NCBI RefSeq assembly: GCF_028368995.1
Contig: NZ_JAQNDL010000001.1
Span: 2,752,001-2,816,000, forward strand
Direction: 5' to 3'
DNA: 64,000 nucleotides
Origin: Nannocystis bainbridge
GTDB taxonomy: Bacteria; Myxococcota_A; Polyangia; Nannocystales; Nannocystaceae
Both the position numbers and the translations under genes were made by a program. The notes below the pieces were generated by a model. That model saw only the letters and a list, made by a program, of their open reading frames with translations. It was not told where the DNA came from and ran no database searches. Positions 1 through 64,000 of the stretch are shown piece after piece; within the stretch, counting starts at the first letter, position 1; every line of letters begins with the position of its first letter.

Positions 1-322
1 CGCGCGGCTCGAGCAGGCCGAACGAGGCCGGCGCCAGAGCGGCGAGGTCGGTGACCGCCACGAACTCGAGGTTCTGCCGACGCGGCCCGGCCATGCGCGG
101 CAGCCACAGCCGTTTTCCGGCCGCCAGCGCGGCGATCAGCAGCGGCCGGGTGTCGGGCTCGCCCTTCACGCCGACGAACGCGGCCACCGAGGTCGCCGCG
201 CGCCAGCGGGCCTCGCCCAGCACGTGCGCGCACAGCTCGGCCGAGCGGGCCGCCACGTCCTCCGGCCCGCGTTCGCGCCGCCTCGCCGCGCTGTGCGCTC
301 GAATGTCCGCCTTCGTAAGCAT
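1..322 (-). CDS. 5-formyltetrahydrofolate cyclo-ligase (partial, runs off left end)
   Basis: Own translation from ATG at 322: MLTKADIRAHSAARRR...VAAFVGVKGEPDTRPLLIAALAAGKRLWLPRM...FGLLEP, matching YgfA/MTHFS motifs (N-terminal K..R helix, E.DT, GK.L.LPR, FG..EP). Absent from the ORF track because it is truncated. Confidence 0.85.
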   Translation of the reverse strand, partial: MLTKADIRAHSAARRRERGPEDVAARSAELCAHVLGEARWRAATSVAAFVGVKGEPDTRPLLIAALAAGKRLWLPRMAGPRRQNLEFVAVTDLAALAPASFGLLEPR

Positions 323-482
323 TCACGCGCACTTACCGCGGGCGGACGCCGCTCGCAAGAAAGCAGGCCGCGTGGGGTCTCCGGCCGGGACCTGCAGCCG
401 CCGCCCGGTCGTCGCCCGGGCCCGTGGCGGATGCGCGCCGGACTTGCGGCCAGCCGCGCCCCCTGGTACACAGGGCGGCCTC

Positions 483-555
483 GCGGGAGTAACTCAGTTG
501 GTAGAGTGTCAGCTTCCCAAGCTGAATGTCGCGGGTTCGATTCCCGTCTCCCGCT
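483..555 (+). tRNA. tRNA-Gly (anticodon CCC), CCA not encoded
   Basis: GCGGGAG/CTCCCGC acceptor stem, D-loop AGTTGGTA, anticodon arm TCAGC-TTCCCAA-GCTGA, T-loop GGTTCGATTCC. Confidence 0.97.
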
Positions 556-561
556 CTCGAT

Positions 562-593
562 AGCAAGGCCCCACTCGGGGCCTTGTTTGCTTT
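562..593 (+). terminator. Intrinsic terminator after tRNA-Gly
   Basis: AGCAAGGCCCC-actc-GGGGCCTTGTT hairpin followed by a T-rich tail. Confidence 0.75.
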
Positions 594-662
594 CGGGGTC
601 GGTTTGCTCGCGGGGCTCGCCTCCGTTGACGCTCGCGGCCCGCGTGTGAAACGCTGGCGGCG

Positions 663-3059
663 ATGCTGCTGGCGTGGTTGCTCCTGCTGTCGGCGCCCGA
701 CGCGGACCGCCACGATTGTCGCGCCGGCGGGGCGCCGAGCTGCCCGCCGGGAATGACCGGACCGGCCTGCGACCTGGCCTGCGTCGGCGAGCGCTGCGAT
801 CACGCGCTGTACTGCCACGACGACGGCGACACCTACGGACTGTCGACATTCGGGGCCCGGCTGTTCACGCTGGGCCCTGGCGAGCCCGACTGGCTGGTGC
901 GGCTGCGGCTGCTGCAATTCATCGTCGCTCACCCGCGCGACCTCGGCCTGCGCGACGGGCTGCGCGCGGGCGACCTCGGCGTGGCCGAGACGCCGGTCGT
1001 GCGCCGCGAGGCCGGCGCGCTGCGGCTGCTGCGATTGCGTCAGCGCTACCGCGAATGGCCGGTGTACGGCGCCGACGCCACCTTGACGCTGATCGCCGAT
1101 CGCACCGGCGTGATCGGCATCCGCGGCGCGATCGCCGACGGCCGCGACGACTACGCCTTCGCCGCCGCGCCGGCCGCCCGCGACGTCGCCGCCGCCAGCG
1201 TGCTGGCCCACGCGGGCGCGCGCACGGGCCTCGCAGAGGGCGACCTGCGGCTGGTGAACCTGCGCCTGGTCGCGTTCCCGCGGGCGCGCGCGCTGGGCTG
1301 GGCCGCCGCGGTGTTCCACGGTCCGGCGCGGGTCGCCGACGTGGTCGTGGCCGCCGATCCGCGGGCCGCGAGCTTGCCGCTGCTGGCGTACGTCGACCCG
1401 CGCGGGGCCGGGCTCGGCGACACCGTGGCGTTCGCGGTGCGGGCCGAAGATCTGGCCAGCGACATCCACGACGCGACGATCGAGACGACGCTGGTGCCGA
1501 CCACCGGCTCGCTGGCTGACGGCAGCGTGCGGCTGGCCGACGCGCGCGTGGTGCTGATCGACGCCGCCGGGGCCACCTCGCGCGCGGAGGCGCTGGCGAG
1601 CCCGATCCACGGCCAGCAAGGCGCCGAGTTCGACGCTTACCCCGACTCGCGTGAATACGGGCTGCAGAACACCTATTCGCTGCTGCGCCGCTACTATGAT
1701 CATACCGACGCGATCTTGCACGGCCGCTGGGACAGCGCGATGCCGGCGCTGGGGCTGGAGAGCGCGCTGCCGGCGGGGCAGTTCGCGCCGCGGCTGATCG
1801 CCGCCGCCGACCCGGCCGTGCCGCTGTGCGGGGCGCAGGCCAGCTGGTGCGTGACGTCGGCCTGGGCCGGCGCGAGCGACGAGCCGCCCGAGGCGCTGCG
1901 CCACCCGCTCGGCGCCGGCCCGTACGAGGTCACCGGCGCGATGTACCTCAAGGGCACCAGCGCCTCGCCGTCGGTGCTGCCGCACGAGTTCGGCCACTTC
2001 GTCGATCTGTTCGCCGCGCCGGGCCTGATGTTCGAGCCGTTCGTGTGCATGCCGTGCGCGGCCGACTGCTACCCGGGCACCACCGACGACGTGCTGCCGC
2101 TGTCCGAGACCTACGCCAGCTTGATGGCGCTGTGGTTCTACGCCGTGCTCTACCCGGCGGCCGGGCAGGCCGATTCGTGCGTGACGCTGACGTCGCTCAG
2201 CCTGGGCGAGAACCGCAACCCGCACAACGCCGCCTGCCGACCCGGGGCCAGCGAGTTCTCGCGCTTCGTCGCCGACGACGACCCCGCCTGCGGCAACGGC
2301 GAGTCCAACTTCCCCGACCGCTGCGACTTGCCGACGCCGATCGACATCGATTTCGCCGAGGGCACCGGCCTGTGCGACCGCGGGCTCGGCTACGCGCTCG
2401 ACAGCTGGTTCCAGGCCTTCTGGGAGCTGCTGCACGGCGAGACCTGCGCGACCGCGCCGCCATACGACTGCACGCCCCTGCCCGCGCTGAGCGCCGCGCC
2501 GGCCGCCGACGCGATCGGCCGCGCGCTCCTCTACGCGGCCCAGGTGTCGAGCGCGACCTACCGCGGGTTCGCCGACGACGTCGCCACGTACGTCGCCTGC
2601 AACCACGGCGAGGCGGCCTACCTCGAGCTCAACGAGGTCCTGTGCCACCACCACATCCGCCCGTGCGACGCGCCGACGCCGGCCGTCTGCGACTTCTGCG
2701 GCGACGGGGTCCGCAGCGGCGGCGAGGCCTGCGACGGCGGCGACCTCGGCGGCCAGACCTGCGCGGACCTCGGCCTCGGCGCCGGCGACCTGACGTGCGA
2801 CGCGGCGTGTGAGTGGGTGGTCGATGGCTGCATGTCCGAAGAGACAGGCGATGACACGACCACCTCGTCGGGCGCCGAGGAGCTGCCGACCACCGGCGCG
2901 AGCGACGAGCCGACGAGCGACGCGGGCGCCACGTTCATCGTCCCACCGGCGACCGGCGGCGAGCACGGCGAGCCCGGCTGCGCGTGCGCGAGCGGCCCGG
3001 ACGGCGCGTGGTGGCTGACCGCGCTGGCGCTGCTGCGGCGGCGCCGACGCGTCGCGTGA
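663..3059 (+). CDS. Secreted zinc metalloprotease (M4/M36-like) with Cys-rich repeat and MYXO-CTERM-like tail
   Basis: Signal peptide, FTP-like propeptide (LRLRQRYREWPVYGA), HEFGH plus downstream E (LSETYA), CGDGVRSGGEACDG repeat, Thr/Ser linker, GCAC...LALLRRRRR C-terminus. Confidence 0.75.
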   Translation: MLLAWLLLLSAPDADRHDCRAGGAPSCPPGMTGPACDLACVGERCDHALYCHDDGDTYGLSTFGARLFTLGPGEPDWLVRLRLLQFIVAHPRDLGLRDGLRAGDLGVAETPVVRREAGALRLLRLRQRYREWPVYGADATLTLIADRTGVIGIRGAIADGRDDYAFAAAPAARDVAAASVLAHAGARTGLAEGDLRLVNLRLVAFPRARALGWAAAVFHGPARVADVVVAADPRAASLPLLAYVDPRGAGLGDTVAFAVRAEDLASDIHDATIETTLVPTTGSLADGSVRLADARVVLIDAAGATSRAEALASPIHGQQGAEFDAYPDSREYGLQNTYSLLRRYYDHTDAILHGRWDSAMPALGLESALPAGQFAPRLIAAADPAVPLCGAQASWCVTSAWAGASDEPPEALRHPLGAGPYEVTGAMYLKGTSASPSVLPHEFGHFVDLFAAPGLMFEPFVCMPCAADCYPGTTDDVLPLSETYASLMALWFYAVLYPAAGQADSCVTLTSLSLGENRNPHNAACRPGASEFSRFVADDDPACGNGESNFPDRCDLPTPIDIDFAEGTGLCDRGLGYALDSWFQAFWELLHGETCATAPPYDCTPLPALSAAPAADAIGRALLYAAQVSSATYRGFADDVATYVACNHGEAAYLELNEVLCHHHIRPCDAPTPAVCDFCGDGVRSGGEACDGGDLGGQTCADLGLGAGDLTCDAACEWVVDGCMSEETGDDTTTSSGAEELPTTGASDEPTSDAGATFIVPPATGGEHGEPGCACASGPDGAWWLTALALLRRRRRVA

Positions 3060-3076
3060 TCTCTCATAGACCGCAA

Positions 3077-3128
3077 GGACATGTCCACCGGGACATGCCC
3101 TTTCAACCATGTCTGAAACGACATGCCC
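3077..3128. repeat. Array of 14-bp TGTC-N6-GACA elements (4 CATG cores)
   Basis: CATG at 3080, 3094, 3108 and 3122; convergent intergenic region. Confidence 0.9.
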
Positions 3129-3165
3129 ATCGCGCCGCGCGTCGGCGCGAGCGGCTCCGCTTCGC

Positions 3166-4734
3166 TCACGCGCCGCGGCGGCGACGCAGGCCGAGCAGCG
3201 CGAGCAGGCCCCACGCAGCGCCGGCCGGGGCGCCGTCCGACTGGCACGCGCACGAGTCGTCGGCCCCGTCCGCGGGCGTGCCGTCGCTGTCGCTGCTGCT
3301 GTCGCCGGTCTCGCTGGCCGCGTCGGTCTCGCCGGTGCTCGCGTCGGTGCTCGCGTCGGTGTCGCCGTCGCTGTCGCTGTCGGTCTCGCCGGCGCTGGTG
3401 GTCGGGGCGGCCGTGCCCTCGACGGTGATGGTGATCGTGTGCTCGGCGGTCTGGTCGGCCTGGTCCATCACCAGCGCGGTCAGCTCGAAGCTGCCGGAAG
3501 GCAGGTTGCTGAGGGTGAACTCGAGCGCGGCGTTGTAGTCGACCACGTCGGCCACCAGCGCGCCGTCGTGCTTGACGAGCAGCTTCCAGCCGTAGCCGCC
3601 GTAGTCGTCCCACGGCTCGAACTTCACCGTCACGGCGTCGCCCTCCTGGAACACCGCGCCGTCCTCCGGCGCGGTGATGGCGATCTCCGGCGGCACCACG
3701 TCGGGCCCGGGCGGGGCGTAGATCGCCGACAGCGTGCGCGTGTCGTCCTGCAGCTCGCCCTCGTTGCAGTGGCACTTGTTGACCCCGACGCACGCGCCCG
3801 ACTGGCCCTGCACGGTGATGGTCGGGGTGCACTCGGCGCCGAAGCCCATGTCGATCGGGGCGTAGGTGTCGTAGCCGAACGCCATGACCCGATCGTTGCC
3901 CTCGGTGTGGCCGAGGCCCATCGTGTGGCCGATCTCCTGGCTCGCCACGTTGGCCTGGTTGCTCGTCGAGTCGTTGTTGACGAACGCGTAGCAGACGTTG
4001 CGCAGGCCGAGGTCCTCGCAGTCGGCGCCCGGAGCCACGCCGCCCGAGGGGCCGGCCACGGTGTCGCTGTAGTGGCCGCCCATCATGATCATCACGTAGG
4101 GCAGGACCTTCGGCGGGCGCGCGAGGTAGACCACGCGCAGGGCCCAGGCGGCGAAGTCGGCCTGGACGGCCTGGGCGACGGCGATCGCCCGCTCCTCGCC
4201 GCCGGTGTAGACCGGGTACTGCGAGCCGGTCTTGGCCAGCGCGGACCAGTTCTCGGCCGAGTTGTCGCCCATGCCGTTATAGAGGACGCCGCCGGTGTAG
4301 TTCATGTAGATCGTGCCGCGGCGCGGGTACTCGGTGCCGCGGCGGAACTCGCCCGGATAAACGCCGCCAGGGACGGCGTCGGGGTAGGCGCACAGGTCGT
4401 CGGCGCCGGGCCCCTCGACCTTGCTGCGCGCGACCTCGGGGCGGGCCGCGAACGGCGAGATCACCGGCGCGCCGTTGGCGACGGCCTCGGGCACGACCAT
4501 GCCGCCGAGTTGCACCCACCCGGGCGGCAAGCTGCCAGGCTCCTTCTCGACCACCGGCCGGCCCTCGTGCGCGGCCAGGTCCGCGAACGTCGCGCCCGCG
4601 TCAGGCCCGGGCAGGAGCGGCACGGCGTTGACGGCCCCGGGTCGCAGATCGAGCACGACCGGCCGCGCATCAGGGGCGTACGGGTTGGCCACCGCAGCCG
4701 CGGCGAGCGTGAGGACCAACGTGAGGCTCGACAT
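3166..4734 (-). CDS. Secreted metzincin-like protein (QExxH variant) with Ig-like domain and MYXO-CTERM
   Basis: QEIGHTMGLGH...DRVM (Met-turn), ITAPEDGAVF Ig-like segment, CACQS...WGLLALLGLRRRR tail. Confidence 0.75.
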   Translation of the reverse strand: MSSLTLVLTLAAAAVANPYAPDARPVVLDLRPGAVNAVPLLPGPDAGATFADLAAHEGRPVVEKEPGSLPPGWVQLGGMVVPEAVANGAPVISPFAARPEVARSKVEGPGADDLCAYPDAVPGGVYPGEFRRGTEYPRRGTIYMNYTGGVLYNGMGDNSAENWSALAKTGSQYPVYTGGEERAIAVAQAVQADFAAWALRVVYLARPPKVLPYVMIMMGGHYSDTVAGPSGGVAPGADCEDLGLRNVCYAFVNNDSTSNQANVASQEIGHTMGLGHTEGNDRVMAFGYDTYAPIDMGFGAECTPTITVQGQSGACVGVNKCHCNEGELQDDTRTLSAIYAPPGPDVVPPEIAITAPEDGAVFQEGDAVTVKFEPWDDYGGYGWKLLVKHDGALVADVVDYNAALEFTLSNLPSGSFELTALVMDQADQTAEHTITITVEGTAAPTTSAGETDSDSDGDTDASTDASTGETDAASETGDSSSDSDGTPADGADDSCACQSDGAPAGAAWGLLALLGLRRRRGA

Positions 4735-4905
4735 CGGACGATCGTAGTCGCGGATTGACCCTGCCCCGCGGACCGCTACGATCGCCCCGCCGTGCGCGAC
4801 CTCTCCCCCGTGCCGCGACTGCGGGCCTTCGTTTCGCGCGTCGCGTCGCGTGGGCCCGCCCCGGGGCGTTCACTCGGGCGGCGGAGCTGCGCCGCCGCGC
4901 GGCTC

Positions 4906-5481
4906 GTGAAGCTGGTCGTGGCCGTGGCGATCGTGGGCGCGTCGCTCGAGGTCCGGGCGGCCGAGCCGACGCCGGCGGCCCCGTTCCGCCGCCGCGGCGG
5001 TGAGCTGGGGCTGTTCGCCGACAGCAGCATCGCCAGCCAGTTGACGCTGGTCGGGGTCGGTCTGCGCGGCGGGTACTTCCTGCGCGAGAGCGTGGAGATC
5101 GGCGGAGAGCTGCAGGCGACGGTGCTGCTGGCGTCGCCGACCGATCCGTCGCAGCGGCCGCGCGCCGGCGATCCCACGGCGGCGTTCCGCGTCGCGCCGA
5201 TGGTGCGGTGGATCCCGCTGCGCACCGAGAGCTTCGCGGCCTATCTGCTCGCCGCCGTCGGGCCGCAGGTGCTCGGCGCCCGCGGCGGGGTGCTGGGTCA
5301 CGCGGTGGCGGCCCCCGGCGCGACGATCCACCTCGGCGGCCGCGTCTGGCTCGACCTGGCGATCCGCTTCTCGCTCAGCTTCCCCGGCGGCCGCTGCCGC
5401 GCGGCGTTCTCGGCCCCGGCGGCGCCCGGCTTCTGCGAGCTGCAATTCGGCCCGCAGATCGGCCTCCTCGCGGTTTTTTAA
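4906..5481 (+). CDS. Putative outer-membrane beta-barrel protein
   Basis: GTG start giving a signal peptide (MKLVVAVAIVGASLEVRA), amphipathic beta-strand pattern and C-terminal Phe. Start is uncertain (ORF track gives 4792). Confidence 0.5.
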   Translation: MKLVVAVAIVGASLEVRAAEPTPAAPFRRRGGELGLFADSSIASQLTLVGVGLRGGYFLRESVEIGGELQATVLLASPTDPSQRPRAGDPTAAFRVAPMVRWIPLRTESFAAYLLAAVGPQVLGARGGVLGHAVAAPGATIHLGGRVWLDLAIRFSLSFPGGRCRAAFSAPAAPGFCELQFGPQIGLLAVF

Positions 5482-5490
5482 AGAGTGGAA

Positions 5491-5601
5491 TCACATGTCC
5501 TTCGGGGCATGCTCTCCACGAGGTGCTCTCTCTCAAGGACATGTCCTCCGCGACATGTCCTCTTCAGCATGCGCGAGAGGACATGCTCCGAAGAGCATGT
5601 C
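5491..5601. repeat. Array of 14-bp TGTC-N6-GACA elements
   Basis: CATG at 5494, 5508, then 5540, 5554, 5568, 5582, 5596; convergent junction. Confidence 0.9.
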
Positions 5602-5616
5602 CCGCGCGCCAGCCGG

Positions 5617-6009
5617 CTACGCCCACGCCGGGCTGGTGAGCAGCGCCAGGCTGGCGCCGAAGCCGACGCTCCACACCAGCGAGCGGGCGTAGTGGACATC
5701 GGCGAGGTAGAGGATCGGGTAGACCAGGCGCGCGCCGATGTAGGCGAGCGCGAGGCAGTCGACCGCGCAGACCTTGGGGGCGGCCACGGTGGCCACCAGC
5801 ACGCCGGCGGCGAACAGCGGGAAGCTCTCGATCTGGTTGGCGTGGATCGCCCGGGCGCGCGCGCCCCAGCCGGTCAGGCGCTCCTGCTGGGCGCGGGGGT
5901 TGCGGTTGTCGTAGCCGCGGCCCTCGCGGGCCTGAGCGGCGGCGAGCGGGAACTTGCTGAGCGGATGGAGGAGCGCGGCGGCGAACAGGCACCAGAGGGC
6001 GACGGTCAT
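5617..6009 (-). CDS. MAPEG family membrane protein
   Basis: YDNRNPRAQ, RARAIHANQIESFPLF, RLVYPILYLAD and RSLVW motifs with hydrophobic helices; ATG at 6009. Confidence 0.9.
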   Translation of the reverse strand: MTVALWCLFAAALLHPLSKFPLAAAQAREGRGYDNRNPRAQQERLTGWGARARAIHANQIESFPLFAAGVLVATVAAPKVCAVDCLALAYIGARLVYPILYLADVHYARSLVWSVGFGASLALLTSPAWA

Positions 6010-6181
6010 GGCGCGGGACGCTATCACGAAGGCCCCGCCGCGACCTGCGGGCAAGCCCGCGTCCACGCGGTCCGCGGGGCTCTGCGAGCAACTTTGCGCA
6101 GGTGCGAGCCGGCCTGAGCAGCTCGAAGCGAACTCGACGGCGAGGCCGAACCTCGCCGCCCGAGCGCGGCGGCCTCGGCCG

Positions 6182-7993
6182 TCACATCCGCCGCGGCACC
6201 GCGATGCCGAGCACCACCAGCGTCTCGCGCAGCGCGTGCACGAACGCGTGCACGAGCAGCAGGCGCGCCTGGAGCTGCTCGCCCTCGCTCGGCTTCACGC
6301 GGCAGTTGTCGGCGTTGTAGAACCGGTTGAAGGTGCGGCACAGCTCGAACGCGTAGGTGCACACGACCGACGGCCGCAGCTGCTCGGCCGCGGCATGCAG
6401 GACCTGCGGCAGGCGGTCGAGGGCCAGCAGCAGCTCGCGCTCCTGCGGCTCCTTGAGCGCCGCGGTGATCGCCTGCAGGTCCGCCTCGCCGGCGAGGATC
6501 GCCGGGTCGAGCGATTTGCCGACCTCGCCGCACTCGCGGAGGATCGAGCCGGCGCGGGCGCCGGTGTACTGCAGGTACGGGCCGGTGTTGCCGTCGAGGG
6601 TGAGCCAGGCCGCGAGGTCGAACACGATCTTCTGGTTCACGTCGCGGTTCAGCATCCCGTACTTGATCGCGCCGAGGGCTACCATGCGCTCCGCGGCGTC
6701 GATCTCCTCCGCCGGCCACTGGCCCTCGAACTGCTGGAACCACGTCTTGCGCAGGTGCGCCGTCATCTGCTGGCGCAGGCTGCGGAACAGCACCACGTTG
6801 CCCTTGCGCCCGGCCATCGGCCCGTCGGGCAGCTCGACCATCTCGTAGGGCACGTGCTGGCAGCGCTCGGCCTGCGGGAAGCCCATCTTCTTGAGGGTGA
6901 GGAAGACGTGGCGGAAGTGGTCGCTCTGGCGCACGTCGACGACGTAGATCGAGCGGTCGATGCGGTACTCCTCGAACTTGAGGCGGGCGAGCGCGAGGTC
7001 CTTGGTCGAGTAGAGGCTGGTGCCGTCCTGCTTGCGCAGCATGAAGAACGGCATGTGCTTGACCTCGTCGTTGACGACGCCGACGGCGCCGTTGGAGACC
7101 ACGAAGACGCCCCGCTCGAGGAACTCGGCGACCAGCTTGAGGCCGGGCTCGTCGACCTCGCTCTCGAAGAACACGCGGTCGAAGCCGACGTCGCACCAGT
7201 CGTAGATCTCGGCGAACTCCTCGAGCGACCACGCGCGGGTCTCCTGCCACACCGCCATGATCTCCGGCTCGCGCGCCTCGAGGCGATGCAGGATCTCCGA
7301 CGTGCGCGCCTTGGCCTGCTGCAGCGCGCTCGCGGCCTCGACGTCGCCGGCCTGCGCCTGGTCCTCCCAGGCGTCGAGCTGATTGCTGGCGGCCGCGTAG
7401 AGCTCGCCCAGCCACTCGCCGCGGCGGTCGGCCGGCGGGGTCCGATCGTGGAGGCGATCGAGGAACCACCACAGGCACTTGGCGATGTGAGCCCCGACGT
7501 CGCCGAGGTAGTTGGCGGCCACGACGTCGTCGCCGGCCACGCGCAGCAGGCGGACCAGCGAGTCGCCGAGGCACAGGTTGCGCATGTGGCCGACGTGGAA
7601 CGCCTTGTGCGTGTTGGGCTGCGAGAACTCGATCATCACCCGCACGCCGGTGGCCGGGCGCCTCACCGGCTCGCCGCGGGCCAGGCGCGGCAGCACCAGC
7701 GCGGCGGCGCGGCCGAGGTCGAGGGTGAGGTTGACGTAGGGGCCGGTAGCGACGGCGCGCGCGAACAGGCCCGAGGGCTCGCCGAGGCTGGCGGCGATCT
7801 CGGCGGCGATCTGCGGCGGGCCCTTGCGCAGAGCCTTGGCCAGCTTGAAGCACGGGAACGCGAAGTCGCCGAGCGTCGGGTCCGGCGGGGCCGTGAGGCT
7901 GGCGGCGACCTCGTCCTCGGTGAGGCCGGCGGCGGCGGGGAGGACCGGGTGCAAGGCGCGGGCGACCGCGGCGACGAGCGAGCCAGGATGCAT
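6182..7993 (-). CDS. argS: Arginine--tRNA ligase
   Basis: N-terminal GDFAFPCF, EFSQPNTHKAFHVGHMRN (HIGH), DGTSLYSTKDLA, MAGRKGN (KMSKS-like), GPYLQY and DALR domain. Confidence 0.97.
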   Translation of the reverse strand: MHPGSLVAAVARALHPVLPAAAGLTEDEVAASLTAPPDPTLGDFAFPCFKLAKALRKGPPQIAAEIAASLGEPSGLFARAVATGPYVNLTLDLGRAAALVLPRLARGEPVRRPATGVRVMIEFSQPNTHKAFHVGHMRNLCLGDSLVRLLRVAGDDVVAANYLGDVGAHIAKCLWWFLDRLHDRTPPADRRGEWLGELYAAASNQLDAWEDQAQAGDVEAASALQQAKARTSEILHRLEAREPEIMAVWQETRAWSLEEFAEIYDWCDVGFDRVFFESEVDEPGLKLVAEFLERGVFVVSNGAVGVVNDEVKHMPFFMLRKQDGTSLYSTKDLALARLKFEEYRIDRSIYVVDVRQSDHFRHVFLTLKKMGFPQAERCQHVPYEMVELPDGPMAGRKGNVVLFRSLRQQMTAHLRKTWFQQFEGQWPAEEIDAAERMVALGAIKYGMLNRDVNQKIVFDLAAWLTLDGNTGPYLQYTGARAGSILRECGEVGKSLDPAILAGEADLQAITAALKEPQERELLLALDRLPQVLHAAAEQLRPSVVCTYAFELCRTFNRFYNADNCRVKPSEGEQLQARLLLVHAFVHALRETLVVLGIAVPRRM

Positions 7994-8070
7994 GGCCGGC
8001 GAGGGTAATCGCGCGCCGGAGCCCCTGCAACCGGGGCGCGCGCCGCGTCGGGCCGTGGTAGAAGCGGCGC

Positions 8071-8214
8071 GTGGGCAACGTCTACGCGCTCGTGGCCTTC
8101 GGGCTCCTGTGGCTGGTGCTGGCCGCGTTCTTCGTGCTGCTGATCCGCACGCTCATGATCCAGGCCCGCCGCCGCCGCGAGGGCGACCCGCGCGTGTGGG
8201 AACACGGGCTGTGA
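8071..8214 (+). CDS. Small single-pass membrane protein (47 aa)
   Basis: GTG...TGA ORF MGNVYALVAFGLLWLVLAAFFVLLIRTLMIQARRRREGDPRVWEHGL; GC-rich third positions, TM helix followed by a basic patch. Below the ORF-track cutoff. Confidence 0.65.
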   Translation: MGNVYALVAFGLLWLVLAAFFVLLIRTLMIQARRRREGDPRVWEHGL

Positions 8215-8230
8215 GCCGGCCGCCCGCCGC

Positions 8231-10774
8231 TCACTCCCAGTGGATCTCGACCAACTTCAGGGCGCCGCCCGGGTCGAGCTCCGACCACGCGGGGCCCTCG
8301 TAATACGTGAGGTAGTCGACGGCGCCGCCGGCCTGCGCGAGCTCGGGGTGGAGCAGCGCGTCCTGGATCGGCGGCGCGCCCTGCAGCGCGGGCGGCCGGT
8401 ACAGCTCGGCCGCCTCGGACCACGGTCCCTCGAGCTGCGGCGCGGTGCGCAGGACCACGACCGGTTCGTCGCGGTCGGCGTAGACCGCCACGAAGGCGCC
8501 GGCGTGGTCGCTCCAGTGCACGCTCATCGCCCCGGCGCCGGCGAACACGGCGCTCGCGCGGCGCGCCGAGGCCGACCAACCGGCGCCGGTGTAGTGGCGC
8601 CAGGCCCCGCGCTCCAGCGCGTGCGCCAGCGGGGCGCGCATCAAGTTGCAGGCGCCGCGCCGACCGCCACAGGTGAACGCGTACAGGTGATCGCCGACGC
8701 TGAGGGCCGCGGCGACGGGCAGCTCGTCGGCGCCGAACAGCAGGGTCGGCTCGGCGCTGCCTTCAGCGACCGCGGGGCGGACTGGCCGGCCGGCGAGGTC
8801 GTCGCGCCACACGGCGATCGAGCTGCCGACGTGCTGGTTGTCGGCGTTGTCCTCGAACTGGATGACCTTGCGGTAGAAGATCAGGACACGCTGGCGCGCG
8901 TGGTCGTGCACCATCGGACCTGGCCAGAGGGACACCCGCGGGCAATCGTAGCTGGCGAGGCACGCGCCGTCGTCGTACGCGAGCCCGTAGCGGGCCTCCC
9001 CGGCGGCGTACGGCAGGAATTCCGGGTCGACCGCGGCAGGGATCGCAAACGGGTGCAGGCCGTCGCGCGCGTCGAGGTCGTCCGTGACCGCGGCGGCCGT
9101 GACGTCCTGGCTCGGCGAGCCCACGTCGGTGGTGACGCGGAACCCCCACAGCGCCCGCGAGCCGAGGCCCACGCTGTGGCCGCCCTGCTCGACAGCGGGG
9201 CCCCCGTCCCGCAGCGGAAGGTCGCCCAGCGGGAGCGCCTCGGCCACCTGCAGCGCCGGCGGAACGCCGCAGCCCGCCAGCATCACGAGACATGTCCCAG
9301 CGAGCATGCCCGATCGGGCATGTCCTTTTCGCCATGCTTTTTTAAACATGTCCGAACAGCCCGCTGATGCGAGCCCCCGCTCGCGCAAGCCGGACGCCGG
9401 GCCGGCCGGCGCGGCGCCGTGACCCGACCTTTTGAACATGCCCGAACGAGCCGACGGGGTCGGCCGCTCGGCAGAGGCGGGCGGCGGCGTCGGTCCGCTC
9501 GGCTCGCCATTGCAATCTGTCCTTTCGCGCATGCCTGAACGAGCCGCCGAGCGGCGCCGCCGCCCGAGCCCGAGCAGACCGAGCAGCAGCAGCGCGGGGG
9601 CGCCCGGCTCGGTGCTGCGGCAGCCGCAGCCCTCGGCGGCCAGGCAGGTGGCGGGCGGCTGCCAGTCCGAGTCGACGGGGACGAAGTTGAGCGGCGTGAC
9701 CTCGCGGGTGCCCGCCCACGAGAACTCGAGGCTGGCCGACATATCGCCGAGGCTGCCGCGCAGCACCAGCTCGCGCGGGCCCTCGCGCTCCTCCGGCGCG
9801 ACGCAGTCGTCGGCGAGCACGATCTGCTCGGGCTGCGTGAGCTCCGGAATGTACGCGATGTCGCCACCGGCCACCGACCACGTGACCGGCAGGCCGAACA
9901 CCAGGTCGTCGCCGGCGTCGCGCGCGACGGCGCGGGCCCCGAACGGCACCGAGGTGCGGCCGATGAGCGGCGCGTCCGAGTCCTCGAGCACGAGATAAGC
10001 GCCGGCCAGCTCGAGCGAGGTGACGGTGTCCGCCGCCACCCCGGTGATCCGCGCGAGCGGCCAGCTGTGACCGGCGAAGTTGAAGGTCGCCTCGGCCTCG
10101 GTGCCCTCGAAGGTGACGATCGCGAGGTGCTCGCTCGGGTAGGTGATCGGCGGCCGCCCGCGCGTGGTCGTCCAGGTGACTTCGGCCGGCTCGGACTGGC
10201 GGGCGACGACGTGACGGGTGCCGCGCTCGAACAGGTTGACGCCGACCTCGAGCTGCTGGCCGGCGACCAGCTTGAGCTCGCGCGGCAGCGACTCGAGCCA
10301 GTCGGCGCCGAAGGTGGTGACGATCGGGTTGTCGCGCACCGCGTGTCGCATGACCATGCCGTCGAGCCAGGGCGCGGCGCGAGCCTCGACCTCGGCGGGG
10401 TCGACCACGCGCATCGTCACGCGATCGGGCGGCTGCCCCGGGGCGCCGCAGGTCGCGTCGACGGTCCACACCACCTCGCCGGGCGCCGCGGCGACGAAGC
10501 AGCCCCCGTCGGCCGTGACGGGGCCGCTGGCGTGCACGCCCGCGTCGTCGCAGGTGGCCGCGTCGGGGCAGGCGTCGCACGCGAGCTGCGGGCAGATCCG
10601 CGTGCCCGTGAGCACCAGGTACGGCGCCTCCCAGTAGGTGTCCGCGAGGTAATCACCGCGCAGATCGAGGTCGTCGACCGAAAGGCGAAAGTCACCGCGC
10701 TCGCTGATCATCTCGGGCGGATCGCAGGCCGTGAACACGACTGCACAGGATGCCATCAACCAGACACGTCCCAT
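8231..10774 (-). CDS. Composite ORF: N-terminal lipoprotein with internal MYXO-CTERM (10774 to about 9555) in frame with a DUF4185-like beta-propeller lipoprotein (9307-8231)
   Basis: Lipobox FTAC at the N-terminus; GCGCRS...LLLLGLLGLGRRRR in mid-ORF; second lipobox MLAGC; DUF4185-like motifs WPGP, WRHYTGAGW, MSVHWS, RTAPQLEGPWS, HPEL. Confidence 0.65.
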   Translation of the reverse strand: MGRVWLMASCAVVFTACDPPEMISERGDFRLSVDDLDLRGDYLADTYWEAPYLVLTGTRICPQLACDACPDAATCDDAGVHASGPVTADGGCFVAAAPGEVVWTVDATCGAPGQPPDRVTMRVVDPAEVEARAAPWLDGMVMRHAVRDNPIVTTFGADWLESLPRELKLVAGQQLEVGVNLFERGTRHVVARQSEPAEVTWTTTRGRPPITYPSEHLAIVTFEGTEAEATFNFAGHSWPLARITGVAADTVTSLELAGAYLVLEDSDAPLIGRTSVPFGARAVARDAGDDLVFGLPVTWSVAGGDIAYIPELTQPEQIVLADDCVAPEEREGPRELVLRGSLGDMSASLEFSWAGTREVTPLNFVPVDSDWQPPATCLAAEGCGCRSTEPGAPALLLLGLLGLGRRRRSAARSGMRERTDCNGEPSGPTPPPASAERPTPSARSGMFKRSGHGAAPAGPASGLRERGLASAGCSDMFKKAWRKGHARSGMLAGTCLVMLAGCGVPPALQVAEALPLGDLPLRDGGPAVEQGGHSVGLGSRALWGFRVTTDVGSPSQDVTAAAVTDDLDARDGLHPFAIPAAVDPEFLPYAAGEARYGLAYDDGACLASYDCPRVSLWPGPMVHDHARQRVLIFYRKVIQFEDNADNQHVGSSIAVWRDDLAGRPVRPAVAEGSAEPTLLFGADELPVAAALSVGDHLYAFTCGGRRGACNLMRAPLAHALERGAWRHYTGAGWSASARRASAVFAGAGAMSVHWSDHAGAFVAVYADRDEPVVVLRTAPQLEGPWSEAAELYRPPALQGAPPIQDALLHPELAQAGGAVDYLTYYEGPAWSELDPGGALKLVEIHWE
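9288..9352. repeat. Array of 14-bp TGTC-N6-GACA elements (5 cores)
   Basis: CATG at 9291, 9305, 9319, 9333 and 9347. Confidence 0.9.
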
Positions 10775-10921
10775 GTCACCACCATAACCGCACGACTCGC
10801 GGCTGTCGAAGCCTTACCGATGTTTTGCGGGCGTGGCGATTTGCCACACCGCGATCTTTCATTCACGACGCCGTGAACACGACGTCATGCAGCTCGACGA
10901 GGCGGCGAAGGTCTGGCGCGC

Positions 10922-14119
<3,198 letters not shown>

Positions 14120-14126
14120 GGCGACT

Positions 14127-15713
14127 CTACGTAGCGAGCAGTCGGAACAGATCGTCGAGGTCGATGGGCTTGACGAGGTGGGCCATGAAGCCGGCCTCGA
14201 GCGAGCGCCGGCGGTCCTCGGGCTGGCCGTAGCCGGTCATAGCGATCAGGCGCGTGCGCACGTCGGGCTCGGACTGGAGGATCTGGGCCACGCGATAGCC
14301 GTCGAGCCCGGGCAGGCTGATGTCGATGAGCGCGAGCTCGGGGTGGGCGGTCCGGATCCGCTCGAGCCCCTCGTGCCCGCTCTCGGCGACCTCGACGCGG
14401 TGCCCGAGCAGCTCGAGCTGGTCGGCGAGCGTGGCCCGGATGTCGGGGTTGTCGTCGACGATGAGGATGTGGCGCGAGAGGTCGGGCGCGACGACCTCGC
14501 GCGGCGGCGCGGCGGCGGTGACGGGGGCGCCGGCGCGGACCGGCAGGCGGATCACGAACTCGGACCCCTGCCCCTCGCCGCGGCTGTGCGCGGCCACGCT
14601 GCCGCCGTGGAGCTCGGCGAGCCGCTTGACCATCGCCAGGCCGACGGCGAAGCCGCCCTCGGCGCGGTCGCGGGCGCGATCGTTGTGGACGAAGAGCTCG
14701 AAGATCCGCGGCAGGACCTCGGGGCGGATCCCGCGGCCGTTGTCGCGGACGCGAAACTCGAGCTCGTCGCCGTCGCGCTCGACGGCGAGGGTGACGGTGC
14801 CGCCGGGGTCGGTGCAGCGGGCGGCGTTGTTGAACAGGTTGACCAGCATCTGGGCGACGCGGTCGGGGTCGGCGACCAGCTCGAGCCGGGCCTCGGGGAG
14901 CTGGACGTCGAGGCGGTGCTGGCGGGCGCTCAGCAGCGGCTGGCTCATCTGCGCCGCCTGCTGGATGACGGCGGCGACGTCGAGCGGCTGGTGGCGCAGC
15001 TCGATGGTGCCGGCGGTGTAGCGCGAGGCCTCGAGCAGGCCGTCGACGAGGCGCACGAGGTGCTGGACCTGGCGCTCCATGGCCTGACGCGCGCGCTCGA
15101 GCTGGAGGGTGCCGGGCTGGGCGCGGCGCAGGGTCTCGAGGGCGATGGCGATCGGCGTCAGCGGGTTGCGCAGCTCGTGGGCCATGACGGCCATGAATTC
15201 GTCCTTGCGCCGGTCGGCCTCGGCGAGCACCTGCGCGCGCGCCTCGAGCTCGGCGACGGCGAGGCGGCGCTCGGCGGCCTGGCGCTCGGCGGCCCGCAAT
15301 TGCTCGGCCTGGCGCCGGACCTCCTCGGTCTTGCGATAGAGGTCGGCGAACACCGCGACCTTCGAGCGCAAGATCTCGGGGACGATCGGCTTGAACAGGA
15401 AATCGACCGCGCCGAGGGCATAACCGCGGTGGACCTGGGTGTCGCTGCGGTTGAAGGCGGTGAGGAAGATGATCGGGATCCGCCGCGAGCGCTCACGACC
15501 GCGGATCATCGCGGCCGTCTCGAAGCCATCCATGTCCGGCATCTGGATGTCGAGGATGATGAGCGCGAAGTCCTGCTCGAGCAGGCACTTGAGGGCGTCG
15601 ACGCCCGAACGCGCCTTGACGAAGTGAGCCCCGATGTCCGACAGCAGAGCCTCGAGCGCGAGGAGGTTGTTCGGGTTGTCGTCGACCAGCAGGATGTCTA
15701 CGGGCGCTTCCAC
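14127..15713 (-). CDS. REC-HisKA-HATPase-REC hybrid kinase/response regulator
   Basis: ILLVDD...LDIQMPDMDG...FKP, AHELRNPL, DNGRGI and C-terminal REC (DISLPGLDG, KPI). Confidence 0.93.
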   Translation of the reverse strand: MEAPVDILLVDDNPNNLLALEALLSDIGAHFVKARSGVDALKCLLEQDFALIILDIQMPDMDGFETAAMIRGRERSRRIPIIFLTAFNRSDTQVHRGYALGAVDFLFKPIVPEILRSKVAVFADLYRKTEEVRRQAEQLRAAERQAAERRLAVAELEARAQVLAEADRRKDEFMAVMAHELRNPLTPIAIALETLRRAQPGTLQLERARQAMERQVQHLVRLVDGLLEASRYTAGTIELRHQPLDVAAVIQQAAQMSQPLLSARQHRLDVQLPEARLELVADPDRVAQMLVNLFNNAARCTDPGGTVTLAVERDGDELEFRVRDNGRGIRPEVLPRIFELFVHNDRARDRAEGGFAVGLAMVKRLAELHGGSVAAHSRGEGQGSEFVIRLPVRAGAPVTAAAPPREVVAPDLSRHILIVDDNPDIRATLADQLELLGHRVEVAESGHEGLERIRTAHPELALIDISLPGLDGYRVAQILQSEPDVRTRLIAMTGYGQPEDRRRSLEAGFMAHLVKPIDLDDLFRLLAT

Positions 15714-16000
15714 CGGGTGTGCTCCCCTCGTGAGAGCAGCCTATCGGTGTTCGTTCCAAGATGGCGGCTGCGGCTCCGCGGGGTCCTCACGCACACGCCC
15801 TGGTCAGCACGCACGACGGCCGCGAGTGCGGGGGTGGCGCGCTCCCCGCGGCGCGAGAGAATCACCGTTCCGTGGTGATACGACGATGTTCCGCGGCGCC
15901 GCGACGCAACCGGGGCACGCGGCGGTGCGGCCGCCGAGGGCGGTGCGACAGGGGCCGTAGGTCCGCGCTTGAACGGATCCTCCGGACCCCCACGCACGGG

Positions 16001-16873
16001 TCAGGCGGATCGGCTCGTGCCGCGGTTGACGAGGTAACCGAAGGCGGCCGCGGTGAAGAACATGATGAGGCTGTAGACCGCGGGCGGCACGGCCATGGCG
16101 GTGTTGTTGAGCAGGGTCGGCGCGCTGGCGATGGCGATCGCCAGGGTGCCGTTGTGGATCCCGATCTCCATGCCGATCGCCACCGCCTGGCGCTTGGGCA
16201 GGCGCACCACCACCGGCACGAGGTAGCCGACGGCCATGCTGACGAGGTTGAAGGCCAGCGCGGCCAGGCCGACCTGCTGGAAGTACTCGACGACGTGGGC
16301 CCGCTCCTTGGCCACGGTGGCGCCGATGACGGCCAGGAGGAACACGGCCGAGAGGATCTTGACCGGCTTCTCGAGCCGCGCGGCGAAGTCCTGCTTCTTG
16401 CTGCGCACGAGCATGCCGATGCCGACCGGCACGAGCACGATGGCGAACACCTGCACGACCTTGTCGAACTGCAGCGGCAAAACCCTGCCCTCGCCCATGA
16501 AGTGCACGAGCGAGTAGTTGACGATGAACGGCAAGGTCAGCAGCGACAGCACGCTGTTGACGGCGGTGAGGGTGACGTTGAGGGCCACGTCGCCCTTGGC
16601 GAGGTGGCTGAACAGGTTGGCCGTGGCGCCGCCCGGCGAGGCCGACAACAACATCAGGCCGACGGCGAGCGCCGGCGGGAGGTCGAAGCCGGTGGCGATG
16701 GCGAAGCACACCACCGGCAGCACGAGCATCTGACAGAAGAGGCCGACGAACACCGGCTTCGGCATCAGGACCACGCGCTTGAAGTCCTCGAGCGTGAGGC
16801 TGAGGCCGAGGCCCAACATGATGACGCCGAGCGCGATGGGCATCAAAACCGCGGTAAGAACACTGGACTCCAC
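16001..16873 (-). CDS. Bile acid:sodium symporter (BASS) family transporter
   Basis: MLGLGLSL, SPGGATANLFSHLAKGDVAL and MEIGIHNGTLA motifs; GGAGG RBS before the GTG at 16873. Confidence 0.92.
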   Translation of the reverse strand: MESSVLTAVLMPIALGVIMLGLGLSLTLEDFKRVVLMPKPVFVGLFCQMLVLPVVCFAIATGFDLPPALAVGLMLLSASPGGATANLFSHLAKGDVALNVTLTAVNSVLSLLTLPFIVNYSLVHFMGEGRVLPLQFDKVVQVFAIVLVPVGIGMLVRSKKQDFAARLEKPVKILSAVFLLAVIGATVAKERAHVVEYFQQVGLAALAFNLVSMAVGYLVPVVVRLPKRQAVAIGMEIGIHNGTLAIAIASAPTLLNNTAMAVPPAVYSLIMFFTAAAFGYLVNRGTSRSA

Positions 16874-16981
16874 GCGAGACCTCCGACGTTCGCACGATAC
16901 CCCGACGCCCACCCGCGCCCAAGCGGGGCACCCACGGGCCCACGAGCGGTCAGCGCGAGTCCGCGCGACCTCAGGGGTGGG

Positions 16982-17701
16982 TCAATCGAGACCCAAACGC
17001 TGCATGTCGTCCTCGTCGAGGCCGAAGTAGTGGCCGATCTCGTGGAGGATGGTGACCTCGACCTGCTCGCGCAGCTCGTCCTCATCGGCGAACATCGCCA
17101 GCAGGTTGGCGTAGTAGAGGACGATCCGGCTCGGGGCGGCGGCGGCCTCGAGGCCGCGCTGATGGAAGTGGTCGGGGCCCTCGAAAAGGCCCAGGGCGCG
17201 CGGGTCGAAGCCGTCCTGCACGAGGTACTTGGCCGGCCGGGCCTCGAGCACCACCGGGACGTTGCCGAGGCGACCCTTGAATTCTTCGGGCAGGTCCTCG
17301 AGGACAGCCTCGGCGACGCCGGCGATGAAGCGCTGGTCCTCCTTGGTGCCGATGCCGGCGCCGATGTCGTCGTGGGCGTCGAGCCGGAGGACCTCGAGGT
17401 AGTGGCGGATCATCTTCGGGCGCTCTTCCATGGCCTCGTGGACCTGGGCGAGCGCGTGGTGAGCGTCAGCGAACCGCGGGTTGCGCTCGAGGGCGCGGCG
17501 GAAGTGCGGCCCGGCGGCCTCGGGGCCCTCGAGCGTCCACACGAGGTCGCCGCGGAAGTAGTGGATCTCGGGGTGGTCGTGCCAGCCGGGACTGGCCTCG
17601 CCCAGCAGCTCCAGCGCTTCGGCGGGGTCGTCGGCGGCGACGTCGGCGACGTCGTCGAGGAAGGCGTGGAGGGCGGGATCTTCGGGCGGCCGGGACTTCA
17701 C
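16982..17701 (-). CDS. TPR-containing zinicin-like metallopeptidase
   Basis: TPR-like helices, LGLFEG, RIVLY and VTILHEIGHYFGLDEDDM; GTG start overlaps the upstream TGA (GTGA). Confidence 0.88.
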   Translation of the reverse strand: MKSRPPEDPALHAFLDDVADVAADDPAEALELLGEASPGWHDHPEIHYFRGDLVWTLEGPEAAGPHFRRALERNPRFADAHHALAQVHEAMEERPKMIRHYLEVLRLDAHDDIGAGIGTKEDQRFIAGVAEAVLEDLPEEFKGRLGNVPVVLEARPAKYLVQDGFDPRALGLFEGPDHFHQRGLEAAAAPSRIVLYYANLLAMFADEDELREQVEVTILHEIGHYFGLDEDDMQRLGLD

Positions 17702-19182
17702 GGGCGGGGCTCCAAGGCTGGCGGGGCGAGGACGGTGATCTTGGAGATGCGCTCGACGAAGGCGCCGCGCGAGGTGCCGCGCCCGAGCTCGAGGTCGCTG
17801 ACGTGCACGCCGTCGACCTTGAGCAGGGTCTCGCGCTCGCCGGCGGGGGCGCCGTCGGGACGGCCGGGGCACGGGACCAGGTACTCGGCGAACGAGTGGA
17901 TCGCCATCGGCACGCCGGCGTCGTCGCGGCCGAGGTACAGCATGATGTGCCCCGGGAAGTGCAGCAGGACCACGCCGCGCCGGTGGGCGGCGTCGATCCG
18001 GCGCAGCCGCTCGGGCTCGGGCAGATCGGGCGCGAGGTCCTCGGCGACGCCGGCCAGCGCCTGGTCGCTGGTGTGCCGCGGCAACACCAGGCCGAGGCCG
18101 CCGAACATGTCCATGAGGAAGCGCGAGCAGTCGCGGCCGCCGGCGTAGTCGCCCCAGCCGTAGGGCCGGTGGAGGAACGAGAAGGCCTCGGTCAGCACGG
18201 CCCGGCGGGTGAGCGGCCGCTCGGGGGCCGAGACCGCGGCGGCGTCGACGGGCCGGGTGACGACGCCGCCAGGGCCGGCCAGCAGGACCTCGCCGCGGCG
18301 CCCGGCGGTCGGGAGCAGGCTGGCGAATGGGACATGTATCTTCGGACCTGCCCGATTCGACATGTCCTCGAGGACATCGAAGTCGCGGGCGGCGCGGACG
18401 AACGGGCCGCCGGTGAAGCGGCGCACGTGCTCGGCGGCGATCGGCGGCGAGAGGGCGGCGGTGGCGAGGTCGATCCAGCCCATGACGTAGGGGGTGCGGG
18501 CGAGCGCGAGGCCGCCGTCCCAGGCGCGGAGGATCTGCACCGGCTCCTGCGCGCGGGCCATGCTGCACAGGTTGCGGTCGAAGGCGAGGTCGCGGCTCGG
18601 GGTGTAGTAGGGCTCGCGCTGGGGCGCGCAGCGGATCGGGATCAGGTCGAGGGCGACGCGCACCTCGGACGGCAGCTCGGCGAAGGCGCCGGCGTCGAGC
18701 ACGGGGGTGAGCGCTGCGACCTGCGCCGGGGCCATGGCGGCGCCGTCGGGGTTGACGTAGGCGGCCGCGACGAACTTGCCGCGCAGGTAACCGAGGCGGG
18801 TGTTGAGGTCGTCGGCGAGGCGCGCGGGGTCGACGGGCGCGAGCAGGTCGGCGCGGGCGCTGGCGCCGAAGACGTCGCGGCGGGCGATCCGGGCGTTGTG
18901 GGCGGCGAGCTCGCGGGCGCTGAAGAGCGGGCGGTCGAGGTCGGCGACGGCCGCGGTGCGCGTGAGCCAGTAGTCGAGCTGCTCGTGCTCGGGGCCGGTG
19001 CGCGGGAGCGGATCGACGGCGACGCCGTTCGCCGGGCAGGCAACTGCCGGGACGACGGGCTCGGGGGCGGACGCGGCGCTGGCCGGCGGCGGAGCCCGAG
19101 GTGCCGGCTCTGGCGGCGGGGCGCCACAGGCGAGCCCGAGGAGGCCGCCGAGGAGAGCACCGCGGGAGAAGGCGGACTGCAC
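17698..19182 (-). CDS. NlpC/P60 family lipoprotein with SH3-like domain (peptidoglycan endopeptidase)
   Basis: Lipobox GLAC; PYGWGD...RDCSRF, LPRHTSDQ, GHIMLYLG and AIHS motifs. Start is inferred. Confidence 0.85.
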   Translation of the reverse strand: MQSAFSRGALLGGLLGLACGAPPPEPAPRAPPPASAASAPEPVVPAVACPANGVAVDPLPRTGPEHEQLDYWLTRTAAVADLDRPLFSARELAAHNARIARRDVFGASARADLLAPVDPARLADDLNTRLGYLRGKFVAAAYVNPDGAAMAPAQVAALTPVLDAGAFAELPSEVRVALDLIPIRCAPQREPYYTPSRDLAFDRNLCSMARAQEPVQILRAWDGGLALARTPYVMGWIDLATAALSPPIAAEHVRRFTGGPFVRAARDFDVLEDMSNRAGPKIHVPFASLLPTAGRRGEVLLAGPGGVVTRPVDAAAVSAPERPLTRRAVLTEAFSFLHRPYGWGDYAGGRDCSRFLMDMFGGLGLVLPRHTSDQALAGVAEDLAPDLPEPERLRRIDAAHRRGVVLLHFPGHIMLYLGRDDAGVPMAIHSFAEYLVPCPGRPDGAPAGERETLLKVDGVHVSDLELGRGTSRGAFVERISKITVLAPPALEPRP

Positions 19183-19410
19183 GGGCCGCGGAGTGTACGC
19201 GAAGCGGCCGGACGAGGAGAAATTCGCGGCCGAGCGAGCACATGCGCGCGGGGCGGAGCACGCGATCGGCCGCCAGGGAGCCCGGCGCGCGAGGCGTGGG
19301 CGCGGCCGCGCGAGCGCGAGGGGGCGGGAAAAGCTGGTATGAGGTCGCTGGTGCGCTGCAGCGGGCGACCGGGCGCGAGAGGCGAAGCAGGCGGCTGCGG
19401 CAGGGCGGTC

Positions 19411-19550
19411 GGGCATGTCCTTCGGGATACGCGAGGGGTGAGGCCCGAAGAGAGGGTCTGGTCTTTCGCGCATGTCTCTTCGGACATGCGACGGAACGCG
19501 GCGGTGACGCGGGAGACCGAGGTGCGACCGCGTGTCTCTTCGGACATGCG
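19411..19550. repeat. About 60-bp spaced repeats carrying TGTC-N6-GACA in a divergent promoter region
   Basis: TGTCTCTTCGGACATGCG at 19473 and 19533, with a variant at 19414. Confidence 0.75.
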
Positions 19551-19694
19551 AAGGATCGCGGCGAAATTGAGCTGCAGGCTCTCGGGCGTGACGCGAGAGT
19601 ACGAGGCCGTGCTGTCGCGAGGTGATTGCTGGTCTTTCGGGTGTGTCGCTGCGGACATGGTCAGCCTCGTGGGCCGGTCGGCGGAGGCGCGCGC

Positions 19695-21110
19695 GTGAGG
19701 CTGTCCTCCGGGCGTGCGGCGCTGGCTCTGGCGCTGGTCTCCGGCTGCGCCGGGCGGCCGCCCGAGGAGCGCGGGCGCACCGAGGCGCGGCCGGGCGCGG
19801 GCTCCGGGCAGGTTGCTGCGGAACATGACTCATCGGACATGTCCGAACAGACAGCCTCGGTGACGGCACCCGGCGAAGGCATGAGCGGCCCGCGGCCTCT
19901 TGAAAAAGAGTCTGAAAGCACGGGTGCCGCGAGCGACGCGCAGGCTCCGTCGCAGGCAGGCTCGGAGGGCGCGGCGAGCAAGGCCCCTCCCCTGCCCTCG
20001 CCGGGGCCGATGCCGGCCGACTTTTTGAAATTTTCCCGGGCGTGCGAGCCGGGCGAGCGGATCGTGGTGGCGGCGGTCGGCGACCTGCTGCTGCACCACG
20101 AGCTGCAGATCCAGGCGACAGTGGCGACGAATCGGTTCCGCGTGCTGTGGGCCGGAGTCGAGGACCTGCTGGCGGCGGCCGATCTGACCTACGCCAACCT
20201 CGAGGTGCCGCTGGCGGCCGGGGTGCTGCGCTCGGGCGAAGAGGTCGCCGACCCGGGGCTGGTGTTCGACCGCAAGGTCTACACGGCGTATCCGCGGTTC
20301 AACGTCCACCCGTCGCTGGCGCTCGACCTGGTGGCGAGCGGCTTCGACGTGGTGTCGACCGCGAACAACCACGCGCTCGACCGCGGGGCGCTCGGGGTCG
20401 ACAAGACGCTGACGGCGCTCGGCGCGGCCAGGCTGCCGCACACGGGGACGCGCGCGCGCGGCGGGGCCGGGCCATGGCACGCGGTGACGAAGGCGGGCAA
20501 GTTCACGGTGGCGTGGCTGGCTTGCACGCTGCACACCAACCAGGTCGCCGACGAGGCGGGCCAGGTGCTGCGCTGCTTCGACTCGCCGACGGCGGTGGCC
20601 GAGATGGTGCGCGCGCTGGCGCGGACGCCGGGGATCGACGCGGTGATCGTGACGCCGCATTGGGGCAAGGAGTACGCGCCGACGGCGACGAAGCAGCAGA
20701 CGGAGTTCGCCCGCCGCTGGGCCGAGGCCGGCGCGACGGCGATCGTCGGCAACCACCCGCACGTGCTGCAGCCGTGGGAGTCGCTGACGACCGGCGACGG
20801 CCGCGAGGTGCTGGTCGCCTACTCGCTCGGCAACTTCGTCAGCCACCAGCCGGAGCTGCCCAAGCGCTCGACGGCGATCCTGTACTTCGGCCTCGGCCGG
20901 GCGGCGACGGGCCCGGCGTTCGTGACCGGGGCGGGCTATGTGCCGGTGCACGTGCGCCAGACGGGCGACGAGTTCTTCGCCGAGGCGATCGATCGCGTCG
21001 GCGGGCCGGCCGACAGCCGCGCGCACGTGGTCGCCAACTTCGGCGCGGCCAACCTGCTGGCCGCCGCGGCGCCGATCGAGGTGACGCCGCAGTGCCCACG
21101 ACGCGAGTGA
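19695..21110 (+). CDS. CapA/PGA_cap family metallophosphatase-fold lipoprotein
   Basis: GD, NLE, ANNHALD, PHWG, GNHPH and YSLGNF motifs; GGAGG RBS before GTG; lipobox VSGC. Confidence 0.9.
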   Translation: MRLSSGRAALALALVSGCAGRPPEERGRTEARPGAGSGQVAAEHDSSDMSEQTASVTAPGEGMSGPRPLEKESESTGAASDAQAPSQAGSEGAASKAPPLPSPGPMPADFLKFSRACEPGERIVVAAVGDLLLHHELQIQATVATNRFRVLWAGVEDLLAAADLTYANLEVPLAAGVLRSGEEVADPGLVFDRKVYTAYPRFNVHPSLALDLVASGFDVVSTANNHALDRGALGVDKTLTALGAARLPHTGTRARGGAGPWHAVTKAGKFTVAWLACTLHTNQVADEAGQVLRCFDSPTAVAEMVRALARTPGIDAVIVTPHWGKEYAPTATKQQTEFARRWAEAGATAIVGNHPHVLQPWESLTTGDGREVLVAYSLGNFVSHQPELPKRSTAILYFGLGRAATGPAFVTGAGYVPVHVRQTGDEFFAEAIDRVGGPADSRAHVVANFGAANLLAAAAPIEVTPQCPRRE

Positions 21111-21129
21111 GACCGAGCGCGCGGGCCCG

Positions 21130-21933
21130 TCAGATGATCTTGGTGCCGGCCAGGCCGGGCGGGCTCTTGGGGTACTCGAGGTCCATGCGCTCGAGCTCGC
21201 GGACGACGATGCGGGCGACCAGGAAGTTGCGGAACCACTTGCGGTCGGCGGGGATGATGTACCAGGGCGCGTCGTCGGTGGAGGTGCGGACGAAGATCTG
21301 CTGGTAGACGGCGGTGAACTCGTCCCAGGCGGCCCGCGCCTTGAGGTCGTGCGGGTCGAACTTCCAGTGCTTCTCGGGGCTGTCGAGCCGCTCCTGCAGC
21401 CGCTTGCGCTGCTCGTCCCTGCTGATGTGGAGGAAGAACTTGAGCACGCAGGTGCCGCTGTCGTGCAGCAGCTCCTCGAAGCGGCGGACGTGGTCGTAGC
21501 GCGGCTCGACGACCTGCTTGGGCTGCAGCTTCTCGACCGTGGGCACCAGGATGTCCTCGTAGTGCGAGCGGTTGAAGATGGCGACGTGACCCGCCGGCGG
21601 GACGTGGTGGTGGATCCGCCACAAGAAATCGTGGGCCCGCTCGAGCTCGTTGGGGGCCTTGAACGCCACGACGTGGGTGCCGAGCGGGTTGAAGCCGCCG
21701 GCGACGTGCTTGATCGTGCCGTCCTTGCCGCTGGCGTCGCGGCCCTGCAAGATGATCAGCAGCGACCGCTTGCGCTCGGCGTACAGCCGCTCCTGCAAGT
21801 CCTGCATGCGCGTGAGCAGGCCAGGCAGCTCGGCCTCGGCCTCGGACCGCTCGAAGCCGCCGTTGTCGTCGGGCTCGTACCCGCTGAGCTTGGCCCCACC
21901 CGCGCCGCGCACCCGGTAGTCGTCGAGATCCAT
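21130..21933 (-). CDS. ppk2: Polyphosphate kinase 2 family (class III-like)
   Basis: LQGRDASGKDG Walker A, FKAP, HDFLWR, FNRSHYE, KFFLHIS and APWYIIPADRKWFRN motifs. Confidence 0.95.
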   Translation of the reverse strand: MDLDDYRVRGAGGAKLSGYEPDDNGGFERSEAEAELPGLLTRMQDLQERLYAERKRSLLIILQGRDASGKDGTIKHVAGGFNPLGTHVVAFKAPNELERAHDFLWRIHHHVPPAGHVAIFNRSHYEDILVPTVEKLQPKQVVEPRYDHVRRFEELLHDSGTCVLKFFLHISRDEQRKRLQERLDSPEKHWKFDPHDLKARAAWDEFTAVYQQIFVRTSTDDAPWYIIPADRKWFRNFLVARIVVRELERMDLEYPKSPPGLAGTKII

Positions 21934-22107
21934 GCGGTGTTCTTGCGCGATCGACGAGGATTGTCCACCCGGGCCGCGAACCCCCCCCGCTCGGAGCGCG
22001 GGGACGCGCCCGCGTGAGCAGATCTGACCTCGCGGACAGGTCGAGCGACAGACGCGCGCCGGCGAGAGGGATGTCCCGACGGACAGTTTTTATGAGGGGC
22101 GATCGCG

Positions 22108-22420
22108 TGATGCGAGGCTGGCCTCTCGGACAGGTCATGCGCTGGCGCGTGATGCGAGGCTGGCCTCTCGGACAGTCATGCGCAGGCGCGAACGCATGGT
22201 GCGGGGCTGGCCCCTCGGGCAGTCACGCGCAGGCGCGAGCGACCTGTGCGGTCTGGCCTCTCGGACAGGTCATGCGCTGGCGCGTGGTGCGAGGCTGGCC
22301 TCTCGGACAATCAGGCGCTGGCGCGAACGCGTGGTGCGGGGCTGGCCTCTCGGACAGGTCGGCGCAGGCGCGAACGCGTGGGGCGGGGCTGACCTCTCCG
22401 ATAGGTCATGCGCAGGCGCG
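22108..22420. repeat. Seven degenerate 40-48 bp tandem repeats
   Basis: Unit approximately GTG(A/G)TGCG(A/G)GGCTGGCCTCTCGGACAGGTCATGCGC(A/T)GGCGC(GAACGC); no unique spacers. Confidence 0.85.
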
Positions 22421-22450
22421 GAGCCTCGCCCGGCGTCGGCGCTCTGCGAT

Positions 22451-22538
22451 GGTGCCCCAAAGGACATGCCTTTTAGAACATGCCCTTTGGAACATGTCGG
22501 ATAGGGCATGCTCTTTCGAGCATGCCCTCTCGAGCTAG
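22451..22538. repeat. Array of 14-bp TGTC-N6-GACA elements
   Basis: CATG at 22465, 22479, 22493, 22507, 22521; in-phase variants GGTG at 22451 and CTAG at 22535 (the latter contains the stop codon of the adjacent gene). Confidence 0.9.
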
Positions 22539-24223
22539 CGGCGACCGGCCCGGGGCGGGCGCGGGGGGGCCGAGGGGCGCGGGGCCGACGGTCGCGGGGT
22601 CGGGCGCGCTTCAGGGCGCGGGCTCGGACGCGGGGTCGGCCGCGACTCGGGCTGCGGCCGCGGGGTCGGACGCGGGCGCGACTCGGGCTGCGGCATCGGC
22701 CGCGACTCGGGCTGCGGCCGCGGCCGCGATTCGGGCACGGGGCGCGGCTGCGGGCGCGGCTGCGGGGTCGGCCGCGACTCGGGCTGCGGCCGCTCCGGTC
22801 GCGGGCTCGAGCCGGGCTCGGGGAACGGCCGCGGGGTCGGCCGCGTGCTCGGGCCGGGGTCCGGCCGCGGGCTGGGGTCCGGCCGCGTGCTCGGGCCCGG
22901 GTCCGGCCGCGGGTCGGGCCGCGAGCCGGGCCGCGGGATCGGCACCGGACGGTCCGGATACGTCGGGTCCGGCCGCGAGCCGGGCGTCGGCCGCGGGATC
23001 GGCACCGGACGGTCCGGATACGTCGGGTCCGGCCGCGAGCCAGGCGTCGGCCGCGGGATCGGCACCGGCCGGTCCGGGTACGTCGGGTCCGGCCGCGAGC
23101 CGGGCGTCGGCCGCGGGATCGGCACCGGCCGGCCCGGATCGGGGGTCGTGCCCGGGATCGTCGGATCGGGCCGCGTCGGGTCGGGCCGCGTCGGATCGGG
23201 CCGCGGGATCGGCACCGGCCGGCCCGGATCGGGGGTCGTACCCGGGATCGTCGGATCGGGCCGCGTCGGATCGGGCCGCGGGATCGGCCGGCCCGGATCG
23301 GGGGTCGTGCCCGGGATCGTCGGATCGGGCCGCGTCGGATCGGGCCGCGTGCCCGGATCGGGCCGATCGGGCAACGGCTGGCCGCCGGGCCCGGGCACGG
23401 GGCGCGTGCCGGGCGGCGGGACCGGGATCGGCTGGCCGCCGGGGCCGGGCACCGGGCGCGTGCTCGGCGGCGGGGGCGGGATCGGCTGGCCGCCGGGGCC
23501 GGGCACCGGGCGCGTGCCGGGAGGGACCGGCTCGGGCAACGGCTGGCCGCCGGGGCCCGGCATCGGCCGCGAGCCCGGGAAATCGGGGCGGTCCGGGTAC
23601 GGCTGGTCGGGGTACGGGCGATCGGGGTACGGGCGGTCCGGGTACGGCCGGCCGCCGGGGCGCGGGTACGGGCGCACGCCGGGGCGCCCGCCGGGGATCG
23701 GCACGACCGGGCGATAGCTGTGGTCGGCGTAGCTGTGGAAGCCGTCGGTGCGCGCGCCGCCCCAGTACCAGCCTGCCCCGTAGCAGCCGTCGGCCCAGCT
23801 GTACTGGCGCGCCGGATAGGCGCCGTTCCACACGGAGATCAGCGGCGTGGGCGGGGTCCAGTAGTAGACCCACGTGTGCATCTCCGGGCTGAAGAAGACG
23901 AGATGGCCCTCGATGTTGTAGTAGGGCCGCCCGGCCCAGGTGACCCGCGGGTACGAGTCGATGGGCATCGTCGACAGGTGGGTGTATTCGACCAGCTCGA
24001 GCTGCTGGCTGTCGTACAGCTCGTAGCCGACGACCGCGCTGGTCCGGGTGCCGCACACCGACTCGCATGTGCCAGTGCTGGTGCTGTGGTACCCGCCGAC
24101 CGCGGTCACCCGGGTGTCCCGGGCCTGGGGATAGACGCTGTAATAGGTGCAGCCGGAGCTGCCGAGGAGGGCCGCGACGGCTATCGCGGCGAGCGAGAGG
24201 AACCGAAACCGAGAACCACTCAT
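22535..24223 (-). CDS. Proline/arginine-rich repetitive lipoprotein
   Basis: Lipobox SSGC, Tyr/Trp-rich N-terminal domain, then PDRPY, PGPGGQP, PDPTR and near-identical 60-bp PDRPVPIPRPTPGSRPDPTY repeats. Confidence 0.8.
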   Translation of the reverse strand: MSGSRFRFLSLAAIAVAALLGSSGCTYYSVYPQARDTRVTAVGGYHSTSTGTCESVCGTRTSAVVGYELYDSQQLELVEYTHLSTMPIDSYPRVTWAGRPYYNIEGHLVFFSPEMHTWVYYWTPPTPLISVWNGAYPARQYSWADGCYGAGWYWGGARTDGFHSYADHSYRPVVPIPGGRPGVRPYPRPGGRPYPDRPYPDRPYPDQPYPDRPDFPGSRPMPGPGGQPLPEPVPPGTRPVPGPGGQPIPPPPPSTRPVPGPGGQPIPVPPPGTRPVPGPGGQPLPDRPDPGTRPDPTRPDPTIPGTTPDPGRPIPRPDPTRPDPTIPGTTPDPGRPVPIPRPDPTRPDPTRPDPTIPGTTPDPGRPVPIPRPTPGSRPDPTYPDRPVPIPRPTPGSRPDPTYPDRPVPIPRPTPGSRPDPTYPDRPVPIPRPGSRPDPRPDPGPSTRPDPSPRPDPGPSTRPTPRPFPEPGSSPRPERPQPESRPTPQPRPQPRPVPESRPRPQPESRPMPQPESRPRPTPRPQPESRPTPRPSPRPEARPTPRPSAPRPSAPPRPPRAGRR

Positions 24224-24267
24224 GTGTTGACCGACTCTCGAGAATGAAAAACTGTTCATGATCGCCT

Positions 24268-25686
24268 TCACTTCCCGGCCACGTCTCGGTCCTCGAAGGC
24301 GGACCACCCTCGCTGGTCGCCCGCGCGCGGTCCCCAGCCCGCGGCGGCGATCGGGACGCCCAGCTCGAGGGCGACAAAGTCGAGGAATTCTCGGCTTTCA
24401 GGGCTATCCGGGCCGTCCCAGCCCGGCAGCCGGCGCCACCGCGGGCGCGCCTGGAGGAGCCCGCGGGTGGCCTCGGCGCGGAGCTCGAGGCTGCCGGTGA
24501 CCGGGGCGAACTCGCGCACGACGGCGCCGTCGATGAAGACCCAGGCGTCGCAGACGGAGATCTGCCGCCGCCCGGCGAGGCTGTCGAGATGCGTGACGAC
24601 GAGGCCATCGACGCGACCGGCGATGGCGAGGCCGAGGCGGGCGGCGACGAGGTCGAACCAGCCGACGCGCATGGGGCCCTGCCACGGACCCGGGAGGTTG
24701 TGCGGCTCGGGGAGCGCGAGCGCGGGGTCCTCGGCGACGAAGGGCCCGGGGCCGTGGCGGGTGCCGTAGGCCCGCAGGACGCCGAGGCGGCGCAGCGGGG
24801 CGCTCGCGGGGACCTCGGCGCACAGGGCCTCGGCCTGGGCGAAGCGCACGGATGAAGGGGTGACGTGGGGGAAGAAGCCGTGCTCGGCGTCCAGTAGCGC
24901 GCCGTGGGCCCCCTCGAACACGACCGCGGACGGGTCAGCCGCGAGGGCGGCGCGCAGCTGCTCGCCCTCGTCGACGGCGAGCCGCGCGGCGATCGCGAGG
25001 TAGGCGTCGGCGACGACGTCGGCGAGGTCGGGGCGCGCGAGCTCGGCGACGAGCGGGGCGATCGCGGGCACGGAGGCGCGCTCGGCCAGCTGCTCGGCGC
25101 GGTCGAGCTTGAGCAGCTGGATCTGCCGCAGCGCGCGGACCAGCGCCGGACGGTCGCCCTTGAGCGCGCCGACGCGGAGGACCACGGCGTGCGGGTTGTG
25201 AGCGTCGCGCCAGGCCGGGCCGACGCCGAGGCCGCAGCTGCCGTGGCGATCTGTCCCTCGGGACAGCTCCTCGATGCGGCCGAGCAGGCGGTGGAACGGG
25301 GTGACGACGACGCAGCGGACGTCGACGACGAGGCCGGACCAGGGGTCGACGAGGCCCGCCGCCTGCAAGGCCTCGGCCTCGCGCGCCAGCGCCAGCGGCT
25401 CGACGAGCATGAAGCGGCTCAGGCAACTGCGCGCCCCGGCGAGCGCGCCGGCGCCGAATTGGGCGAAGCAGTGGACACGGCCGCCGGGGTCGACGACGTG
25501 GTGGGCCGCCTGCGGGCCGCCGTTGAAGCGGACCACCAGCGGCCGCCCGCGTCGGCGCGCGAGGGCGTCGACGACGGCGCCCTTGCCCTCGTCGCCGAAG
25601 CCGCAGCCGAGGACGGCGACAGGTCCTTCGGGACAGGTTCCAAGTGCCAGGTCACCCACCACGGACGCGCCGGGGCAGGCTGGCAC
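24268..25686 (-). CDS. Divergent adenylosuccinate synthetase-like protein
   Basis: GFGDEGKG, RFNGGPQAAH, HGSCGLGVG, FEGAHGALLD, PHVTPS, AYGTRHGPGPF, RVGWFD and THLD motifs. Start may be the GTG near 25660. Confidence 0.85.
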   Translation of the reverse strand: MPACPGASVVGDLALGTCPEGPVAVLGCGFGDEGKGAVVDALARRRGRPLVVRFNGGPQAAHHVVDPGGRVHCFAQFGAGALAGARSCLSRFMLVEPLALAREAEALQAAGLVDPWSGLVVDVRCVVVTPFHRLLGRIEELSRGTDRHGSCGLGVGPAWRDAHNPHAVVLRVGALKGDRPALVRALRQIQLLKLDRAEQLAERASVPAIAPLVAELARPDLADVVADAYLAIAARLAVDEGEQLRAALAADPSAVVFEGAHGALLDAEHGFFPHVTPSSVRFAQAEALCAEVPASAPLRRLGVLRAYGTRHGPGPFVAEDPALALPEPHNLPGPWQGPMRVGWFDLVAARLGLAIAGRVDGLVVTHLDSLAGRRQISVCDAWVFIDGAVVREFAPVTGSLELRAEATRGLLQARPRWRRLPGWDGPDSPESREFLDFVALELGVPIAAAGWGPRAGDQRGWSAFEDRDVAGK

Positions 25687-25807
25687 GAGCCGGCCGCGCC
25701 GGTCAAGCCGCGCGGCCCCGTGCGCGATCTGGGGCGCCGCGACGGCCAGGTGAACGAGTCTTCAGCGCGAGCGGCGCGGGGGAGCGCAGCGGGACGTCGA
25801 AGGGCTG

Positions 25808-25950
25808 CCTGGCTCTCGGGACATGTCGATGCGGAGACGGCGGCGCGCGAGTCACGGGTAACATGTCTCTCGGGACATGATGAATCGTGAACGGTTCGAT
25901 AACATGTCCATCAGGACATGATGAATGCGACATGTCCATCAGGACATGTC
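25808..25950. repeat. Array of 14-bp TGTC-N6-GACA elements
   Basis: Pairs at 25808/25822 and 25862/25876; run at 25903, 25917, 25931, 25945. Confidence 0.9.
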
Positions 25951-25987
25951 GCAATCATGCAGCAGGCCATGCTCGCCGCGGCCGCGC

Positions 25988-26740
25988 TCACGCGCCGTAG
26001 TCGAGCGTGCCGCTGACCACCAGCGCCGCGTGGCGCTTGAGCCAGGCCGTCACCGCGTCGCGGTGGTGCAGCTCCTGGACCAGCGGCTCGCGCAGCTTGT
26101 GGACCAGCGCGGTCTCGCCGAAGTCGTCGGCGATGTCGACCAGCTGCTCCCACGACGCGCTGTCGACCAGCTCGGCGACCAGGTGAGCGTGCAGCGCCTG
26201 CGGCAGGGTCGTGCGTGGGTCGGACACCACCTGGACGATGCCGGCCAGCTCGACGCCCGCGAGGTCGGCCGAGGGCGTGACCGCGGTCGGGTCGGCGCCG
26301 AGGTTGATGAGGACGTCCTGCAGCAGCGCGAAGTGGTGGGCCTCGTCGGCGCGGAACTCGGCCAGCTCCGCGAGCGTCGGCCCGCCCTCCCAGCTGCCCT
26401 GCGCCTCGCACTTGGCGATCAGCGCGTCGAACAGGCGCACGCCGGTGCGCTCGAACGCGAGGCGCTCGCCGAGCTTGTCGAGCAGCAGGTGGACCCGGTG
26501 CCGCGGCACCGGCGTGCCGCCGGCGTTCTCGACCACGCGCAGGCTGGCCGGCGCCGGCATGTGACCGATCAGCCCGACCTCGCCGGCGTACTGGCGCCGC
26601 ACCTCGGCGAGCGCGCGGGCGCAGCCGGGTGAGCTCGGGGCCTCGCGCGCTCCCTCGACCACGGCGGGTCCGTCGGTCGGCGAGAGGTAGATGCCGGTGC
26701 GGTTGAGGGCGAGGTCGGTGGGTCTTTGGACGCGGTTCAT
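25988..26740 (-). CDS. Ferritin-like domain protein
   Basis: MNRVQ...NRTG, DKLGERLAFERTGVRL, DEAHHF, AELVDSASWE and QELHH diiron-type ExxH pattern; ATGA overlap with the upstream gene. Confidence 0.85.
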   Translation of the reverse strand: MNRVQRPTDLALNRTGIYLSPTDGPAVVEGAREAPSSPGCARALAEVRRQYAGEVGLIGHMPAPASLRVVENAGGTPVPRHRVHLLLDKLGERLAFERTGVRLFDALIAKCEAQGSWEGGPTLAELAEFRADEAHHFALLQDVLINLGADPTAVTPSADLAGVELAGIVQVVSDPRTTLPQALHAHLVAELVDSASWEQLVDIADDFGETALVHKLREPLVQELHHRDAVTAWLKRHAALVVSGTLDYGA

Positions 26741-27942
26741 GATCCGGTCGCTTTCAGCGGGGGGAGGACGGAGGCGTCGCGGATCCGCGGGTCCGCGAGC
26801 TCGGTGCCGGGCGACCAGCGATAGCCGGCGGCCACGGTCTCGGACGGCGAGCCCTCGCGCTCCAGCTGGGCGCGATAGCTCTGGGTGGCCCGCGACTCGG
26901 CGTCGCGCGGCACGAACTCGGTGCCCGCGGCCCCGAGCTCGAGCTCGGCGGCCAGGACCTCGCGGATGAACGCGCGCTCGCCGGTGAACGCGAGCGGGTC
27001 GCCGAAGCTCGTCGGCACGACCTCGGAGGCGTCGCGCAGCTCGGTCTTCTCGTAAAGCTCGCGGACGAGCCGCAAGTGCTCGATCTCGTAGGCGAGGAAG
27101 CGCTCCCACACCGCCCGCACCCGCGGGTTCGTCTCCGACGCGAGGCAGCCCCAGTACAAGTAGACCTCGGCGGCCTCCTGCAACAGCCACCGCTCGAGCC
27201 AGGTCTCGGCCGGATCGATCAACGACTCGCACTGCGTGACGTGCTGCTCCTTGACCGAGGCGAGCTCGGCGTAGAGCTGGCGCGCGACCGGGTCGGCGAA
27301 GGTCGGGCCGACGTCGAGGTAGTGATCGCGGACCTGGTAGGCGAGGGCGCTGGCGATCCGCGCGTGCAGCTTGGTCGTCGGCGCGGTCGCGCAGCGGTCG
27401 TACCAGCGGCGCAGGTCGTCCTCGGGCGCGCGGTGCTGGGTGGCGGTCGGCCGGCCCGGGCGGATGTCGGTGTACGACTGGAGGATCGCGTTGGCGTCGC
27501 GGCCCTCGAGGCGATCCATCAGCGCGGCGAGGCGGTAGAGGTGATCGAAGTCCTCGAGCAGGCCGAGGCGCAGCGCCTGGGCGACGTATGGGTCGGGCTC
27601 GCAGCGGGCCATCTGGGCCCCGACCTCGACCGCGGCCTGGGCCATGGCGATCGAGCACTCGAGCGGCGACTGGTCGGCGGGCTGCAGCCAGCGCAGCAGC
27701 GTGGCCTGGTGGTGCTCGACGCGACGGAGGTCGGCGAGCAAGATCCGGTGCTCGGCGCCGAAGTGCACGGCGGCGTGCTGGAAGCGCACCGCCGCCTGTT
27801 CACCGGCGTAGCCGACGATCAGCCGGACGCGCGTGAAGGCCTCGTCGTCGAGCTTGCTGATCGGCTCGCGCACCAGGTCCTTCCACGTGAACACCTGGCG
27901 CGCGAGCGGGGTGCCATGCTCTCGCAGCAGATCGAGGGTCAT
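26737..27942 (-). CDS. Tandem ferritin-like domain protein
   Basis: RVEHHQ, LLEDFDHLYR, KEQHVTQ and YEIEHL ExxH-like motifs; co-transcribed with the downstream ferritin-like gene. Confidence 0.75.
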   Translation of the reverse strand: MTLDLLREHGTPLARQVFTWKDLVREPISKLDDEAFTRVRLIVGYAGEQAAVRFQHAAVHFGAEHRILLADLRRVEHHQATLLRWLQPADQSPLECSIAMAQAAVEVGAQMARCEPDPYVAQALRLGLLEDFDHLYRLAALMDRLEGRDANAILQSYTDIRPGRPTATQHRAPEDDLRRWYDRCATAPTTKLHARIASALAYQVRDHYLDVGPTFADPVARQLYAELASVKEQHVTQCESLIDPAETWLERWLLQEAAEVYLYWGCLASETNPRVRAVWERFLAYEIEHLRLVRELYEKTELRDASEVVPTSFGDPLAFTGERAFIREVLAAELELGAAGTEFVPRDAESRATQSYRAQLEREGSPSETVAAGYRWSPGTELADPRIRDASVLPPLKATGS

Positions 27943-28070
27943 GGCGAGAGGTGTGACCGGGTCGTTCGCTCAGGCAAGCTCAGGCGCGGGCAGGCGACCG
28001 CAGACGGCGCGAGCGCCGGAGGTCCGGACCGCGTCCGCGGCGGCGGACGCCGGCGAGGTCGACGCCGCGG

Positions 28071-28760
28071 TCATCGCGCGCGGCGGTCGAGCAGCTCGCC
28101 GCTCATGCCGGCGGCCGCGTCGCTGGCGAGGAACACGAGGTCGCCCGCGCCGAGCTCCGGGTCGTCGTCGGGCACGACCGCGTTGACGCGGACCTTGACG
28201 CGCGTGAGGTTGTTGGCGAGCGAGCGCGTGCAGGTGCCGATGGCGGCCCGGATCGCCTCGTCGTCGCGCACCGGGTCGTCGGGCGATCGCGGCGAGGCGG
28301 TGTTGACGATGCTCGCACCTGGCCGATCGCGCAGGTACGGCAACAGCCGGCGGGTCAAGAAGAACAGCGAGAAGAAGCTCGGCGGGGCCCGGCGCGCGAC
28401 CAGGTTGTTGACCAGCACGTCGACGCCGCCGAACCGCGCGACCGCCCCGGCGACCAGCGCCTCGCAGAAGCCCGGGTCGTCGACGTCGCCGCACACGGCC
28501 AGGCACGCCCGGCCCTCGCGCTCGACGGCGCGCACCAGCGCCTGGGCGTCGCCGTGGCCCGCGAGATGGGTGAAGACGACGTCGGCGCCCTCGCGGGCGA
28601 ACCGGATCGCGGCCGCGCGGCCGATGCCGGTGTCTCCCCCCGTGATCAGCGCGACCTTGCCGACCAGAGCGCGGCCCCGCCGGGCCGCCGGCGACGAGGG
28701 CTCGCGCGCGCAGGCCCGGCGCGGCGGGTCCACGGCGGAAATTTCGGCGGGATCGTCCAT
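28071..28760 (-). CDS. SDR family oxidoreductase-like protein, catalytic motif degenerate
   Basis: GKVALITGGDTGIGRA, DVLVNN, SIVNTAS and VRVNAV present, but no YxxxK. Confidence 0.75.
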   Translation of the reverse strand: MDDPAEISAVDPPRRACAREPSSPAARRGRALVGKVALITGGDTGIGRAAAIRFAREGADVVFTHLAGHGDAQALVRAVEREGRACLAVCGDVDDPGFCEALVAGAVARFGGVDVLVNNLVARRAPPSFFSLFFLTRRLLPYLRDRPGASIVNTASPRSPDDPVRDDEAIRAAIGTCTRSLANNLTRVKVRVNAVVPDDDPELGAGDLVFLASDAAAGMSGELLDRRAR

Positions 28761-29119
28761 ATACGGGTCTTTGGCCGGGGTCCGACGGCCTCGCAAGGAA
28801 AAGCGCAGGGGCCTGTGATCCGTTGCGTACCCTCGTGACACTACCTTCCTGCGACGACCGAGCCGGGCGCGGTCGTGCGCCGCACCGGTGGTATTCCGGG
28901 CGACTATCCCGGCCATCGTCGAACAGCCGCCCCTATTTTATCTGCGGCTCCGGATCGGCGCTATTCGTATGGGACATGTCCGTTAGGACATGCAAGCGGG
29001 ATAGACAACTCGCGGCGTATGAGCCCGCGGTCGCTGAGGGACGGGATAACTCACGGACCTCAGCGCCCGCCGCGGATCCAACCCCACGGCGGCCGTTTAT
29101 GGCCTGCTATCGTGCGGGG

Positions 29120-30859
29120 ATGCGTATCCGTTCGCGGCTCGTCGCAGCGTTCATACTCATCGCCGGCTGCGGCGATTCGACGGCAAACACCGGCACGAGC
29201 GAGGGGACGAGCTCGACCGGTGAGCCCTCGTCTTCGTCGTCGACGACGGTCGAGACCCCGACGACCACCGGGACCACCGGGCCAGCTGCGTGCGCGCCCG
29301 GTGTGCTCGAATGCGTCAGCGAGACCGAGGTCGCCGAGTGCGGGCCCGACGGCCAGTTCGGCGCGCCGGTGGCCTGCCCCGACGGAGGCGTCTGCGTCGA
29401 CGGGAGCGGCTGCGTCGGCTGCGAGCCCGGGGCGGTCCGTTGCGAGGGCGACGCGCTGCAGCAGTGCAGCGAGGCCGGCGCGTGGGAGGACCAGCTCACC
29501 TGCAGCGCGGCCCAGGGGCTGACCTGCGACGCCGCGGCGATGACCTGCGCGGGCGCGTGCGCGCCGGAGCTGCTGCCCCGGACCGCCTCGGGCTGCGAGT
29601 TCTACGCCCTGACCGCGCTGCAGCTGGGCGAGAACGGCTCGATCTTCGCGGTCGTGATCGAGAACCCGAACGACAGCCCGGTCACCGTCACGATCTCGCA
29701 GAACGAAGACTTCACGCCGGTGATCGAGACGGTCGACGCCGACAGCTTCCGCGTGATCGAGCTGCCCTTCACGCTGAACCTGTCGACCGCGCTGGTCGGC
29801 AAGCTCGAGTTCGACGGGGCCTACCACATCGAGAGCGACCTGCCGGTGCAGGTGGTCCAGTACAACACGTTCAACCTGTCAGCCTCGGCCGACAGCGCGC
29901 TGCTGTGGCCGCGGCACACGTGGGGCACCGACTACTTCGTGTCGTCGTACCCGGCGACCGAGGTCCCGAGCGGCTTCTATCACGGGGCGTGGGCGGTGGT
30001 CGCCGGCGCCGACAAGCTGTCGGTCGAGGCGACCGCGCTGCCGGGCACCAAGTCGAAGGCCGGGCCGGGCATCGGCGTCGACGGCAGCGGCAAGGCGCCG
30101 CTCAACGCCGGCGACGTGCTGCAGATCGTCAGCGACGACGACGGCGACCTCACCGGCACGCGCCTGGTCGCCGACAAGCCGATCCAGGTGCTCGGCGGCC
30201 ACGAGTGCAGCTTCATGCCGGTGGGCGTCGGCTACTGCGACCACCTCGAGGACATGATGCTGTCGGTGCCGCAGCTGGGCACGGAGTACGTGATCGTGGC
30301 CCCGTCGCGGCACAACCCGCCGACGCTGCGCCGCGACCAGGTGGTGCGCGTGGTGGCCAGCGCGCCGAACACCGAGCTGACGTTCGAGCCGCCGATCTTC
30401 CCGCCGATGACGATCGCGGGCGCGGGCGAGTTCGTCGAGCTGGGGCCGAGCAGCGAACACTTCGCGCTCGTCAGCAGCGCGCCGGTGCTGGTGACGCAAT
30501 ACATGGTCGGCTCGACCCATGTGGGCGACTTCACCGACCCGGCGATGCTGGTGACGCTGCCGGTGACCCGCTGGCACGGCACGCACTACGTGCACGCCCT
30601 GCCCGCCTGGCTCCCGGTCGACGTCGACATCGTCGCGCCCACCGGCGCGACGGTCATGGTCGACGGCGCGCCGGTGGCCGGCTTCCAGGACCTCGGCGAC
30701 GCGCCCTACCAGACCGCGCACGTCCGCTTCGACGAGGACGACGGGCTGGTCGAGATCGCCGCCGACCAACCGATCTTCGTGAGCGTCTACGCGACCCGCT
30801 CGGACGCGCCCGCGAGCAGCTTCTGGCACAGCACCGGCGGCCTGCTCGCGCCCGAGTAG
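29120..30859 (+). CDS. IgGFc-binding-protein N-terminal domain lipoprotein
   Basis: Lipobox IAGC, Cys-rich segment, GCEFY, SADSALLWP, DLTGTRL, CDHLEDMM and DPAM motifs. Confidence 0.85.
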   Translation: MRIRSRLVAAFILIAGCGDSTANTGTSEGTSSTGEPSSSSSTTVETPTTTGTTGPAACAPGVLECVSETEVAECGPDGQFGAPVACPDGGVCVDGSGCVGCEPGAVRCEGDALQQCSEAGAWEDQLTCSAAQGLTCDAAAMTCAGACAPELLPRTASGCEFYALTALQLGENGSIFAVVIENPNDSPVTVTISQNEDFTPVIETVDADSFRVIELPFTLNLSTALVGKLEFDGAYHIESDLPVQVVQYNTFNLSASADSALLWPRHTWGTDYFVSSYPATEVPSGFYHGAWAVVAGADKLSVEATALPGTKSKAGPGIGVDGSGKAPLNAGDVLQIVSDDDGDLTGTRLVADKPIQVLGGHECSFMPVGVGYCDHLEDMMLSVPQLGTEYVIVAPSRHNPPTLRRDQVVRVVASAPNTELTFEPPIFPPMTIAGAGEFVELGPSSEHFALVSSAPVLVTQYMVGSTHVGDFTDPAMLVTLPVTRWHGTHYVHALPAWLPVDVDIVAPTGATVMVDGAPVAGFQDLGDAPYQTAHVRFDEDDGLVEIAADQPIFVSVYATRSDAPASSFWHSTGGLLAPE

Positions 30860-30869
30860 CGGCCCCCAA

Positions 30870-30948
30870 GGACATGCTCCTCGGAGCATGTCCCCGAGAG
30901 CATGTCCAATGTGACATGCTCTTTTGAACATGCTCTTCGGTGCATGAC
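30870..30948. repeat. Array of 14-bp TGTC-N6-GACA elements (6 cores)
   Basis: CATG at 30873, 30887, 30901, 30915, 30929 and 30943; convergent junction. Confidence 0.92.
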
Positions 30949-30984
30949 CGAGCGAGCGGGACGAGACCCGCGTCCGATCCGCGT

Positions 30985-32601
30985 TCACTCGACCCGCGCG
31001 CCGACGAACGCGTGACCCCGGAGGTCGCTGGCGGGCGCGTCGACGTCGGCGAACAGGAACGTGAACCCGCCGAGCTCCGGCCGCCCCGCGGCGACGAAGC
31101 GATCGTCGCCCGCGTGCTCGAGCCCGACTTCGAACCCGAGCCCCGACAGCCGCAGGCCGGCGCCGTGCGCCGCGATCGTCACGGCCGCGCCGGAGCGATC
31201 GGCGCGGTACGTGCCGGCGTAGCGTCCAGCGGGGCCCATCGGCGCAGCAGGCTCGGGCGCCACGTCCAGGACCTCTTGCAGGATGGTGACGAGGGTCGCC
31301 CGCAGCGGCACGCCGTCGTTGCTCAGCACCGCGGCGTAGAACCCTCGCTCCGGCACGAAGATCAGGTCGGCCGCGAAGTCCCCGGTCGCGCCGCTGTGAC
31401 CGTAGATCGCCGGCCCGCCGGTACTTGTCCGCACGCGCACGCCGAGCCCGTAGCGCTCGCCGGGCCGCTCGCCGGTCGGCACCTCCGCAGCCAGCAGCTC
31501 GCCGCGCGCCGCCAGCGACAGCGGCGAGCGGCCGGGATCGAAGAGGCCCTGCACCGCCGTCACGAGCTCGGCCGCCGAGACGATCGCGCCGCCGGCGGGG
31601 ATGGTCCAGCGCGCGGCGCCTGTCCCGAGGGCCAGGTCTTCGACGACGCTGAAGGCCCGGGCCTGTTGGCCGCGCCCGAGGTGGCCGCAGGCGGCACCGG
31701 TCTGCAGGGCCCTGTGCGGATCGATCACCGCGTCCCCGAGCCCGAGCGGCGCCAGCAGCTCGTCGACGAGCAGGCGCGAGAACTCGACCCCCCGCAGCCG
31801 CGCCAGGGCGGCGCCGACGAGCGCGTAGCCGTCGCTCGAGTAGCTCCACAGCGCCCCGGGCTCGCGCCACAGCGGCCGCTCGCCGAGCCCGAGCAACCAG
31901 TCGGCGCCGAGCTCCAGCGGCGACGGGTCGGGCACGCCGGCGGTGTGCGTCAAGAGCTGCCGCCAGGTGATCGCCGCGGCCCGCTCGTCGACCCCCGCGG
32001 CCAGCTCGGGCAGCACGCGCGTTACCTCGTCGTCGAGCCCGAGGCGCCCGGCGTCGACCTGCCGCAGCACCAGCGCCGCGGTCCACAGCTTGGTGATCGA
32101 GCCGACGCGAAAGCGCGTGGTCGCGGTGACGGCCTGTCCTTCGAGACAGGCGCTGCCGGCGGTGGCGACGAACGGCGCGCCGTTACCCTCGACGATCGCC
32201 AGGCTCGCGCCGACCCCCGCGAGGTTGTGATGCTCGGCGCAAAAGGCCGCGACGATCCGGGCGTAGCGCGCCGGCGCGCCGGCGTTGCGCCGCAAGCACG
32301 CAGCCCGGCGATCGTCACCGGGCCGCGAGGTCGCATCCTCTCCTCGCGCATCGGAGCCCGCAGGCGTCGCATCCTCTCCTCGCGCATCGGAGCCCGCAGC
32401 CGTCGCATCCTCTCTTCGCGCATCGATCCCCGTGCGCGTCGCGTCGTGCGCATTACCCTCGGCGTCCGACTGCCGCGACGCCGCCTCCTGGCGCCCATCG
32501 ATCGACGCGTCGCTCGGGCCTTGACCCGACGCCCTCTCCGTAACCCCTGGCTCGCCGCACGCGAGCAGGAGCGCGCACCCGCCGGCCCGCGCGAGACGCA
32601 T
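30985..32601 (-). CDS. Serine hydrolase / beta-lactamase class C-like lipoprotein
   Basis: FRVGSITK (SxxK), LLTHTAG, YSS, YGLG and HSG motifs; lipobox LLAC; 39-bp repeats (DARGEDAT) in the N-terminal linker. Confidence 0.9.
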   Translation of the reverse strand: MRLARAGGCALLLACGEPGVTERASGQGPSDASIDGRQEAASRQSDAEGNAHDATRTGIDARREDATAAGSDARGEDATPAGSDARGEDATSRPGDDRRAACLRRNAGAPARYARIVAAFCAEHHNLAGVGASLAIVEGNGAPFVATAGSACLEGQAVTATTRFRVGSITKLWTAALVLRQVDAGRLGLDDEVTRVLPELAAGVDERAAAITWRQLLTHTAGVPDPSPLELGADWLLGLGERPLWREPGALWSYSSDGYALVGAALARLRGVEFSRLLVDELLAPLGLGDAVIDPHRALQTGAACGHLGRGQQARAFSVVEDLALGTGAARWTIPAGGAIVSAAELVTAVQGLFDPGRSPLSLAARGELLAAEVPTGERPGERYGLGVRVRTSTGGPAIYGHSGATGDFAADLIFVPERGFYAAVLSNDGVPLRATLVTILQEVLDVAPEPAAPMGPAGRYAGTYRADRSGAAVTIAAHGAGLRLSGLGFEVGLEHAGDDRFVAAGRPELGGFTFLFADVDAPASDLRGHAFVGARVE

Positions 32602-32611
32602 CGACGCGCCG

Positions 32612-33601
32612 CTACTCCGCCTCGCCGCGGATCGTCCGCAGGCGCACGGGGGCGCGGGCGCGCTGGCGGAAGCGACGCTCGGCGTACGCGACGTCCTCGA
32701 CCCACAGCCGGGCCGCGCGGGCCTCGATCATCGGGCGCACCAGCCGACCGAACCCGAGCGCCCACCTGAAGCCGGGCCGATCCGACGTCGCAAGCGTCGC
32801 CTCGATCACCGCGCAGCGGCCGGGCCCGAGCGGGGTCGCGTGCGTCTCGACCACCGAGCCCACGCCCTCGCCGCCGACGATCGTCATCACGATCGTGCGT
32901 GGGTCGGAGCAGTGGAAGGTCGCGTCGACCTCGACCGCCAGCGGCCCGAACAAGCGGTAGGCCACGCGCACCAGCAGGTGGTCGGGCTCGTCGGCCAGGA
33001 CCTTGAGGCGGGCGAACGAGTGCGGGTGGTAGTGCGCGCCGTGCCACGGATCGAGGCGGTTGGCGAGGATGTCCGAAGGGTCACATTCGGCCTCCATCCG
33101 CACCACGCCGGCCAGGAACCGGTCCGGGCGCGGGGCCAGGATCGGCGCCGGCGTCCTCGCCTCGGCGCCGGCATGACCTGTCTCTTCGGGCATCTGCACC
33201 CACACCAGCACGCCGTCGTCGTGCGTCGCCAGCGGACGCCAGCGGCCGTGCGGCTCGTCGCCGAGCTCGAGCCCGTGCCACGGACAGACCAGGTTGTCGT
33301 TGCGGACCTTCGCGCAGGCCAGCGACGCGCCCATGTGCGGGCACGCCTCGGGCGCCGCGCGCACGCTGTCGTCGCGGGTCCGCCACAGCACCAGCTCGTG
33401 GCCGTCGATGGTATAGGCGCGCGGAGTGCGAACGATCTGCTCGCGCGCGTCGACGGCGAACCAGCCGCCGCCGGGCAGCGCCAGCGCCCGCTGCAGCGCC
33501 TTCTCGATCCGCGCGGGGTTGGCCTGCACCCAATCGGGCGCCTCGCTGTGCGCCTCGCCGGGCGCGGCGGGAGGAGTGCCGAAAGTGTAGAGGCGCGTCA
33601 T
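32612..33601 (-). CDS. Rieske [2Fe-2S] protein with DUF5914-like C-terminal domain
   Basis: CPHMG...CPWHG Rieske ligands; NRLDPWHGAHYHP and WVEDVAYAERR mononuclear-iron-type motifs. Confidence 0.85.
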   Translation of the reverse strand: MTRLYTFGTPPAAPGEAHSEAPDWVQANPARIEKALQRALALPGGGWFAVDAREQIVRTPRAYTIDGHELVLWRTRDDSVRAAPEACPHMGASLACAKVRNDNLVCPWHGLELGDEPHGRWRPLATHDDGVLVWVQMPEETGHAGAEARTPAPILAPRPDRFLAGVVRMEAECDPSDILANRLDPWHGAHYHPHSFARLKVLADEPDHLLVRVAYRLFGPLAVEVDATFHCSDPRTIVMTIVGGEGVGSVVETHATPLGPGRCAVIEATLATSDRPGFRWALGFGRLVRPMIEARAARLWVEDVAYAERRFRQRARAPVRLRTIRGEAE

Positions 33602-33807
33602 CGGGGCGGCAGGGAGCGCCAGTGTACTACGGGTCCGCTCGTCCCGCACGAACGCCCGGCGCGAGGGCCCGCCCCGCGCCTCGCCGCGAGCGCGTGCGAG
33701 ACGTCGAGATCGAGCGGCGATCGCGGACCGAACGCCGAACCAGCACGGCCCCGCGGACCGGTGCAGGTCCGCGGGCACGCACGAAGCTTCGAGCGCCTCC
33801 CGCCGCG

Positions 33808-34314
33808 CTACCACACCGCGAAGGCGCTGCAGCTCAGGGCGTCCAGCGAACCCCCGTGCGTCAGCGGGACCGACTTGGTGGAGTTGTTGGCGATCGGGCC
33901 GGTGGTATAGCCGGTGTAGGGCGCCGGGCTGCCCCAGTAGTGCTGGACCGTGTACGAGATGATGGCGCCGGCCGGGATGCCCCCGGGCACCGCACAACCC
34001 TCGGAGGACAGGGTCGAGAGCCGGGCGTCAAAGTTGAAGATCGACGGGGAGGTGATCGTGCAACACAAGGGGACGAAGCCCTCGGCGACGTCGGGGCGGT
34101 CCGTCAGCTCGGCGAGGTCGTGGTCGGCGAGGCCCTCGGCGGCCTCCTCGGCCTCGGCGTCCTCCGCCGCGAGCTCGAGGTCGTCCTCGCCCAGGCGGGC
34201 CAGCTCGGCCTCCTGATCGGGGTCGTCGCAAGCGACGGCGAGCAGCATGCCCGGGAGGGCCAGCGCGAATGACGTGCGGTAGACAAAGCGATGGATACGC
34301 GATGTGATGGTCAT
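33808..34314 (-). CDS. Small hypothetical lipoprotein
   Basis: Lipobox AVAC, acidic helical segment and 4-Cys C-terminal domain. Confidence 0.7.
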   Translation of the reverse strand: MTITSRIHRFVYRTSFALALPGMLLAVACDDPDQEAELARLGEDDLELAAEDAEAEEAAEGLADHDLAELTDRPDVAEGFVPLCCTITSPSIFNFDARLSTLSSEGCAVPGGIPAGAIISYTVQHYWGSPAPYTGYTTGPIANNSTKSVPLTHGGSLDALSCSAFAVW

Positions 34315-34598
34315 GATGATCTTCTCTGTTTGCCGATACATGAGCGCGCCCGTCCGGGCTCCACGCGGTCCCGCGTCTCGTCGCGCCCGATCGGCTAGGT
34401 GTCCGCGGCCTGCGGACCAATTGCGGCGACTTCGAAGTTTCCTGCGGCACCGTCGGCGCATTCGTATGAACGGCGTCAAGAGCGTCTCGCAGCATTCTGC
34501 GGCGACGTACGCGGTGTCCGAGTCGACCGATTCCCCGCCGTCACCGCCAATGCGACGACTCGGGGTCCGCGCGTCCCAGGTGATCCCCGGACGCGCCG

Positions 34599-35786
34599 TC
34601 AGGTCGCCGCGCGCAGCCACAGCGAGCGCGAACGCAGCACCGCCGCCGTCATCTCCGCCATCGGCGACGCCAGCATCACCCGCGGGTAATCGAGCGGCCC
34701 CGCGTGGTCGCTGAGGAAGCGACACAGCAGGTCCGGCGGCAGGCGCTCGAACAGGTCGACGAACAGCGGCGGCCCGCGCCCGGGGGCGCGCTGCAGGTGC
34801 GCCAGCAGCACCCGGTCCATCGCCACCGCCGCCGCCGGCCGGGGCGCGGGCACCCGCGGCGGCGCACCTGGCCTTTCGAGCAGCTCGTGCGCCAGCAGCT
34901 GCGAGCTGCGCTGGATCGCCTGGAACGCGTAGCCGGTCGAGCCCTTGGCCAGGCCGCCGCGCAGGCCGAGGTGGATCACCCGCGGGCTGTCGCGCAGCGC
35001 CGCCGGCCGGCTCGTCATCGCGATCGCCCCGCGCTCGCGCCAGCGCACGGTCGGGTCCGTCAGCCCGTAGCGACTTCGCAGGTAGCCGCGCAGGTCGTCC
35101 TCGTAGGTCGCGTCGGGCAGGCTCTCCGGCGAGATGTACGTCGTCTCCACCAGCGCGCGGGTCGACGTGAACGGCAGCACGTACATGAAGTGGATCCCGC
35201 GCGCCTGGTCGACCGCGAAGTCCATCACCGTCGGGACCTCGGGGTCGAACACCGGCGCCGGCGCCTCGACCTCCCAGCCGACGAAATGCTGCAGCAGGTC
35301 GACCTCGTCGCCGCCGGGCGCGGGGGCCGGCGCCGGTCGGCTGTCGAACACCAGCCGCGCGCGCACCACCTCGGCGTCGGTCACCACCTCGCACCCGTCG
35401 CCGACCTCGCGGATCGCCCGCACCGCGCAGCCGCGGCGCAGCTCGATCTCGGGGAACTCCGCGAGTGTCCCGAGGGCCATGTCGTAAAAGACATCCGACG
35501 GCACGTGCTCGTAGGGGTGCCGCGTGGTGCCGCGGACCAGCGAGCGCTCGGCGTCGGCCACGCGCCAGCGGGTCCAGCGGTGGCGGACCGCCGCCGCGAA
35601 CGGGTGGTCGACGAAGCGCCAGTAGCACCACGTGCGGTCGCGGGCGTGCCGCGCGCGCGGCTCGATCAACACCATCCGCGGGCAGGCGACCTGGCGGCGG
35701 CGGGCCTGCAGGGCGATCTGCACCGCGAGGCTGAGGCCCGCACAGCCGGCGCCGGCGATCACGTAGTCCGCGCGCACTGGCGGCAT
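34599..35786 (-). CDS. Lycopene cyclase family FAD-dependent protein (CrtY/CrtL-like)
   Basis: IAGAGCAGLSLA, DRTWCYW, FDSR, MDF, FMYVLP, ALVETT, ERGAIAM and GGLAKGSTGYAF motifs. Confidence 0.88.
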   Translation of the reverse strand: MPPVRADYVIAGAGCAGLSLAVQIALQARRRQVACPRMVLIEPRARHARDRTWCYWRFVDHPFAAAVRHRWTRWRVADAERSLVRGTTRHPYEHVPSDVFYDMALGTLAEFPEIELRRGCAVRAIREVGDGCEVVTDAEVVRARLVFDSRPAPAPAPGGDEVDLLQHFVGWEVEAPAPVFDPEVPTVMDFAVDQARGIHFMYVLPFTSTRALVETTYISPESLPDATYEDDLRGYLRSRYGLTDPTVRWRERGAIAMTSRPAALRDSPRVIHLGLRGGLAKGSTGYAFQAIQRSSQLLAHELLERPGAPPRVPAPRPAAAVAMDRVLLAHLQRAPGRGPPLFVDLFERLPPDLLCRFLSDHAGPLDYPRVMLASPMAEMTAAVLRSRSLWLRAAT

Positions 35787-35869
35787 CTATGGCCCATGCG
35801 GGCGCAGATCTCAAGCCGCGGCGATCTCCGCGAGCACGGCGCACGGGCCTTCATGATAACGTCGGCCGC

Positions 35870-37204
35870 ATGCGCGACCTCCGGCTGCTCCGCCGACGCC
35901 TGCACACCGCCCTCACCTCGGGGCTCCTGCTCGCCGCCTGCGGCCCGGCCCCCGCGCCCGCCGAAGCCACCAAGCCCGCGCCGGCCAAGGCCGCCACGCC
36001 CGAGCCCACGCCCGCCAAGGTCGAGCCCGCTCCTGTCGTCGCCGACGCCGCGCCCGCCGGCCCGCAGTACCCGGCGCGCACCGGCATGGACCCGTACGAC
36101 CCTGACGGCCTCGAGGAAGAGGGCTGCAACAACGGCGACTGGTGCGGCCCGCCCACGGCCGCCGAGAAGTTCCGCGCCCCCCAGGCGACCGACGAGATCG
36201 GCTGTCCCACGCGCCTCATCGGCCGCCCCGACCCGGGCGACAGCGCCAAGGAGAAGGTCTTCAAGGGCCTCTCGATGAACCCGATGATGATGGGCCGCCT
36301 GCGCAAGATCGCCACCGACGACAAGCGCAAGGCCAGCGGCGACGGCGAGGTCTGCTGCTACCACTGGTTCGACTACTGCAGCGGCCGCCCGCTGCTGGCC
36401 GGCAGCGACGACGCCATGCTCGCGCCGGTCCTGCCCGGAAGGACATGGCTCTCGGAGCATGTCCCTGAGGACATGCTCGGAGGGCCAGACGCTGAGCAGC
36501 GCGCGCTGCTGGCCGCCGCCTGGCTCGTCGACGCCCAGATGGAGCACGCCTCGGTCGCCGCGTTCGCCCGCGCCGCGCTCGAGCTGATGGCTGTCGGCGC
36601 CCCGCCCGAGCTGCTGAGCGGCTGCGCCGAGGCCGGGCTCGACGAGGTCCGGCACGCGCAGGCCTGCTTCGCCCTCGCGGCCGCGTACGGCGGCGTCGCG
36701 CTCGCGCCGGGCCCGCTGCCGCCGGTGCAGCCCCGCGCCGGCGGTCTGGTCGCGCTCGCCTGCGACACCTTCCGCGAGGGCTGCGTCGGCGAGACGATCG
36801 CCGCGCTCACCGCGCTGCGCAGCCGCCGCGACTGCGAAGCCCCGGCCGCCGAAGTCGCGCTGGCGAGCATCGCCGCCGACGAAACCCGCCACGCCGAACT
36901 CGCCTGGGCCACGGTCGCCTGGGCCATCGACGTCGGCGGGCCCGAGGTCGCCGCGGCCGTGCGCGCCGTCGCGGCCGAGCTGCGAGCCGCCGCGTTCGTC
37001 GACGAGCCGTGCGCGCGCGAGCCCGACCTGCGGAGGTTCGGTCGCCTCGGTCCGCAAGCGCGGGTCGATACCCGCCGCGACGCGTGGACCGGCGTCCTCG
37101 ATCGCATGTTGAAGCTGGTCCTCGAGGATCTCGAGGTCGAGGGCGATGACCCTCGGCCGGCTCACGCCGAAGCCGCAGAGCCCGCCGTTACCTTGCGCGC
37201 CTGA
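35870..37204 (+). CDS. Myxobacterial ferritin-like domain lipoprotein
   Basis: Lipobox LAAC, Cys-rich N-domain ending in GRP, EHASVAAF, DEVRHA, EGCVGET and DETRHA. Confidence 0.85.
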   Translation: MRDLRLLRRRLHTALTSGLLLAACGPAPAPAEATKPAPAKAATPEPTPAKVEPAPVVADAAPAGPQYPARTGMDPYDPDGLEEEGCNNGDWCGPPTAAEKFRAPQATDEIGCPTRLIGRPDPGDSAKEKVFKGLSMNPMMMGRLRKIATDDKRKASGDGEVCCYHWFDYCSGRPLLAGSDDAMLAPVLPGRTWLSEHVPEDMLGGPDAEQRALLAAAWLVDAQMEHASVAAFARAALELMAVGAPPELLSGCAEAGLDEVRHAQACFALAAAYGGVALAPGPLPPVQPRAGGLVALACDTFREGCVGETIAALTALRSRRDCEAPAAEVALASIAADETRHAELAWATVAWAIDVGGPEVAAAVRAVAAELRAAAFVDEPCAREPDLRRFGRLGPQARVDTRRDAWTGVLDRMLKLVLEDLEVEGDDPRPAHAEAAEPAVTLRA

Positions 37205-37208
37205 GAAA

Positions 37209-37238
37209 TTGCGACGCGCCGCCGCCCCGCCCTATGAT
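37209..37238 (+). promoter_or_regulatory. Sigma70-type promoter directly before ATG (leaderless)
   Basis: TTGCGA-18 nt-TATGAT, then 6 nt to the ATG at 37245; no canonical SD. Confidence 0.6.
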
Positions 37239-37244
37239 CGCGGG

Positions 37245-38213
37245 ATGGCCCGCCGCTTCTCGTTCCTCGCGCTCGTCACCCTCGCGGCCTGTGCCGGCGG
37301 CGAGGACGTGACTCAAAGTTCAGGTTTCGGCGGCTCGTTTCCACCGCCGACCACCGCGTCGCCGACCACCCAGGGCATGTCGGGCACCTCCGCGCCGACC
37401 ACCGACGACGACTCGGCCGGCACCACCGACATGATCCGGCCCGACTTCGGCGACGAAGCGCCGACCACCGACGACGCGCCGACCACCGGCCCCGTCGATC
37501 CGTCGGGCACCAGCGATCCGAGCACCACCTCCACCACCGAGCCGGCGACGTCCTGCGGCGACGGGGCGATCGAGCCGCCCGAGGAGTGCGAGGGCGCCAA
37601 CGTCAACGGGCAGACCTGCCAGGGCCTCGGCTTCAACGGCGGCGTCCTGACCTGCGCCGCCGCGACCTGCACGTGGGACAAGAGCCAGTGCCTGAGCGAG
37701 TCGTGCGGCGACGGCACCAAGAACGGCGGCGAGGAGTGCGACTGCGGCGCGCAGGGCACCCAGTGCTCGGCCGCGCAGCTCGGCAACCTGGTGTGCGCGC
37801 AGTTGGTCGCCCCGGCCAATGGCAACTACCACGGCGGCACGCTGACCTGCGGCAGCCCGCAGAGCTGCCTGTTCAACAAGACAGGTTGCTTCTGGTGCGG
37901 CGACGGCGTGCGCAACGGGCCCGAGTCGTGCGAAGGCGGCGACCTCGGCGGCCAGACCTGCAACGGCCTCGGGTTCAGCGGCGGCTCCCTGAGCTGCAAC
38001 GCCAACTGCACCCACAACACCGCCGGCTGCGTCAACATGGTCTGCGGCGACGGCGTGTGCAGCGGCGGCGAGGACGACTGCAGCTGCCCGCAGGACTGCC
38101 CCGAAGACCCGTACTCGTGCTCGGACTGCGAGTGCGGCGGCTTCAGTGGCGCCTGCGCCTGCGACCCCGATTGCTTCTTCTACGGCGACTGCTGCATCGA
38201 CGGCCCGTGCTGA
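37245..38213 (+). CDS. Cys-rich lipoprotein with CGDG repeats
   Basis: Lipobox LAAC, Thr-rich stalk, four CGDG-type repeats and terminal CACDPDCFFYGDCC. Confidence 0.8.
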   Translation: MARRFSFLALVTLAACAGGEDVTQSSGFGGSFPPPTTASPTTQGMSGTSAPTTDDDSAGTTDMIRPDFGDEAPTTDDAPTTGPVDPSGTSDPSTTSTTEPATSCGDGAIEPPEECEGANVNGQTCQGLGFNGGVLTCAAATCTWDKSQCLSESCGDGTKNGGEECDCGAQGTQCSAAQLGNLVCAQLVAPANGNYHGGTLTCGSPQSCLFNKTGCFWCGDGVRNGPESCEGGDLGGQTCNGLGFSGGSLSCNANCTHNTAGCVNMVCGDGVCSGGEDDCSCPQDCPEDPYSCSDCECGGFSGACACDPDCFFYGDCCIDGPC

Positions 38214-38435
38214 CCGCGAGTCGCATGCGACCGGCGCCGCGAGCGTGACGAGCGTCGAGCCGCCCCGGCGAGGGCCGGCTGTGACCACGAGCGTCACGAG
38301 ACTCGCTTCGAGGCGATCGAGCCACGCGCAGTCGCAGTGCGGACATCGGCTTCGCGGTCCGTGTCCGCCCACGCACCATTCTTGCCGGCTGTCGCACGGA
38401 TGCTATCGTCGGCTCGCGTACGAGGGGGATCTGTC

Positions 38436-39572
38436 ATGCGTCCATTCGCTCTGTTCAGCCTGACCTTCGCGACAGCGGCCCTGCTCGGCTTCGGCCCCGC
38501 CCGCGCCGCCGCCCCGGCGAGCGAGACCTGCTTCGCCGGCTGCACCGCGCCGGGCCTGTCCGCGGACGACCAGGCCACGTGCCGCCTCCAGTGCGCCCGC
38601 CTGGCCGAGTCCGCGACGGCGACCCCCGCGGCCAAACCCGCGACCCCGCCTGCAACCGCCCCTGCGGCCGGGTCCGCTGCGACGCCGCCCGCCGCCCGAC
38701 CTGCCACCCCGCCCGCGTCTTCGCCCTCCGCGTCTCCGCCGCCGCGCGCGGCTCAGCCCGCTCCCGACCCCGCACAGCAGCGATTTTTGTGCGAGTCGCA
38801 ATGCGAGCGCGAGGCGACCCCGGGCGACCGCGCCACCTGCCGCCTGCATTGCGGCCAGACCTACCGCGCCCCGCAGCCGGGCGCGCCGGTGTCGAGCACC
38901 AGCGTCGGCGGCACGACGACCTACAGCTTCGCCCCCGGCGGCGGCTCGGTGCCGGTGACGACGACGCAAGGCCCCGCCTACACCCCCGCGCAGCCGGGCA
39001 CCACGGCGGCCACGTACAACCCTCAGGCCGCGCAGCAACAGCAGCAGCAGATCGCCGCCTGCCAGTCCACCTGCGACCGCGAGGCCTCGGCGACCGACCG
39101 CGCCACCTGCCGCAACAACTGCGGCGCGGTCGGCACGGTGGTCGGCCCCGCGGCCCCGAGCCAGTGGGTCCTCGGCCCGGCGCCGACCATGACCGACGCC
39201 GAGCAGCGCGCCGCGGTCATCCGCTCGTCGAACGGCGTGGTCCAGGGCGGCGCGCCGCGCCCGGTCACCGCGGCCCCGAGTCAGCCCGGCCCGCGTCCGG
39301 CCGCCGGCCCGACCCCCACCCCGGCGACCCCGGGCCAGGCCACCTTCACCGTCCCCGCCCAGCCGCAAAACCCCCACTGCGCCGCCCATGCCCAGAACTG
39401 CAAGGTCAGCTGCGCCAGCGAGCAGACGACCTGCAGCAACCAGTGCGACGGGGGCAAGATGTCCGAGACCGACCGCGCGACCTGCAAGCTGACCTGCACC
39501 GGCGCCGGCGACTCGTGCCGCGACGACTGCCGCATGAAAGAGGCCGCCTGCAAGCCGGCCGTGTACCACTGA
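38436..39572 (+). CDS. Secreted protein with repeated CX3C-Xn-DRATCX3C modules
   Basis: Signal peptide, GAGGGG RBS, four Cys-hairpin modules separated by Pro/Ala/Thr linkers. Confidence 0.75.
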   Translation: MRPFALFSLTFATAALLGFGPARAAAPASETCFAGCTAPGLSADDQATCRLQCARLAESATATPAAKPATPPATAPAAGSAATPPAARPATPPASSPSASPPPRAAQPAPDPAQQRFLCESQCEREATPGDRATCRLHCGQTYRAPQPGAPVSSTSVGGTTTYSFAPGGGSVPVTTTQGPAYTPAQPGTTAATYNPQAAQQQQQQIAACQSTCDREASATDRATCRNNCGAVGTVVGPAAPSQWVLGPAPTMTDAEQRAAVIRSSNGVVQGGAPRPVTAAPSQPGPRPAAGPTPTPATPGQATFTVPAQPQNPHCAAHAQNCKVSCASEQTTCSNQCDGGKMSETDRATCKLTCTGAGDSCRDDCRMKEAACKPAVYH

Positions 39573-39581
39573 GCGATCGCG

Positions 39582-39658
39582 GCTGTCCATGCGGACATGC
39601 CCTAAAGGACATGTCCGGCGCGCCATGACCATTCGGACATGCCCCCATGAGCATGTCC
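39582..39658. repeat. Array of 14-bp TGTC-N6-GACA elements
   Basis: CATG at 39596, 39610, 39624, 39638, 39652, with GCTG at 39582 in phase; convergent junction. Confidence 0.92.
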
Positions 39659-39676
39659 ACTATATAAAAAGAAATT

Positions 39677-40933
39677 TCAGCCGGGGATCGGCACGTCGCA
39701 GCCGAACACCACGTCGACGTCGTCGACCAGCCCGTCCTTGAGCGCGTCGCAGGCGGTGCCATGGAAGGTGATCGTGTTGGTGCTCGGGTCGTACGTCCAG
39801 CCGTTGCCGGCGTCGTTCGGCAGCCCCGGGATCATGTCCTCAAAAAACACGTAGATCTCGCTCGGGTCGTCCGGCACGGTGTCGAGCTCGAAGGTGCACG
39901 AGACCACCGCGCCGGCGATCGCCTCGAGCGCCGCCTCGAGCGAGGCCGGGTTGTTGGCGTTGTAGGGCATGCCCGTGCCGCCGCTCGTGGCGATCTCGGC
40001 CAGCGAGCCGAGGATCCCGTCCGAGAACCCGACCGCGTAGGTCGGCACCGAGATCGCCTGCGCGAACAGCTCGGCGGCCGCGGACGGCCCGTCGTTGGGG
40101 TCCTGGCACTCGCCGCTCTCGTTGCCGTCGGTGATCAGCAGCACCGCGTTGCCGCGCGTCGGGTCCTGGATCTGCGGCTCGCCGACCAGCGCCTTGAGCG
40201 TATTGCCGGTGCTCGTCTCCGGGTCGCCCGAGTCGCACAGGTAGCCGTTGCCCTTGTCCGCCAGGAATTGCTGGATCGCCCCGCCGTTGAACTCGGCCAG
40301 CGGCACCACGATCGTGCCGGCCGAGCAGCCGTTGCCGACGCACGCCGAGTAGGTCACGAGCCCGAACCGGATCTCCTCGTTGAAGGTCGTCACCAGCTTG
40401 AAGATCGCGTCCTTCGCCACCTCCCAGCGGTTCTTGTCCGAGTCCTGGACGTCGCCGTCCATGCTGCCGCTGCGGTCGAGCACGATCATCACGTTGGGCA
40501 CGACCTGGGTCAGCGCGAACTCCTGGGCCCCACACTCCCCGCCGATCTCGCACACGCCGTCGTTGCAGGTCTGGCCGCCGTCGCAGTCCTCGTCGAACAC
40601 GCAGCCGCCCGCCGGCAGGCACTGGCCCGACCACGAGCCGCAGTGCTGGCCTTCGGGACAGTCCTGGTCGCCGCTGCAGCCCGGGCCGCCGGTGGTCGTC
40701 GGCGCGCTGGTCGGCGAGCCGCTCGGGTCGACGCTGGTAGTCGCGTCGCTGTCGCCTCCGGTCGTCTCGCCGCCCGTCCCCGCCGTCACGCCGGTGGCGC
40801 CGCTCGCCCCCGTGATGCTGGTCGGCGCGGTCGCCCCGGCCGTGGTCTCGCCGTCGTCGCCGTCGTCGCCGCAGCCCACGACCAGCGCTCCTGCCACCAG
40901 CCAACTCGAGATTCGACCCGTCCGCGCGTGCAT
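39677..40933 (-). CDS. VWA domain lipoprotein (CglB-like architecture)
   Basis: Lipobox VVGC, Cys-rich repeats, MIDAS DRSGS...T...ITDG and a C-terminal WTYD...FHGTAC domain. Confidence 0.85.
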   Translation of the reverse strand: MHARTGRISSWLVAGALVVGCGDDGDDGETTAGATAPTSITGASGATGVTAGTGGETTGGDSDATTSVDPSGSPTSAPTTTGGPGCSGDQDCPEGQHCGSWSGQCLPAGGCVFDEDCDGGQTCNDGVCEIGGECGAQEFALTQVVPNVMIVLDRSGSMDGDVQDSDKNRWEVAKDAIFKLVTTFNEEIRFGLVTYSACVGNGCSAGTIVVPLAEFNGGAIQQFLADKGNGYLCDSGDPETSTGNTLKALVGEPQIQDPTRGNAVLLITDGNESGECQDPNDGPSAAAELFAQAISVPTYAVGFSDGILGSLAEIATSGGTGMPYNANNPASLEAALEAIAGAVVSCTFELDTVPDDPSEIYVFFEDMIPGLPNDAGNGWTYDPSTNTITFHGTACDALKDGLVDDVDVVFGCDVPIPG

Positions 40934-41049
40934 GACCGACTCCTCCGGCGCGACTGGCGCCAGAATCGCCTCTTACCGGAGCGCGCGCACAGGTGTCAAT
41001 CAGCCGTCCTCCGACGCACAATCCCCCATCCCGGCGCGCGGCTCAACGG

Positions 41050-41290
41050 CCCAGCTCGCTTCGCAACGACATGTCCCCGGGGACATGTCAGCTTCTCGCC
41101 GACCTCGGCCGCGCCGGTCCAGCTCGCTCGCCGCGACATGTCCCCGGGACAGGTCATCCTCTCGCCGGCCTCGGCAGCGACGGTCCAGCTCGCTCGCCGC
41201 CCATGTCTCCGGGAACAGGTCATACGCATCGCCGGCCTCGGCACGCGACGCCCTGACCCCTCCTTTCGGACATGTCCCCGAGGACAGGCG
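41050..41290. repeat. About 66-bp imperfect tandem repeats, each with CATGTC-N5/6-GACA
   Basis: CCAGCTCGCT...CATGTC(C/T)CCGGG(G/A)ACA(T/G)GTCA...TCGCCG(G/A)CCTCGGC units with cores at 41070, 41137, 41202 and 41271. Confidence 0.8.
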
Positions 41291-41519
41291 CACTCTCGCC
41301 GAGTCGGAAGGCATGCCGCCCGCCCCCGGCAAAGCGAGCGCGAGCGTCCGGCATTTCCGAGCTTGCCGCGATCGGCAAGCCGATCGCGGCCGATGACGCC
41401 CTTCACGATCTTCGCGAGCGCGCCTGAGAATCTTCGCGACCCCACCTCGCGGCCGCCGCGCCCCCGGCTGAAAATCCTCGATTTTCTCCCCTGACCCGCC
41501 GCATGCATGCGCACGCCGC

Positions 41520-42815
41520 GTGCCTCTCGCGCGCAGCGTCTGCCTGGTCCTCGCCCTGCTCGCGGGCCCCGTGCGCGCGGCGCCGGCCGATTCGGACCTG
41601 AGCGGATCGTTCGACATCGACACCGCGGTGCTCGTCGCCCTCGAGCGCAGCCCGGGCCTGCAGGCGGCGGCCCACCGGATCCGCGCAGCCCTGCACCTGG
41701 CCGAGGCCGAGCGCCGGCCCGAGGCCACGCGCCTCACCTTCGACATCTGGCAGGTCCCGCTGGCCCGGCCGTGGGCGTGGAACGAGTCGCCGATGGTCAT
41801 GCTCGGCCTGCGCCAGCCGGTCCCGGCGGCGGGCAGCCTCAAGCTGCGCTCGGCGGCCCGCCGCAAGGACGCCGACGCCGACACCGCCTCCCGCGACGCC
41901 GTCGCCCAGGACCTCGCCACCGCGGTGCGTCACGCCTTCATCGACTACGCCGCCGCGATCGCGCGCCACGGCGTCCATCTCGAGCACCAGCGGGTCAGCG
42001 AGCACGTGCTCGGCCTCGCCAGGGCCCGCCAGGTCGTCGGCGGCACGCTCCTCGAGATCGCCCGCGCCGAGACCGAGGTCGCCCGCGCCCGCGCCGACGT
42101 CGCCACCGACGCCACCGCCGCCCAGGCCGCGCGCACCCGCCTCAACACGCTGATGGCCCGCGACGCCGACGCCCCGCTCGGCGCCCCGCAGGACCCGGTC
42201 GCGGCCACCGTCGCCGTCGACGCCCGCGGCCTCATCGCCGACGCCCAGCGCGGCCGCCCCGAGACCCGCGCCGCCGACGCTCGCCGCGAGGCCGCCGCCC
42301 TCGACCTGCGCGCCAGCAAGCGCGAGGCCAACCTGCCGAGCGCGATGCTCGGCGTCGCCTACTTCCCCGCCACCCGGCCGATGCCGATGCACGGCTACGG
42401 CCTGATGATCGACCTCCAGCTGCCCTGGCTCTCGGGACAGGCGCGCAAGCGCAGGGACGCCCAGGCCGAGCTCAGCGCCGCGGCGTCCCGCGACGTCGCG
42501 CAGGTCAAGCTGGGCATCGCCGGCGAGGTCTCGGGCGCGCTCGCGACCGTGCAGAGCGCGTCGGAGCGCTACCAGGCGCTCGTGCGCGAGGCCGGGCCCG
42601 CCAGCGCCCGCGCCCGCGGGGTCGCCCTCACCGGCTACGAGTCCGGCCGCGGCGACTTCTCGGCTCTGCTCGCCGCCGAGGCCGTGCACGTCGAGGTGGC
42701 GATGGACGTCATCGCCGCCAAGTCCGACCTCGACCACGCCCTCATCGACCTCGACCGCGCCGTCGGCTCCCCGGTCGCCCGCCGCCCGCTGGTCCCCGGC
42801 CCCGCCGACCGCTGA
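41520..42815 (+). CDS. TolC family outer membrane efflux protein (CusC-like)
   Basis: Signal peptide, ALERSPGL, LRQPVP and LQLPWL...YESGRGDF OEP repeats; upstream of the adaptor and RND permease. Confidence 0.88.
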   Translation: MPLARSVCLVLALLAGPVRAAPADSDLSGSFDIDTAVLVALERSPGLQAAAHRIRAALHLAEAERRPEATRLTFDIWQVPLARPWAWNESPMVMLGLRQPVPAAGSLKLRSAARRKDADADTASRDAVAQDLATAVRHAFIDYAAAIARHGVHLEHQRVSEHVLGLARARQVVGGTLLEIARAETEVARARADVATDATAAQAARTRLNTLMARDADAPLGAPQDPVAATVAVDARGLIADAQRGRPETRAADARREAAALDLRASKREANLPSAMLGVAYFPATRPMPMHGYGLMIDLQLPWLSGQARKRRDAQAELSAAASRDVAQVKLGIAGEVSGALATVQSASERYQALVREAGPASARARGVALTGYESGRGDFSALLAAEAVHVEVAMDVIAAKSDLDHALIDLDRAVGSPVARRPLVPGPADR

Positions 42816-42816
42816 A

Positions 42817-43065
42817 CCTGTCCCGAAGACCACAATCACCTGTCCCGAAGACCATCCGCGAAATCCGCCCGCCCCAGCAAGGTCCATCCCCGCCGCGCCT
42901 CACACCTGAGCCAGCCGTCCCGTCAACCGATCCGGACGCATCGCGCCTCACACCCGTCCCCGAGACCAGCCCTTCGCTCCCACGACCCGTCGCCCGCCCG
43001 ACCCTCCGCGTCCGCCCACCTGTCCCCGAGACCAGCCCGCTCCTCTACCTGTCTCCGAGACCAGC
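42817..43065. repeat. Repeated CCTGTCCC(C)GA(A)GACCA elements in the cusC-cusB spacer
   Basis: Copies at 42817, 42839, about 42954, 43019 and 43047. Confidence 0.7.
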
Positions 43066-43084
43066 CACCTCTCAAGGACTCCCC

Positions 43085-44506
43085 GTGCCCCACCCTCACG
43101 ACCCCGAGAACCTGCGCGAAGGCGCCGAGGCCCCGCCGCCTGGCGTCGCCGTGATGGCGGGCGTGCGCTGGCTGCTCCTGCTCGGCACCCTCGCGGCGGC
43201 CTGCTTCTCCTGGTGGTCGTACGCCAGCGCCGAGCCGGCCGCGGTCCAGCACGCCCCGCGCTACCGCTGCCCGATGCACCCGCAGATCACGGCTCATGAG
43301 CCGGGCGAGTGCCCGATCTGCCACATGGCGCTCGAGCCGATCGCCGACGAACCGCCCGAGACCGTCTACCGCTGCCCGATGCACCCGCAGATCCAGCAGG
43401 CCGAGCCTGGCGACTGCCCGATCTGCGGCATGGACCTCGAGCCCGTCGCCGCCGCCGACGTGGCTGTCTCTCCGGACATGCCCGCAGGGACAGCCGCGAT
43501 CACCCTCGGCCTCGACCGCCTGCAGGCGATCGGCGCCCGCGTCGTCGTCGCTGGCGAGCACGAGTTCGCGGGCGAGCTGCGCAGCGCCGCCCTGACCGAG
43601 TTCTCCGAGGACGGGGCCGCGCGGGTCCACGTGCGCGCGGCCGGCTTCATCGAGCGCATCGCCGTCGCCGAGACCGGGGTGCGGGTGCGCAAGGGTCAGG
43701 TGCTGGCGGAGTACTACAGCCCGGAGATCTATCAAGCCCAGGCCGAGCTGGTGGCGGCGCGCGGGTGGTCGGGGCCGGTGGTCGAGGCGGCCCGCCAGCG
43801 GCTCGAGCTGCTCGGCCTCTCGACCGCCGCGATCGACCGGGTCGTCAGGACCGGCAAGCCCGACCGCACCACCCCGGTGGTCGCGCCCGCGAGCGGCGTC
43901 GTGGTCGCCCGCGCCGCCGTGCTCGGCGCCTACGTGCGCCCCGAGGAGCCGCTCTACGAGCTGCGCGAGGACCACGCGCTCTATCTGGTCGCCGAGCTGC
44001 CGGCCGCGCGCGCCGTGTCCGTCAGGACAGGAACCAAGGGACATGTCCGATTCACCAGCCGGCCCGAGCAGGGCCGCGACGTCGCGGTCGACCTGGTCTA
44101 CCCGAGCGTCGCCGCCGACAGCCGCAGCGTCCGCGTGCGCATGCCGCTGACCAACGACGACCGCGCGCTGGTGGCCGGCATGCCGGCGACCGTGAGCTTC
44201 GCGCTGGCGGGCGAGACCGGCGTGGCCGTGCCGCGCGACGCGATCGTCGACGCCGGCGCGCAGCCCTACGTGTTCGTCGACGCCGGCGGCGGCCGCCTGG
44301 TCCCGCGCCCCGTCGTGCTCGGCGGGCGCGACGCCGAGTTCGTGCGCGTGCGCGAGGGCGTGAGCGCCGGCGAGCGCGTGGTCGCCGGCGCGACCTTCCT
44401 CGTCGACGCCGAGAGCCGCCTGCGCGCCGCGCTGATCCCCGCCGCTGCGCAGCCCACCGCCGCGCACGCCGACCCGCACGCGCAGCACGCCGGCCACGCC
44501 CCGTAG
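43085..44506 (+). CDS. cusB: Efflux RND periplasmic adaptor with two heavy-metal-binding YxCPMHP domains
   Basis: YRCPMHP...CPIC(H/G)M twice, YSPEIYQAQAEL, VPRDAI and FLVDAES; His-rich tail; AAGGA RBS before GTG 43085 (alternative ATG at 43154). Confidence 0.88.
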   Translation: MPHPHDPENLREGAEAPPPGVAVMAGVRWLLLLGTLAAACFSWWSYASAEPAAVQHAPRYRCPMHPQITAHEPGECPICHMALEPIADEPPETVYRCPMHPQIQQAEPGDCPICGMDLEPVAAADVAVSPDMPAGTAAITLGLDRLQAIGARVVVAGEHEFAGELRSAALTEFSEDGAARVHVRAAGFIERIAVAETGVRVRKGQVLAEYYSPEIYQAQAELVAARGWSGPVVEAARQRLELLGLSTAAIDRVVRTGKPDRTTPVVAPASGVVVARAAVLGAYVRPEEPLYELREDHALYLVAELPAARAVSVRTGTKGHVRFTSRPEQGRDVAVDLVYPSVAADSRSVRVRMPLTNDDRALVAGMPATVSFALAGETGVAVPRDAIVDAGAQPYVFVDAGGGRLVPRPVVLGGRDAEFVRVREGVSAGERVVAGATFLVDAESRLRAALIPAAAQPTAAHADPHAQHAGHAP

Positions 44507-44524
44507 CCCTTTCCTCGAGCCGCC

Positions 44525-47500
44525 ATGATCACCGCCATCGGCAAGCTGATCGACGCCTGCGCGCACCACCGCGGCCTCGTGATCATGGCCTACCTCGTGC
44601 TCGGCTGGCTGGCCCTGCGCGCCCTGGAGCGCGTCCCGATCGACGCCGTGCCGGACCTCTCCGATCCGCAGGTCATCGTCTTCACCGAGTGGCGCGGGCG
44701 CTCGCCGACATTGGTCGAGGACCAGGTCACCTACCCGCTCACCGCCTCCTTGCTGGCCGCCCCCGGCGTCGAGGCCGTGCGCGGCTACTCGATGTTCGGC
44801 ATGTCCTTCGTCCACGTCCTGTTCGCCGAGGACGTCGACGTCTACTGGGCCCGCTCGCGGGTGCAAGAGTACCTGGCCGGCATCGGCCCGCGCCTGCCCG
44901 AGGGCGCCAGCGTCACTCTCGGGCCCGACGCCACCGGCATCGGCTGGGTGTTCGAGTACGCCCTGGTCGATCGCACGGGTCAGCACGACCTCGCCGAGCT
45001 GCGCGCCCTCCAGGACTTCGAGCTGCGCTACGCGCTCGAGAGCGTCCAGGGCGTCGCCCAGGTCGCCAGCGTCGGCGGCTACGAGCGCCAGTTCCAGGTC
45101 CAGCTCGACCTCGAGCGCCTGCGCGCCCACGGCCTCGGCGTCGCCGACGTCGCCGACGCCGTGCGCAGGACCTCGGGCGAGTCGTCGGGGCGGATCCTGG
45201 AGCTCGGCGGGCGCGAGGCCTTCGTGCGCGGCCGCGGTTACTTGCAGGACCTCGCCGGCCTCGAGTCGGCTGTCCTCAAGGCCAGCCCCGAACTCGGCGC
45301 CCCGCTGCGGCTCGGCGACGTCGCCGACGTCCGGTTCGGCCCCGACATCCGCCGCGGCCTGGCCGAGCTCGACGGCCAGGGCGAGGTCGTCGGCGCCATC
45401 GTCGTCGCGCGCTACGGCGTCAACGCCCGCGACGTCATCGAGCGCGTCAAGGCCCGCCTCGACGAGGTCGCCGCCGGCCTGCCGCCGGGCGTCGAGGTCG
45501 TCACCACCTACGACCGCAGCGGCCTCATCGACCGCGCGATCGACACCCTCAAGGCCGCGCTGGTCGAGGAGGGCGTCGTCGTCGCCCTGGTGATCTTGCT
45601 GTTCCTCCTCCACGTGCGCAGCGCTCTGCTGCCGATCGTCGGCCTACCGCTGGCGGTGCTGCTGGCGTTCTTGCCGATGGCCTGGCTCGGGATCCCCGCC
45701 ACCATCATGAGCCTCGGCGGGATCGCCATCGCCATCGGCGCCACCGTCGACGCCGAGATCGTCATGGTCGAGGCCTGCCACAAGCGGCTCGAACATGCCC
45801 CCAAGGACATGTCCGAAGAGCAACGCCGCAGCCTGCTCGCCGAGGCCGCGCGCGAGGTCACCCCCGCGATCTTCTTCTCCCTGCTGATCATCGCCGTCGC
45901 CTTCATCCCGGTGTTCGGGCTCGAGGGTCAGGCCGGGCGCCTGTTCAAGCCGCTCGCCTACACCAAGACCTTCGTCATGCTGGCGGCCGCGCTGCTCAGC
46001 GTCACCCTCGCGCCGGCCCTGCGCGACCTGCTGGTGCGCGGCAAGATCTACAGCGAGCAGCGCCACCCGATCTCGCGCCTCATCCGCGCCGTCTACGAGC
46101 CGTTCGTCTACGTCGCCCTCCGCAAGCCGCGGACCACCCTGGCGATCGGCCTGTTCGCGGTGCTGTCGGCGATCCCCGTGTTCATGCGGCTCGGCAGCGA
46201 GTTCATGCCGGCGCTGAACGAGGGCGACATCCTCTACATGCCGACCACCTTCCCCGGCCTCTCGATCGAGGAGGCCAAGCGGCAGCTCGCGCGCCAGGAC
46301 GCCCGGCTCGCCGCGTTCCCGGAGGTCGAGCGGGTGTTCGGCAAGGTCGGGCGGGCCGAGACCGCGACCGACCCTGCGCCGCTCAGCATGGTCGAGACCG
46401 TGGTGATGTTGCGGCCGCCGGAGCAGTGGCCGAAGGTCACGCGCGAGCGCTGGTGGAGCGGCTGGGCCCCGTCGGTCCTGCGCGGCCCGCTGACGCGGGT
46501 CTGGCCCGAGGAGACGCCCGAGACCTGGGACGAGCTGGTGGCCAAGCTGTCGGCCGACCTGCAGATGCCGGGCTGGACGCAGGCCTTCACCATGCCGATC
46601 CGGGCCCGCGTCGACATGCTCACCACCGGCGTGCGCACCCCTGTCGGCGTCAAGGTGTTCGGCCGCGACCTGCCCGCGATCGAGGCCGCCGGGGCCCGCG
46701 TCGAGGCCATCCTGCGCGACCTCCCCGGCACGCGCAGCATCCTCTACGAGCGCTCGCTCGGCGGCGTCTACGTCGACATCGTCCCGCGCCGCGACGACCT
46801 CGCCCGCCACGGCCTGCAGGTCGCCGATCTCGGTGAATTCGTCGACCTCGCGATCGGCGGCGAGCCGATCGCCGCCACCATCGACGGTCGGCGCCGCTAC
46901 ACCGTGCAGCTGCGGATCGCCGAGGACCTGCGCGGCGACCTCGACCGCCTGCGCGAGCTCCCGGTCGCCGTGCCTGGGCCCGCGAGCGCCGTCACCCGCA
47001 CCGTGCCGCTGGCCGAGGTCGCCGACGTCGCGCTCGCCGAGGGCCCGCCGATGCTGCGCAGCGAGGCCGGCCTGCTCGTCGGCTACGTCTACGTCGACAT
47101 CGAGCCGTGGCGCGACCTCGGCGGCTACGTCAGCGACGCCCGCGCCCGCGTCGACGCCGCGCTCGCCTCGGGGGAGCTCGTCCTCGGCCCCGGGATGTAC
47201 CTGAAGTGGACCGGCCAGTACGAGCAGATGCAGGCCATGGAGGCGCGGATGCGGGTCCTCATCCCCCTCGCCCTCGCGCTGGTGGCCCTGCTGTTGTGGC
47301 TGCAGTTCCGCGACCTCACCGAGGTCCTCATCGTCCTGCTGTCGATCCCGTTCGCCCTGGTCGGCAGCGCCTGGCTGCTCTGGTGGCTCGACTACCGGCT
47401 CTCGACCGCCGTGTGGGTCGGCATCATCGCCCTCGTCGGCCTCGCCGCGCAGACCGGCGTCGTGATGATCGTCTACATCGACCAGGCCTTCTATCGGCGG

Positions 47501-47815
47501 CTGCGGGCCGGCAAGATCCGCGACCTCGACGACATCATCTGGGCCCACATGGAGGGCACCGTCCAGCGGGTCCGCCCCAAGTTGATGACGGTCGCCTCCA
47601 TGATGTTGGGGCTCGTGCCGCTGCTGTGGGCCACCGGCAGCGGCGCCGACGTGATGAAGCGGATCGCGGCGCCGATGGTCGGCGGCCTGGTGTCCAGCGC
47701 CTTCCTGACCCTCGAGCTGATCCCCGTCGTCTACACTTACTGGCGTTACGCACAGCTCCGCCGGTCTCAACGGACAGGTCGCCCGCTGGCCGAGATCTGC
47801 GGACTGCCCCCCTGA
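44525..47815 (+). CDS. cusA: CusA/CzcA heavy-metal efflux RND permease (Cu+/Ag+)
   Basis: DAVPDLSDPQVI, VEDQVTYPL, GPDATG; Met-triad equivalents LYMP, APLSMVET and VDMLTTG; RVRPKLMT, MKRIAAPMVGG. Confidence 0.95.
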   Translation: MITAIGKLIDACAHHRGLVIMAYLVLGWLALRALERVPIDAVPDLSDPQVIVFTEWRGRSPTLVEDQVTYPLTASLLAAPGVEAVRGYSMFGMSFVHVLFAEDVDVYWARSRVQEYLAGIGPRLPEGASVTLGPDATGIGWVFEYALVDRTGQHDLAELRALQDFELRYALESVQGVAQVASVGGYERQFQVQLDLERLRAHGLGVADVADAVRRTSGESSGRILELGGREAFVRGRGYLQDLAGLESAVLKASPELGAPLRLGDVADVRFGPDIRRGLAELDGQGEVVGAIVVARYGVNARDVIERVKARLDEVAAGLPPGVEVVTTYDRSGLIDRAIDTLKAALVEEGVVVALVILLFLLHVRSALLPIVGLPLAVLLAFLPMAWLGIPATIMSLGGIAIAIGATVDAEIVMVEACHKRLEHAPKDMSEEQRRSLLAEAAREVTPAIFFSLLIIAVAFIPVFGLEGQAGRLFKPLAYTKTFVMLAAALLSVTLAPALRDLLVRGKIYSEQRHPISRLIRAVYEPFVYVALRKPRTTLAIGLFAVLSAIPVFMRLGSEFMPALNEGDILYMPTTFPGLSIEEAKRQLARQDARLAAFPEVERVFGKVGRAETATDPAPLSMVETVVMLRPPEQWPKVTRERWWSGWAPSVLRGPLTRVWPEETPETWDELVAKLSADLQMPGWTQAFTMPIRARVDMLTTGVRTPVGVKVFGRDLPAIEAAGARVEAILRDLPGTRSILYERSLGGVYVDIVPRRDDLARHGLQVADLGEFVDLAIGGEPIAATIDGRRRYTVQLRIAEDLRGDLDRLRELPVAVPGPASAVTRTVPLAEVADVALAEGPPMLRSEAGLLVGYVYVDIEPWRDLGGYVSDARARVDAALASGELVLGPGMYLKWTGQYEQMQAMEARMRVLIPLALALVALLLWLQFRDLTEVLIVLLSIPFALVGSAWLLWWLDYRLSTAVWVGIIALVGLAAQTGVVMIVYIDQAFYRRLRAGKIRDLDDIIWAHMEGTVQRVRPKLMTVASMMLGLVPLLWATGSGADVMKRIAAPMVGGLVSSAFLTLELIPVVYTYWRYAQLRRSQRTGRPLAEICGLPP

Positions 47816-47941
47816 GCGCGCAGACCCCCGTACGCATGCGAAGGCGCGCAAAATTGCCCGCGCGCCCCGCCCCGGCGGCTCTGGCGCCGCCTACACGTGG
47901 GCGTGATCCGTCGCTGACGATTTTTCGCTACAGTCATTGAA

Positions 47942-49390
47942 GTGCCGACGGCCATCACGGACGGAGCAGGCTCCGCTCCTGTGGCGAGACGTTCGCCTGC
48001 GTCCGCCTCGCTCGGCGACGCACGGATCCGCCAGATCCGCCTCGCCATCATGGCCTTCGTCGGGCTGACCACGACCCTCGTGGGCGCGGCGATCCTGAGC
48101 ACCGCCGGGCCCGAGCAGGACTGGGACCGGCTGTCCGGGGTCGTCTACGTCGTCATCGCCGCGTTCTGCTTCGCCACCTGCTCGCTGACCCGCACCAAGC
48201 TGACCCGCACCTCCGAGCTGATGATGCTCGGCACCGCGTACGGCGGCACCGCCGGGGTCGTCATCACCAGCAAGCCCGACACCGCCCTGCTGGCCGGGGT
48301 CGCCGCCCTGACCCTCGTCGTGTTCCTGCCCGGCATCGCCATCCGCACCCGCGGCCGCTCCGGCATCGCCCACATCGTCACCATCAGCGCGGTCTACATC
48401 GTCAGCGTGATCGCCCGCCTGGTCCTGCGCGAGGACGAGACCGCGACCCAGTTCGGCGACATCGCCATCAAGCTGCTGGTGCCCCCGACCGCTTTCTGGC
48501 TGCAGTGGTTGATGGCGCGCGCCCTCAACCAGCGGATCATGGAGGCGCTGGCCGAGAGCGAGCGCGCGCGCAACGCCCTGGCGGTCTCCAACCAGCTGCT
48601 CGAGCTGACCAACCGCAGCCTCGAGGCCGCGCGCATCGACGCCGAGCGGGCCCGCGACGGCGCCGAGACGGCCAACCGGGCCAAGAGCGCCTTCCTGGCC
48701 AACATGAGCCACGAGCTGCGGACCCCGCTCAACTCGGTCATCGGCTACACCGAGATGATCATCGACGAGGCCCGCGAGGACCGCCAGCGCCCGATCAGCG
48801 GGGTCCTGCCCGACCTGCGCAACGTCGTCCTGGCGGCCAAGCACCTGCTCGGCCTCATCGGCGGCGTGCTCGACCTCTCGAAGATCGAGGCCGGCCGCAT
48901 GGAGCTGGTCCCCGAACAATTCGACCTCGACGAGTTCGTCCGCGAGGTCGAGCAGACCATCTTGCCCGCGGTGCGCCGGCGCAACAACCAGCTGCACGTC
49001 CAGTGCGACGGCGAGATCGGCTGGATCGTCACCGACCGCGGCAAGCTCAAGCAGGTGCTGCTCAACCTGCTCGGCAACTCGGCCAAGTTCACCAGCGAGG
49101 GCCAGATCTTCCTCCGCGCCCGCCGCGAGCCCGCCCGCCTGGTGTTCGAGGTCCGCGACACCGGCATCGGCATCGACCCGTCCAAGCTGAACCTCATCTT
49201 CGAGAAGTTCACCCAGATCGACGCCACCTCGACCCGCCGCTACGAGGGCGCCGGCCTCGGCCTCGCCATCACCCGCGAGCTGTGCACGATGATGGGCGGC
49301 ACGATCGCCGTCACCAGCGCGATCGGCGACGGCACCGCCTTCACCGTCGTCATGCCGACCCATCCGACCCTGCCCGACCGCGCGACATGA
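47942..49390 (+). CDS. Membrane-bound sensor histidine kinase
   Basis: About 6 TM segments, [29 protein letters not shown] and GAGLGL; no REC domain. Confidence 0.92.
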
Positions 49391-49400
49391 CCCGCCTTTG

Positions 49401-49480
49401 GGACATGTCCTCGCGGGCATGTCCCATACGACATATCGCCTCATGCCTTTTCCTTGCGACATGTCCCCTGGAACATGTCC
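49401..49480. repeat. Array of 14-bp TGTC-N6-GACA elements
   Basis: Cores at 49404, 49418, 49432 (CATA), 49460 and 49474, all in one 14-bp register, just after the stop codon. Confidence 0.88.
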
Positions 49481-49568
49481 CTACGCCGGCCCCGGACCCG
49501 TCGCTCGTCCGGCTTCATCGGGCTTGTGAGCCGCCCGCCCGCGCTGATATGCCGGGACGACCCCCCGT

Positions 49569-51410
49569 ATGTCCTGGCTAGCGATCGACCCCGCCCCCAT
49601 CACGCGCCGCGAGCCCGTCCCCGGCGCGCCGAGCCTGCAGATCTTCGCCGGCAAGCCGCACGCGCTGGCGTTCCTGGCCGACGGCACCCTCGTCGTCGGC
49701 GGCAGCCGCGAGCTCACCACGCACGATCCATCGGCGCCCACCCCTCCGCGCGCCGCCTTCGACCTCGGCGGCGGCGTCGAGTGGATGACCGCCCACCCCG
49801 ACGGCGTCTCGGTAATCGCCGCGGTCCGCAGCTCGCGCGGCAGCGCCGTCGTGCGCGTCTGGCCGGCCACCGGCGAGCTCGTCCGCCTGTTCACCGAGCC
49901 CAGCTTCGGCTGGGTGTTCACCGCCAACCTCTCGCCCGACGGTGCGCAGCTGGTCTGGCGTCGCAACGGCGTCCCGCCGAGCCTGTGCACCGTCGACCTC
50001 GCGACCGGCGCGCAGGTCCGCGAGCTCGAGCTGCCGCTGGAGCTCAACGGCGCCTCCACCCTCGCCGTGCGCCCCGACGGCGCGGTCTACATCGCCGGCG
50101 CCGGCCGCAGCGGGCAGCTCGTTCACCCGGACGGCCAGGTCGAAGGGATCCCCGTGTTCGACAGCTTCTCCGCCCCGTTCTTCGCCACCGGCGGGACCGT
50201 GCTCACCATCGACGGCAAGCGGTTCGGCCTCGTCGACGGCAAGCTCGACTCCTTCGCGGGCCTGTCGCAGGGCGCCCGCCAGGCCAGCATCACCTTCGAC
50301 CGGCGCCACCTCGCCTTCCACATGCCGCTGCGCCACGTGCAGGTGTGGGACGTGACGGCGCGCTGCGTGATCTTCACCGCCGAGCAGCGCGGCGCCAACG
50401 GCACGACCCCGTGGTGGCGCGGCCAGTCGGCGGCCGCCGGGGCGACGCACGTGGCGGCGATCCAGCACCTGGACGCGAGCGTGGAGATCTGGCGCATCGA
50501 CCAGCCAGGCGAGCCGAGCGCGCGGCTGCACGGCTACAGCCAGGGCGCACGCCGCCTGCAGTTCCACGGCGGCGCGCTGACGGCCCATACGCTGCAGCCG
50601 GCCAACACCCACCCCGCGGTGATGGAGATCGATCTGCAGAGCGGCGCCGCGCAGCTGCTGAGGGAGCGGCGCGTCCACGACATGGTCCGCACCGCCGACG
50701 GCCAGCGCATGCTCGTCCTCCACGAGGAGGAGGCCGGCGGTTCGTCGGTCACCCACTTCGACGCCGCCGGCGAGCCGCGCGAAAATTTTCCGGTGCAGAA
50801 GGCCGCGGCCGAGCTGGCGCTGGCGCCCAACGCCAGCACCTGGGCCGTCACCTCGCACACCTGGGCCAGCAGCGCCGACCCCACCGTGCACGCCCAGTGG
50901 CGCGCCTTCGGGGCCGCGAAGTGGGCCAAGACCATCAAGGCCCGCAGCTACTTCCACGCCCTCGACCTGGGCGACACCGCGGCCGCCGTCATGATCGGCC
51001 CCGAGCTCACCGTCGTCGCCCTCGGCAAGAGCAAGCCCCTCCTGACCGTCACGATCGCCGACACCGTGCGCGACCTGGCCCTCAGCCGCGACGGCGCCCA
51101 CGTCGGCCTCGCCTGCGACGACAAATCCCGCCTCGTCCACGTCGCCTCCGGCGTCGTCACCGAGCTCCCGCACGGCGTCCCCGGCGAGCGCCAGTGGCCC
51201 AAGTGCGTCTGCTTCGACGACCGCGGCGTGTGGCTGTTCTTCGGCTTCCCCTCCGGCGCGATCACCCAGCACCGCGTCCTCACCGGCGCCCTCGTCGCCA
51301 CCCACCACGCCCACACCGACGAGGTCCGCGCCCTCGCCTGGCACGACGGCAGCCTGTGGAGCAGCGGCGAAGACGGCACGATCCTCCGCTGGGGCGACCT
51401 CGGCGGATAG
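49569..51410 (+). CDS. WD40/beta-propeller repeat protein
   Basis: Repeated LAF..DG / SPDG / PDG turns; terminal AHTDEVRALAW...SSGEDGTILRW WD40 repeat. Confidence 0.8.
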   Translation: MSWLAIDPAPITRREPVPGAPSLQIFAGKPHALAFLADGTLVVGGSRELTTHDPSAPTPPRAAFDLGGGVEWMTAHPDGVSVIAAVRSSRGSAVVRVWPATGELVRLFTEPSFGWVFTANLSPDGAQLVWRRNGVPPSLCTVDLATGAQVRELELPLELNGASTLAVRPDGAVYIAGAGRSGQLVHPDGQVEGIPVFDSFSAPFFATGGTVLTIDGKRFGLVDGKLDSFAGLSQGARQASITFDRRHLAFHMPLRHVQVWDVTARCVIFTAEQRGANGTTPWWRGQSAAAGATHVAAIQHLDASVEIWRIDQPGEPSARLHGYSQGARRLQFHGGALTAHTLQPANTHPAVMEIDLQSGAAQLLRERRVHDMVRTADGQRMLVLHEEEAGGSSVTHFDAAGEPRENFPVQKAAAELALAPNASTWAVTSHTWASSADPTVHAQWRAFGAAKWAKTIKARSYFHALDLGDTAAAVMIGPELTVVALGKSKPLLTVTIADTVRDLALSRDGAHVGLACDDKSRLVHVASGVVTELPHGVPGERQWPKCVCFDDRGVWLFFGFPSGAITQHRVLTGALVATHHAHTDEVRALAWHDGSLWSSGEDGTILRWGDLGG

Positions 51411-51420
51411 CGGCTCGATC

Positions 51421-51513
51421 GCACATGTCCCTGTGGACATTCCTCAAAAGACATGTCTCTAGAGACATCTCGGTCCCAGGCGCGACGTCACGCGTGTCCT
51501 GGAGGACATGTCC
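51421..51513. repeat. Array of 14-bp TGTC-N6-GACA elements
   Basis: Cores at 51424, 51438 (CATT), 51452 and 51466 (CATC); pair at 51493/51507. Confidence 0.88.
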
Positions 51514-51672
51514 GGTCCCGCCCGCCGATTCGTCCGTCACCGGCCGTCCGGCGTGACGGTCCGGCCGCCCCCGCGACCAGGCTCACACCGAGCGCCGCCG
51601 CCCGGCTGCGTCGCCGCGCCGCACGCTGCGATCGCCCCTGAAAGCCCCGCCGGTTTTCGGTACACCCTCGCC

Positions 51673-53307
51673 ATGTCGACTGGATCGGTCTCGCGTCCGC
51701 GCCTCTTCGTCGGCGGCGTCATGCTCCTGCTGCTCGCGCCGATCCTCGTCCAGGGCCTCGTGCGCCTGCTGTCCTCCTGGACAGGTGAGCCTCACCTCGC
51801 CCTGCCCGTCACCCTCGCCGCGCTGCTCGCCGTCGCCCTCGCCACCGCCGTCGCTCTCGTCCGCCGCGCCTTCCACCCGCTCGTCGCATGGGCCGCCGGC
51901 GGGCTCGCCGGGGGCCTCCTGCTCGTCCTCACCGGCGCCCCGCTGGCCGCCCTCGCCACCGCCGCCAGCCTCGGCGGCCTGCTCGTGCTCGGCCTCCCGC
52001 TCGCCGCCCGCGCCCCGCTCCCGCGCGGCCGCATCACGGCCGCCCTGTGGGCCCTGCTCGCCGCCATCGGCCTGCTGCAGTTCGCCCGCATGAGCGTCTT
52101 CATGGCCGATCCGACCCAGCGGTGGGGCGCGCTCGCCGACGCCGAGTTCATCTCGCGCCACTCCTGCCTCACCAGCTACGTGCACGGCGCCGAGCTCGCC
52201 CGGCGCGGCGACGCCAACATCTACGACGACCGCTACGGCTTCGAGCCCGCGGCGCCCGGGCCCGAGCTGCCGTCGGCGATCGACATCGGCCCGCTCACCA
52301 TGGACACCTACGAGTACCCGCCGCAGTTCCTCGCCTTGCCGCGGCTGATGCTCGCCCTCACCTCCGACTTCATGGCCATCCGCGCCCTGTGGTTCGCCTT
52401 GACCGCAGTCGTGTTCGTCGGTGTCAGCCTCGCCCTCGCGCGCTGGCTCGGCGGCGAAGCCGAGCGGCGGGCCCGCCTCCTCGTCATCGCCATCGGCCTG
52501 TCGCCGCCGCTGCTCATCACCGCCTACTTCGGCAACTTCCAGATCATGGCCATGGCCCTGTCGGCGCTGGCCATGCTGGCGATCGTCCAGGGTCGCACGC
52601 GCAGCGGCGCCGCCCTGCTCGCCTTCGTCATCAGCGCCAAGATCTTCCCCGGCATCCTCGGCGTGTGGTTGCTGGCCTCGCGCCGCTGGGCCGCCGCCGC
52701 CTGGACCGTGCTGTTCGCCGGCCTCTACGCCCTCCTCGCCCTGCTCCTGTTCGGCGCCCGCCCCTACGAAGATTTCCTCGGCTACCACCTGCCGCGCCTC
52801 GCCAGCGGCGAGACCTTCGCCTTCCTCAGCCAGCCGCTGCCCTCGATGTCCAACCTCGGCGTGTTCGGCGTGCCCTTCAAGGCGCGGATCGCCGGCTGGG
52901 GCGGCAGCGAGGCCGACGCCTGGGCCCTCGCCCGTCAGCTCGCCTGGGGCTACACCCTCGTCCTGTTCGTCGTCGCTGTCTCGTCCGGCTGGCGAAGGCC
53001 CGCGCCGACCACCCCGCGCGGTCGCGCCGTCATGCTCGGCGAGTGGTTCGGCCTGCTCGCCCTCGGCGCCATGCGCAGCCCGTTCGCCCCGCCCGAGGCG
53101 ATCATCCCCCTCGTCTGGGCCCTCGCCTTCCGCGCCGCCGCGGCCGAGCGCCGCCGCGAGGTCGTCGCCGTCGTCGCCGTCTGGATCGCCATCATGATCA
53201 TGATCCCCTCCGCGACCCAGCCGGTCGCGATCCTCGCCCTCGTCGTCCAGGCCCTCGTCTACGCCGCCGCCCTGTGGCTGGCCCTCGCCGGCCGCAAGTC
53301 CACCTGA
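51673..53307 (+). CDS. Glycosyltransferase family 87-like (GT-C) membrane protein
   Basis: Many TM helices; NIY, YEYPPQFL, FGNFQ and AKIFPG motifs. Confidence 0.8.
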   Translation: MSTGSVSRPRLFVGGVMLLLLAPILVQGLVRLLSSWTGEPHLALPVTLAALLAVALATAVALVRRAFHPLVAWAAGGLAGGLLLVLTGAPLAALATAASLGGLLVLGLPLAARAPLPRGRITAALWALLAAIGLLQFARMSVFMADPTQRWGALADAEFISRHSCLTSYVHGAELARRGDANIYDDRYGFEPAAPGPELPSAIDIGPLTMDTYEYPPQFLALPRLMLALTSDFMAIRALWFALTAVVFVGVSLALARWLGGEAERRARLLVIAIGLSPPLLITAYFGNFQIMAMALSALAMLAIVQGRTRSGAALLAFVISAKIFPGILGVWLLASRRWAAAAWTVLFAGLYALLALLLFGARPYEDFLGYHLPRLASGETFAFLSQPLPSMSNLGVFGVPFKARIAGWGGSEADAWALARQLAWGYTLVLFVVAVSSGWRRPAPTTPRGRAVMLGEWFGLLALGAMRSPFAPPEAIIPLVWALAFRAAAAERRREVVAVVAVWIAIMIMIPSATQPVAILALVVQALVYAAALWLALAGRKST

Positions 53308-53333
53308 CCGGGCCCGATGGGATGTGGCGGTTC

Positions 53334-53411
53334 GGGCATGTCCTCACGGGCATGCCCACAAGACCATGTCCAAATCGACATGTCTTAAAAAACATGTCCT
53401 GAAGAACAGCC
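53334..53411. repeat. Array of 14-bp TGTC-N6-GACA elements
   Basis: CATG at 53337, 53351, 53365, 53379, 53393 and CAGC at 53407; convergent junction. Confidence 0.92.
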
Positions 53412-56318
53412 TCACCCCGGGTGCGACGCCAGCCACGCCTCGATGCGCCGCTGCGCCTCGGCCGGATCGGCGAGCGGCAGCCCCTCGGCCGCGGTTCTGG
53501 CGAGCGCCCGGCCGGCCGGCCGATCGCGGCGCCAGCGGGCCGTCGCGGTCCCCAGGTGGTCGAGCACGATCTCGAGCCCCGCCGAGGGGTTCATCGCCAC
53601 GATCGCGCGGCCGCGGGCCAGCAGCGGCGCCGCCTCCGTCGCGCGCTTGCTGGCCACCAGCGCCTCGCCCAGCAGGTGGGCCGCGAACCCCACCTCCACG
53701 TGCTCCGGCCCGAACACGCGCTCGCGGATCGCCAGCGCCTGCTGCAGCGGCGCGATCGCCTCGGCCGGGCGCCCGTCCATCTGCAGCACGATCCCCAGGT
53801 CGTAAAAGATCCACGACGCCTCGCTGCTGGCCTGCTCCCCGCGCGCCTGCGCGATCGCCTCGCCGCGGCGCAGGTGCGCCTCCGCGGCCGCGAACTCGCC
53901 GCGCGACGCCAGCTCGAGCGCCAGGTTGCACAGCGGCGTCAGCAGGGCCATCGCCTCGCTCCCGTGCGCCTCCTCGGCCACCGCCAGCGAGCGACGGTTG
54001 AGCCCCAGGCACTCCGCCTCGCGCCCCGTCTGGCACGACGCCACCGCCAGCCCGGCCAGCGTCTCGGCCACCGCCGGGTGGGCCCCGCCCAGGCTGCGTT
54101 CGCGGATCGCCAGCGCCCGGCGGAAGTGGCCCAGCGCCGCCTCGTGCTCGAGCCGCTGCACCGCCACCCGCCCGAGGTTGTGCAGCACCACCGCCACGTC
54201 CGGGTGGTGCTGGCCCAGCACCTGCTGGCGCAGCGCCAGCGACTCGCGCAGCAGCGCCTCCGCCTCGTCGAGCCGGTTCTGGTCCATGCGCGACGACGCC
54301 AGCGCGTTGGCGGCCCGCACGAAGTCGAGCGGCGCCTCGCGCTTGCGCGACTCGGCCAGCGCCAGCGCCCGCGTCTGCACCTCGGCCGCCTCCACCAGCC
54401 GGTCCGCGCCGGACAGCGTCAGCCCGAGCGCCATCAATTGGGCCAGCCGCGGCGTCGGCGGGTCACCGATCCGTCGCAGCTTGGCGTCGGCGACATCGCT
54501 CCACAGCAGCGCCTCGGCCGGCTCGCGCAGGCGCACCCCGTTGACGTGGCTGAGCTGCGTCGCCGCCGTCGCGGCCACCTCGTCGTGGCCGGCCGCCTCG
54601 GCCACCGCGAACGCCCGCCGCAACGTCGCTCGCGCCTCCGCGTACTCGGCCGCGGCCGCCTGCGCCGACCCGTGGCGGACCAGCGCCTCTGCCAGCGCCG
54701 GCGCGTAGCCGACAGCCTCTGCCGCCTCCACCGCCCCGCGCGCCGCGTCGCGGGCCGTCTTGAACCTGCCCGCGTCGAACTCCGCCTTGGCCGCCGCCAG
54801 CCGGTCGCGCAGCCCTGCCACCGCCTCGACCTGGGCCGGCTCGCGCGGCGGCGGCAATCGCTCCGCCTCGGCGCGCAGCGTCGCCAGCTCGGCGCAGCGG
54901 GCCAGCGGCGTCAGCCCCGAGGCCGCCTGGGCCGCCCCGCGGACCGCGTCGAAGTCGGCCGCCTGCAGCACCCCCGCCACCGCCGCCAGCTCGGCCCGCC
55001 GGCGCTCGAGGCAGCCTTCGTGCAGCGCCTGGACCTCGGGCGCCAGCCCGCCCGCATGGCGCAAGAGACATGCCCTTTCGGTCATGTCCTGAAGTTCATC
55101 CGCGTACGCGTCGAGCCGGTGGGCCGCGGCCGCCCACGCGTCGGCCGCGAACGGCGCCGCCGTGGCCAGCACCGCCGCCCGCGCCGCTGCCCGCCCGCCC
55201 TCGTCCCAGCCCGGCACCAGCCCCGCCGCGGTCCGGCACTGCGCCGCCACCTGGCCCTCAGGACCTGTCCTTGCCGCCATGTACCCAAAGCCAGCCGCGA
55301 TCGCGACCGCCGCCAGCGCCCCGGCCGCGATCAGCCGCCGCGTGCGCCGCTGGCCCGCCTCGGTCAGCGCCGCCAGCAGCGCCGCCATGTCGGGGAAGCG
55401 GCCGTCGGGGTCGAGCGTCAGCCCGCGGCGCAGCACCGCCGCCACCGCCGCCGGGACCTGGCCTCGCGGCGCCCGCAGCTCGCCCGCGAACACCTGCGGC
55501 GCCAGCTCCTCGACCCGGCGACCGACGAACGGCCGCGCCCCGTACAGCCCCTCCCACAGCGACACGCAGAAGCCGAACTGGTCCGAGCGGGCGTCGGCCG
55601 GCGCGCGCATCATCTGCTCCGGGGCCATGTACGCCGGCGTCCCGAGCAGCGTCCCGGCCTCCGTCAGCGGCCCTGACAGCGCCGACGCGTCGGCCGCGAA
55701 CAGCCGCGCCGTATCGGTCAGCGCCAGCGGCAGCCGCGGCGACGCGCCCGGCTCCTCGTCGCCGAGCGCCGGCACCCGGGCGATCCCGAAGTCGACCACG
55801 CAGACCCGCCCGCTGGCGTCGATCATCGCGTTGTCGGGCTTGAAGTCGCGGTGGACCAGCCCGGCCGCGTGCGCCGCTGCCAGCCCGCGGCCGGCCTGCA
55901 GGTAGGCCGCCAGGATCTCGCGCCACTTCCTCGCCTGTCTCTTCTGCCATGTCCTCAGGGTCAGGCCGTCGAAGAACTCCATGGCCAGGAACACCCGCCC
56001 GTCGGCGCTGCCGACCGCGTAGACCTGGACCACGTTCGGGTGCGAAAGCTTGGCCAGCGCCTGCGCCTCGCGCAGCATCCGCGCCCGCCCGAACGAGCCC
56101 TCGTGCTCGCCCGCGTGCATCCACTTGAGCGCGACGCAGCGGTCGAGCTCCTCGTCGTAGGCCAGGTAGACCGCCCCCATCCCGCCGACCCCGAGCTGAC
56201 GGATCACCGTGTAGCGGTCGATGCGGAACGGCTGCGGCGCCGCGACGTCTCGCGCCGGCGGCCCCGACTCGTGCCGCGTCGGGACCTCGCTCGGGTCGCT
56301 TGTGGCCGCCGGTTCCAC
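53412..56318 (-). CDS. Ser/Thr protein kinase with TM segment and TPR repeats
   Basis: GVGGMGAVY, VALK, HRDFKPDN, DFG, GTPAYMAPE and SDQF motifs; TPR repeats (LG..HP.VA). Confidence 0.95.
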   Translation of the reverse strand: MEPAATSDPSEVPTRHESGPPARDVAAPQPFRIDRYTVIRQLGVGGMGAVYLAYDEELDRCVALKWMHAGEHEGSFGRARMLREAQALAKLSHPNVVQVYAVGSADGRVFLAMEFFDGLTLRTWQKRQARKWREILAAYLQAGRGLAAAHAAGLVHRDFKPDNAMIDASGRVCVVDFGIARVPALGDEEPGASPRLPLALTDTARLFAADASALSGPLTEAGTLLGTPAYMAPEQMMRAPADARSDQFGFCVSLWEGLYGARPFVGRRVEELAPQVFAGELRAPRGQVPAAVAAVLRRGLTLDPDGRFPDMAALLAALTEAGQRRTRRLIAAGALAAVAIAAGFGYMAARTGPEGQVAAQCRTAAGLVPGWDEGGRAAARAAVLATAAPFAADAWAAAAHRLDAYADELQDMTERACLLRHAGGLAPEVQALHEGCLERRRAELAAVAGVLQAADFDAVRGAAQAASGLTPLARCAELATLRAEAERLPPPREPAQVEAVAGLRDRLAAAKAEFDAGRFKTARDAARGAVEAAEAVGYAPALAEALVRHGSAQAAAAEYAEARATLRRAFAVAEAAGHDEVAATAATQLSHVNGVRLREPAEALLWSDVADAKLRRIGDPPTPRLAQLMALGLTLSGADRLVEAAEVQTRALALAESRKREAPLDFVRAANALASSRMDQNRLDEAEALLRESLALRQQVLGQHHPDVAVVLHNLGRVAVQRLEHEAALGHFRRALAIRERSLGGAHPAVAETLAGLAVASCQTGREAECLGLNRRSLAVAEEAHGSEAMALLTPLCNLALELASRGEFAAAEAHLRRGEAIAQARGEQASSEASWIFYDLGIVLQMDGRPAEAIAPLQQALAIRERVFGPEHVEVGFAAHLLGEALVASKRATEAAPLLARGRAIVAMNPSAGLEIVLDHLGTATARWRRDRPAGRALARTAAEGLPLADPAEAQRRIEAWLASHPG

Positions 56319-56466
56319 CCTGGCCGCACCAGCGTACCGAGCCGGTCCCGCGACGGGAACGCCGACGGATCACTGTCCCGCAATTCGGCGACATTTCGCC
56401 GCGCAAGTGCGAATCGGGCCCTCGCCCAGCCGGCGCGCGCCTTCGAGCCGTGCGCCCGCGCCGCCG

Positions 56467-58578
56467 TCACTCGGGATCGCAGGCCCCGTCGCAGAAGTTC
56501 TCGATCTGCCCACCTGGCCGCAGGAACATGTCGATCTGCGTCCGGATCTTCGGGTTGCGGCGGACATTCTCGTGCACGTTGTACTCGCCGGGCGGCTCCT
56601 TCGGGATCTCCGCCTCGATCCCCGGCAGCTCGGGCACGTGATAGTCGACGTTGACCCCGGCCGAGCCCGCCGACGGCGCAGGTGTGGTCTGCAGGCCGTA
56701 GACCGGCCGGGCCGGCGGGTCGAGCAGATCGATCCCCGTCGCCCGCATCAGCAGCTCGCTGGCGAGGTTGTTGACCGAGTGATCGCCGATGCCATACGAG
56801 AACAGGATCTTGCGCGCCGGGCTGTCCTCGTACGGCTGCTGCAACACCCGCGGCGCGTAGGTCAGCGGGTCGACGCGGTCCCAGGTGTGCTGGCTGAGGG
56901 CGATGAACTTCTGGATCAGCAGCGGCTCGTCGCCGATCACCACCTTGACGATGTCGAACAGCATCGAGAACGAGCCCGAGCGCGTCATCATCAGCGAATA
57001 CGGCCCGCCGCCGACGTCGAGCACCGCCTTCTCGACCACCGGCGACAGCGCCATGAACGTCAGGCCGAAGATCGAGCCCTGCGAGATGCCGTACCAGTAG
57101 ACCTCGTCCGGCGCGTAGAGCAGCTGACCGAACGCCTCGAGCTCGGCGCTGTCCGCCAGCGTGGTCTGGATCGCGTACGACAGCGCCAGCTGGTTGGCGA
57201 AGCCCTGGTGCAGCCGGTCGGTGAACAGGAACAGGTCGGACGGGTCCTCGAAGATCGTCTCGACCACCACGCCCTGGTCCTCGAGCGCCATCCCGGCCCA
57301 CTCGGTGGCGACCATGATGAACTTGCGCTCGGTCGAGAACGCCCGCATCGCGCTCCAGTTGATCTCCTCGCGCTCGCCGAAGAACCCGTGGCCGTACTGG
57401 ATGATGCGCGCCGGCTCGAAGTCGGCCGCGAGCGGCCACACCGACCTCGGCACCTGCAGCGTGAACGGGACCCAGATCGTCCCGTTGGCCGCCGGCTTCC
57501 CGTCGGGCCCGCGGTGGATCCGCGCCATCGGCTCGTCGGCCTCGAGGTACAGCGGCACCTCGAACTTGCCCTCGACCCGCAGCGCGAACTCCTCGCTGTA
57601 GTCGGGGATCACGTTGTCGAACTCGATCGCCGGCCCGGCCGCGCCCAGCGTCGCGATCACGTCCTCGCGGATCGCCAGCAGGTCATCGGTGTTGCGCGCC
57701 TCCGAGGCCGTCGTGAAGTCCCACGCCAGCTGCAGCCCCGCGCGCGCCACCCCGGCCTGCTCGAGCACCGGGAAGATCTGCTCCTCGTAGCGCTGCGCCA
57801 GCGGCTCCAGCACCGCATGCCCCGCGACATCGCCCTGCAGCACGTGGGCGAAGCCCAGCGGCGGCGCCACGGCCGTCCCATCGGCCGCCACAAGCCCCTG
57901 GAACGCCACCACGTAGCGCGCGCTGTCCTTCAGCCGCACGAACGGCCGCACGATCAGCGCCTGCCGCGTCGGGTCGTCCGTCATCGCGTCGAGCTCGACC
58001 CAGTGCGGCACCAGCTCGCCGGTCTCGACCTCGATCAGCAGCGTCGGGCTGCTCGCCGTCAGCGTCGCGTCGCCGTCACCTGTATGAAAGGTCAGGTTCT
58101 TGGTGTCGATGCCCTCCGGGAACAGCGCCAGGATCGGCATGTGGTGCGAGAACCCGTCGGTCGGGTGCGCCGCCAGGTTGTCGATCGACGCGCCCATCAT
58201 GGTCTTTGGGACAGCCTGCTCCGTCAGCGCCACCCGCACCCCGTTCGGCAGCCCCGCGTCCTCGACCAGGAAGAAGTCCGACGGGTACGGCAGCAAGCAG
58301 TCGGCCGCGTACGCGATCGGGTTGCAGCCCTCCGGCACCTCCGCCGGCGGCAGCGGCTCGCCGGTCGTCGGCTCCTCGGTCGTCGCGCTCGTCTCGGTCG
58401 TCGTCGCCTCGGTCGTCGTCGGCGTCACGTCGGTCGTCGGCGTCCCGGTCGTCGTCGCCGCGCTCGTCGAGCTGGCGTCTTCCGTCGTCGCCGAGCCGGC
58501 GTCGCCGCAGGCCAGCACCATCAGCGCCGCCAGCGACGCCAGACACGAACAGGGGAACGAGGACCGCGGGTGCTTCAT
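56467..58578 (-). CDS. Lipoprotein with alpha/beta-hydrolase fold
   Basis: Lipobox VLAC, CLLPYPSD, DGFS, YGHGFFG, nucleophile GISQG, GDHSV and NVHE. Confidence 0.75.
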   Translation of the reverse strand: MKHPRSSFPCSCLASLAALMVLACGDAGSATTEDASSTSAATTTGTPTTDVTPTTTEATTTETSATTEEPTTGEPLPPAEVPEGCNPIAYAADCLLPYPSDFFLVEDAGLPNGVRVALTEQAVPKTMMGASIDNLAAHPTDGFSHHMPILALFPEGIDTKNLTFHTGDGDATLTASSPTLLIEVETGELVPHWVELDAMTDDPTRQALIVRPFVRLKDSARYVVAFQGLVAADGTAVAPPLGFAHVLQGDVAGHAVLEPLAQRYEEQIFPVLEQAGVARAGLQLAWDFTTASEARNTDDLLAIREDVIATLGAAGPAIEFDNVIPDYSEEFALRVEGKFEVPLYLEADEPMARIHRGPDGKPAANGTIWVPFTLQVPRSVWPLAADFEPARIIQYGHGFFGEREEINWSAMRAFSTERKFIMVATEWAGMALEDQGVVVETIFEDPSDLFLFTDRLHQGFANQLALSYAIQTTLADSAELEAFGQLLYAPDEVYWYGISQGSIFGLTFMALSPVVEKAVLDVGGGPYSLMMTRSGSFSMLFDIVKVVIGDEPLLIQKFIALSQHTWDRVDPLTYAPRVLQQPYEDSPARKILFSYGIGDHSVNNLASELLMRATGIDLLDPPARPVYGLQTTPAPSAGSAGVNVDYHVPELPGIEAEIPKEPPGEYNVHENVRRNPKIRTQIDMFLRPGGQIENFCDGACDPE

Positions 58579-58828
58579 GATCGGCCGATCATAAGCGCCG
58601 GCGGACAAATCCGGCGCGCCCGCCCTCGCGGGCCCGCTCACCCTCGCCAGCCCCCGCGAGCCGGAGCGAAGATCGGGCCGACGACGCCAAGGCCCGCCTC
58701 CGCGCCAAACCATGCGCCCGAGGCTCTCGCTCTCCGGGCTCGCGCCCTCGGGCGCCCCAGGGCGACCGCACCACCTCCGCCGCCTCACGCACCTCGCGCA
58801 CGGGCCACAAACGCCGGCCCGAGCCGGC

Positions 58829-59257
58829 TCACGGCCGCCCGGACGGCAGCGCCCGCCGCACCAGCGCCACGTACACCAGCAGCCCCACGGGCCCGAGCAT
58901 CAGCGTCAGCACCTGGCACGGCACCACCAGCAAGCGCGAGCTGCCGCGCGCCGCCGCGTCGCGACCGATCCACGCGCCGACCCACAGATCGAACGCCAGG
59001 TAATGCACCCACCCGGCCAGCATCACCCACGGGTTCTGGAACAGCCGCATCACGCCCTCGAGCGAGTTGAAGGCCCGCAGGTCCTCCGTCGTGAAGTGCG
59101 GCAGCAGGATCGCCAGGTAGATCGCCGACAGCAGCAGCGAGAACACCCCGCTGTACACCAGCCGCTGCGTCACGCGAGCCCGCGGCGCCAACCACAGCAG
59201 CACCCAGCCGGCCAGGGTCGCGGAGTTGAGGATTGTGAACAGTCGATGCGGATCCAC
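58829..59257 (-). CDS. ABA4-like / DUF4281 membrane protein
   Basis: GW...P, SLEGVMRLF, AGWVHYLAFDLWVG and LTLMLGPVGLL motifs. Confidence 0.88.
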   Translation of the reverse strand: MDPHRLFTILNSATLAGWVLLWLAPRARVTQRLVYSGVFSLLLSAIYLAILLPHFTTEDLRAFNSLEGVMRLFQNPWVMLAGWVHYLAFDLWVGAWIGRDAAARGSSRLLVVPCQVLTLMLGPVGLLVYVALVRRALPSGRP

Positions 59258-59488
59258 GACCCGCAGCGTCTCACAATCCCGCCCCGCCGCGCACCCCGAT
59301 CCGCACCGGCTCTCGCCTGAACCCTCCGGCAGCCCCACCTCGCCACGATCCCGGCCCCCCAGGAATCACCTCGCGTCGCCCCTCCTCGACCCGAGCAGCC
59401 GCCCGGCCCACCACGCTCCCGCCCCACGCGCAGATCGCTCCGCCCAGCACCGCCCCGACCCGGCCCGCGCGGCGTCCTCTCTCTCCAA

Positions 59489-59572
59489 CCTGTCCCTTCG
59501 GCCATCAATGCCTGTCCCTTCGACCATCAAAACCTGTCCCTTCGGCCATCAAGACCTGTCCCTTCGGCCATC
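59489..59572. repeat. Four 22-bp tandem repeats CCTGTCCCTTCG(G/A)CCATCAAnn
   Basis: Copies at 59489, 59511, 59533 and 59555 in a divergent intergenic region. Confidence 0.9.
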
Positions 59573-59920
59573 TAGCATCCCCGCATCCGCTGCCTCCATT
59601 TGATTCGTCCCTGACCCTCCTGCCATCTCCCCGCCTTCCGACACTCTCGTTCGCCTCTCTCGCCCCACGCACCGTCCCTGTCCTGAGGGACATCTCCTTG
59701 CGCGCACACCGACTCGCGGCGGTGGGGTCTGGGAGCCCCGCGGAGCGCGCGGATCCGTCCAGGCTGGCATTTTCGCCGGCGTCTGCGCGGCATACGATCT
59801 CGCACCCCTCGCACCCCTCGCTCTCGGCGATCGTGCGCGCCGCGCCGCCCTCCCGTGATAGATTGGCGGTGCTCCGGCCTGCCGCCGCACCGGGCGCCGG
59901 TCACCGCGGGAGCGAGCCCC

Positions 59921-62900
59921 GTGTACTTCCGTGTCGTCCAGCAAACGCGCGACGCGCTCGCGTTCCAGGTCGTCCTCGAAGGCGAGCGGATCGGCCTGAC
60001 CAGCGTCGAGTTCCGCGATCAGCCCGCGGTCGAGCGCGCGATCGAGGCCGTCATCGCCAGCTTGCGCGAGGGCGTCGACGCCTCCTTGCAGGTCGAGGGG
60101 GACAGCTATCACTTCACCTTGCGCGGCGAGGACGGCGGCCTCCTGGCCCGCGGGATCGCCTGCCCGAGCCCGGCCGAGGCCGACGCCAACCTCGCCGAGC
60201 TCCAGCGCTGGGTCGTCGGCGCCGAGCGGTTCCGCATCGTCAACCTCGCCCGCCCGCAGCGCAGCGGCGCCAAGCCCGTCGACACCATCCAGGTCGCCGT
60301 GCGCTACGACCTCGCGGCCTGCCGCGCCGACAGGCCTGGCCTCGAGCTGCTCAGCCGCGCCAGCGACGGCCTCTTCACCGCCCACCTCCACGGCGAGCGC
60401 GGCGAAGTCCTGCTCTACTTGCGCGGCTTCACCACCCGCTCCGCGCGCGACGAGCAGGTCGAATCGGTCCTCGCCGCCGCCGCCGACCCGCGGCGCTTCG
60501 ATCGGCGCGAGGCCGAGGGTCGGCGTTACTTCGTCCTCACCGCCCGCAACGGCCGGGAGATCGCCCGCGGCCCCTGGCTCGCCAGCGAAGCCGAGTGCGA
60601 CGCCGCCATCACCCAGCTCGTGCGGCTCGCCCCGATCGAGGCCAAGGAGTTTGCGGGTGCGCGGACCCGCCGCAAGGTGGCCGAATCCGGCTACGACCTC
60701 ACCCGCAGATCGACCTCGGGAGCTGCCGGATTCGAGGCTTTCAAGGCTAACGACGGCCATCATTATTTCCACCTCAACGACGAGCGCGGCGAAGCCCTCC
60801 TCTTCAGCCACGGTTACAGCACCCCCAAGGCCCGCGATCACGGCATTCGCAGCCTGCTCAAGGGCGCCGGCGATCCCGTGTGCTACCGCGTCGCCGGCGA
60901 CGAGCTGCGCTTCGCCGTCTCCGCCGTCAACGGCCGCGAGCTGACCCGCAGCCGCCTGTTCGGCAGCCGCGCCGCCCTCGACCGCGCCGTCGCGTGGATC
61001 CGCGGCGAGATCCTCCAACATGGCCGCAAGTACGGCATCCGCCTGTGGGAGTCCTCGTTCATCGAGCTCCCGCACGAACTCGCCAGCGGCGAGGGCGACA
61101 CCGGCCAATCCCCGGACCCCGACGCGCTGGCCCGCCAGGCCCTCGACGCCTCACGCGACACCTCCCTCGCCCGCCTCGCCCCACCCTCGCCCCCCGCAAC
61201 CTCGCCCGCTCCTGCCGCGACGTCACCGACACCCGCCGCGACCTCGCCCTCTCCTGCGACCTCGCCCGCGTCGCCCGCCGCGACCTCGCCCACGACCCTC
61301 GCCGCGACCTCGCCCACTACGACCTCGCCTGCGTCGCCCGCCACGACCTCGCCCACTCCTGCGACCTCGCCACCCGCCGCGACCTCGACCTCGCCTGCGA
61401 CCTCGCCCGCGTCGCCCGCCGCGACCTCGCCCACTCCTGCGACCTCGCCCACTCCTGCAACCGCCTCGCCCGCCGCGACCTCGCCCACTCCTGCCGCCGC
61501 GTCCCCGACGCTCCCCGCTTCTGCCGACGCCCCCACCCCCGCGGCCTTCGATCATTCACCAGCCTCCACCGCCCGCGCCGTCTCCGCCCTCTCCCCCGAC
61601 GCCTCGCCGCAATCGTCGGATCAGGTCGACCGCACCGGTTCCCTGACCACCGAAGCCCGCGAATCCGCTGCTTCGCCGGTCGCCCCGCATGACCCCGCGC
61701 ATTCGCACGGCGCACACGCAGCCGACCTCTCGCATTCGTCGGGCGAGCCTCCAGCATCCGCGCCTTCACAGCCCTCCCCGACAACCACCTCACATTCACC
61801 ACAGCCCCCCGCGGCATCCACGCATCCTTCGGAAGCCCCCGCCCTCGCGCATTCGCCGGACACGCTCGCCGTCACCTCTGCGCATTCACCAGACGCTCCC
61901 GCTCCTGCCACGAATCCGCCAGACGCTCCCGCTTCTACCGTCCTCCAGCATTCGCAGGACGCTCCCGACTCCGTACATGCGCCGGCCGCTCCCGACTCTG
62001 CGCATTCTGCGAGCGCGCGAGCCCCTTCCCCCCATCCGCCCGACGTCCCCGCCTCACATCCACCCGTCGAGCCCCCCGCGTCGCAATCGCCCGCCTCCAT
62101 CGGCCGCGACGACGCTCCCGCGCCCTCCGCCGATTCGCCCGACGAGCCCGAGTCCGCCGAATCCAAACAATCACCCGACGACCCCGCCGAAGAAGCATTC
62201 GCCCCGAACACCCTCCCCCCTCCAGCCGAAATCACCCCACCCGGCGCCCCTCTCGACGAGTCCGAGCCCACCGCCCCTTCTGACTCTCCCGAAGCCTCCG
62301 CGCCCACTGCCTTCTCGTCTTCTCCCGAGCTCGCCGCCTCCGCGCATTCACCGGAAGAGCAAGCCTCATCCTCGCCGGACCTCGAGCTGCAACCAGCCAG
62401 CGCCGAGCCCACCGGCCGCGCCCACGCTCCCGCCGCGTCGCCCGCCAGCGAAGCCCCGCCTCCTCCTCCCCGTGACGTCTCCAGTCGACCCAGCGGCCCC
62501 TTCTCCGCCGACGAGCTCGACGAAGCTCTCGCCCCGCTCGACGCCCTCGAGTTCGACGAAGCGATCCCGATCGCCCTCGATCGCCAGGACTCCGCCACCT
62601 TCGCCGCCGCCTCGGCCCACGCCCTCCCCCACGTCCCGCCGGCCAACGAAGACTCGCTGACCATCGAGCTCGACTCCACCGAACTCTCGACCTTCGCGCC
62701 TGCCTCGCCCCACCATTCCCCGCTCCCCCTCGACGCGCCTCCCAGCTCCCTCCGGCTCGAGCGTGACGGCTCTGCTCCCGCCTCCCAGGCCCCGTTCGAT
62801 CTCCGCGCTCCCAAGCCACCGGGCCCGGCGCCGTTCGATCTCCGCACCCCTCAGTCGTCGCGCCCCGCCTCCTTCGATCGCCAGCCAGCGCCGCCCCAGT

Positions 62901-64000
62901 CGCCCCCTTTCACCGACCGCACCGCATCGGCGCCCTCGCACCCCCGGCCGGTTTCGACCTTCCCGCCCCCGTTCACGCCCACCCCGATCGATCCGTCCGA
63001 CCTCGGGGCGGCCGGCGAACCCGAGGACTCGCTGACGATCGCCCTCGACTCGCCCGACGCATCGACCTTCGCCGCCGCCGACACCGCCCGCGCCGCCTCG
63101 ATCCTCGCCCTCACCCCCGACCTCGTGCAGGACGGCGCCGCTTCACTCGCCGTCGCCGACGAGGTCCCCTTCCTCGCCGAGAGCCTCGTCCGCAGCTCCG
63201 GCTCGGGATTCACCGAGATCGCCATCGACGCCATCGACGCCCCGGACGAACCCGACTTATCACCTGTCCTTTCGAACAGCCGCGAAGATTCGCTGACCCT
63301 CGCCCTCGACGCGCTCGAATCACCGCACGCCGCCGAACCTGCCGCGCCCACTTCCAGCCTTCGACCGCCTCCTGCGCCCGCTCCCTCGCTCGAGCCCGCC
63401 ACCACGGAGCTCCGCGAGGACACGCCGACGAGCCCCGCTCCTTCGCATCCTCTCGATGCCCCGCTCCTCGCCACCGGCGAAGATTCACTGACGCCATCAC
63501 TCGCCGCCCTCGAAGCGCTCGCCATCCCCGAGCCTCGACAAGCTGCCTCACGCCCCCCCCTCCAGGCAGGAACACCTCTCGACGCCCTCGCCTCGCCGAG
63601 CACCGGATCGAAGTTCCTCTCTGGCGAAGATTCGCTGACGCGAGCTCTCGCCGCCCTCGACCTCCCCGTCGGCCAAGACCTCACCGCCTCGAGCGATCCG
63701 CTCGGCGCCTCACCGCTCTCCACCGAGCCCCCCGCCAGCGACGATTCCCTCACGCGAGCTCTCACCACCCTCGAAGACTCTGACGACCTCACCGCCCCGA
63801 TCGAGTCCCCCGCCAGCGACGATTCGCCGCCGCAGCCCCTCACCGACCTCACCGCCCCGAGCCAGTCCCTCGGCGAGTCCCCCGCCAGCGACGATTCGCC
63901 GCCGCAGCCCCTCGCCGATCTCCCCGTCACGAGCGATCCCCTCGCTACTTCACCGCTCTCCGCCGAGTCCCCCGCCAGCGACGATTCGCCGCCGCAGCCC
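59921..64000 (+). CDS. Giant YegP/DUF1508-repeat protein with long Pro/Ser/Ala/acidic low-complexity tail (partial)
   Basis: GGGAG RBS and GTG start; own translation gives YegP-like units (YHFTLRGEDG, YFVLTARNGREIARG, YFHLNDERGEALLFSHGYSTPKARDHGIRS, AVNGRELTRS). The ORF track lists no stop-terminated ORF in this frame, consistent with it staying open to the window end. Confidence 0.8.
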   Translation, partial: MYFRVVQQTRDALAFQVVLEGERIGLTSVEFRDQPAVERAIEAVIASLREGVDASLQVEGDSYHFTLRGEDGGLLARGIACPSPAEADANLAELQRWVVGAERFRIVNLARPQRSGAKPVDTIQVAVRYDLAACRADRPGLELLSRASDGLFTAHLHGERGEVLLYLRGFTTRSARDEQVESVLAAAADPRRFDRREAEGRRYFVLTARNGREIARGPWLASEAECDAAITQLVRLAPIEAKEFAGARTRRKVAESGYDLTRRSTSGAAGFEAFKANDGHHYFHLNDERGEALLFSHGYSTPKARDHGIRSLLKGAGDPVCYRVAGDELRFAVSAVNGRELTRSRLFGSRAALDRAVAWIRGEILQHGRKYGIRLWESSFIELPHELASGEGDTGQSPDPDALARQALDASRDTSLARLAPPSPPATSPAPAATSPTPAATSPSPATSPASPAATSPTTLAATSPTTTSPASPATTSPTPATSPPAATSTSPATSPASPAATSPTPATSPTPATASPAATSPTPAAASPTLPASADAPTPAAFDHSPASTARAVSALSPDASPQSSDQVDRTGSLTTEARESAASPVAPHDPAHSHGAHAADLSHSSGEPPASAPSQPSPTTTSHSPQPPAASTHPSEAPALAHSPDTLAVTSAHSPDAPAPATNPPDAPASTVLQHSQDAPDSVHAPAAPDSAHSASARAPSPHPPDVPASHPPVEPPASQSPASIGRDDAPAPSADSPDEPESAESKQSPDDPAEEAFAPNTLPPPAEITPPGAPLDESEPTAPSDSPEASAPTAFSSSPELAASAHSPEEQASSSPDLELQPASAEPTGRAHAPAASPASEAPPPPPRDVSSRPSGPFSADELDEALAPLDALEFDEAIPIALDRQDSATFAAASAHALPHVPPANEDSLTIELDSTELSTFAPASPHHSPLPLDAPPSSLRLERDGSAPASQAPFDLRAPKPPGPAPFDLRTPQSSRPASFDRQPAPPQSPPFTDRTASAPSHPRPVSTFPPPFTPTPIDPSDLGAAGEPEDSLTIALDSPDASTFAAADTARAASILALTPDLVQDGAASLAVADEVPFLAESLVRSSGSGFTEIAIDAIDAPDEPDLSPVLSNSREDSLTLALDALESPHAAEPAAPTSSLRPPPAPAPSLEPATTELREDTPTSPAPSHPLDAPLLATGEDSLTPSLAALEALAIPEPRQAASRPPLQAGTPLDALASPSTGSKFLSGEDSLTRALAALDLPVGQDLTASSDPLGASPLSTEPPASDDSLTRALTTLEDSDDLTAPIESPASDDSPPQPLTDLTAPSQSLGESPASDDSPPQPLADLPVTSDPLATSPLSAESPASDDSPPQP

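What the first reader, a model, noticed from the sequence alone, without database searches (positions are those of the whole stretch)
3077..59572. Pervasive phased arrays of a 14-bp palindrome (TGTC-N6-GACA): candidate undescribed DNA-binding or chromosome-organisation system
Seen: at least nine clusters in which CATG recurs exactly every 14 bp (3080-3122, 5540-5596, 9291-9347, 22465-22521, 25903-25945, 30873-30943, 39596-39652, 51424-51466, 53337-53393, plus 49404-49474 with one gap). The unit is TGTC-N6-GACA abutted head-to-tail. The N6 differs between neighbouring units, so these are not recent tandem duplications: register and half-sites are kept while spacers vary. The arrays are AT-richer than the background. 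Inference: a dimeric protein binds the site cooperatively. At about 10.5 bp per turn, 14 bp rotates each dimer by about 120 degrees, so three units cover four turns, as expected for a helical nucleoprotein filament. Possible roles are nucleoid organisation, parS/matS-like marking or a transcription roadblock. The spacing does not fit CRP-type TGTGA-N6-TCACA or NifA-type TGT-N10-ACA sites, and I recognise no cognate protein gene in this window.
Basis: partly seen in the sequence, partly recalled or inferred. Interest (0 to 1): 0.9.

Follow-up and report, generated by a model that had tools for sequence, protein, structure and literature searches.

The report
Nannocystis-specific iterated dyad, phased 3'-end arrays
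The 14-bp phased CATG arrays are real and are the densest form of a short two-part palindrome (TGTCC-N4-GGACA) that occurs about 2,000 times in this genome, almost only in the genus Nannocystis, is conserved between species, and looks like the recognition site of an unidentified dimeric DNA-binding protein.

Summary
In the window, CATG pairs 14 bp apart number 44 against 0-5 at other distances. Three phased CATGs occur 25 times against 0.00 in 100 shuffles. The 11-Mb genome holds about 1,185 arrays and 5,208 units, against 1 array in a reversed-genome control. Arrays start 5-20 nt after stop codons. They occupy 414 of 910 short convergent intergenic regions but 9 of 751 divergent ones. A scan of 185,579 species found five-unit arrays only in Nannocystis. 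Arrays sit at orthologous sites in other species. Cores are 85-91% identical and spacers 39-45%.

The elementary unit is the dyad TGTCC-N4-GGACA. It has 1,987 perfect copies against 0-16 at any other spacing tested, N0-N13, and only 343 lie in arrays. 364 lie deep inside confident genes. I found no base-pair covariation and no RAYT gene in 11 genomes.

My best reading, at about 0.5, is a site for an unidentified dimeric dsDNA-binding protein, with overlapping sites forming the arrays. Its function is unresolved. A REP-like RNA-hairpin role at 3' ends is the main rival. My literature searches found no description of it.

The parts
3077..3128 (.). Phased array, 4 units, between convergent ORFs 663-3059 (+) and 3166-4734 (-)
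5537..5602 (.). Phased array, 5 units, between convergent ORFs 4906-5481 (+) and 5617-6009 (-, MAPEG family)
9288..9353 (.). Phased array, 5 units. It lies in a stretch with no coding signal (about 9270-9500), at the stop of minus-strand ORF 9342-10580.
18330..18367 (.). Weak array, 3 units; the middle core is CCTG
22095..22420 (.). Repeat of about 47 bp, 7 copies. Five units carry one exact dyad TGGCC-tctc-GGACA. It lies upstream of PPK2 gene 21130-21933 (-).
22462..22527 (.). Phased array, 5 units, directly after the stop (22535) of a minus-strand ORF
25862..25951 (.). Array with 6 CATG cores and one 27-bp step. 25900-25951 holds 4 phased units. It lies downstream of minus-strand ORF 25988-26740.
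30870..30949 (.). Phased array, 6 units, between convergent ORFs 29303-30859 (+) and 30985-32295 (-). An array is present at the orthologous site in 5 other species.
36441..36478 (.). Array, 3 units, inside predicted ORF 35870-37204; the gene call is uncertain
39593..39658 (.). Phased array, 5 units, between convergent ORFs 38787-39572 (+) and 39677-40879 (-, VWA domain)
41046..41250 (.). 66-bp repeat, 3 copies, each with one dyad-like site: one perfect TGTCC-ccgg-GGACA and two shifted or degenerate. It lies between divergent ORFs.
49401..49480 (.). Array spanning 6 unit positions, two of them degenerate. It lies after the stop of ORF 48050-49390 (+).
51421..51458 (.). Array, 3 units, with cores CATG, CATT, CATG. 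It lies after the stop of ORF 49569-51410 (+).
53334..53399 (.). Phased array, 5 units, between convergent ORFs 51721-53307 (+) and 53412-56318 (-)
55055..55086 (.). Three phased CATG cores inside predicted ORF 53412-56318 (-); status uncertain
59487..59572 (.). 22-bp tandem repeat, 3.9 copies. Three units carry TGTCC-cttc-GGCCA and one TGTCC-cttc-GACCA. It lies in the divergent region before the giant ORF that starts near 59855.

Best explanation
Shown: the arrays are the packed form of a hyper-abundant, genus-restricted dyad, C[A/C]TGTCC-N4-GGACA[T/G]G. Where copies abut, the outer CA and TG of neighbouring dyads form CATG, and this gives the exact 14-bp period. The dyad is kept by purifying selection, or by an equivalent drive, at more than 1,000 3'-end arrays and at more than 1,600 single sites, several hundred of them inside genes.

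Inferred: each dyad is the recognition site of a homodimeric, sequence-specific duplex-DNA-binding protein that belongs to Nannocystis and perhaps its two nearest genera. Each monomer would read one 5-7-bp half-site, about one helical turn from its partner. Arrays let several dimers sit side by side, each turned about 120 degrees from the last.

Site density follows how much foreign sequence a region tolerates: convergent gene ends most, then co-directional intergenic regions, then promoter regions, then genes.

The function of the bound protein is not resolved. Candidates are a nucleoid or boundary protein at the ends of transcription units, or a self-recognition tag of the DNA-uptake kind.
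For: 1. Abundance and spacing. There are 1,987 perfect TGTCC-N4-GGACA against 3 in the reversed genome. The other spacings tested, N0-N13, give 0-16 copies, including N1 = 0, N7 = 2 and N10 = 11, which keep the codon phase. Eleven same-composition permuted dyads give 1-28 copies.

2. The dyad, not the half-site, is the unit. 829 of 1,930 ACCTGTCC words are followed by N4-GGNCA. That is 43%, against my base-composition estimate of 0.65% by chance. The reversed control gives 1.

3. No base-pair covariation in any register. Observed Watson-Crick fractions equal the expectation at all 7 dyad pairs over 6,393 units. MI is at most 0.01 for the non-adjacent pairs, that is pairs 1-14 to 6-9. Neighbouring-unit pairings also show none. 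What correlation exists lies within a half-site, or between the two flanks of one CATG, and it disfavours doubly deviant units.

4. Core variants do not follow RNA pairing rules. CAGG/CCTG account for 39 of 509 and CATT/AATG for 34 of 509. The wobble-compatible CGTG accounts for at most 1 and CACG for 3.

5. Spacers are strand-symmetric, with no excess of stable tetraloops: UUCG 22 against CGAA 21, GNRA 56 against its complement 47.

6. Copies inside genes. 364 lie in the interiors of confident genes (5.26 Mb), against 0-10 for the permuted dyads. They are spread evenly along genes and sit on poor codons: log-odds -0.22 against +0.53, GC3 0.74 against 0.95.

7. Conservation. At 33 orthologous arrays (181 units), CATG is 85-91% identical, GGA/TCC 57-66% and spacers 39-45%, with flanking genes at 89.9%. 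Of 21 single sites aligned between species, 19 keep all 10 specified bases while their flanks are 84-85% identical.

8. Single dyads also occur in repeats with periods of 22, about 47 and 66 bp in promoter-side regions of the window.
Against: - No cognate protein was found. A Pfam PadR search of the genome found nothing, and I never assembled a candidate list.
- The arrays start 5-20 nt after stop codons. This is most simply read as a transcript-level 3'-end role.
- Every array tested folds strongly as RNA, with z from -3.3 to -6.5.
- In co-directional arrays the sense RNA is predicted to be more stable than the antisense: -30.9 against -27.7 kcal/mol, p = 4e-4. There is also a weak sense-strand G+T excess in the stems: 139 arrays against 113, p = 0.008.
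- Canonical hairpin-plus-T terminators are not above chance in 20 kb of the window: 1 found against 3.0 expected. The niche is therefore open.
- Real arrays fold slightly better than arrays rebuilt from units of other arrays: -6.61 against -6.25 kcal/mol per unit, p = 3e-4.
- My gene calls are home-made. Some assignments of 'inside gene' and of intergenic class will be wrong.
Confidence: 0.5

Rival explanations
1. REP/BIME-like 3'-end element read as a hairpin in RNA or single-stranded DNA. Transcripts that run into an array fold into tandem stem-loops, with neighbouring units pairing and the 4-nt spacer as loop. These would stop or pause RNA polymerase in both directions, or protect the mRNA 3' end. 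The shared sequence would come from common descent from one dispersed element.
For: - Arrays begin 5-20 nt after stops.
- 414 of 910 convergent intergenic regions of 60-300 nt carry arrays, against 9 of 751 divergent ones.
- Predicted folds are strong, at -30 to -51 kcal/mol with z from -3.3 to -6.5.
- The sense strand folds better than the antisense, p = 4e-4, with a weak G+T skew.
- Canonical terminators are not above chance: 1 against 3.0 expected in 20 kb.
- Convergent regions without arrays also fold better than divergent ones: median -25.8 against -23.7 kcal/mol, p = 2.5e-5.
Against: - No compensatory covariation in any pairing register over more than 6,000 units.
- The third to fifth stem pairs are Watson-Crick in only 40-56% of units.
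- The wobble-compatible core variant CGUG is essentially absent.
- There is no sense-strand preference for UUCG or GNRA loops, and no T-tract after arrays.
- Loop length never varies: the other spacings tested, N0-N13, give at most 16 copies against 1,987.
- 364 conserved copies lie deep inside genes, where a terminator hairpin would do harm.
- No RAYT gene was found in 11 of 11 genomes of the genus.
Confidence: 0.22
2. DNA-uptake or self-recognition sequence of the DUS/USS kind. A surface or periplasmic receptor of the transformation machinery prefers DNA carrying the dyad. Biased uptake plus recombination would then spread and maintain the dyad wherever it is tolerated, with no function at the individual sites. 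Arrays would simply be the densest tolerated packing.
For: - About 2,000 perfect copies lie in both genes and intergenic regions.
- Density follows tolerance. Perfect dyads per Mb: 1,111 in convergent regions, 532 in co-directional, 240 in divergent and 71 in genes.
- Copies inside genes show a reading-frame bias of 209/111/32.
- There is a graded, dialect-like spread: 1,550-2,090 copies in the six largest Nannocystis assemblies including this one (12.0-13.2 Mb, and G000 at 11.0 Mb), 161 and 87 in two sister genera, and 1-7 in 12 others.
- ComEC and DprA are encoded.
- Passages of preprint 10.1101/2025.10.24.684340 describe the same traits for DUS/USS: hundreds to thousands of copies, presence in genes and intergenic regions, about half in terminators, and a frame bias.
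Against: - Known uptake sequences are single asymmetric words of 9-10 nt that work alone. Here the unit is a dyad with obligatory N4 spacing.
- Phased tandem arrays are not a feature I know of for DUS/USS (recalled).
- I found no record that Nannocystis is competent.
- ComEC and DprA are also found in 10-11 of the 14 control genomes, so they say little.
Confidence: 0.18
3. Non-functional by-product. The arrays would be a 14-bp minisatellite that grows by slippage, or the trace of a repair or methylation bias as proposed for cyanobacterial HIP1, with no reader protein or RNA role.
For: Recent tandem duplications exist. One array has 8 near-identical units, at C3:1085843. Runs of 2-3 identical units occur elsewhere. 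Adjacent spacers are identical slightly more often than chance, 3.3% against 1.1%.
Against: - Cores are 85-91% identical between species while the spacers within the same arrays are near saturation at 39-45%.
- Arrays are kept at 33 of 37 syntenic sites.
- Single sites are conserved inside genes against codon preference.
- Unit counts in convergent regions peak at 4 instead of decaying from 1.
Confidence: 0.05

Closest known systems
REP/BIME elements of enterobacteria and pseudomonads (RAYT-associated extragenic palindromes)
   Same: Hundreds to about a thousand extragenic palindromic clusters. They lie mostly after genes and between convergent genes, can form hairpins, and are specific to a lineage.
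   Different: - The unit is 14 bp, not about 20-40 bp (REP size recalled).
- The phase is exact and the spacers are free.
- No Y1/RAYT transposase was found in 11 of 11 genomes.
- There is no covariation.
- Hundreds of copies lie inside genes.
DNA uptake sequences (DUS of Neisseriaceae, USS of Pasteurellaceae)
   Same: Thousands of copies, present in genes and intergenic regions, with a reading-frame bias, enrichment at gene 3' ends as inverted repeats, and lineage-specific 'dialects' (passages).
   Different: This is a dyad-symmetric two-part site with fixed N4 spacing, not a single asymmetric word. It forms phased tandem arrays. Uptake bias has not been tested.
HIP1 (GCGATCGC), the highly iterated palindrome of cyanobacteria (recalled, not read here)
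   Same: A lineage-specific short palindrome at very high copy number, in both coding and non-coding DNA, with no agreed function.
   Different: HIP1 is a contiguous 8-mer. Here there are two 5-7-bp half-sites with a free 4-bp spacer, strong 3'-end enrichment and phased arrays.
Operator arrays of dimeric regulators: FNR-type 5-N4-5 sites, and tandem MetJ or Omega boxes (recalled)
   Same: Dyad architecture with half-site centres about one helical turn apart. Tandem sites are kept in strict register, and half-sites vary independently.
   Different: The copy number is thousands, not tens. The sites are mostly at gene 3' ends and inside genes, not in promoters. No protein is known.
CdbA of Myxococcus xanthus, a ribbon-helix-helix nucleoid protein with more than 500 sites
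   Same: It is a myxobacterial sequence-specific protein that binds several hundred chromosomal sites (passages of PMC7156744).
   Different: CdbA binds a GC-rich direct repeat separated by 4 bp, not a CATG-flanked inverted repeat.

Membership tests
REP/BIME (RAYT-associated) | Clusters of palindromic units in extragenic DNA, mainly at gene 3' ends | tested here: met
   546 of 1,185 arrays lie between convergent genes. 414 of 910 convergent regions carry arrays, against 9 of 751 divergent ones.
REP/BIME (RAYT-associated) | A cognate Y1 (RAYT) transposase gene in the genome | tested here: not met
   PF01797 gave 0 matches in G000 and in 11 of 11 genomes of the genus. The control search rang in 6 of 14 known genomes.
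REP/BIME (RAYT-associated) | Confined to extragenic space | tested here: not met
   364 perfect dyads lie in the interiors of confident genes.
Structured RNA or hairpin element | Compensatory base-pair changes that preserve the stem | tested here: not met
   Observed Watson-Crick fractions equal the expectation at all dyad pairs over 6,393 units. MI is at most 0.03 for neighbouring-unit pairs. Rfam found only a tRNA in the window.
Intrinsic (hairpin plus U-tract) terminator | A T-run directly after the stem | tested here: not met
   T is at most 0.36 at any position after arrays in sense orientation. The consensus scan found 1 site against 3.0 expected in 20 kb.
DNA uptake sequences (DUS/USS) | Hundreds to thousands of copies in genes and intergenic DNA, with a frame bias and 3'-end enrichment | tested here: met
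   Compared with passages of 10.1101/2025.10.24.684340.
DNA uptake sequences (DUS/USS) | A single asymmetric word is the functional unit | tested here: not met
   43% of ACCTGTCC words have a partner at exactly N4, against my base-composition estimate of 0.65% by chance. The other spacings tested, N0-N13, are at background.
DNA uptake sequences (DUS/USS) | Sequence-biased DNA uptake and a specific receptor | not testable with these tools
   Only ComEC (143 bits) and DprA (116 bits) were shown to be encoded. They are not specific.
parS/matS-type chromosome marks | A few to tens of sites confined to one chromosomal region | tested here: not met
   Arrays lie on all 5 contigs, at 6-47 per full 250-kb bin.
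Operator of a dimeric transcription factor (5-N4-5) | Dyad with fixed spacing and independently varying half-sites | tested here: met
Operator of a dimeric transcription factor (5-N4-5) | An identified protein that binds it | not tested
   No candidate was found. PadR (PF03551) gave 0 matches in G000.

The most novel reading that the evidence does not exclude
Nannocystis carries a dedicated sequence-specific protein that reads a dyad code of several thousand sites. The protein would polymerise on the overlapping-site arrays found at about two thirds of convergent gene ends. There it would act as a two-way transcription roadblock or a supercoil-domain boundary. That would make it a bacterial counterpart of protein-bound terminator and insulator arrays such as the TTF-I sites behind rRNA genes.
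Probability: 0.2. Interest if true: 0.85.

Novelty: new variant of a known kind. Interest (0 to 1): 0.72.

Why it matters
About 0.7% of an 11-Mb genome is devoted to one 14-bp motif. The motif is conserved across a genus, fills nearly half of the short convergent gene ends with arrays, and persists inside genes against codon preference.

A signal this strong and this sequence-specific implies an unknown trans-acting reader. The possibilities are a new kind of nucleoid, boundary or termination protein, a third independent DNA-uptake sequence system, or a new class of extragenic repeat without a RAYT. Each would be new for Myxococcota.

The question is now directly testable. The site is defined to the base. 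Phase and spacing controls are obvious. Cultured Nannocystis strains with complete genomes exist. The graded distribution, with two sister genera carrying 87-161 copies and 12 carrying almost none, gives a phylogenetic profile for finding the protein.

Tried and rejected
- **Gene calling.** Three crude gene callers merged or truncated genes. I replaced them with the codon-model caller. It covers only 74-79% of each contig, so intergenic classes are approximate.
- **Hairpin covariation.** Tested in three registers: none found.
- **Loop motifs.** Tested in sense orientation: no bias.
- **Even-number or multiple-of-three preference in unit counts**: none.
- **Singleton analysis.** At PWM score 9 or above it was swamped by chance hits in coding DNA. 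I redid it on intergenic sites.
- **PadR lead.** I recalled that ATGT-N8-ACAT is the PadR-type operator. PF03551 gave no match in G000.
- **RAYT.** No match.
- **CdbA of M. xanthus.** Its motif is different.
- **Bacterial histone.** It is also present in sister genera, so it does not fit the distribution.
- **Self-regulated gene.** I looked among 97 genes with an array near their start. No evident DNA-binding candidate emerged. Many apparent starts are simply the ATG of a terminal CATG.
- **Hot spots.** At most 12 arrays per 30 kb; there is no source locus.
- **Sister genus.** 200 kb of G024 showed no 4-mer periodicity other than multiples of 3. Only 41.6 kb of G022 could be read.
- **Viral contigs.** 0 hits.
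- **RNA evidence.** No RNA holder was listed.
- **Literature.** Searches, and the N. exedens genome announcement (term search only), gave no description of the motif.
- **Papers seen.** PMC7156744, passages. 10.1101/2023.02.26.530074, one passage. 10.1101/2025.10.24.684340, passages. All others were seen as search listings only. No supplements were opened. The CdbA peak lists and the DUES tables may hold relevant detail that I did not see.

Full report
**1. The observation**

In the window, two CATGs lie exactly 14 bp apart 44 times. The counts at 28, 42 and 56 bp are 27, 17 and 11. Other distances give 0-5. Three phased CATGs occur 25 times, against a mean of 0.00 in 100 dinucleotide-preserving shuffles. 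The arrays have 53.6% GC against 73.0% for the window. Neighbouring spacers are almost always different: they are identical in 3.3% of cases against 1.1% for random pairs.

There are three corrections. The cluster at 51424-51466 has exact CATG at only 2 of its 4 phased positions. The cluster at 49404-49474 has two degenerate positions. The stretch at 59487-59572 is a 22-bp tandem repeat in which each unit carries one dyad-like site.

**2. Scale and location in the genome**

The window lies in an assembly of 11.05 Mb with 71.5% GC, in five contigs. Genome-wide, 3,736 CATG pairs lie 14 bp apart, against roughly 70-300 at neighbouring distances. 801 runs have three or more exact phased CATGs, and the longest has 12.

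I built a position weight matrix from units flanked by two good units. With it I found 1,185 arrays holding 5,208 units, against 1 array in the reversed genome. That is about 0.7% of the genome, by my arithmetic of 5,208 units times 14 bp.

Gene positions come from a codon-model gene caller of my own, which is approximate. Of the 1,185 arrays, 546 lie between convergent genes, 461 between co-directional genes, 89 between divergent genes and 89 inside predicted genes.

The distance from a stop codon to the first unit peaks at 5-20 nt. In co-directional regions the array sits next to the upstream stop, and the downstream start lies a median 182 nt away.

Among intergenic regions of 60-300 nt, 414 of 910 convergent ones carry an array. 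So do 190 of 1,933 co-directional ones and 9 of 751 divergent ones. Counting single units in regions of 40-400 nt, 66% of convergent regions hold at least one unit and 47% hold three or more. For divergent regions the figures are 20% and 2%. The unit count in convergent regions peaks at four.

Arrays lie on all contigs without a hot spot. The genes flanking the window's arrays are unrelated to one another: MAPEG, PPK2, a beta-lactamase-family protein, a VWA-domain protein and others.

**3. Taxonomic range**

A four-unit pattern is present in 9 of 10 other genomes of the same genus. The five largest (12.0-13.2 Mb) hold 61-94 copies, four smaller ones (5.3-9.1 Mb) hold 1-2, and one holds none. 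It was found in none of 14 other genera of the family and none of 16 genomes from other families of the class. The reversed pattern gave 0.

A five-unit pattern scanned over one genome from each of 185,579 species gave 52 loci. All are in Nannocystis: punicea, exedens, pusilla, radixulma and sp. RBIL2. It gave none in 2.9 million viral contigs. In 200 kb of a sister genus, no 4-mer showed a period other than multiples of three. The same test on 200 kb of this genome gave CATG at 14 bp with z = 54.

**4. Conservation**

The array at 30870-30949 follows the stop of the same gene in five other species. The genes are 79-86% identical. The arrays cannot be aligned in their spacers and differ in unit number, yet all keep the phased cores.

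I examined 44 arrays of five or more units from other species. 37 have syntenic flanks in this genome. 33 of those have an array of three or more units at the same spot, and the other 4 have phased pairs.

Over 33 aligned array pairs (181 units, flanking genes 89.9% identical), identity is 85-91% at CATG, 57-66% at the GGA/TCC flanks and 39-45% in the spacers. Several species were compared with the same loci, so these pairs are not independent.

Slippage does occur: one array has eight near-identical units. It cannot explain why the cores are kept while the spacers between them are saturated.

**5. The unit is a dyad, and the arrays are its minority form**

Edge units of arrays keep the half-site that faces the array. 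Apparent single units are flanked by ...GTCC-N4 on the left and N4-GGACA... on the right. This pointed to TGTCC-N4-GGACA as the unit.

It has 1,987 perfect copies, against 3 in the reversed genome. The other spacings tested, N0-N13, give 0-16 copies, including N1, N7 and N10, which keep the codon phase. Eleven permuted dyads of the same composition give 1-28 copies. The variant GGCCA adds 786 copies, against 20 in the control.

Only 343 of the 1,987 lie in phased arrays. Of the others, 555 lie in predicted genes, 600 in co-directional regions, 312 in convergent regions and 176 in divergent regions.

The half-site extends to C[A/C]TGTCC. It reads CATG where dyads abut and mostly CCTG where a dyad stands alone, especially in genes.

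The half-site alone is not the unit. 829 of 1,930 ACCTGTCC words are followed by N4-GGNCA. That is 43%, against my base-composition estimate of 0.65% by chance, and the control gives 1.

Perfect dyads per Mb number 1,111 in convergent regions, 532 in co-directional, 240 in divergent and 71 in genes.

The dyad is equally abundant in the other large Nannocystis assemblies, at 1,550-2,090 copies. Two sister genera hold 161 and 87. Twelve other genera of the family hold 1-7, which is near control level. In the genus with 161 copies I sampled 20 sites. By a crude test 11 looked genic, and 19 stood alone, with one followed in phase by a second dyad.

**6. Hairpin or protein site?**

Every array I folded forms tandem or nested stem-loops, with z from -3.3 to -6.5. 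The 3'-end position would suit a terminator or an mRNA stabiliser. Three weak signals favour a transcript-level role:
- Sense RNA folds better than antisense in 159 co-directional arrays: -30.9 against -27.7 kcal/mol, p = 4e-4.
- The stems show a small sense-strand G+T excess: 139 arrays against 113, p = 0.008. Controls and spacers lack it.
- Convergent regions without arrays fold better than divergent ones, p = 2.5e-5. Canonical T-tailed terminators are not above chance in 20 kb of the window: 1 against 3.0 expected.

Against a hairpin as the selected feature:
- No covariation exists in any register. Observed Watson-Crick fractions equal the expectation for all seven dyad pairs over 6,393 units. 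The same holds for pairings between neighbouring units.
- Pairs 3 to 5 of the mini-stem are Watson-Crick in only 40-56% of units.
- Real arrays fold barely better than arrays rebuilt from units of other arrays: -6.61 against -6.25 kcal/mol per unit.
- The tolerated core variants are CAGG/CCTG and CATT/AATG. The wobble-compatible CGTG is not among them.
- Loops show no sense preference for UUCG or GNRA. No T-run follows the arrays. Loop length never varies.
- The correlations that do exist disfavour doubly deviant half-sites or units. This is the expected pattern for a threshold on binding energy.
- 364 perfect dyads lie at least 100 nt inside confident genes, spread evenly along them. They sit on poor codons (log-odds -0.22 against +0.53). 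This is partly a consequence of the motif's own A and T bases, so the weight rests on the 364 against 0-10 contrast.
- Of 21 single sites aligned between species, 19 keep all ten specified bases while their flanks are 84-85% identical.

A terminator hairpin would not be kept inside genes. A site read on duplex DNA could be.

**7. Best reading and its limits**

I conclude that a dimeric protein reads the dyad sequence-specifically, most likely on duplex DNA. The half-site centres lie about one helical turn apart. The arrays are abutting sites.

No protein was identified. PadR was a recalled lead and gave nothing. The CdbA motif is different. Genes with arrays near their starts gave no candidate.

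What the protein does is open. A roadblock or domain-boundary role would explain the arrays at convergent ends. A nucleoid protein would explain the dispersed sites. The density order (convergent, then co-directional, then divergent, then genes) is also what a drive of the DNA-uptake kind would produce without any local function. It parallels what is reported for DUS/USS. That model, however, expects a single asymmetric word, not a dyad. ComEC and DprA are encoded but are not specific.

**8. Comparison with known systems, and novelty**

The family resembles REP/BIME in location and copy number. It fails three tests for membership: no RAYT in 11 of 11 genomes, no restriction to extragenic DNA and no covariation. 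It resembles DUS/USS and HIP1 in being a lineage-specific, hyper-abundant short motif found in both genes and intergenic DNA. It differs from both in its two-part dyad form and its phased arrays.

Full-text searches for Nannocystis repeats or intergenic features, for myxobacterial REP elements and for the motif itself found no description. I rate it a new variant of a known kind, namely lineage-specific iterated palindromes. If the reader protein proves to be a boundary, termination or uptake factor, it could turn out to be new in kind.

Noticed in passing
window 483-555 (+): A tRNA gene, and the only Rfam match in the window at gathering threshold (71.6 bits).
   Followed up: no
window 59487-59572, 22095-22420 and 41046-41250: Longer-period tandem repeats (22, about 47 and 66 bp) carry one dyad-like site per unit, most of them exact. 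They lie on the promoter side of genes, not at 3' ends. The dyad is therefore also used at spacings other than 14 bp.
   Followed up: partly
genome-wide, e.g. G000:C1:2811491, C3:1999640-1999858, C2:2616756-2616864: The exact 14-mer of the 22-bp repeat, including its spacer, occurs 50 times. 21 of the 22 copies on contig C1 are on one strand. Some copies sit in repeats with periods of 33, 108 and 109 bp. The strand bias is unexplained.
   Followed up: partly
window 59855 to beyond 64000 (+): A giant open frame, 59855-69418 in window-relative coordinates by my first caller. It contains internal repeats of 18-141 bp at 61185-61505 and a 72-bp repeat at 63708-63944. My codon-model caller did not call it as a gene.
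   Followed up: no
window 22600-23690: A dense block of GC-rich tandem repeats (periods 12-120 bp) lies inside a minus-strand open frame. It probably encodes a low-complexity protein.
   Followed up: no
genome-wide, e.g. G000:C1:782655-782706, C3:1247979-1248044, C5:15205-15256: In about 25 cases the predicted start codon of a gene is the ATG of the last CATG of an array, so the protein begins with MS... This may be an artefact of my start-codon rule. If it is real, those arrays overlap translation starts.
   Followed up: no
G000:C1:1-200000: GTTG recurs at a 39-bp distance 39 times, against a median of 0. This is probably a coding tandem repeat.
   Followed up: no
G000 whole genome: No Pfam PadR match at E <= 0.001 in an 11-Mb genome. 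All 14 control genomes gave a PadR match.
   Followed up: no
L083 (G013:C13:265973-266586): In the sister genus that holds 161 dyads, one sampled site is followed in phase by a second dyad (TGctt-tccc-ttGGGACAgg region). It may be an early two-unit array outside Nannocystis.
   Followed up: no

What the first reader, a model, noticed from the sequence alone, without database searches (positions are those of the whole stretch)
18330..18378. The same phased element is written inside protein-coding sequences
Seen: in-register runs inside CDSs at 18333/18347/18361/18375 (NlpC/P60), 19824/19838/19852 (CapA), 35464/35478/35492 (lycopene cyclase), 36430-36486 (ferritin-like), 43463-43491 and 44014-44042 (cusB), 45794/45808 (cusA), and 55055-55097, 55250-55292 and 55934-55962 (kinase). 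Single sites occur at about 2831, 25251, 32133, 37868, 51768 and 63263. They often coincide with A/T-ending codons that are unusual for this genome (GGA, CAT, ACA, AAA) and give recurring DMS/HVP/GHV/TCP peptides. Inference: selection acts at DNA level to keep sites every few kb even at a cost to codon usage. This favours an architectural binding site over a mobile repeat.
Basis: partly seen in the sequence, partly recalled or inferred. Interest (0 to 1): 0.75.

Follow-up and report, generated by a model that had tools for sequence, protein, structure and literature searches.

The report
Phased palindrome repeats written inside genes
A 14-base palindrome that this bacterial genus carries in thousands of copies, mostly as head-to-tail arrays just after genes, is also written into protein-coding sequence by point changes and kept there despite rare codons, which points to an undescribed sequence-specific system acting on the DNA.

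Summary
The unit is the 14-bp palindrome TGYCC-N4-GGRCA. Abutting copies create the CATG seen every 14 bases. The genome has 1987 exact copies, against 0-16 at other spacings. Nine lie in coding sequence. The "CapA" run lies upstream of that gene.

Genome-wide, coding interiors hold 601 exact units against 20 in shuffles. Rare A/T-ending codons make up 39% of codons in motif cores, against 5% elsewhere.

Coding copies arose by substitution, not insertion. Their synonymous positions are conserved across five sister species.

Arrays sit just after stop codons and occupy 46% of convergent intergenic regions.

The inference of sites kept every few kb is not supported. Spacing is clumped, and coding copies do not fill gaps.

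The element is confined to Nannocystis-type genomes. The genome has no RAYT transposase, and my searches found no description of the element.

My best reading, unproven, is tandem binding sites for a dimeric protein at gene ends. An RNA hairpin role remains a live rival.

The parts
18335..18376 (.). Three abutting 14-bp units inside the NlpC/P60-domain gene 17698..19182 (-), aa 268-285, in the segment before the NlpC/P60 domain (aa 339-420)
   Evidence: 37.0 bits. Conserved in 5 sister species. Absent from 6 more distant orthologues, which are only 4 aa shorter here.
35466..35493 (.). Two units inside the lycopene cyclase gene 34599..35777 (-)
   Evidence: Pfam PF05834; 28.9 bits, 0 in shuffles vs 103 observed genome-wide; conserved.
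36432..36487 (.). Four units (two strong) inside the 444-aa gene 35870..37204 (+), aa 186-207, just before a weak ferritin-like signal
   Evidence: 41.0 bits for units 1-3; conserved.
43465..43492 (.). Two units inside the CusB/HlyD-type gene 43085..44506 (+)
   Evidence: 28.7 bits; conserved in 5 of 5 relatives.
44016..44043 (.). One exact unit plus a weak neighbour in the same CusB-type gene
   Evidence: 17.2 + 3.5 bits. The GGGACATGTCCGA junction after the unit is conserved while the unit's own stretch (44016-44029) and the sequence upstream vary.
45796..45809 (.). One unit bounded by two CATG junctions inside the AcrB/CusA-type gene 44525..47815 (+), aa 422-431
   Evidence: 16.0 bits. Nearly invariant in 6 species, including synonymous positions.
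55057..55098 (.). Three units inside the Ser/Thr kinase-TPR gene 53412..56318 (-), between the kinase and TPR parts
   Evidence: 35.1 bits; conserved.
55252..55293 (.). Three weaker units in the same kinase gene
   Evidence: 26.0 bits; 2.2 in shuffles vs 363 observed genome-wide.
55936..55963 (.). Two units in the kinase domain part of the same gene
   Evidence: 23.3 bits; 1.8 in shuffles vs 460 observed.
2833..2846 (.). Single unit (1 mismatch) in gene 663..3059 (+)
   Evidence: 16.6 bits.
25252..25265 (.). Single exact unit with C/G flanks (CTGTCC-N4-GGACAG) in gene 24268..25536 (-)
   Evidence: identical in 6 species.
32135..32148 (.). Single unit near the 5' end of gene 30985..32295 (-)
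   Evidence: Half-sites kept in 5 of 6 species while the 4-nt spacer differs in 5 of 6.
51770..51783 (.). Single exact unit near the start of gene 51721..53307 (+)
   Evidence: identical in the 3 species that could be aligned.
19826..19853 (.). Two units upstream of the PGA_cap (CapA-like) gene, in a divergent intergenic region and not in coding sequence
   Evidence: present in all 5 relatives.
3080..3125 (.). Array of 4 junctions filling the convergent intergenic region 3060-3165
5494..5600 (.). Arrays (2 + 5 junctions) in the convergent intergenic region 5482-5616
   Evidence: A 5-junction array is present in all 5 relatives, with different spacers.
9291..9350 (.). Array of 5 junctions. My caller put it inside a merged ORF, but it most likely lies between two minus-strand genes.
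   Evidence: left flank score -16.4.
22453..22535 (.). Array just after the stop of gene 22535..24109 (-)
25862..25948 (.). Arrays after the stop of gene 25988..26740 (-). Present only in this genome, with a 28-bp internal duplication.
30873..30946 (.). Array of 6 junctions filling the convergent intergenic region 30860-30984
   Evidence: Folds at -44.7 and -47.6 kcal/mol on the two strands.
39584..39655 (.). Array filling the convergent intergenic region 39573-39676
49404..49477 (.). Array just after the stop of gene 48050..49390 (+)
51424..51508 (.). Array just after the stop of gene 49569..51410 (+)
53337..53408 (.). Array filling the convergent intergenic region 53308-53411

Best explanation
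**What it is.** The element is a sequence-defined 14-bp palindrome, TGYCC-N4-GGRCA. It is read as such on duplex DNA, most likely by a dimeric protein (inferred). Dimers line up in strict 14-bp register on head-to-tail arrays of 2-12 or more units.

**Where it acts.** Its main sites are arrays that begin a few bases after stop codons and fill the space between convergent genes. There it would mark or enforce gene ends, for example as a transcription roadblock or a boundary (inferred).

**The coding copies.** These are the same site, made by point substitutions in weakly constrained protein segments. They are then held by a force acting on the DNA, at the price of rare codons and of recurrent DMS/GHV/TC peptides.

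**Shown:** the unit, the register, the location, the origin by substitution, the conservation and the taxonomic range.

**Inferred:** the protein and its effect.
For: **Strict geometry.**
- N4 has 1987 copies, N3 has 16 and N5 has 5.
- The register of 14 gives 3736 CATG pairs, against 72 at 13 and 262 at 15.

**Half-sites conserved, spacers free.**
- In alignable non-coding sequence, cores are 88.7% identical and spacers 41.7%.
- Orthologous intergenic arrays keep 5 junctions while their spacers differ.

**Little sign of base pairing as the selected feature.**
- Covariation between pairing positions is weak: odds ratio about 1.8, with 631 C..A pairs among 3736.
- Spacers at mirror positions in an array are not complementary (1.14 vs 1.13 matches, p = 0.93).
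- Loops show no strand preference.

**Coding copies are real, substituted and conserved.**
- 601 exact units vs 20.4 in shuffles.
- 59 of 81 are gap-free against paralogues.
- Third positions are identical at 69 of 83 sites vs an expected 0.646.
- There is no sense-strand bias in coding arrays (T..G 19 vs C..A 17).

**Gene-end habitat.**
- 641 of 1393 convergent intergenic regions carry an array, against 585 of 4233 tandem and 127 of 1419 divergent ones.
- In tandem regions the median distance is 44 nt after the stop.
- The longest arrays fill whole convergent regions.

**Precedents.**
- 404 of 1427 isolated exact units carry the C and G flanks that give the letters of the CviR box CTGNCCNNNNGGNCAG (passage in PMC12114271; flanks).
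Against: - No binding protein was identified. No gene is flanked by unusual numbers of arrays.
- In tandem intergenic regions read in the sense direction, T..G pairs outnumber C..A pairs 245 to 143 (p = 2.5e-7), and 189 to 144 at the next pair. Spacers show no such skew. This is what G-U pairing in a transcript would give, and a pure DNA-level reading does not predict it.
- A protein that marks gene ends has no obvious use for about 800 sites inside genes.
- Coding sites do not even out the spacing.
- Gene calls are my own and crude.
- Conservation was measured in one 64-kb window and 5 relatives only.
Confidence: 0.45

Rival explanations
1. The element acts as RNA or single-stranded DNA structure at gene 3' ends. 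Transcribed arrays fold into stable hairpins that end transcription in both directions or protect 3' ends from exonucleases. The fixed letters reflect common descent or a hairpin-binding factor. Coding copies are tolerated by-products.
For: - Location just after stops and in 46% of convergent regions, with depletion from divergent ones.
- Sense-strand excess of G-U-compatible pairs: 245 vs 143 (p = 2.5e-7) and 189 vs 144. Spacers show no skew.
- Strong folds: -44.7 kcal/mol with z -7.1, and -29.6 kcal/mol with z -5.7.
- No canonical hairpin-plus-T-run terminators in 25001-45000: 0 found vs 3.4 +/- 2.1 in shuffles. Something else must end transcripts there.
Against: - No T-run follows the arrays.
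- Covariation is weak, with 17% C..A pairs.
- Loop length is fixed at exactly 4 and the unit register at exactly 14, which hairpins do not require.
- Spacers at mirror positions are not complementary.
- Hundreds of coding copies are conserved at synonymous positions, with no sense-strand bias.
Confidence: 0.25
2. The motif is kept by a molecular drive like that of DNA uptake sequences. A sequence-biased step in DNA uptake or recombination favours alleles that carry the motif, so it accumulates everywhere selection on proteins allows.
For: - Genus-limited, thousands of copies.
- About 30% of exact units lie in coding interiors (607 of 1987).
- Made by substitution, at less conserved residues: identity to paralogues is 30% vs 40% in controls.
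- Recurrent peptides and a reading-frame bias of 176/158/64.
- These points match the abstract of Findlay and Redfield 2009 (PMC2817400).
- ComEC and DprA family genes are present, as in most bacteria.
Against: - Known uptake sequences are single, non-palindromic motifs (recalled). A drive on single motifs does not predict abutting arrays in exact 14-bp register, nor placement a median of 44 nt after stops.
- Here the motif forces rare codons, whereas that abstract links uptake sequences to preferred codons.
- Competence and uptake bias are untested.
Confidence: 0.1
3. It is a small mobile repeat of the REP/BIME or MITE kind that copies itself into new places. It is tolerated mainly after genes and now and then inside them.
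For: - High copy number, palindromic, enriched in convergent regions.
- Gains and losses between species, at 25537-25987 and 32296-32611.
- Some unit duplication: adjacent units at least 13/14 identical in 43 of 2819 pairs, vs 0.25% of random pairs.
Against: - No Y1/RAYT transposase in the genome, while the same search found the family in 6 of 14 control genomes.
- Coding copies are substitutions: only 4 of 81 look inserted, and the NlpC case shows a 12-nt change only.
- Cores are conserved while spacers drift.
- No GTAG or CGTC end tag of the kind described in the abstract of PMC3733652 (listing).
Confidence: 0.05
4. The coding matches are a by-product of amino-acid or codon composition and have no meaning of their own.
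For: Shuffles that keep the amino acids retain some excess at distance 14 (50.8 vs about 16 at neighbouring distances). The protein sequence itself therefore carries part of the signal.
Against: - 333 vs 50.8 +/- 5.5 pairs.
- 601 vs 20.4 +/- 4.1 exact units.
- Runs of 3 units at 24 bits or more: 362 vs 6.8.
Confidence: 0.01

Closest known systems
REP/BIME elements (repetitive extragenic palindromes moved by RAYT transposases)
   Same: Short palindromes in hundreds to thousands of copies, often clustered, lying after genes and between convergent genes, and able to form hairpins. Roles in supercoiling, termination and mRNA stability have been proposed for them (abstract of PMC3733652, seen in the listing).
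   Different: - No RAYT/Y1 transposase here.
- No GTAG/CGTC tag.
- Units abut in an exact 14-bp register.
- About 30% of exact units lie inside genes and arose by substitution, whereas REPs are extragenic by definition.
DNA uptake sequences (USS of Pasteurellaceae, DUS of Neisseria)
   Same: - A lineage-specific short motif, vastly over-represented.
- A large share lies in coding sequence at poorly conserved residues.
- It raises the frequency of the peptides it encodes (abstract of PMC2817400).
   Different: - This motif is palindromic and forms phased tandem arrays.
- It is concentrated right after stops.
- It costs rare codons.
- No evidence on uptake.
Tandem operator arrays of ribbon-helix-helix repressors (MetJ met-boxes)
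   Same: Abutting copies of a short palindrome, each read by one dimer with contacts between neighbours. [quoted passage not shown]
   Different: - The unit is 14 bp, not 8 bp.
- There are thousands of sites at gene ends and inside genes, not a few promoters. Arrays are depleted from divergent regions.
- No protein is known.
LuxR-type box of CviR, CTGNCCNNNNGGNCAG
   Same: Isolated units with C and G flanks (CTGTCC-N4-GGACAG, for example 25251-25266) fit this 16-bp palindrome letter for letter (passage in PMC12114271). 404 of 1427 isolated exact units have these flanks.
   Different: - CviR controls a small quorum-sensing regulon at promoters.
- Here there are thousands of sites, half with A/T flanks that make arrays.
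- No link to any LuxR-type protein was tested. The likeness shows only that a helix-turn-helix dimer can read such a site.
Intrinsic (hairpin plus U-tract) terminators
   Same: Position just after genes, and strong hairpin potential on both strands.
   Different: No U-tract, a fixed sequence, and a fixed loop and register.

Membership tests
REP/BIME (RAYT-associated) | A cognate Y1 (RAYT) transposase gene in the genome | tested here: not met
   PF01797 search of the whole genome gave 0 matches. The same search found the family in 6 of 14 control genomes. The genome is 90.5% complete.
REP/BIME (RAYT-associated) | Copies are extragenic | tested here: not met
   607 of 1987 exact units lie in called coding interiors. 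195 arrays have coding-like flanks on both sides. 81 are spanned by protein alignments.
REP/BIME (RAYT-associated) | GTAG or CGTC tetranucleotide at one end of the palindrome (abstract of PMC3733652) | tested here: not met
   The unit consensus and its flanks contain neither tag.
DNA uptake sequences (USS/DUS) | Lineage-specific short motif in great excess, with many coding copies at weakly conserved residues | tested here: met
DNA uptake sequences (USS/DUS) | The host takes up motif-bearing DNA preferentially | not testable with these tools
   Only ComEC (PF03772) and DprA (PF02481) family genes could be shown to be present. Most bacteria share these.
Intrinsic terminator | G+C-rich hairpin followed by a run of U | tested here: not met
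   Hairpins are present. The T fraction returns to about 0.12 after arrays. There are 0 consensus terminators in 25001-45000.
Tandem operator array for a dimeric DNA-binding protein (met-box-like) | Abutting palindromic units in fixed register with conserved half-sites and free spacers | tested here: met
Tandem operator array for a dimeric DNA-binding protein (met-box-like) | An identified protein that binds the units cooperatively | not testable with these tools
   No candidate emerged from the neighbourhoods of the longest or densest arrays.
Known RNA families (Rfam) | Match to a curated covariance model | tested here: not met
   The only match in the window is a tRNA at 483-555.

The most novel reading that the evidence does not exclude
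Nannocystis-type bacteria have a sequence-specific gene-end system. A protein polymerises in 14-bp steps on arrays of a palindrome placed right after stop codons, above all where two genes converge. There it stops or separates transcription in both directions, a bacterial counterpart of DNA-bound terminator or insulator factors. The same protein's sites inside genes are kept by selection strong enough to override codon usage and to shape protein sequence.
Probability: 0.3. Interest if true: 0.85.

Novelty: new variant of a known kind. Interest (0 to 1): 0.68.

Why it matters
**Why it matters if confirmed.**
- Thousands of copies of one 14-bp word, in exact register, would be a genus-wide cis-acting code with an unknown reader.
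- It could explain how very G+C-rich genomes without hairpin-plus-U terminators end or insulate transcription between convergent genes.
- The coding copies are a clean natural case of a DNA-level signal overriding codon choice and shaping protein sequence. So far that is best documented for uptake sequences.

**Practical uses.**
- The arrays are sharp markers of gene ends for annotating these 11-13 Mb genomes.
- They are a caution for gene callers, because arrays keep frames open and led my caller to merge genes at 9291-9347.
- They are something to preserve or avoid when recoding Nannocystis genes for expression.

Tried and rejected
- **First scoring matrix:** I replaced it with a palindrome-centred matrix.
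- **Promoter idea:** rejected, because arrays are rarest in divergent regions.
- **RAYT search:** nothing found.
- **Rfam:** nothing but a tRNA.
- **RNA sequencing runs:** no RNA holder listed, so no reads were laid.
- **Long-hairpin idea:** spacers at mirror positions are not complementary.
- **Master gene:** a search next to the longest or densest arrays found none.
- **Chromosome-scale pattern:** arrays occur along all five contigs, with only moderate over-dispersion (mean 8.7 and variance 19 per 50 kb).
- **Gap-filling by coding copies:** rejected.
- **Family assignment of the 444-aa protein:**
  - Pfam, NCBIfam and PDB sequence searches gave nothing at normal thresholds.
  - There are only a weak Phenol_Hydrox hit and an Atlas lead.
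- **Literature:**
  - Searches for the element found no description.
  - Term look-ups in PMC3696898 and PMC3733652 found no mention.
  - Supplements were closed. Those of genome papers on this genus, if any exist, were not seen.
- exceeded a size limit by one base and was repeated correctly.
Full report
**What is there.**

CATG recurs every 14 bases far more often than chance allows.
- In the window there are 44 pairs at distance 14, 27 at 28 and 17 at 42, against 1-5 at most other distances.
- In the 11.05 Mb, 71.5% G+C genome that holds the window, there are 3736, 2073 and 1586 pairs, against roughly 60-300 at other distances.

The junction consensus is GGRCATGYCC followed by four freer, A/T-richer bases. 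The more basic unit is the 14-bp palindrome TGTCC-N4-GGACA.
- It has 1987 exact copies, against 0-16 for every other spacing from N0 to N12.
- CATG is simply where one unit ends (..ACA) and the next begins (TGT..).
- Only 369 of the 1987 have CA and TG on both sides.
- 1427 stand alone, often with C and G flanks.
- The tool's own shuffles give 59 window matches with at most one mismatch, against 1.68 +/- 1.23 expected.

**Are the listed runs real, and are they in genes?**

My first, CATG-centred matrix penalised the outer halves of each run and made several look weak. I then used a palindrome-centred matrix, with amino-acid-preserving codon shuffles of 7.35 Mb of coding interior as the null. 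All ten runs stand out.
- Their scores of 16-41 bits were reached 0-15 times in shuffles and 19-682 times in the real coding sequence.
- The six single sites score 15.6-18.8 bits, reached 2-22 times in shuffles against 53-841 times observed.

The coding context was checked in several ways.
- The third-position G+C frame runs unbroken through 18330-18378.
- The host genes have Pfam domains: NlpC/P60, lycopene cyclase, CusB/HlyD-type, AcrB-type, and kinase plus TPR.
- The 444-aa protein at 35870..37204 is held letter for letter in the ESM Atlas. Substitutions between species peak at its third codon positions on both sides of the array. It has only a weak ferritin-like signal.

There is one correction. 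The run at 19824-19852 lies about 210 nt before the PGA_cap gene, in a divergent intergenic region.

In coding interiors (at least 150 nt from the called start and 45 nt from the stop):
- CATG pairs at 14 number 333, against 50.8 +/- 5.5 in 20 shuffles. Pairs at 28 number 122, against 30.4 +/- 3.6.
- Runs of three units at 24 bits or more number 362, against 6.8.
- Exact units number 601, against 20.4 +/- 4.1.

My gene caller is crude: 7663 genes, 80% coverage, and it merges genes at 9291-9347. I therefore filtered the arrays.
- Of 253 arrays in called interiors, 195 have coding-like flanks on both sides.
- 81 of those are spanned by a protein alignment to a paralogue.

- A/T-ending codons are 38.8% in motif cores, against 4.9% elsewhere and 5.2% expected for the same amino acids.
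- GGA, ACA and CAT are used for only 2.1%, 1.8% and 8.6% of their amino acids.
- The peptides are DMS (63), GHV (54), TC (39) and EHV (28).
- The Cys-requiring frame is under-used (frame counts 176, 158, 64).

**How the coding copies arose.**

In the NlpC/P60-domain protein:
- Five sister species share the array.
- A sixth, more distant species lacks 12 nt of it.
- Six more distant orthologues have unrelated sequence in the same loop and are only 4 aa shorter there.

Genome-wide:
- 59 of 81 arrays face no gap in the best paralogue, 68 face at most 25% gap, and 4 look like insertions (controls 1.3%).
- The segments are less conserved than controls (30% vs 40% identity) and more indel-prone (13.5% vs 4.5% gap).

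The sites are therefore written by substitution into tolerant stretches. Some growth by unit duplication occurs. Adjacent units are at least 13/14 identical in 43 of 2819 pairs, against 0.25% of random pairs.

**Conservation.**

I aligned the window to syntenic DNA of five relatives.
- Third codon positions in motif cores are 92.9% identical (n = 101), against 82.5% elsewhere (n = 15885). Spacer third positions are 66.7% identical (n = 9).
- By resampling, 69 of 83 core third positions are identical in all species, against 0.646 +/- 0.062 expected (P = 0.001).
- Site 32135 keeps its half-sites in 5 of 6 species while its spacer differs in five of six.
- In intergenic DNA all five convergent regions of the window carry arrays in this genome, and in every relative where the region could be located.
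- There are also gains and losses elsewhere: 25537-25987 is present here only, and 32296-32611 in three relatives only.

- Arrays occupy 641 of 1393 convergent intergenic regions (2.17 per kb), 585 of 4233 tandem ones (0.58 per kb) and 127 of 1419 divergent ones (0.23 per kb).
- In tandem regions they sit a median of 44 nt after the upstream stop and 197 nt before the next start.
- Convergent arrays are longer, with a mode of 4-5 units against 2.
- The longest arrays fill the whole gap from one stop to the other.
- No T-run follows them.
- The consensus scan finds no classical terminator in 25001-45000 (0 vs 3.4 +/- 2.1 in shuffles).

**Spacing.**

The inference of sites kept every few kb fails.
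- Arrays have a mean spacing of 5.7 kb with a CV of 1.44.
- All strong elements (2769) have a mean spacing of 4.0 kb with a CV of 1.28.
- Coding elements are no farther from non-coding ones than random coding positions: 2437 vs 2559 nt (p = 0.23) and 2204 vs 2305 nt (p = 0.19).
- 14.7% of the genome lies more than 5 kb from an element. Scattering the 798 coding elements at random over coding interiors would give 11.3 +/- 0.4%. Relocating them within their own genes changes nothing.

Density per kb rises with gene length up to 3-5 kb. Within 3-6 kb genes it is about 0.12 per kb within 1 kb of an end and about 0.24 per kb beyond that (56 vs 93 units). My hand calculation from the counts gives a chi-square of about 18. 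Linkers of multi-domain proteins could equally explain this. Genes over 5 kb are poor in sites (17 units in 40 genes).

**DNA or RNA?**

For recognition of duplex DNA:
- The exact N4 and the exact 14-bp register.
- Conserved half-sites with free spacers.
- Weak covariation of pairing positions, with an odds ratio of about 1.8 and 631 of 3736 C..A pairs.
- No loop preference by strand.
- No complementarity between mirror spacers.
- Coding copies conserved without strand bias.

For an RNA role:
- The gene-end location.
- Very stable folds.
- A sense-strand excess of G-U-compatible pairs in tandem regions: 245 vs 143 (p = 2.5e-7) and 189 vs 144. Spacers show no skew, which argues against a simple mutational bias.

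I rank protein binding first at 0.45 and RNA structure second at 0.25. The two are not exclusive.

**Range and novelty.**
- Three CATG in register occur 1005-1670 times in six large genomes of the window's genus, 2-62 times in five other (mostly fragmentary) genomes of the genus, and 0-4 times in 30 genomes of other genera.
- Across one genome for each of 185,579 species, the strict double decamer occurs in 78 stretches. Of these, 75 are in records titled Nannocystis, Nannocystaceae or a Myxococcales MAG, and three are singletons elsewhere.
- The genome has no RAYT transposase, and Rfam has no match.
- Three full-text searches and look-ups in two papers found no description of the element.
- The nearest known things are:
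  - REP/BIME elements;
  - uptake sequences (abstract of PMC2817400);
  - tandem met-box operators (passage in PMC3413123);
  - the CviR box CTGNCCNNNNGGNCAG, which isolated units with C/G flanks fit (passage in PMC12114271).

It meets the full definition of none of these. See the membership table.

**Limits.**
- Gene calls are my own.
- Conservation rests on one window and five related species, which are not independent.
- No RNA data were available.
- No binding protein is known.
- The script cap ended the statistics.

Noticed in passing
window 22095-22420: A tandem repeat with periods of about 47, 88 and 135 bp. Each copy contains the one-mismatch unit TGGCCTCTCGGACA (five copies). It lies in the long intergenic region 21934-22534, next to a normal array at 22453-22535.
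   Followed up: no
window 41046-41250: Three copies of a 66-bp repeat that embeds motif-like palindromes (GACATGTCCCCGGGACAGGTCAT), in the divergent region 40880-41519.
   Followed up: no
window 22600-23700: A dense nest of very G+C-rich tandem repeats (periods 15-120 bp, up to 96% matches). It overlaps a low-scoring called gene at 22535..24109 (-), so whether it is coding is uncertain.
   Followed up: no
window 59491-59570: Three copies of TGTCCCTTCGGCCA (a one-mismatch unit) starting at 59491, 59535 and 59557, that is 44 and 22 nt apart and not in the 14-bp register.
   Followed up: no
genome-wide (G000): Within a junction decamer the two variable positions avoid the G..C combination. GCATGC is under-represented (odds ratio about 0.55), while across the spacer like pairs with like (odds ratio about 1.8).
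   Followed up: partly
genome-wide (G000), genes of 3-6 kb: Coding units are about twice as dense more than 1 kb from either gene end as within 1 kb of an end. They are rare in genes over 5 kb. No explanation has been settled.
   Followed up: partly
genome-wide (G000): About 98 exact units carry the asymmetric flanks ACC...TCC (or the reverse complement), which suggests a longer sub-family of the repeat.
   Followed up: no
window 8231-10738: An open frame runs through the array at 9291-9347 and made my caller fuse two minus-strand genes. Arrays lack stop codons in most frames and can mislead gene prediction.
   Followed up: partly
window 32330-32442: A 36-bp tandem repeat, about 3 copies with 88-96% matches, in the intergenic region 32296-32611 upstream of gene 30985..32295 (-).
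   Followed up: no
window 483-555: A tRNA gene, the only Rfam match in the window.
   Followed up: no
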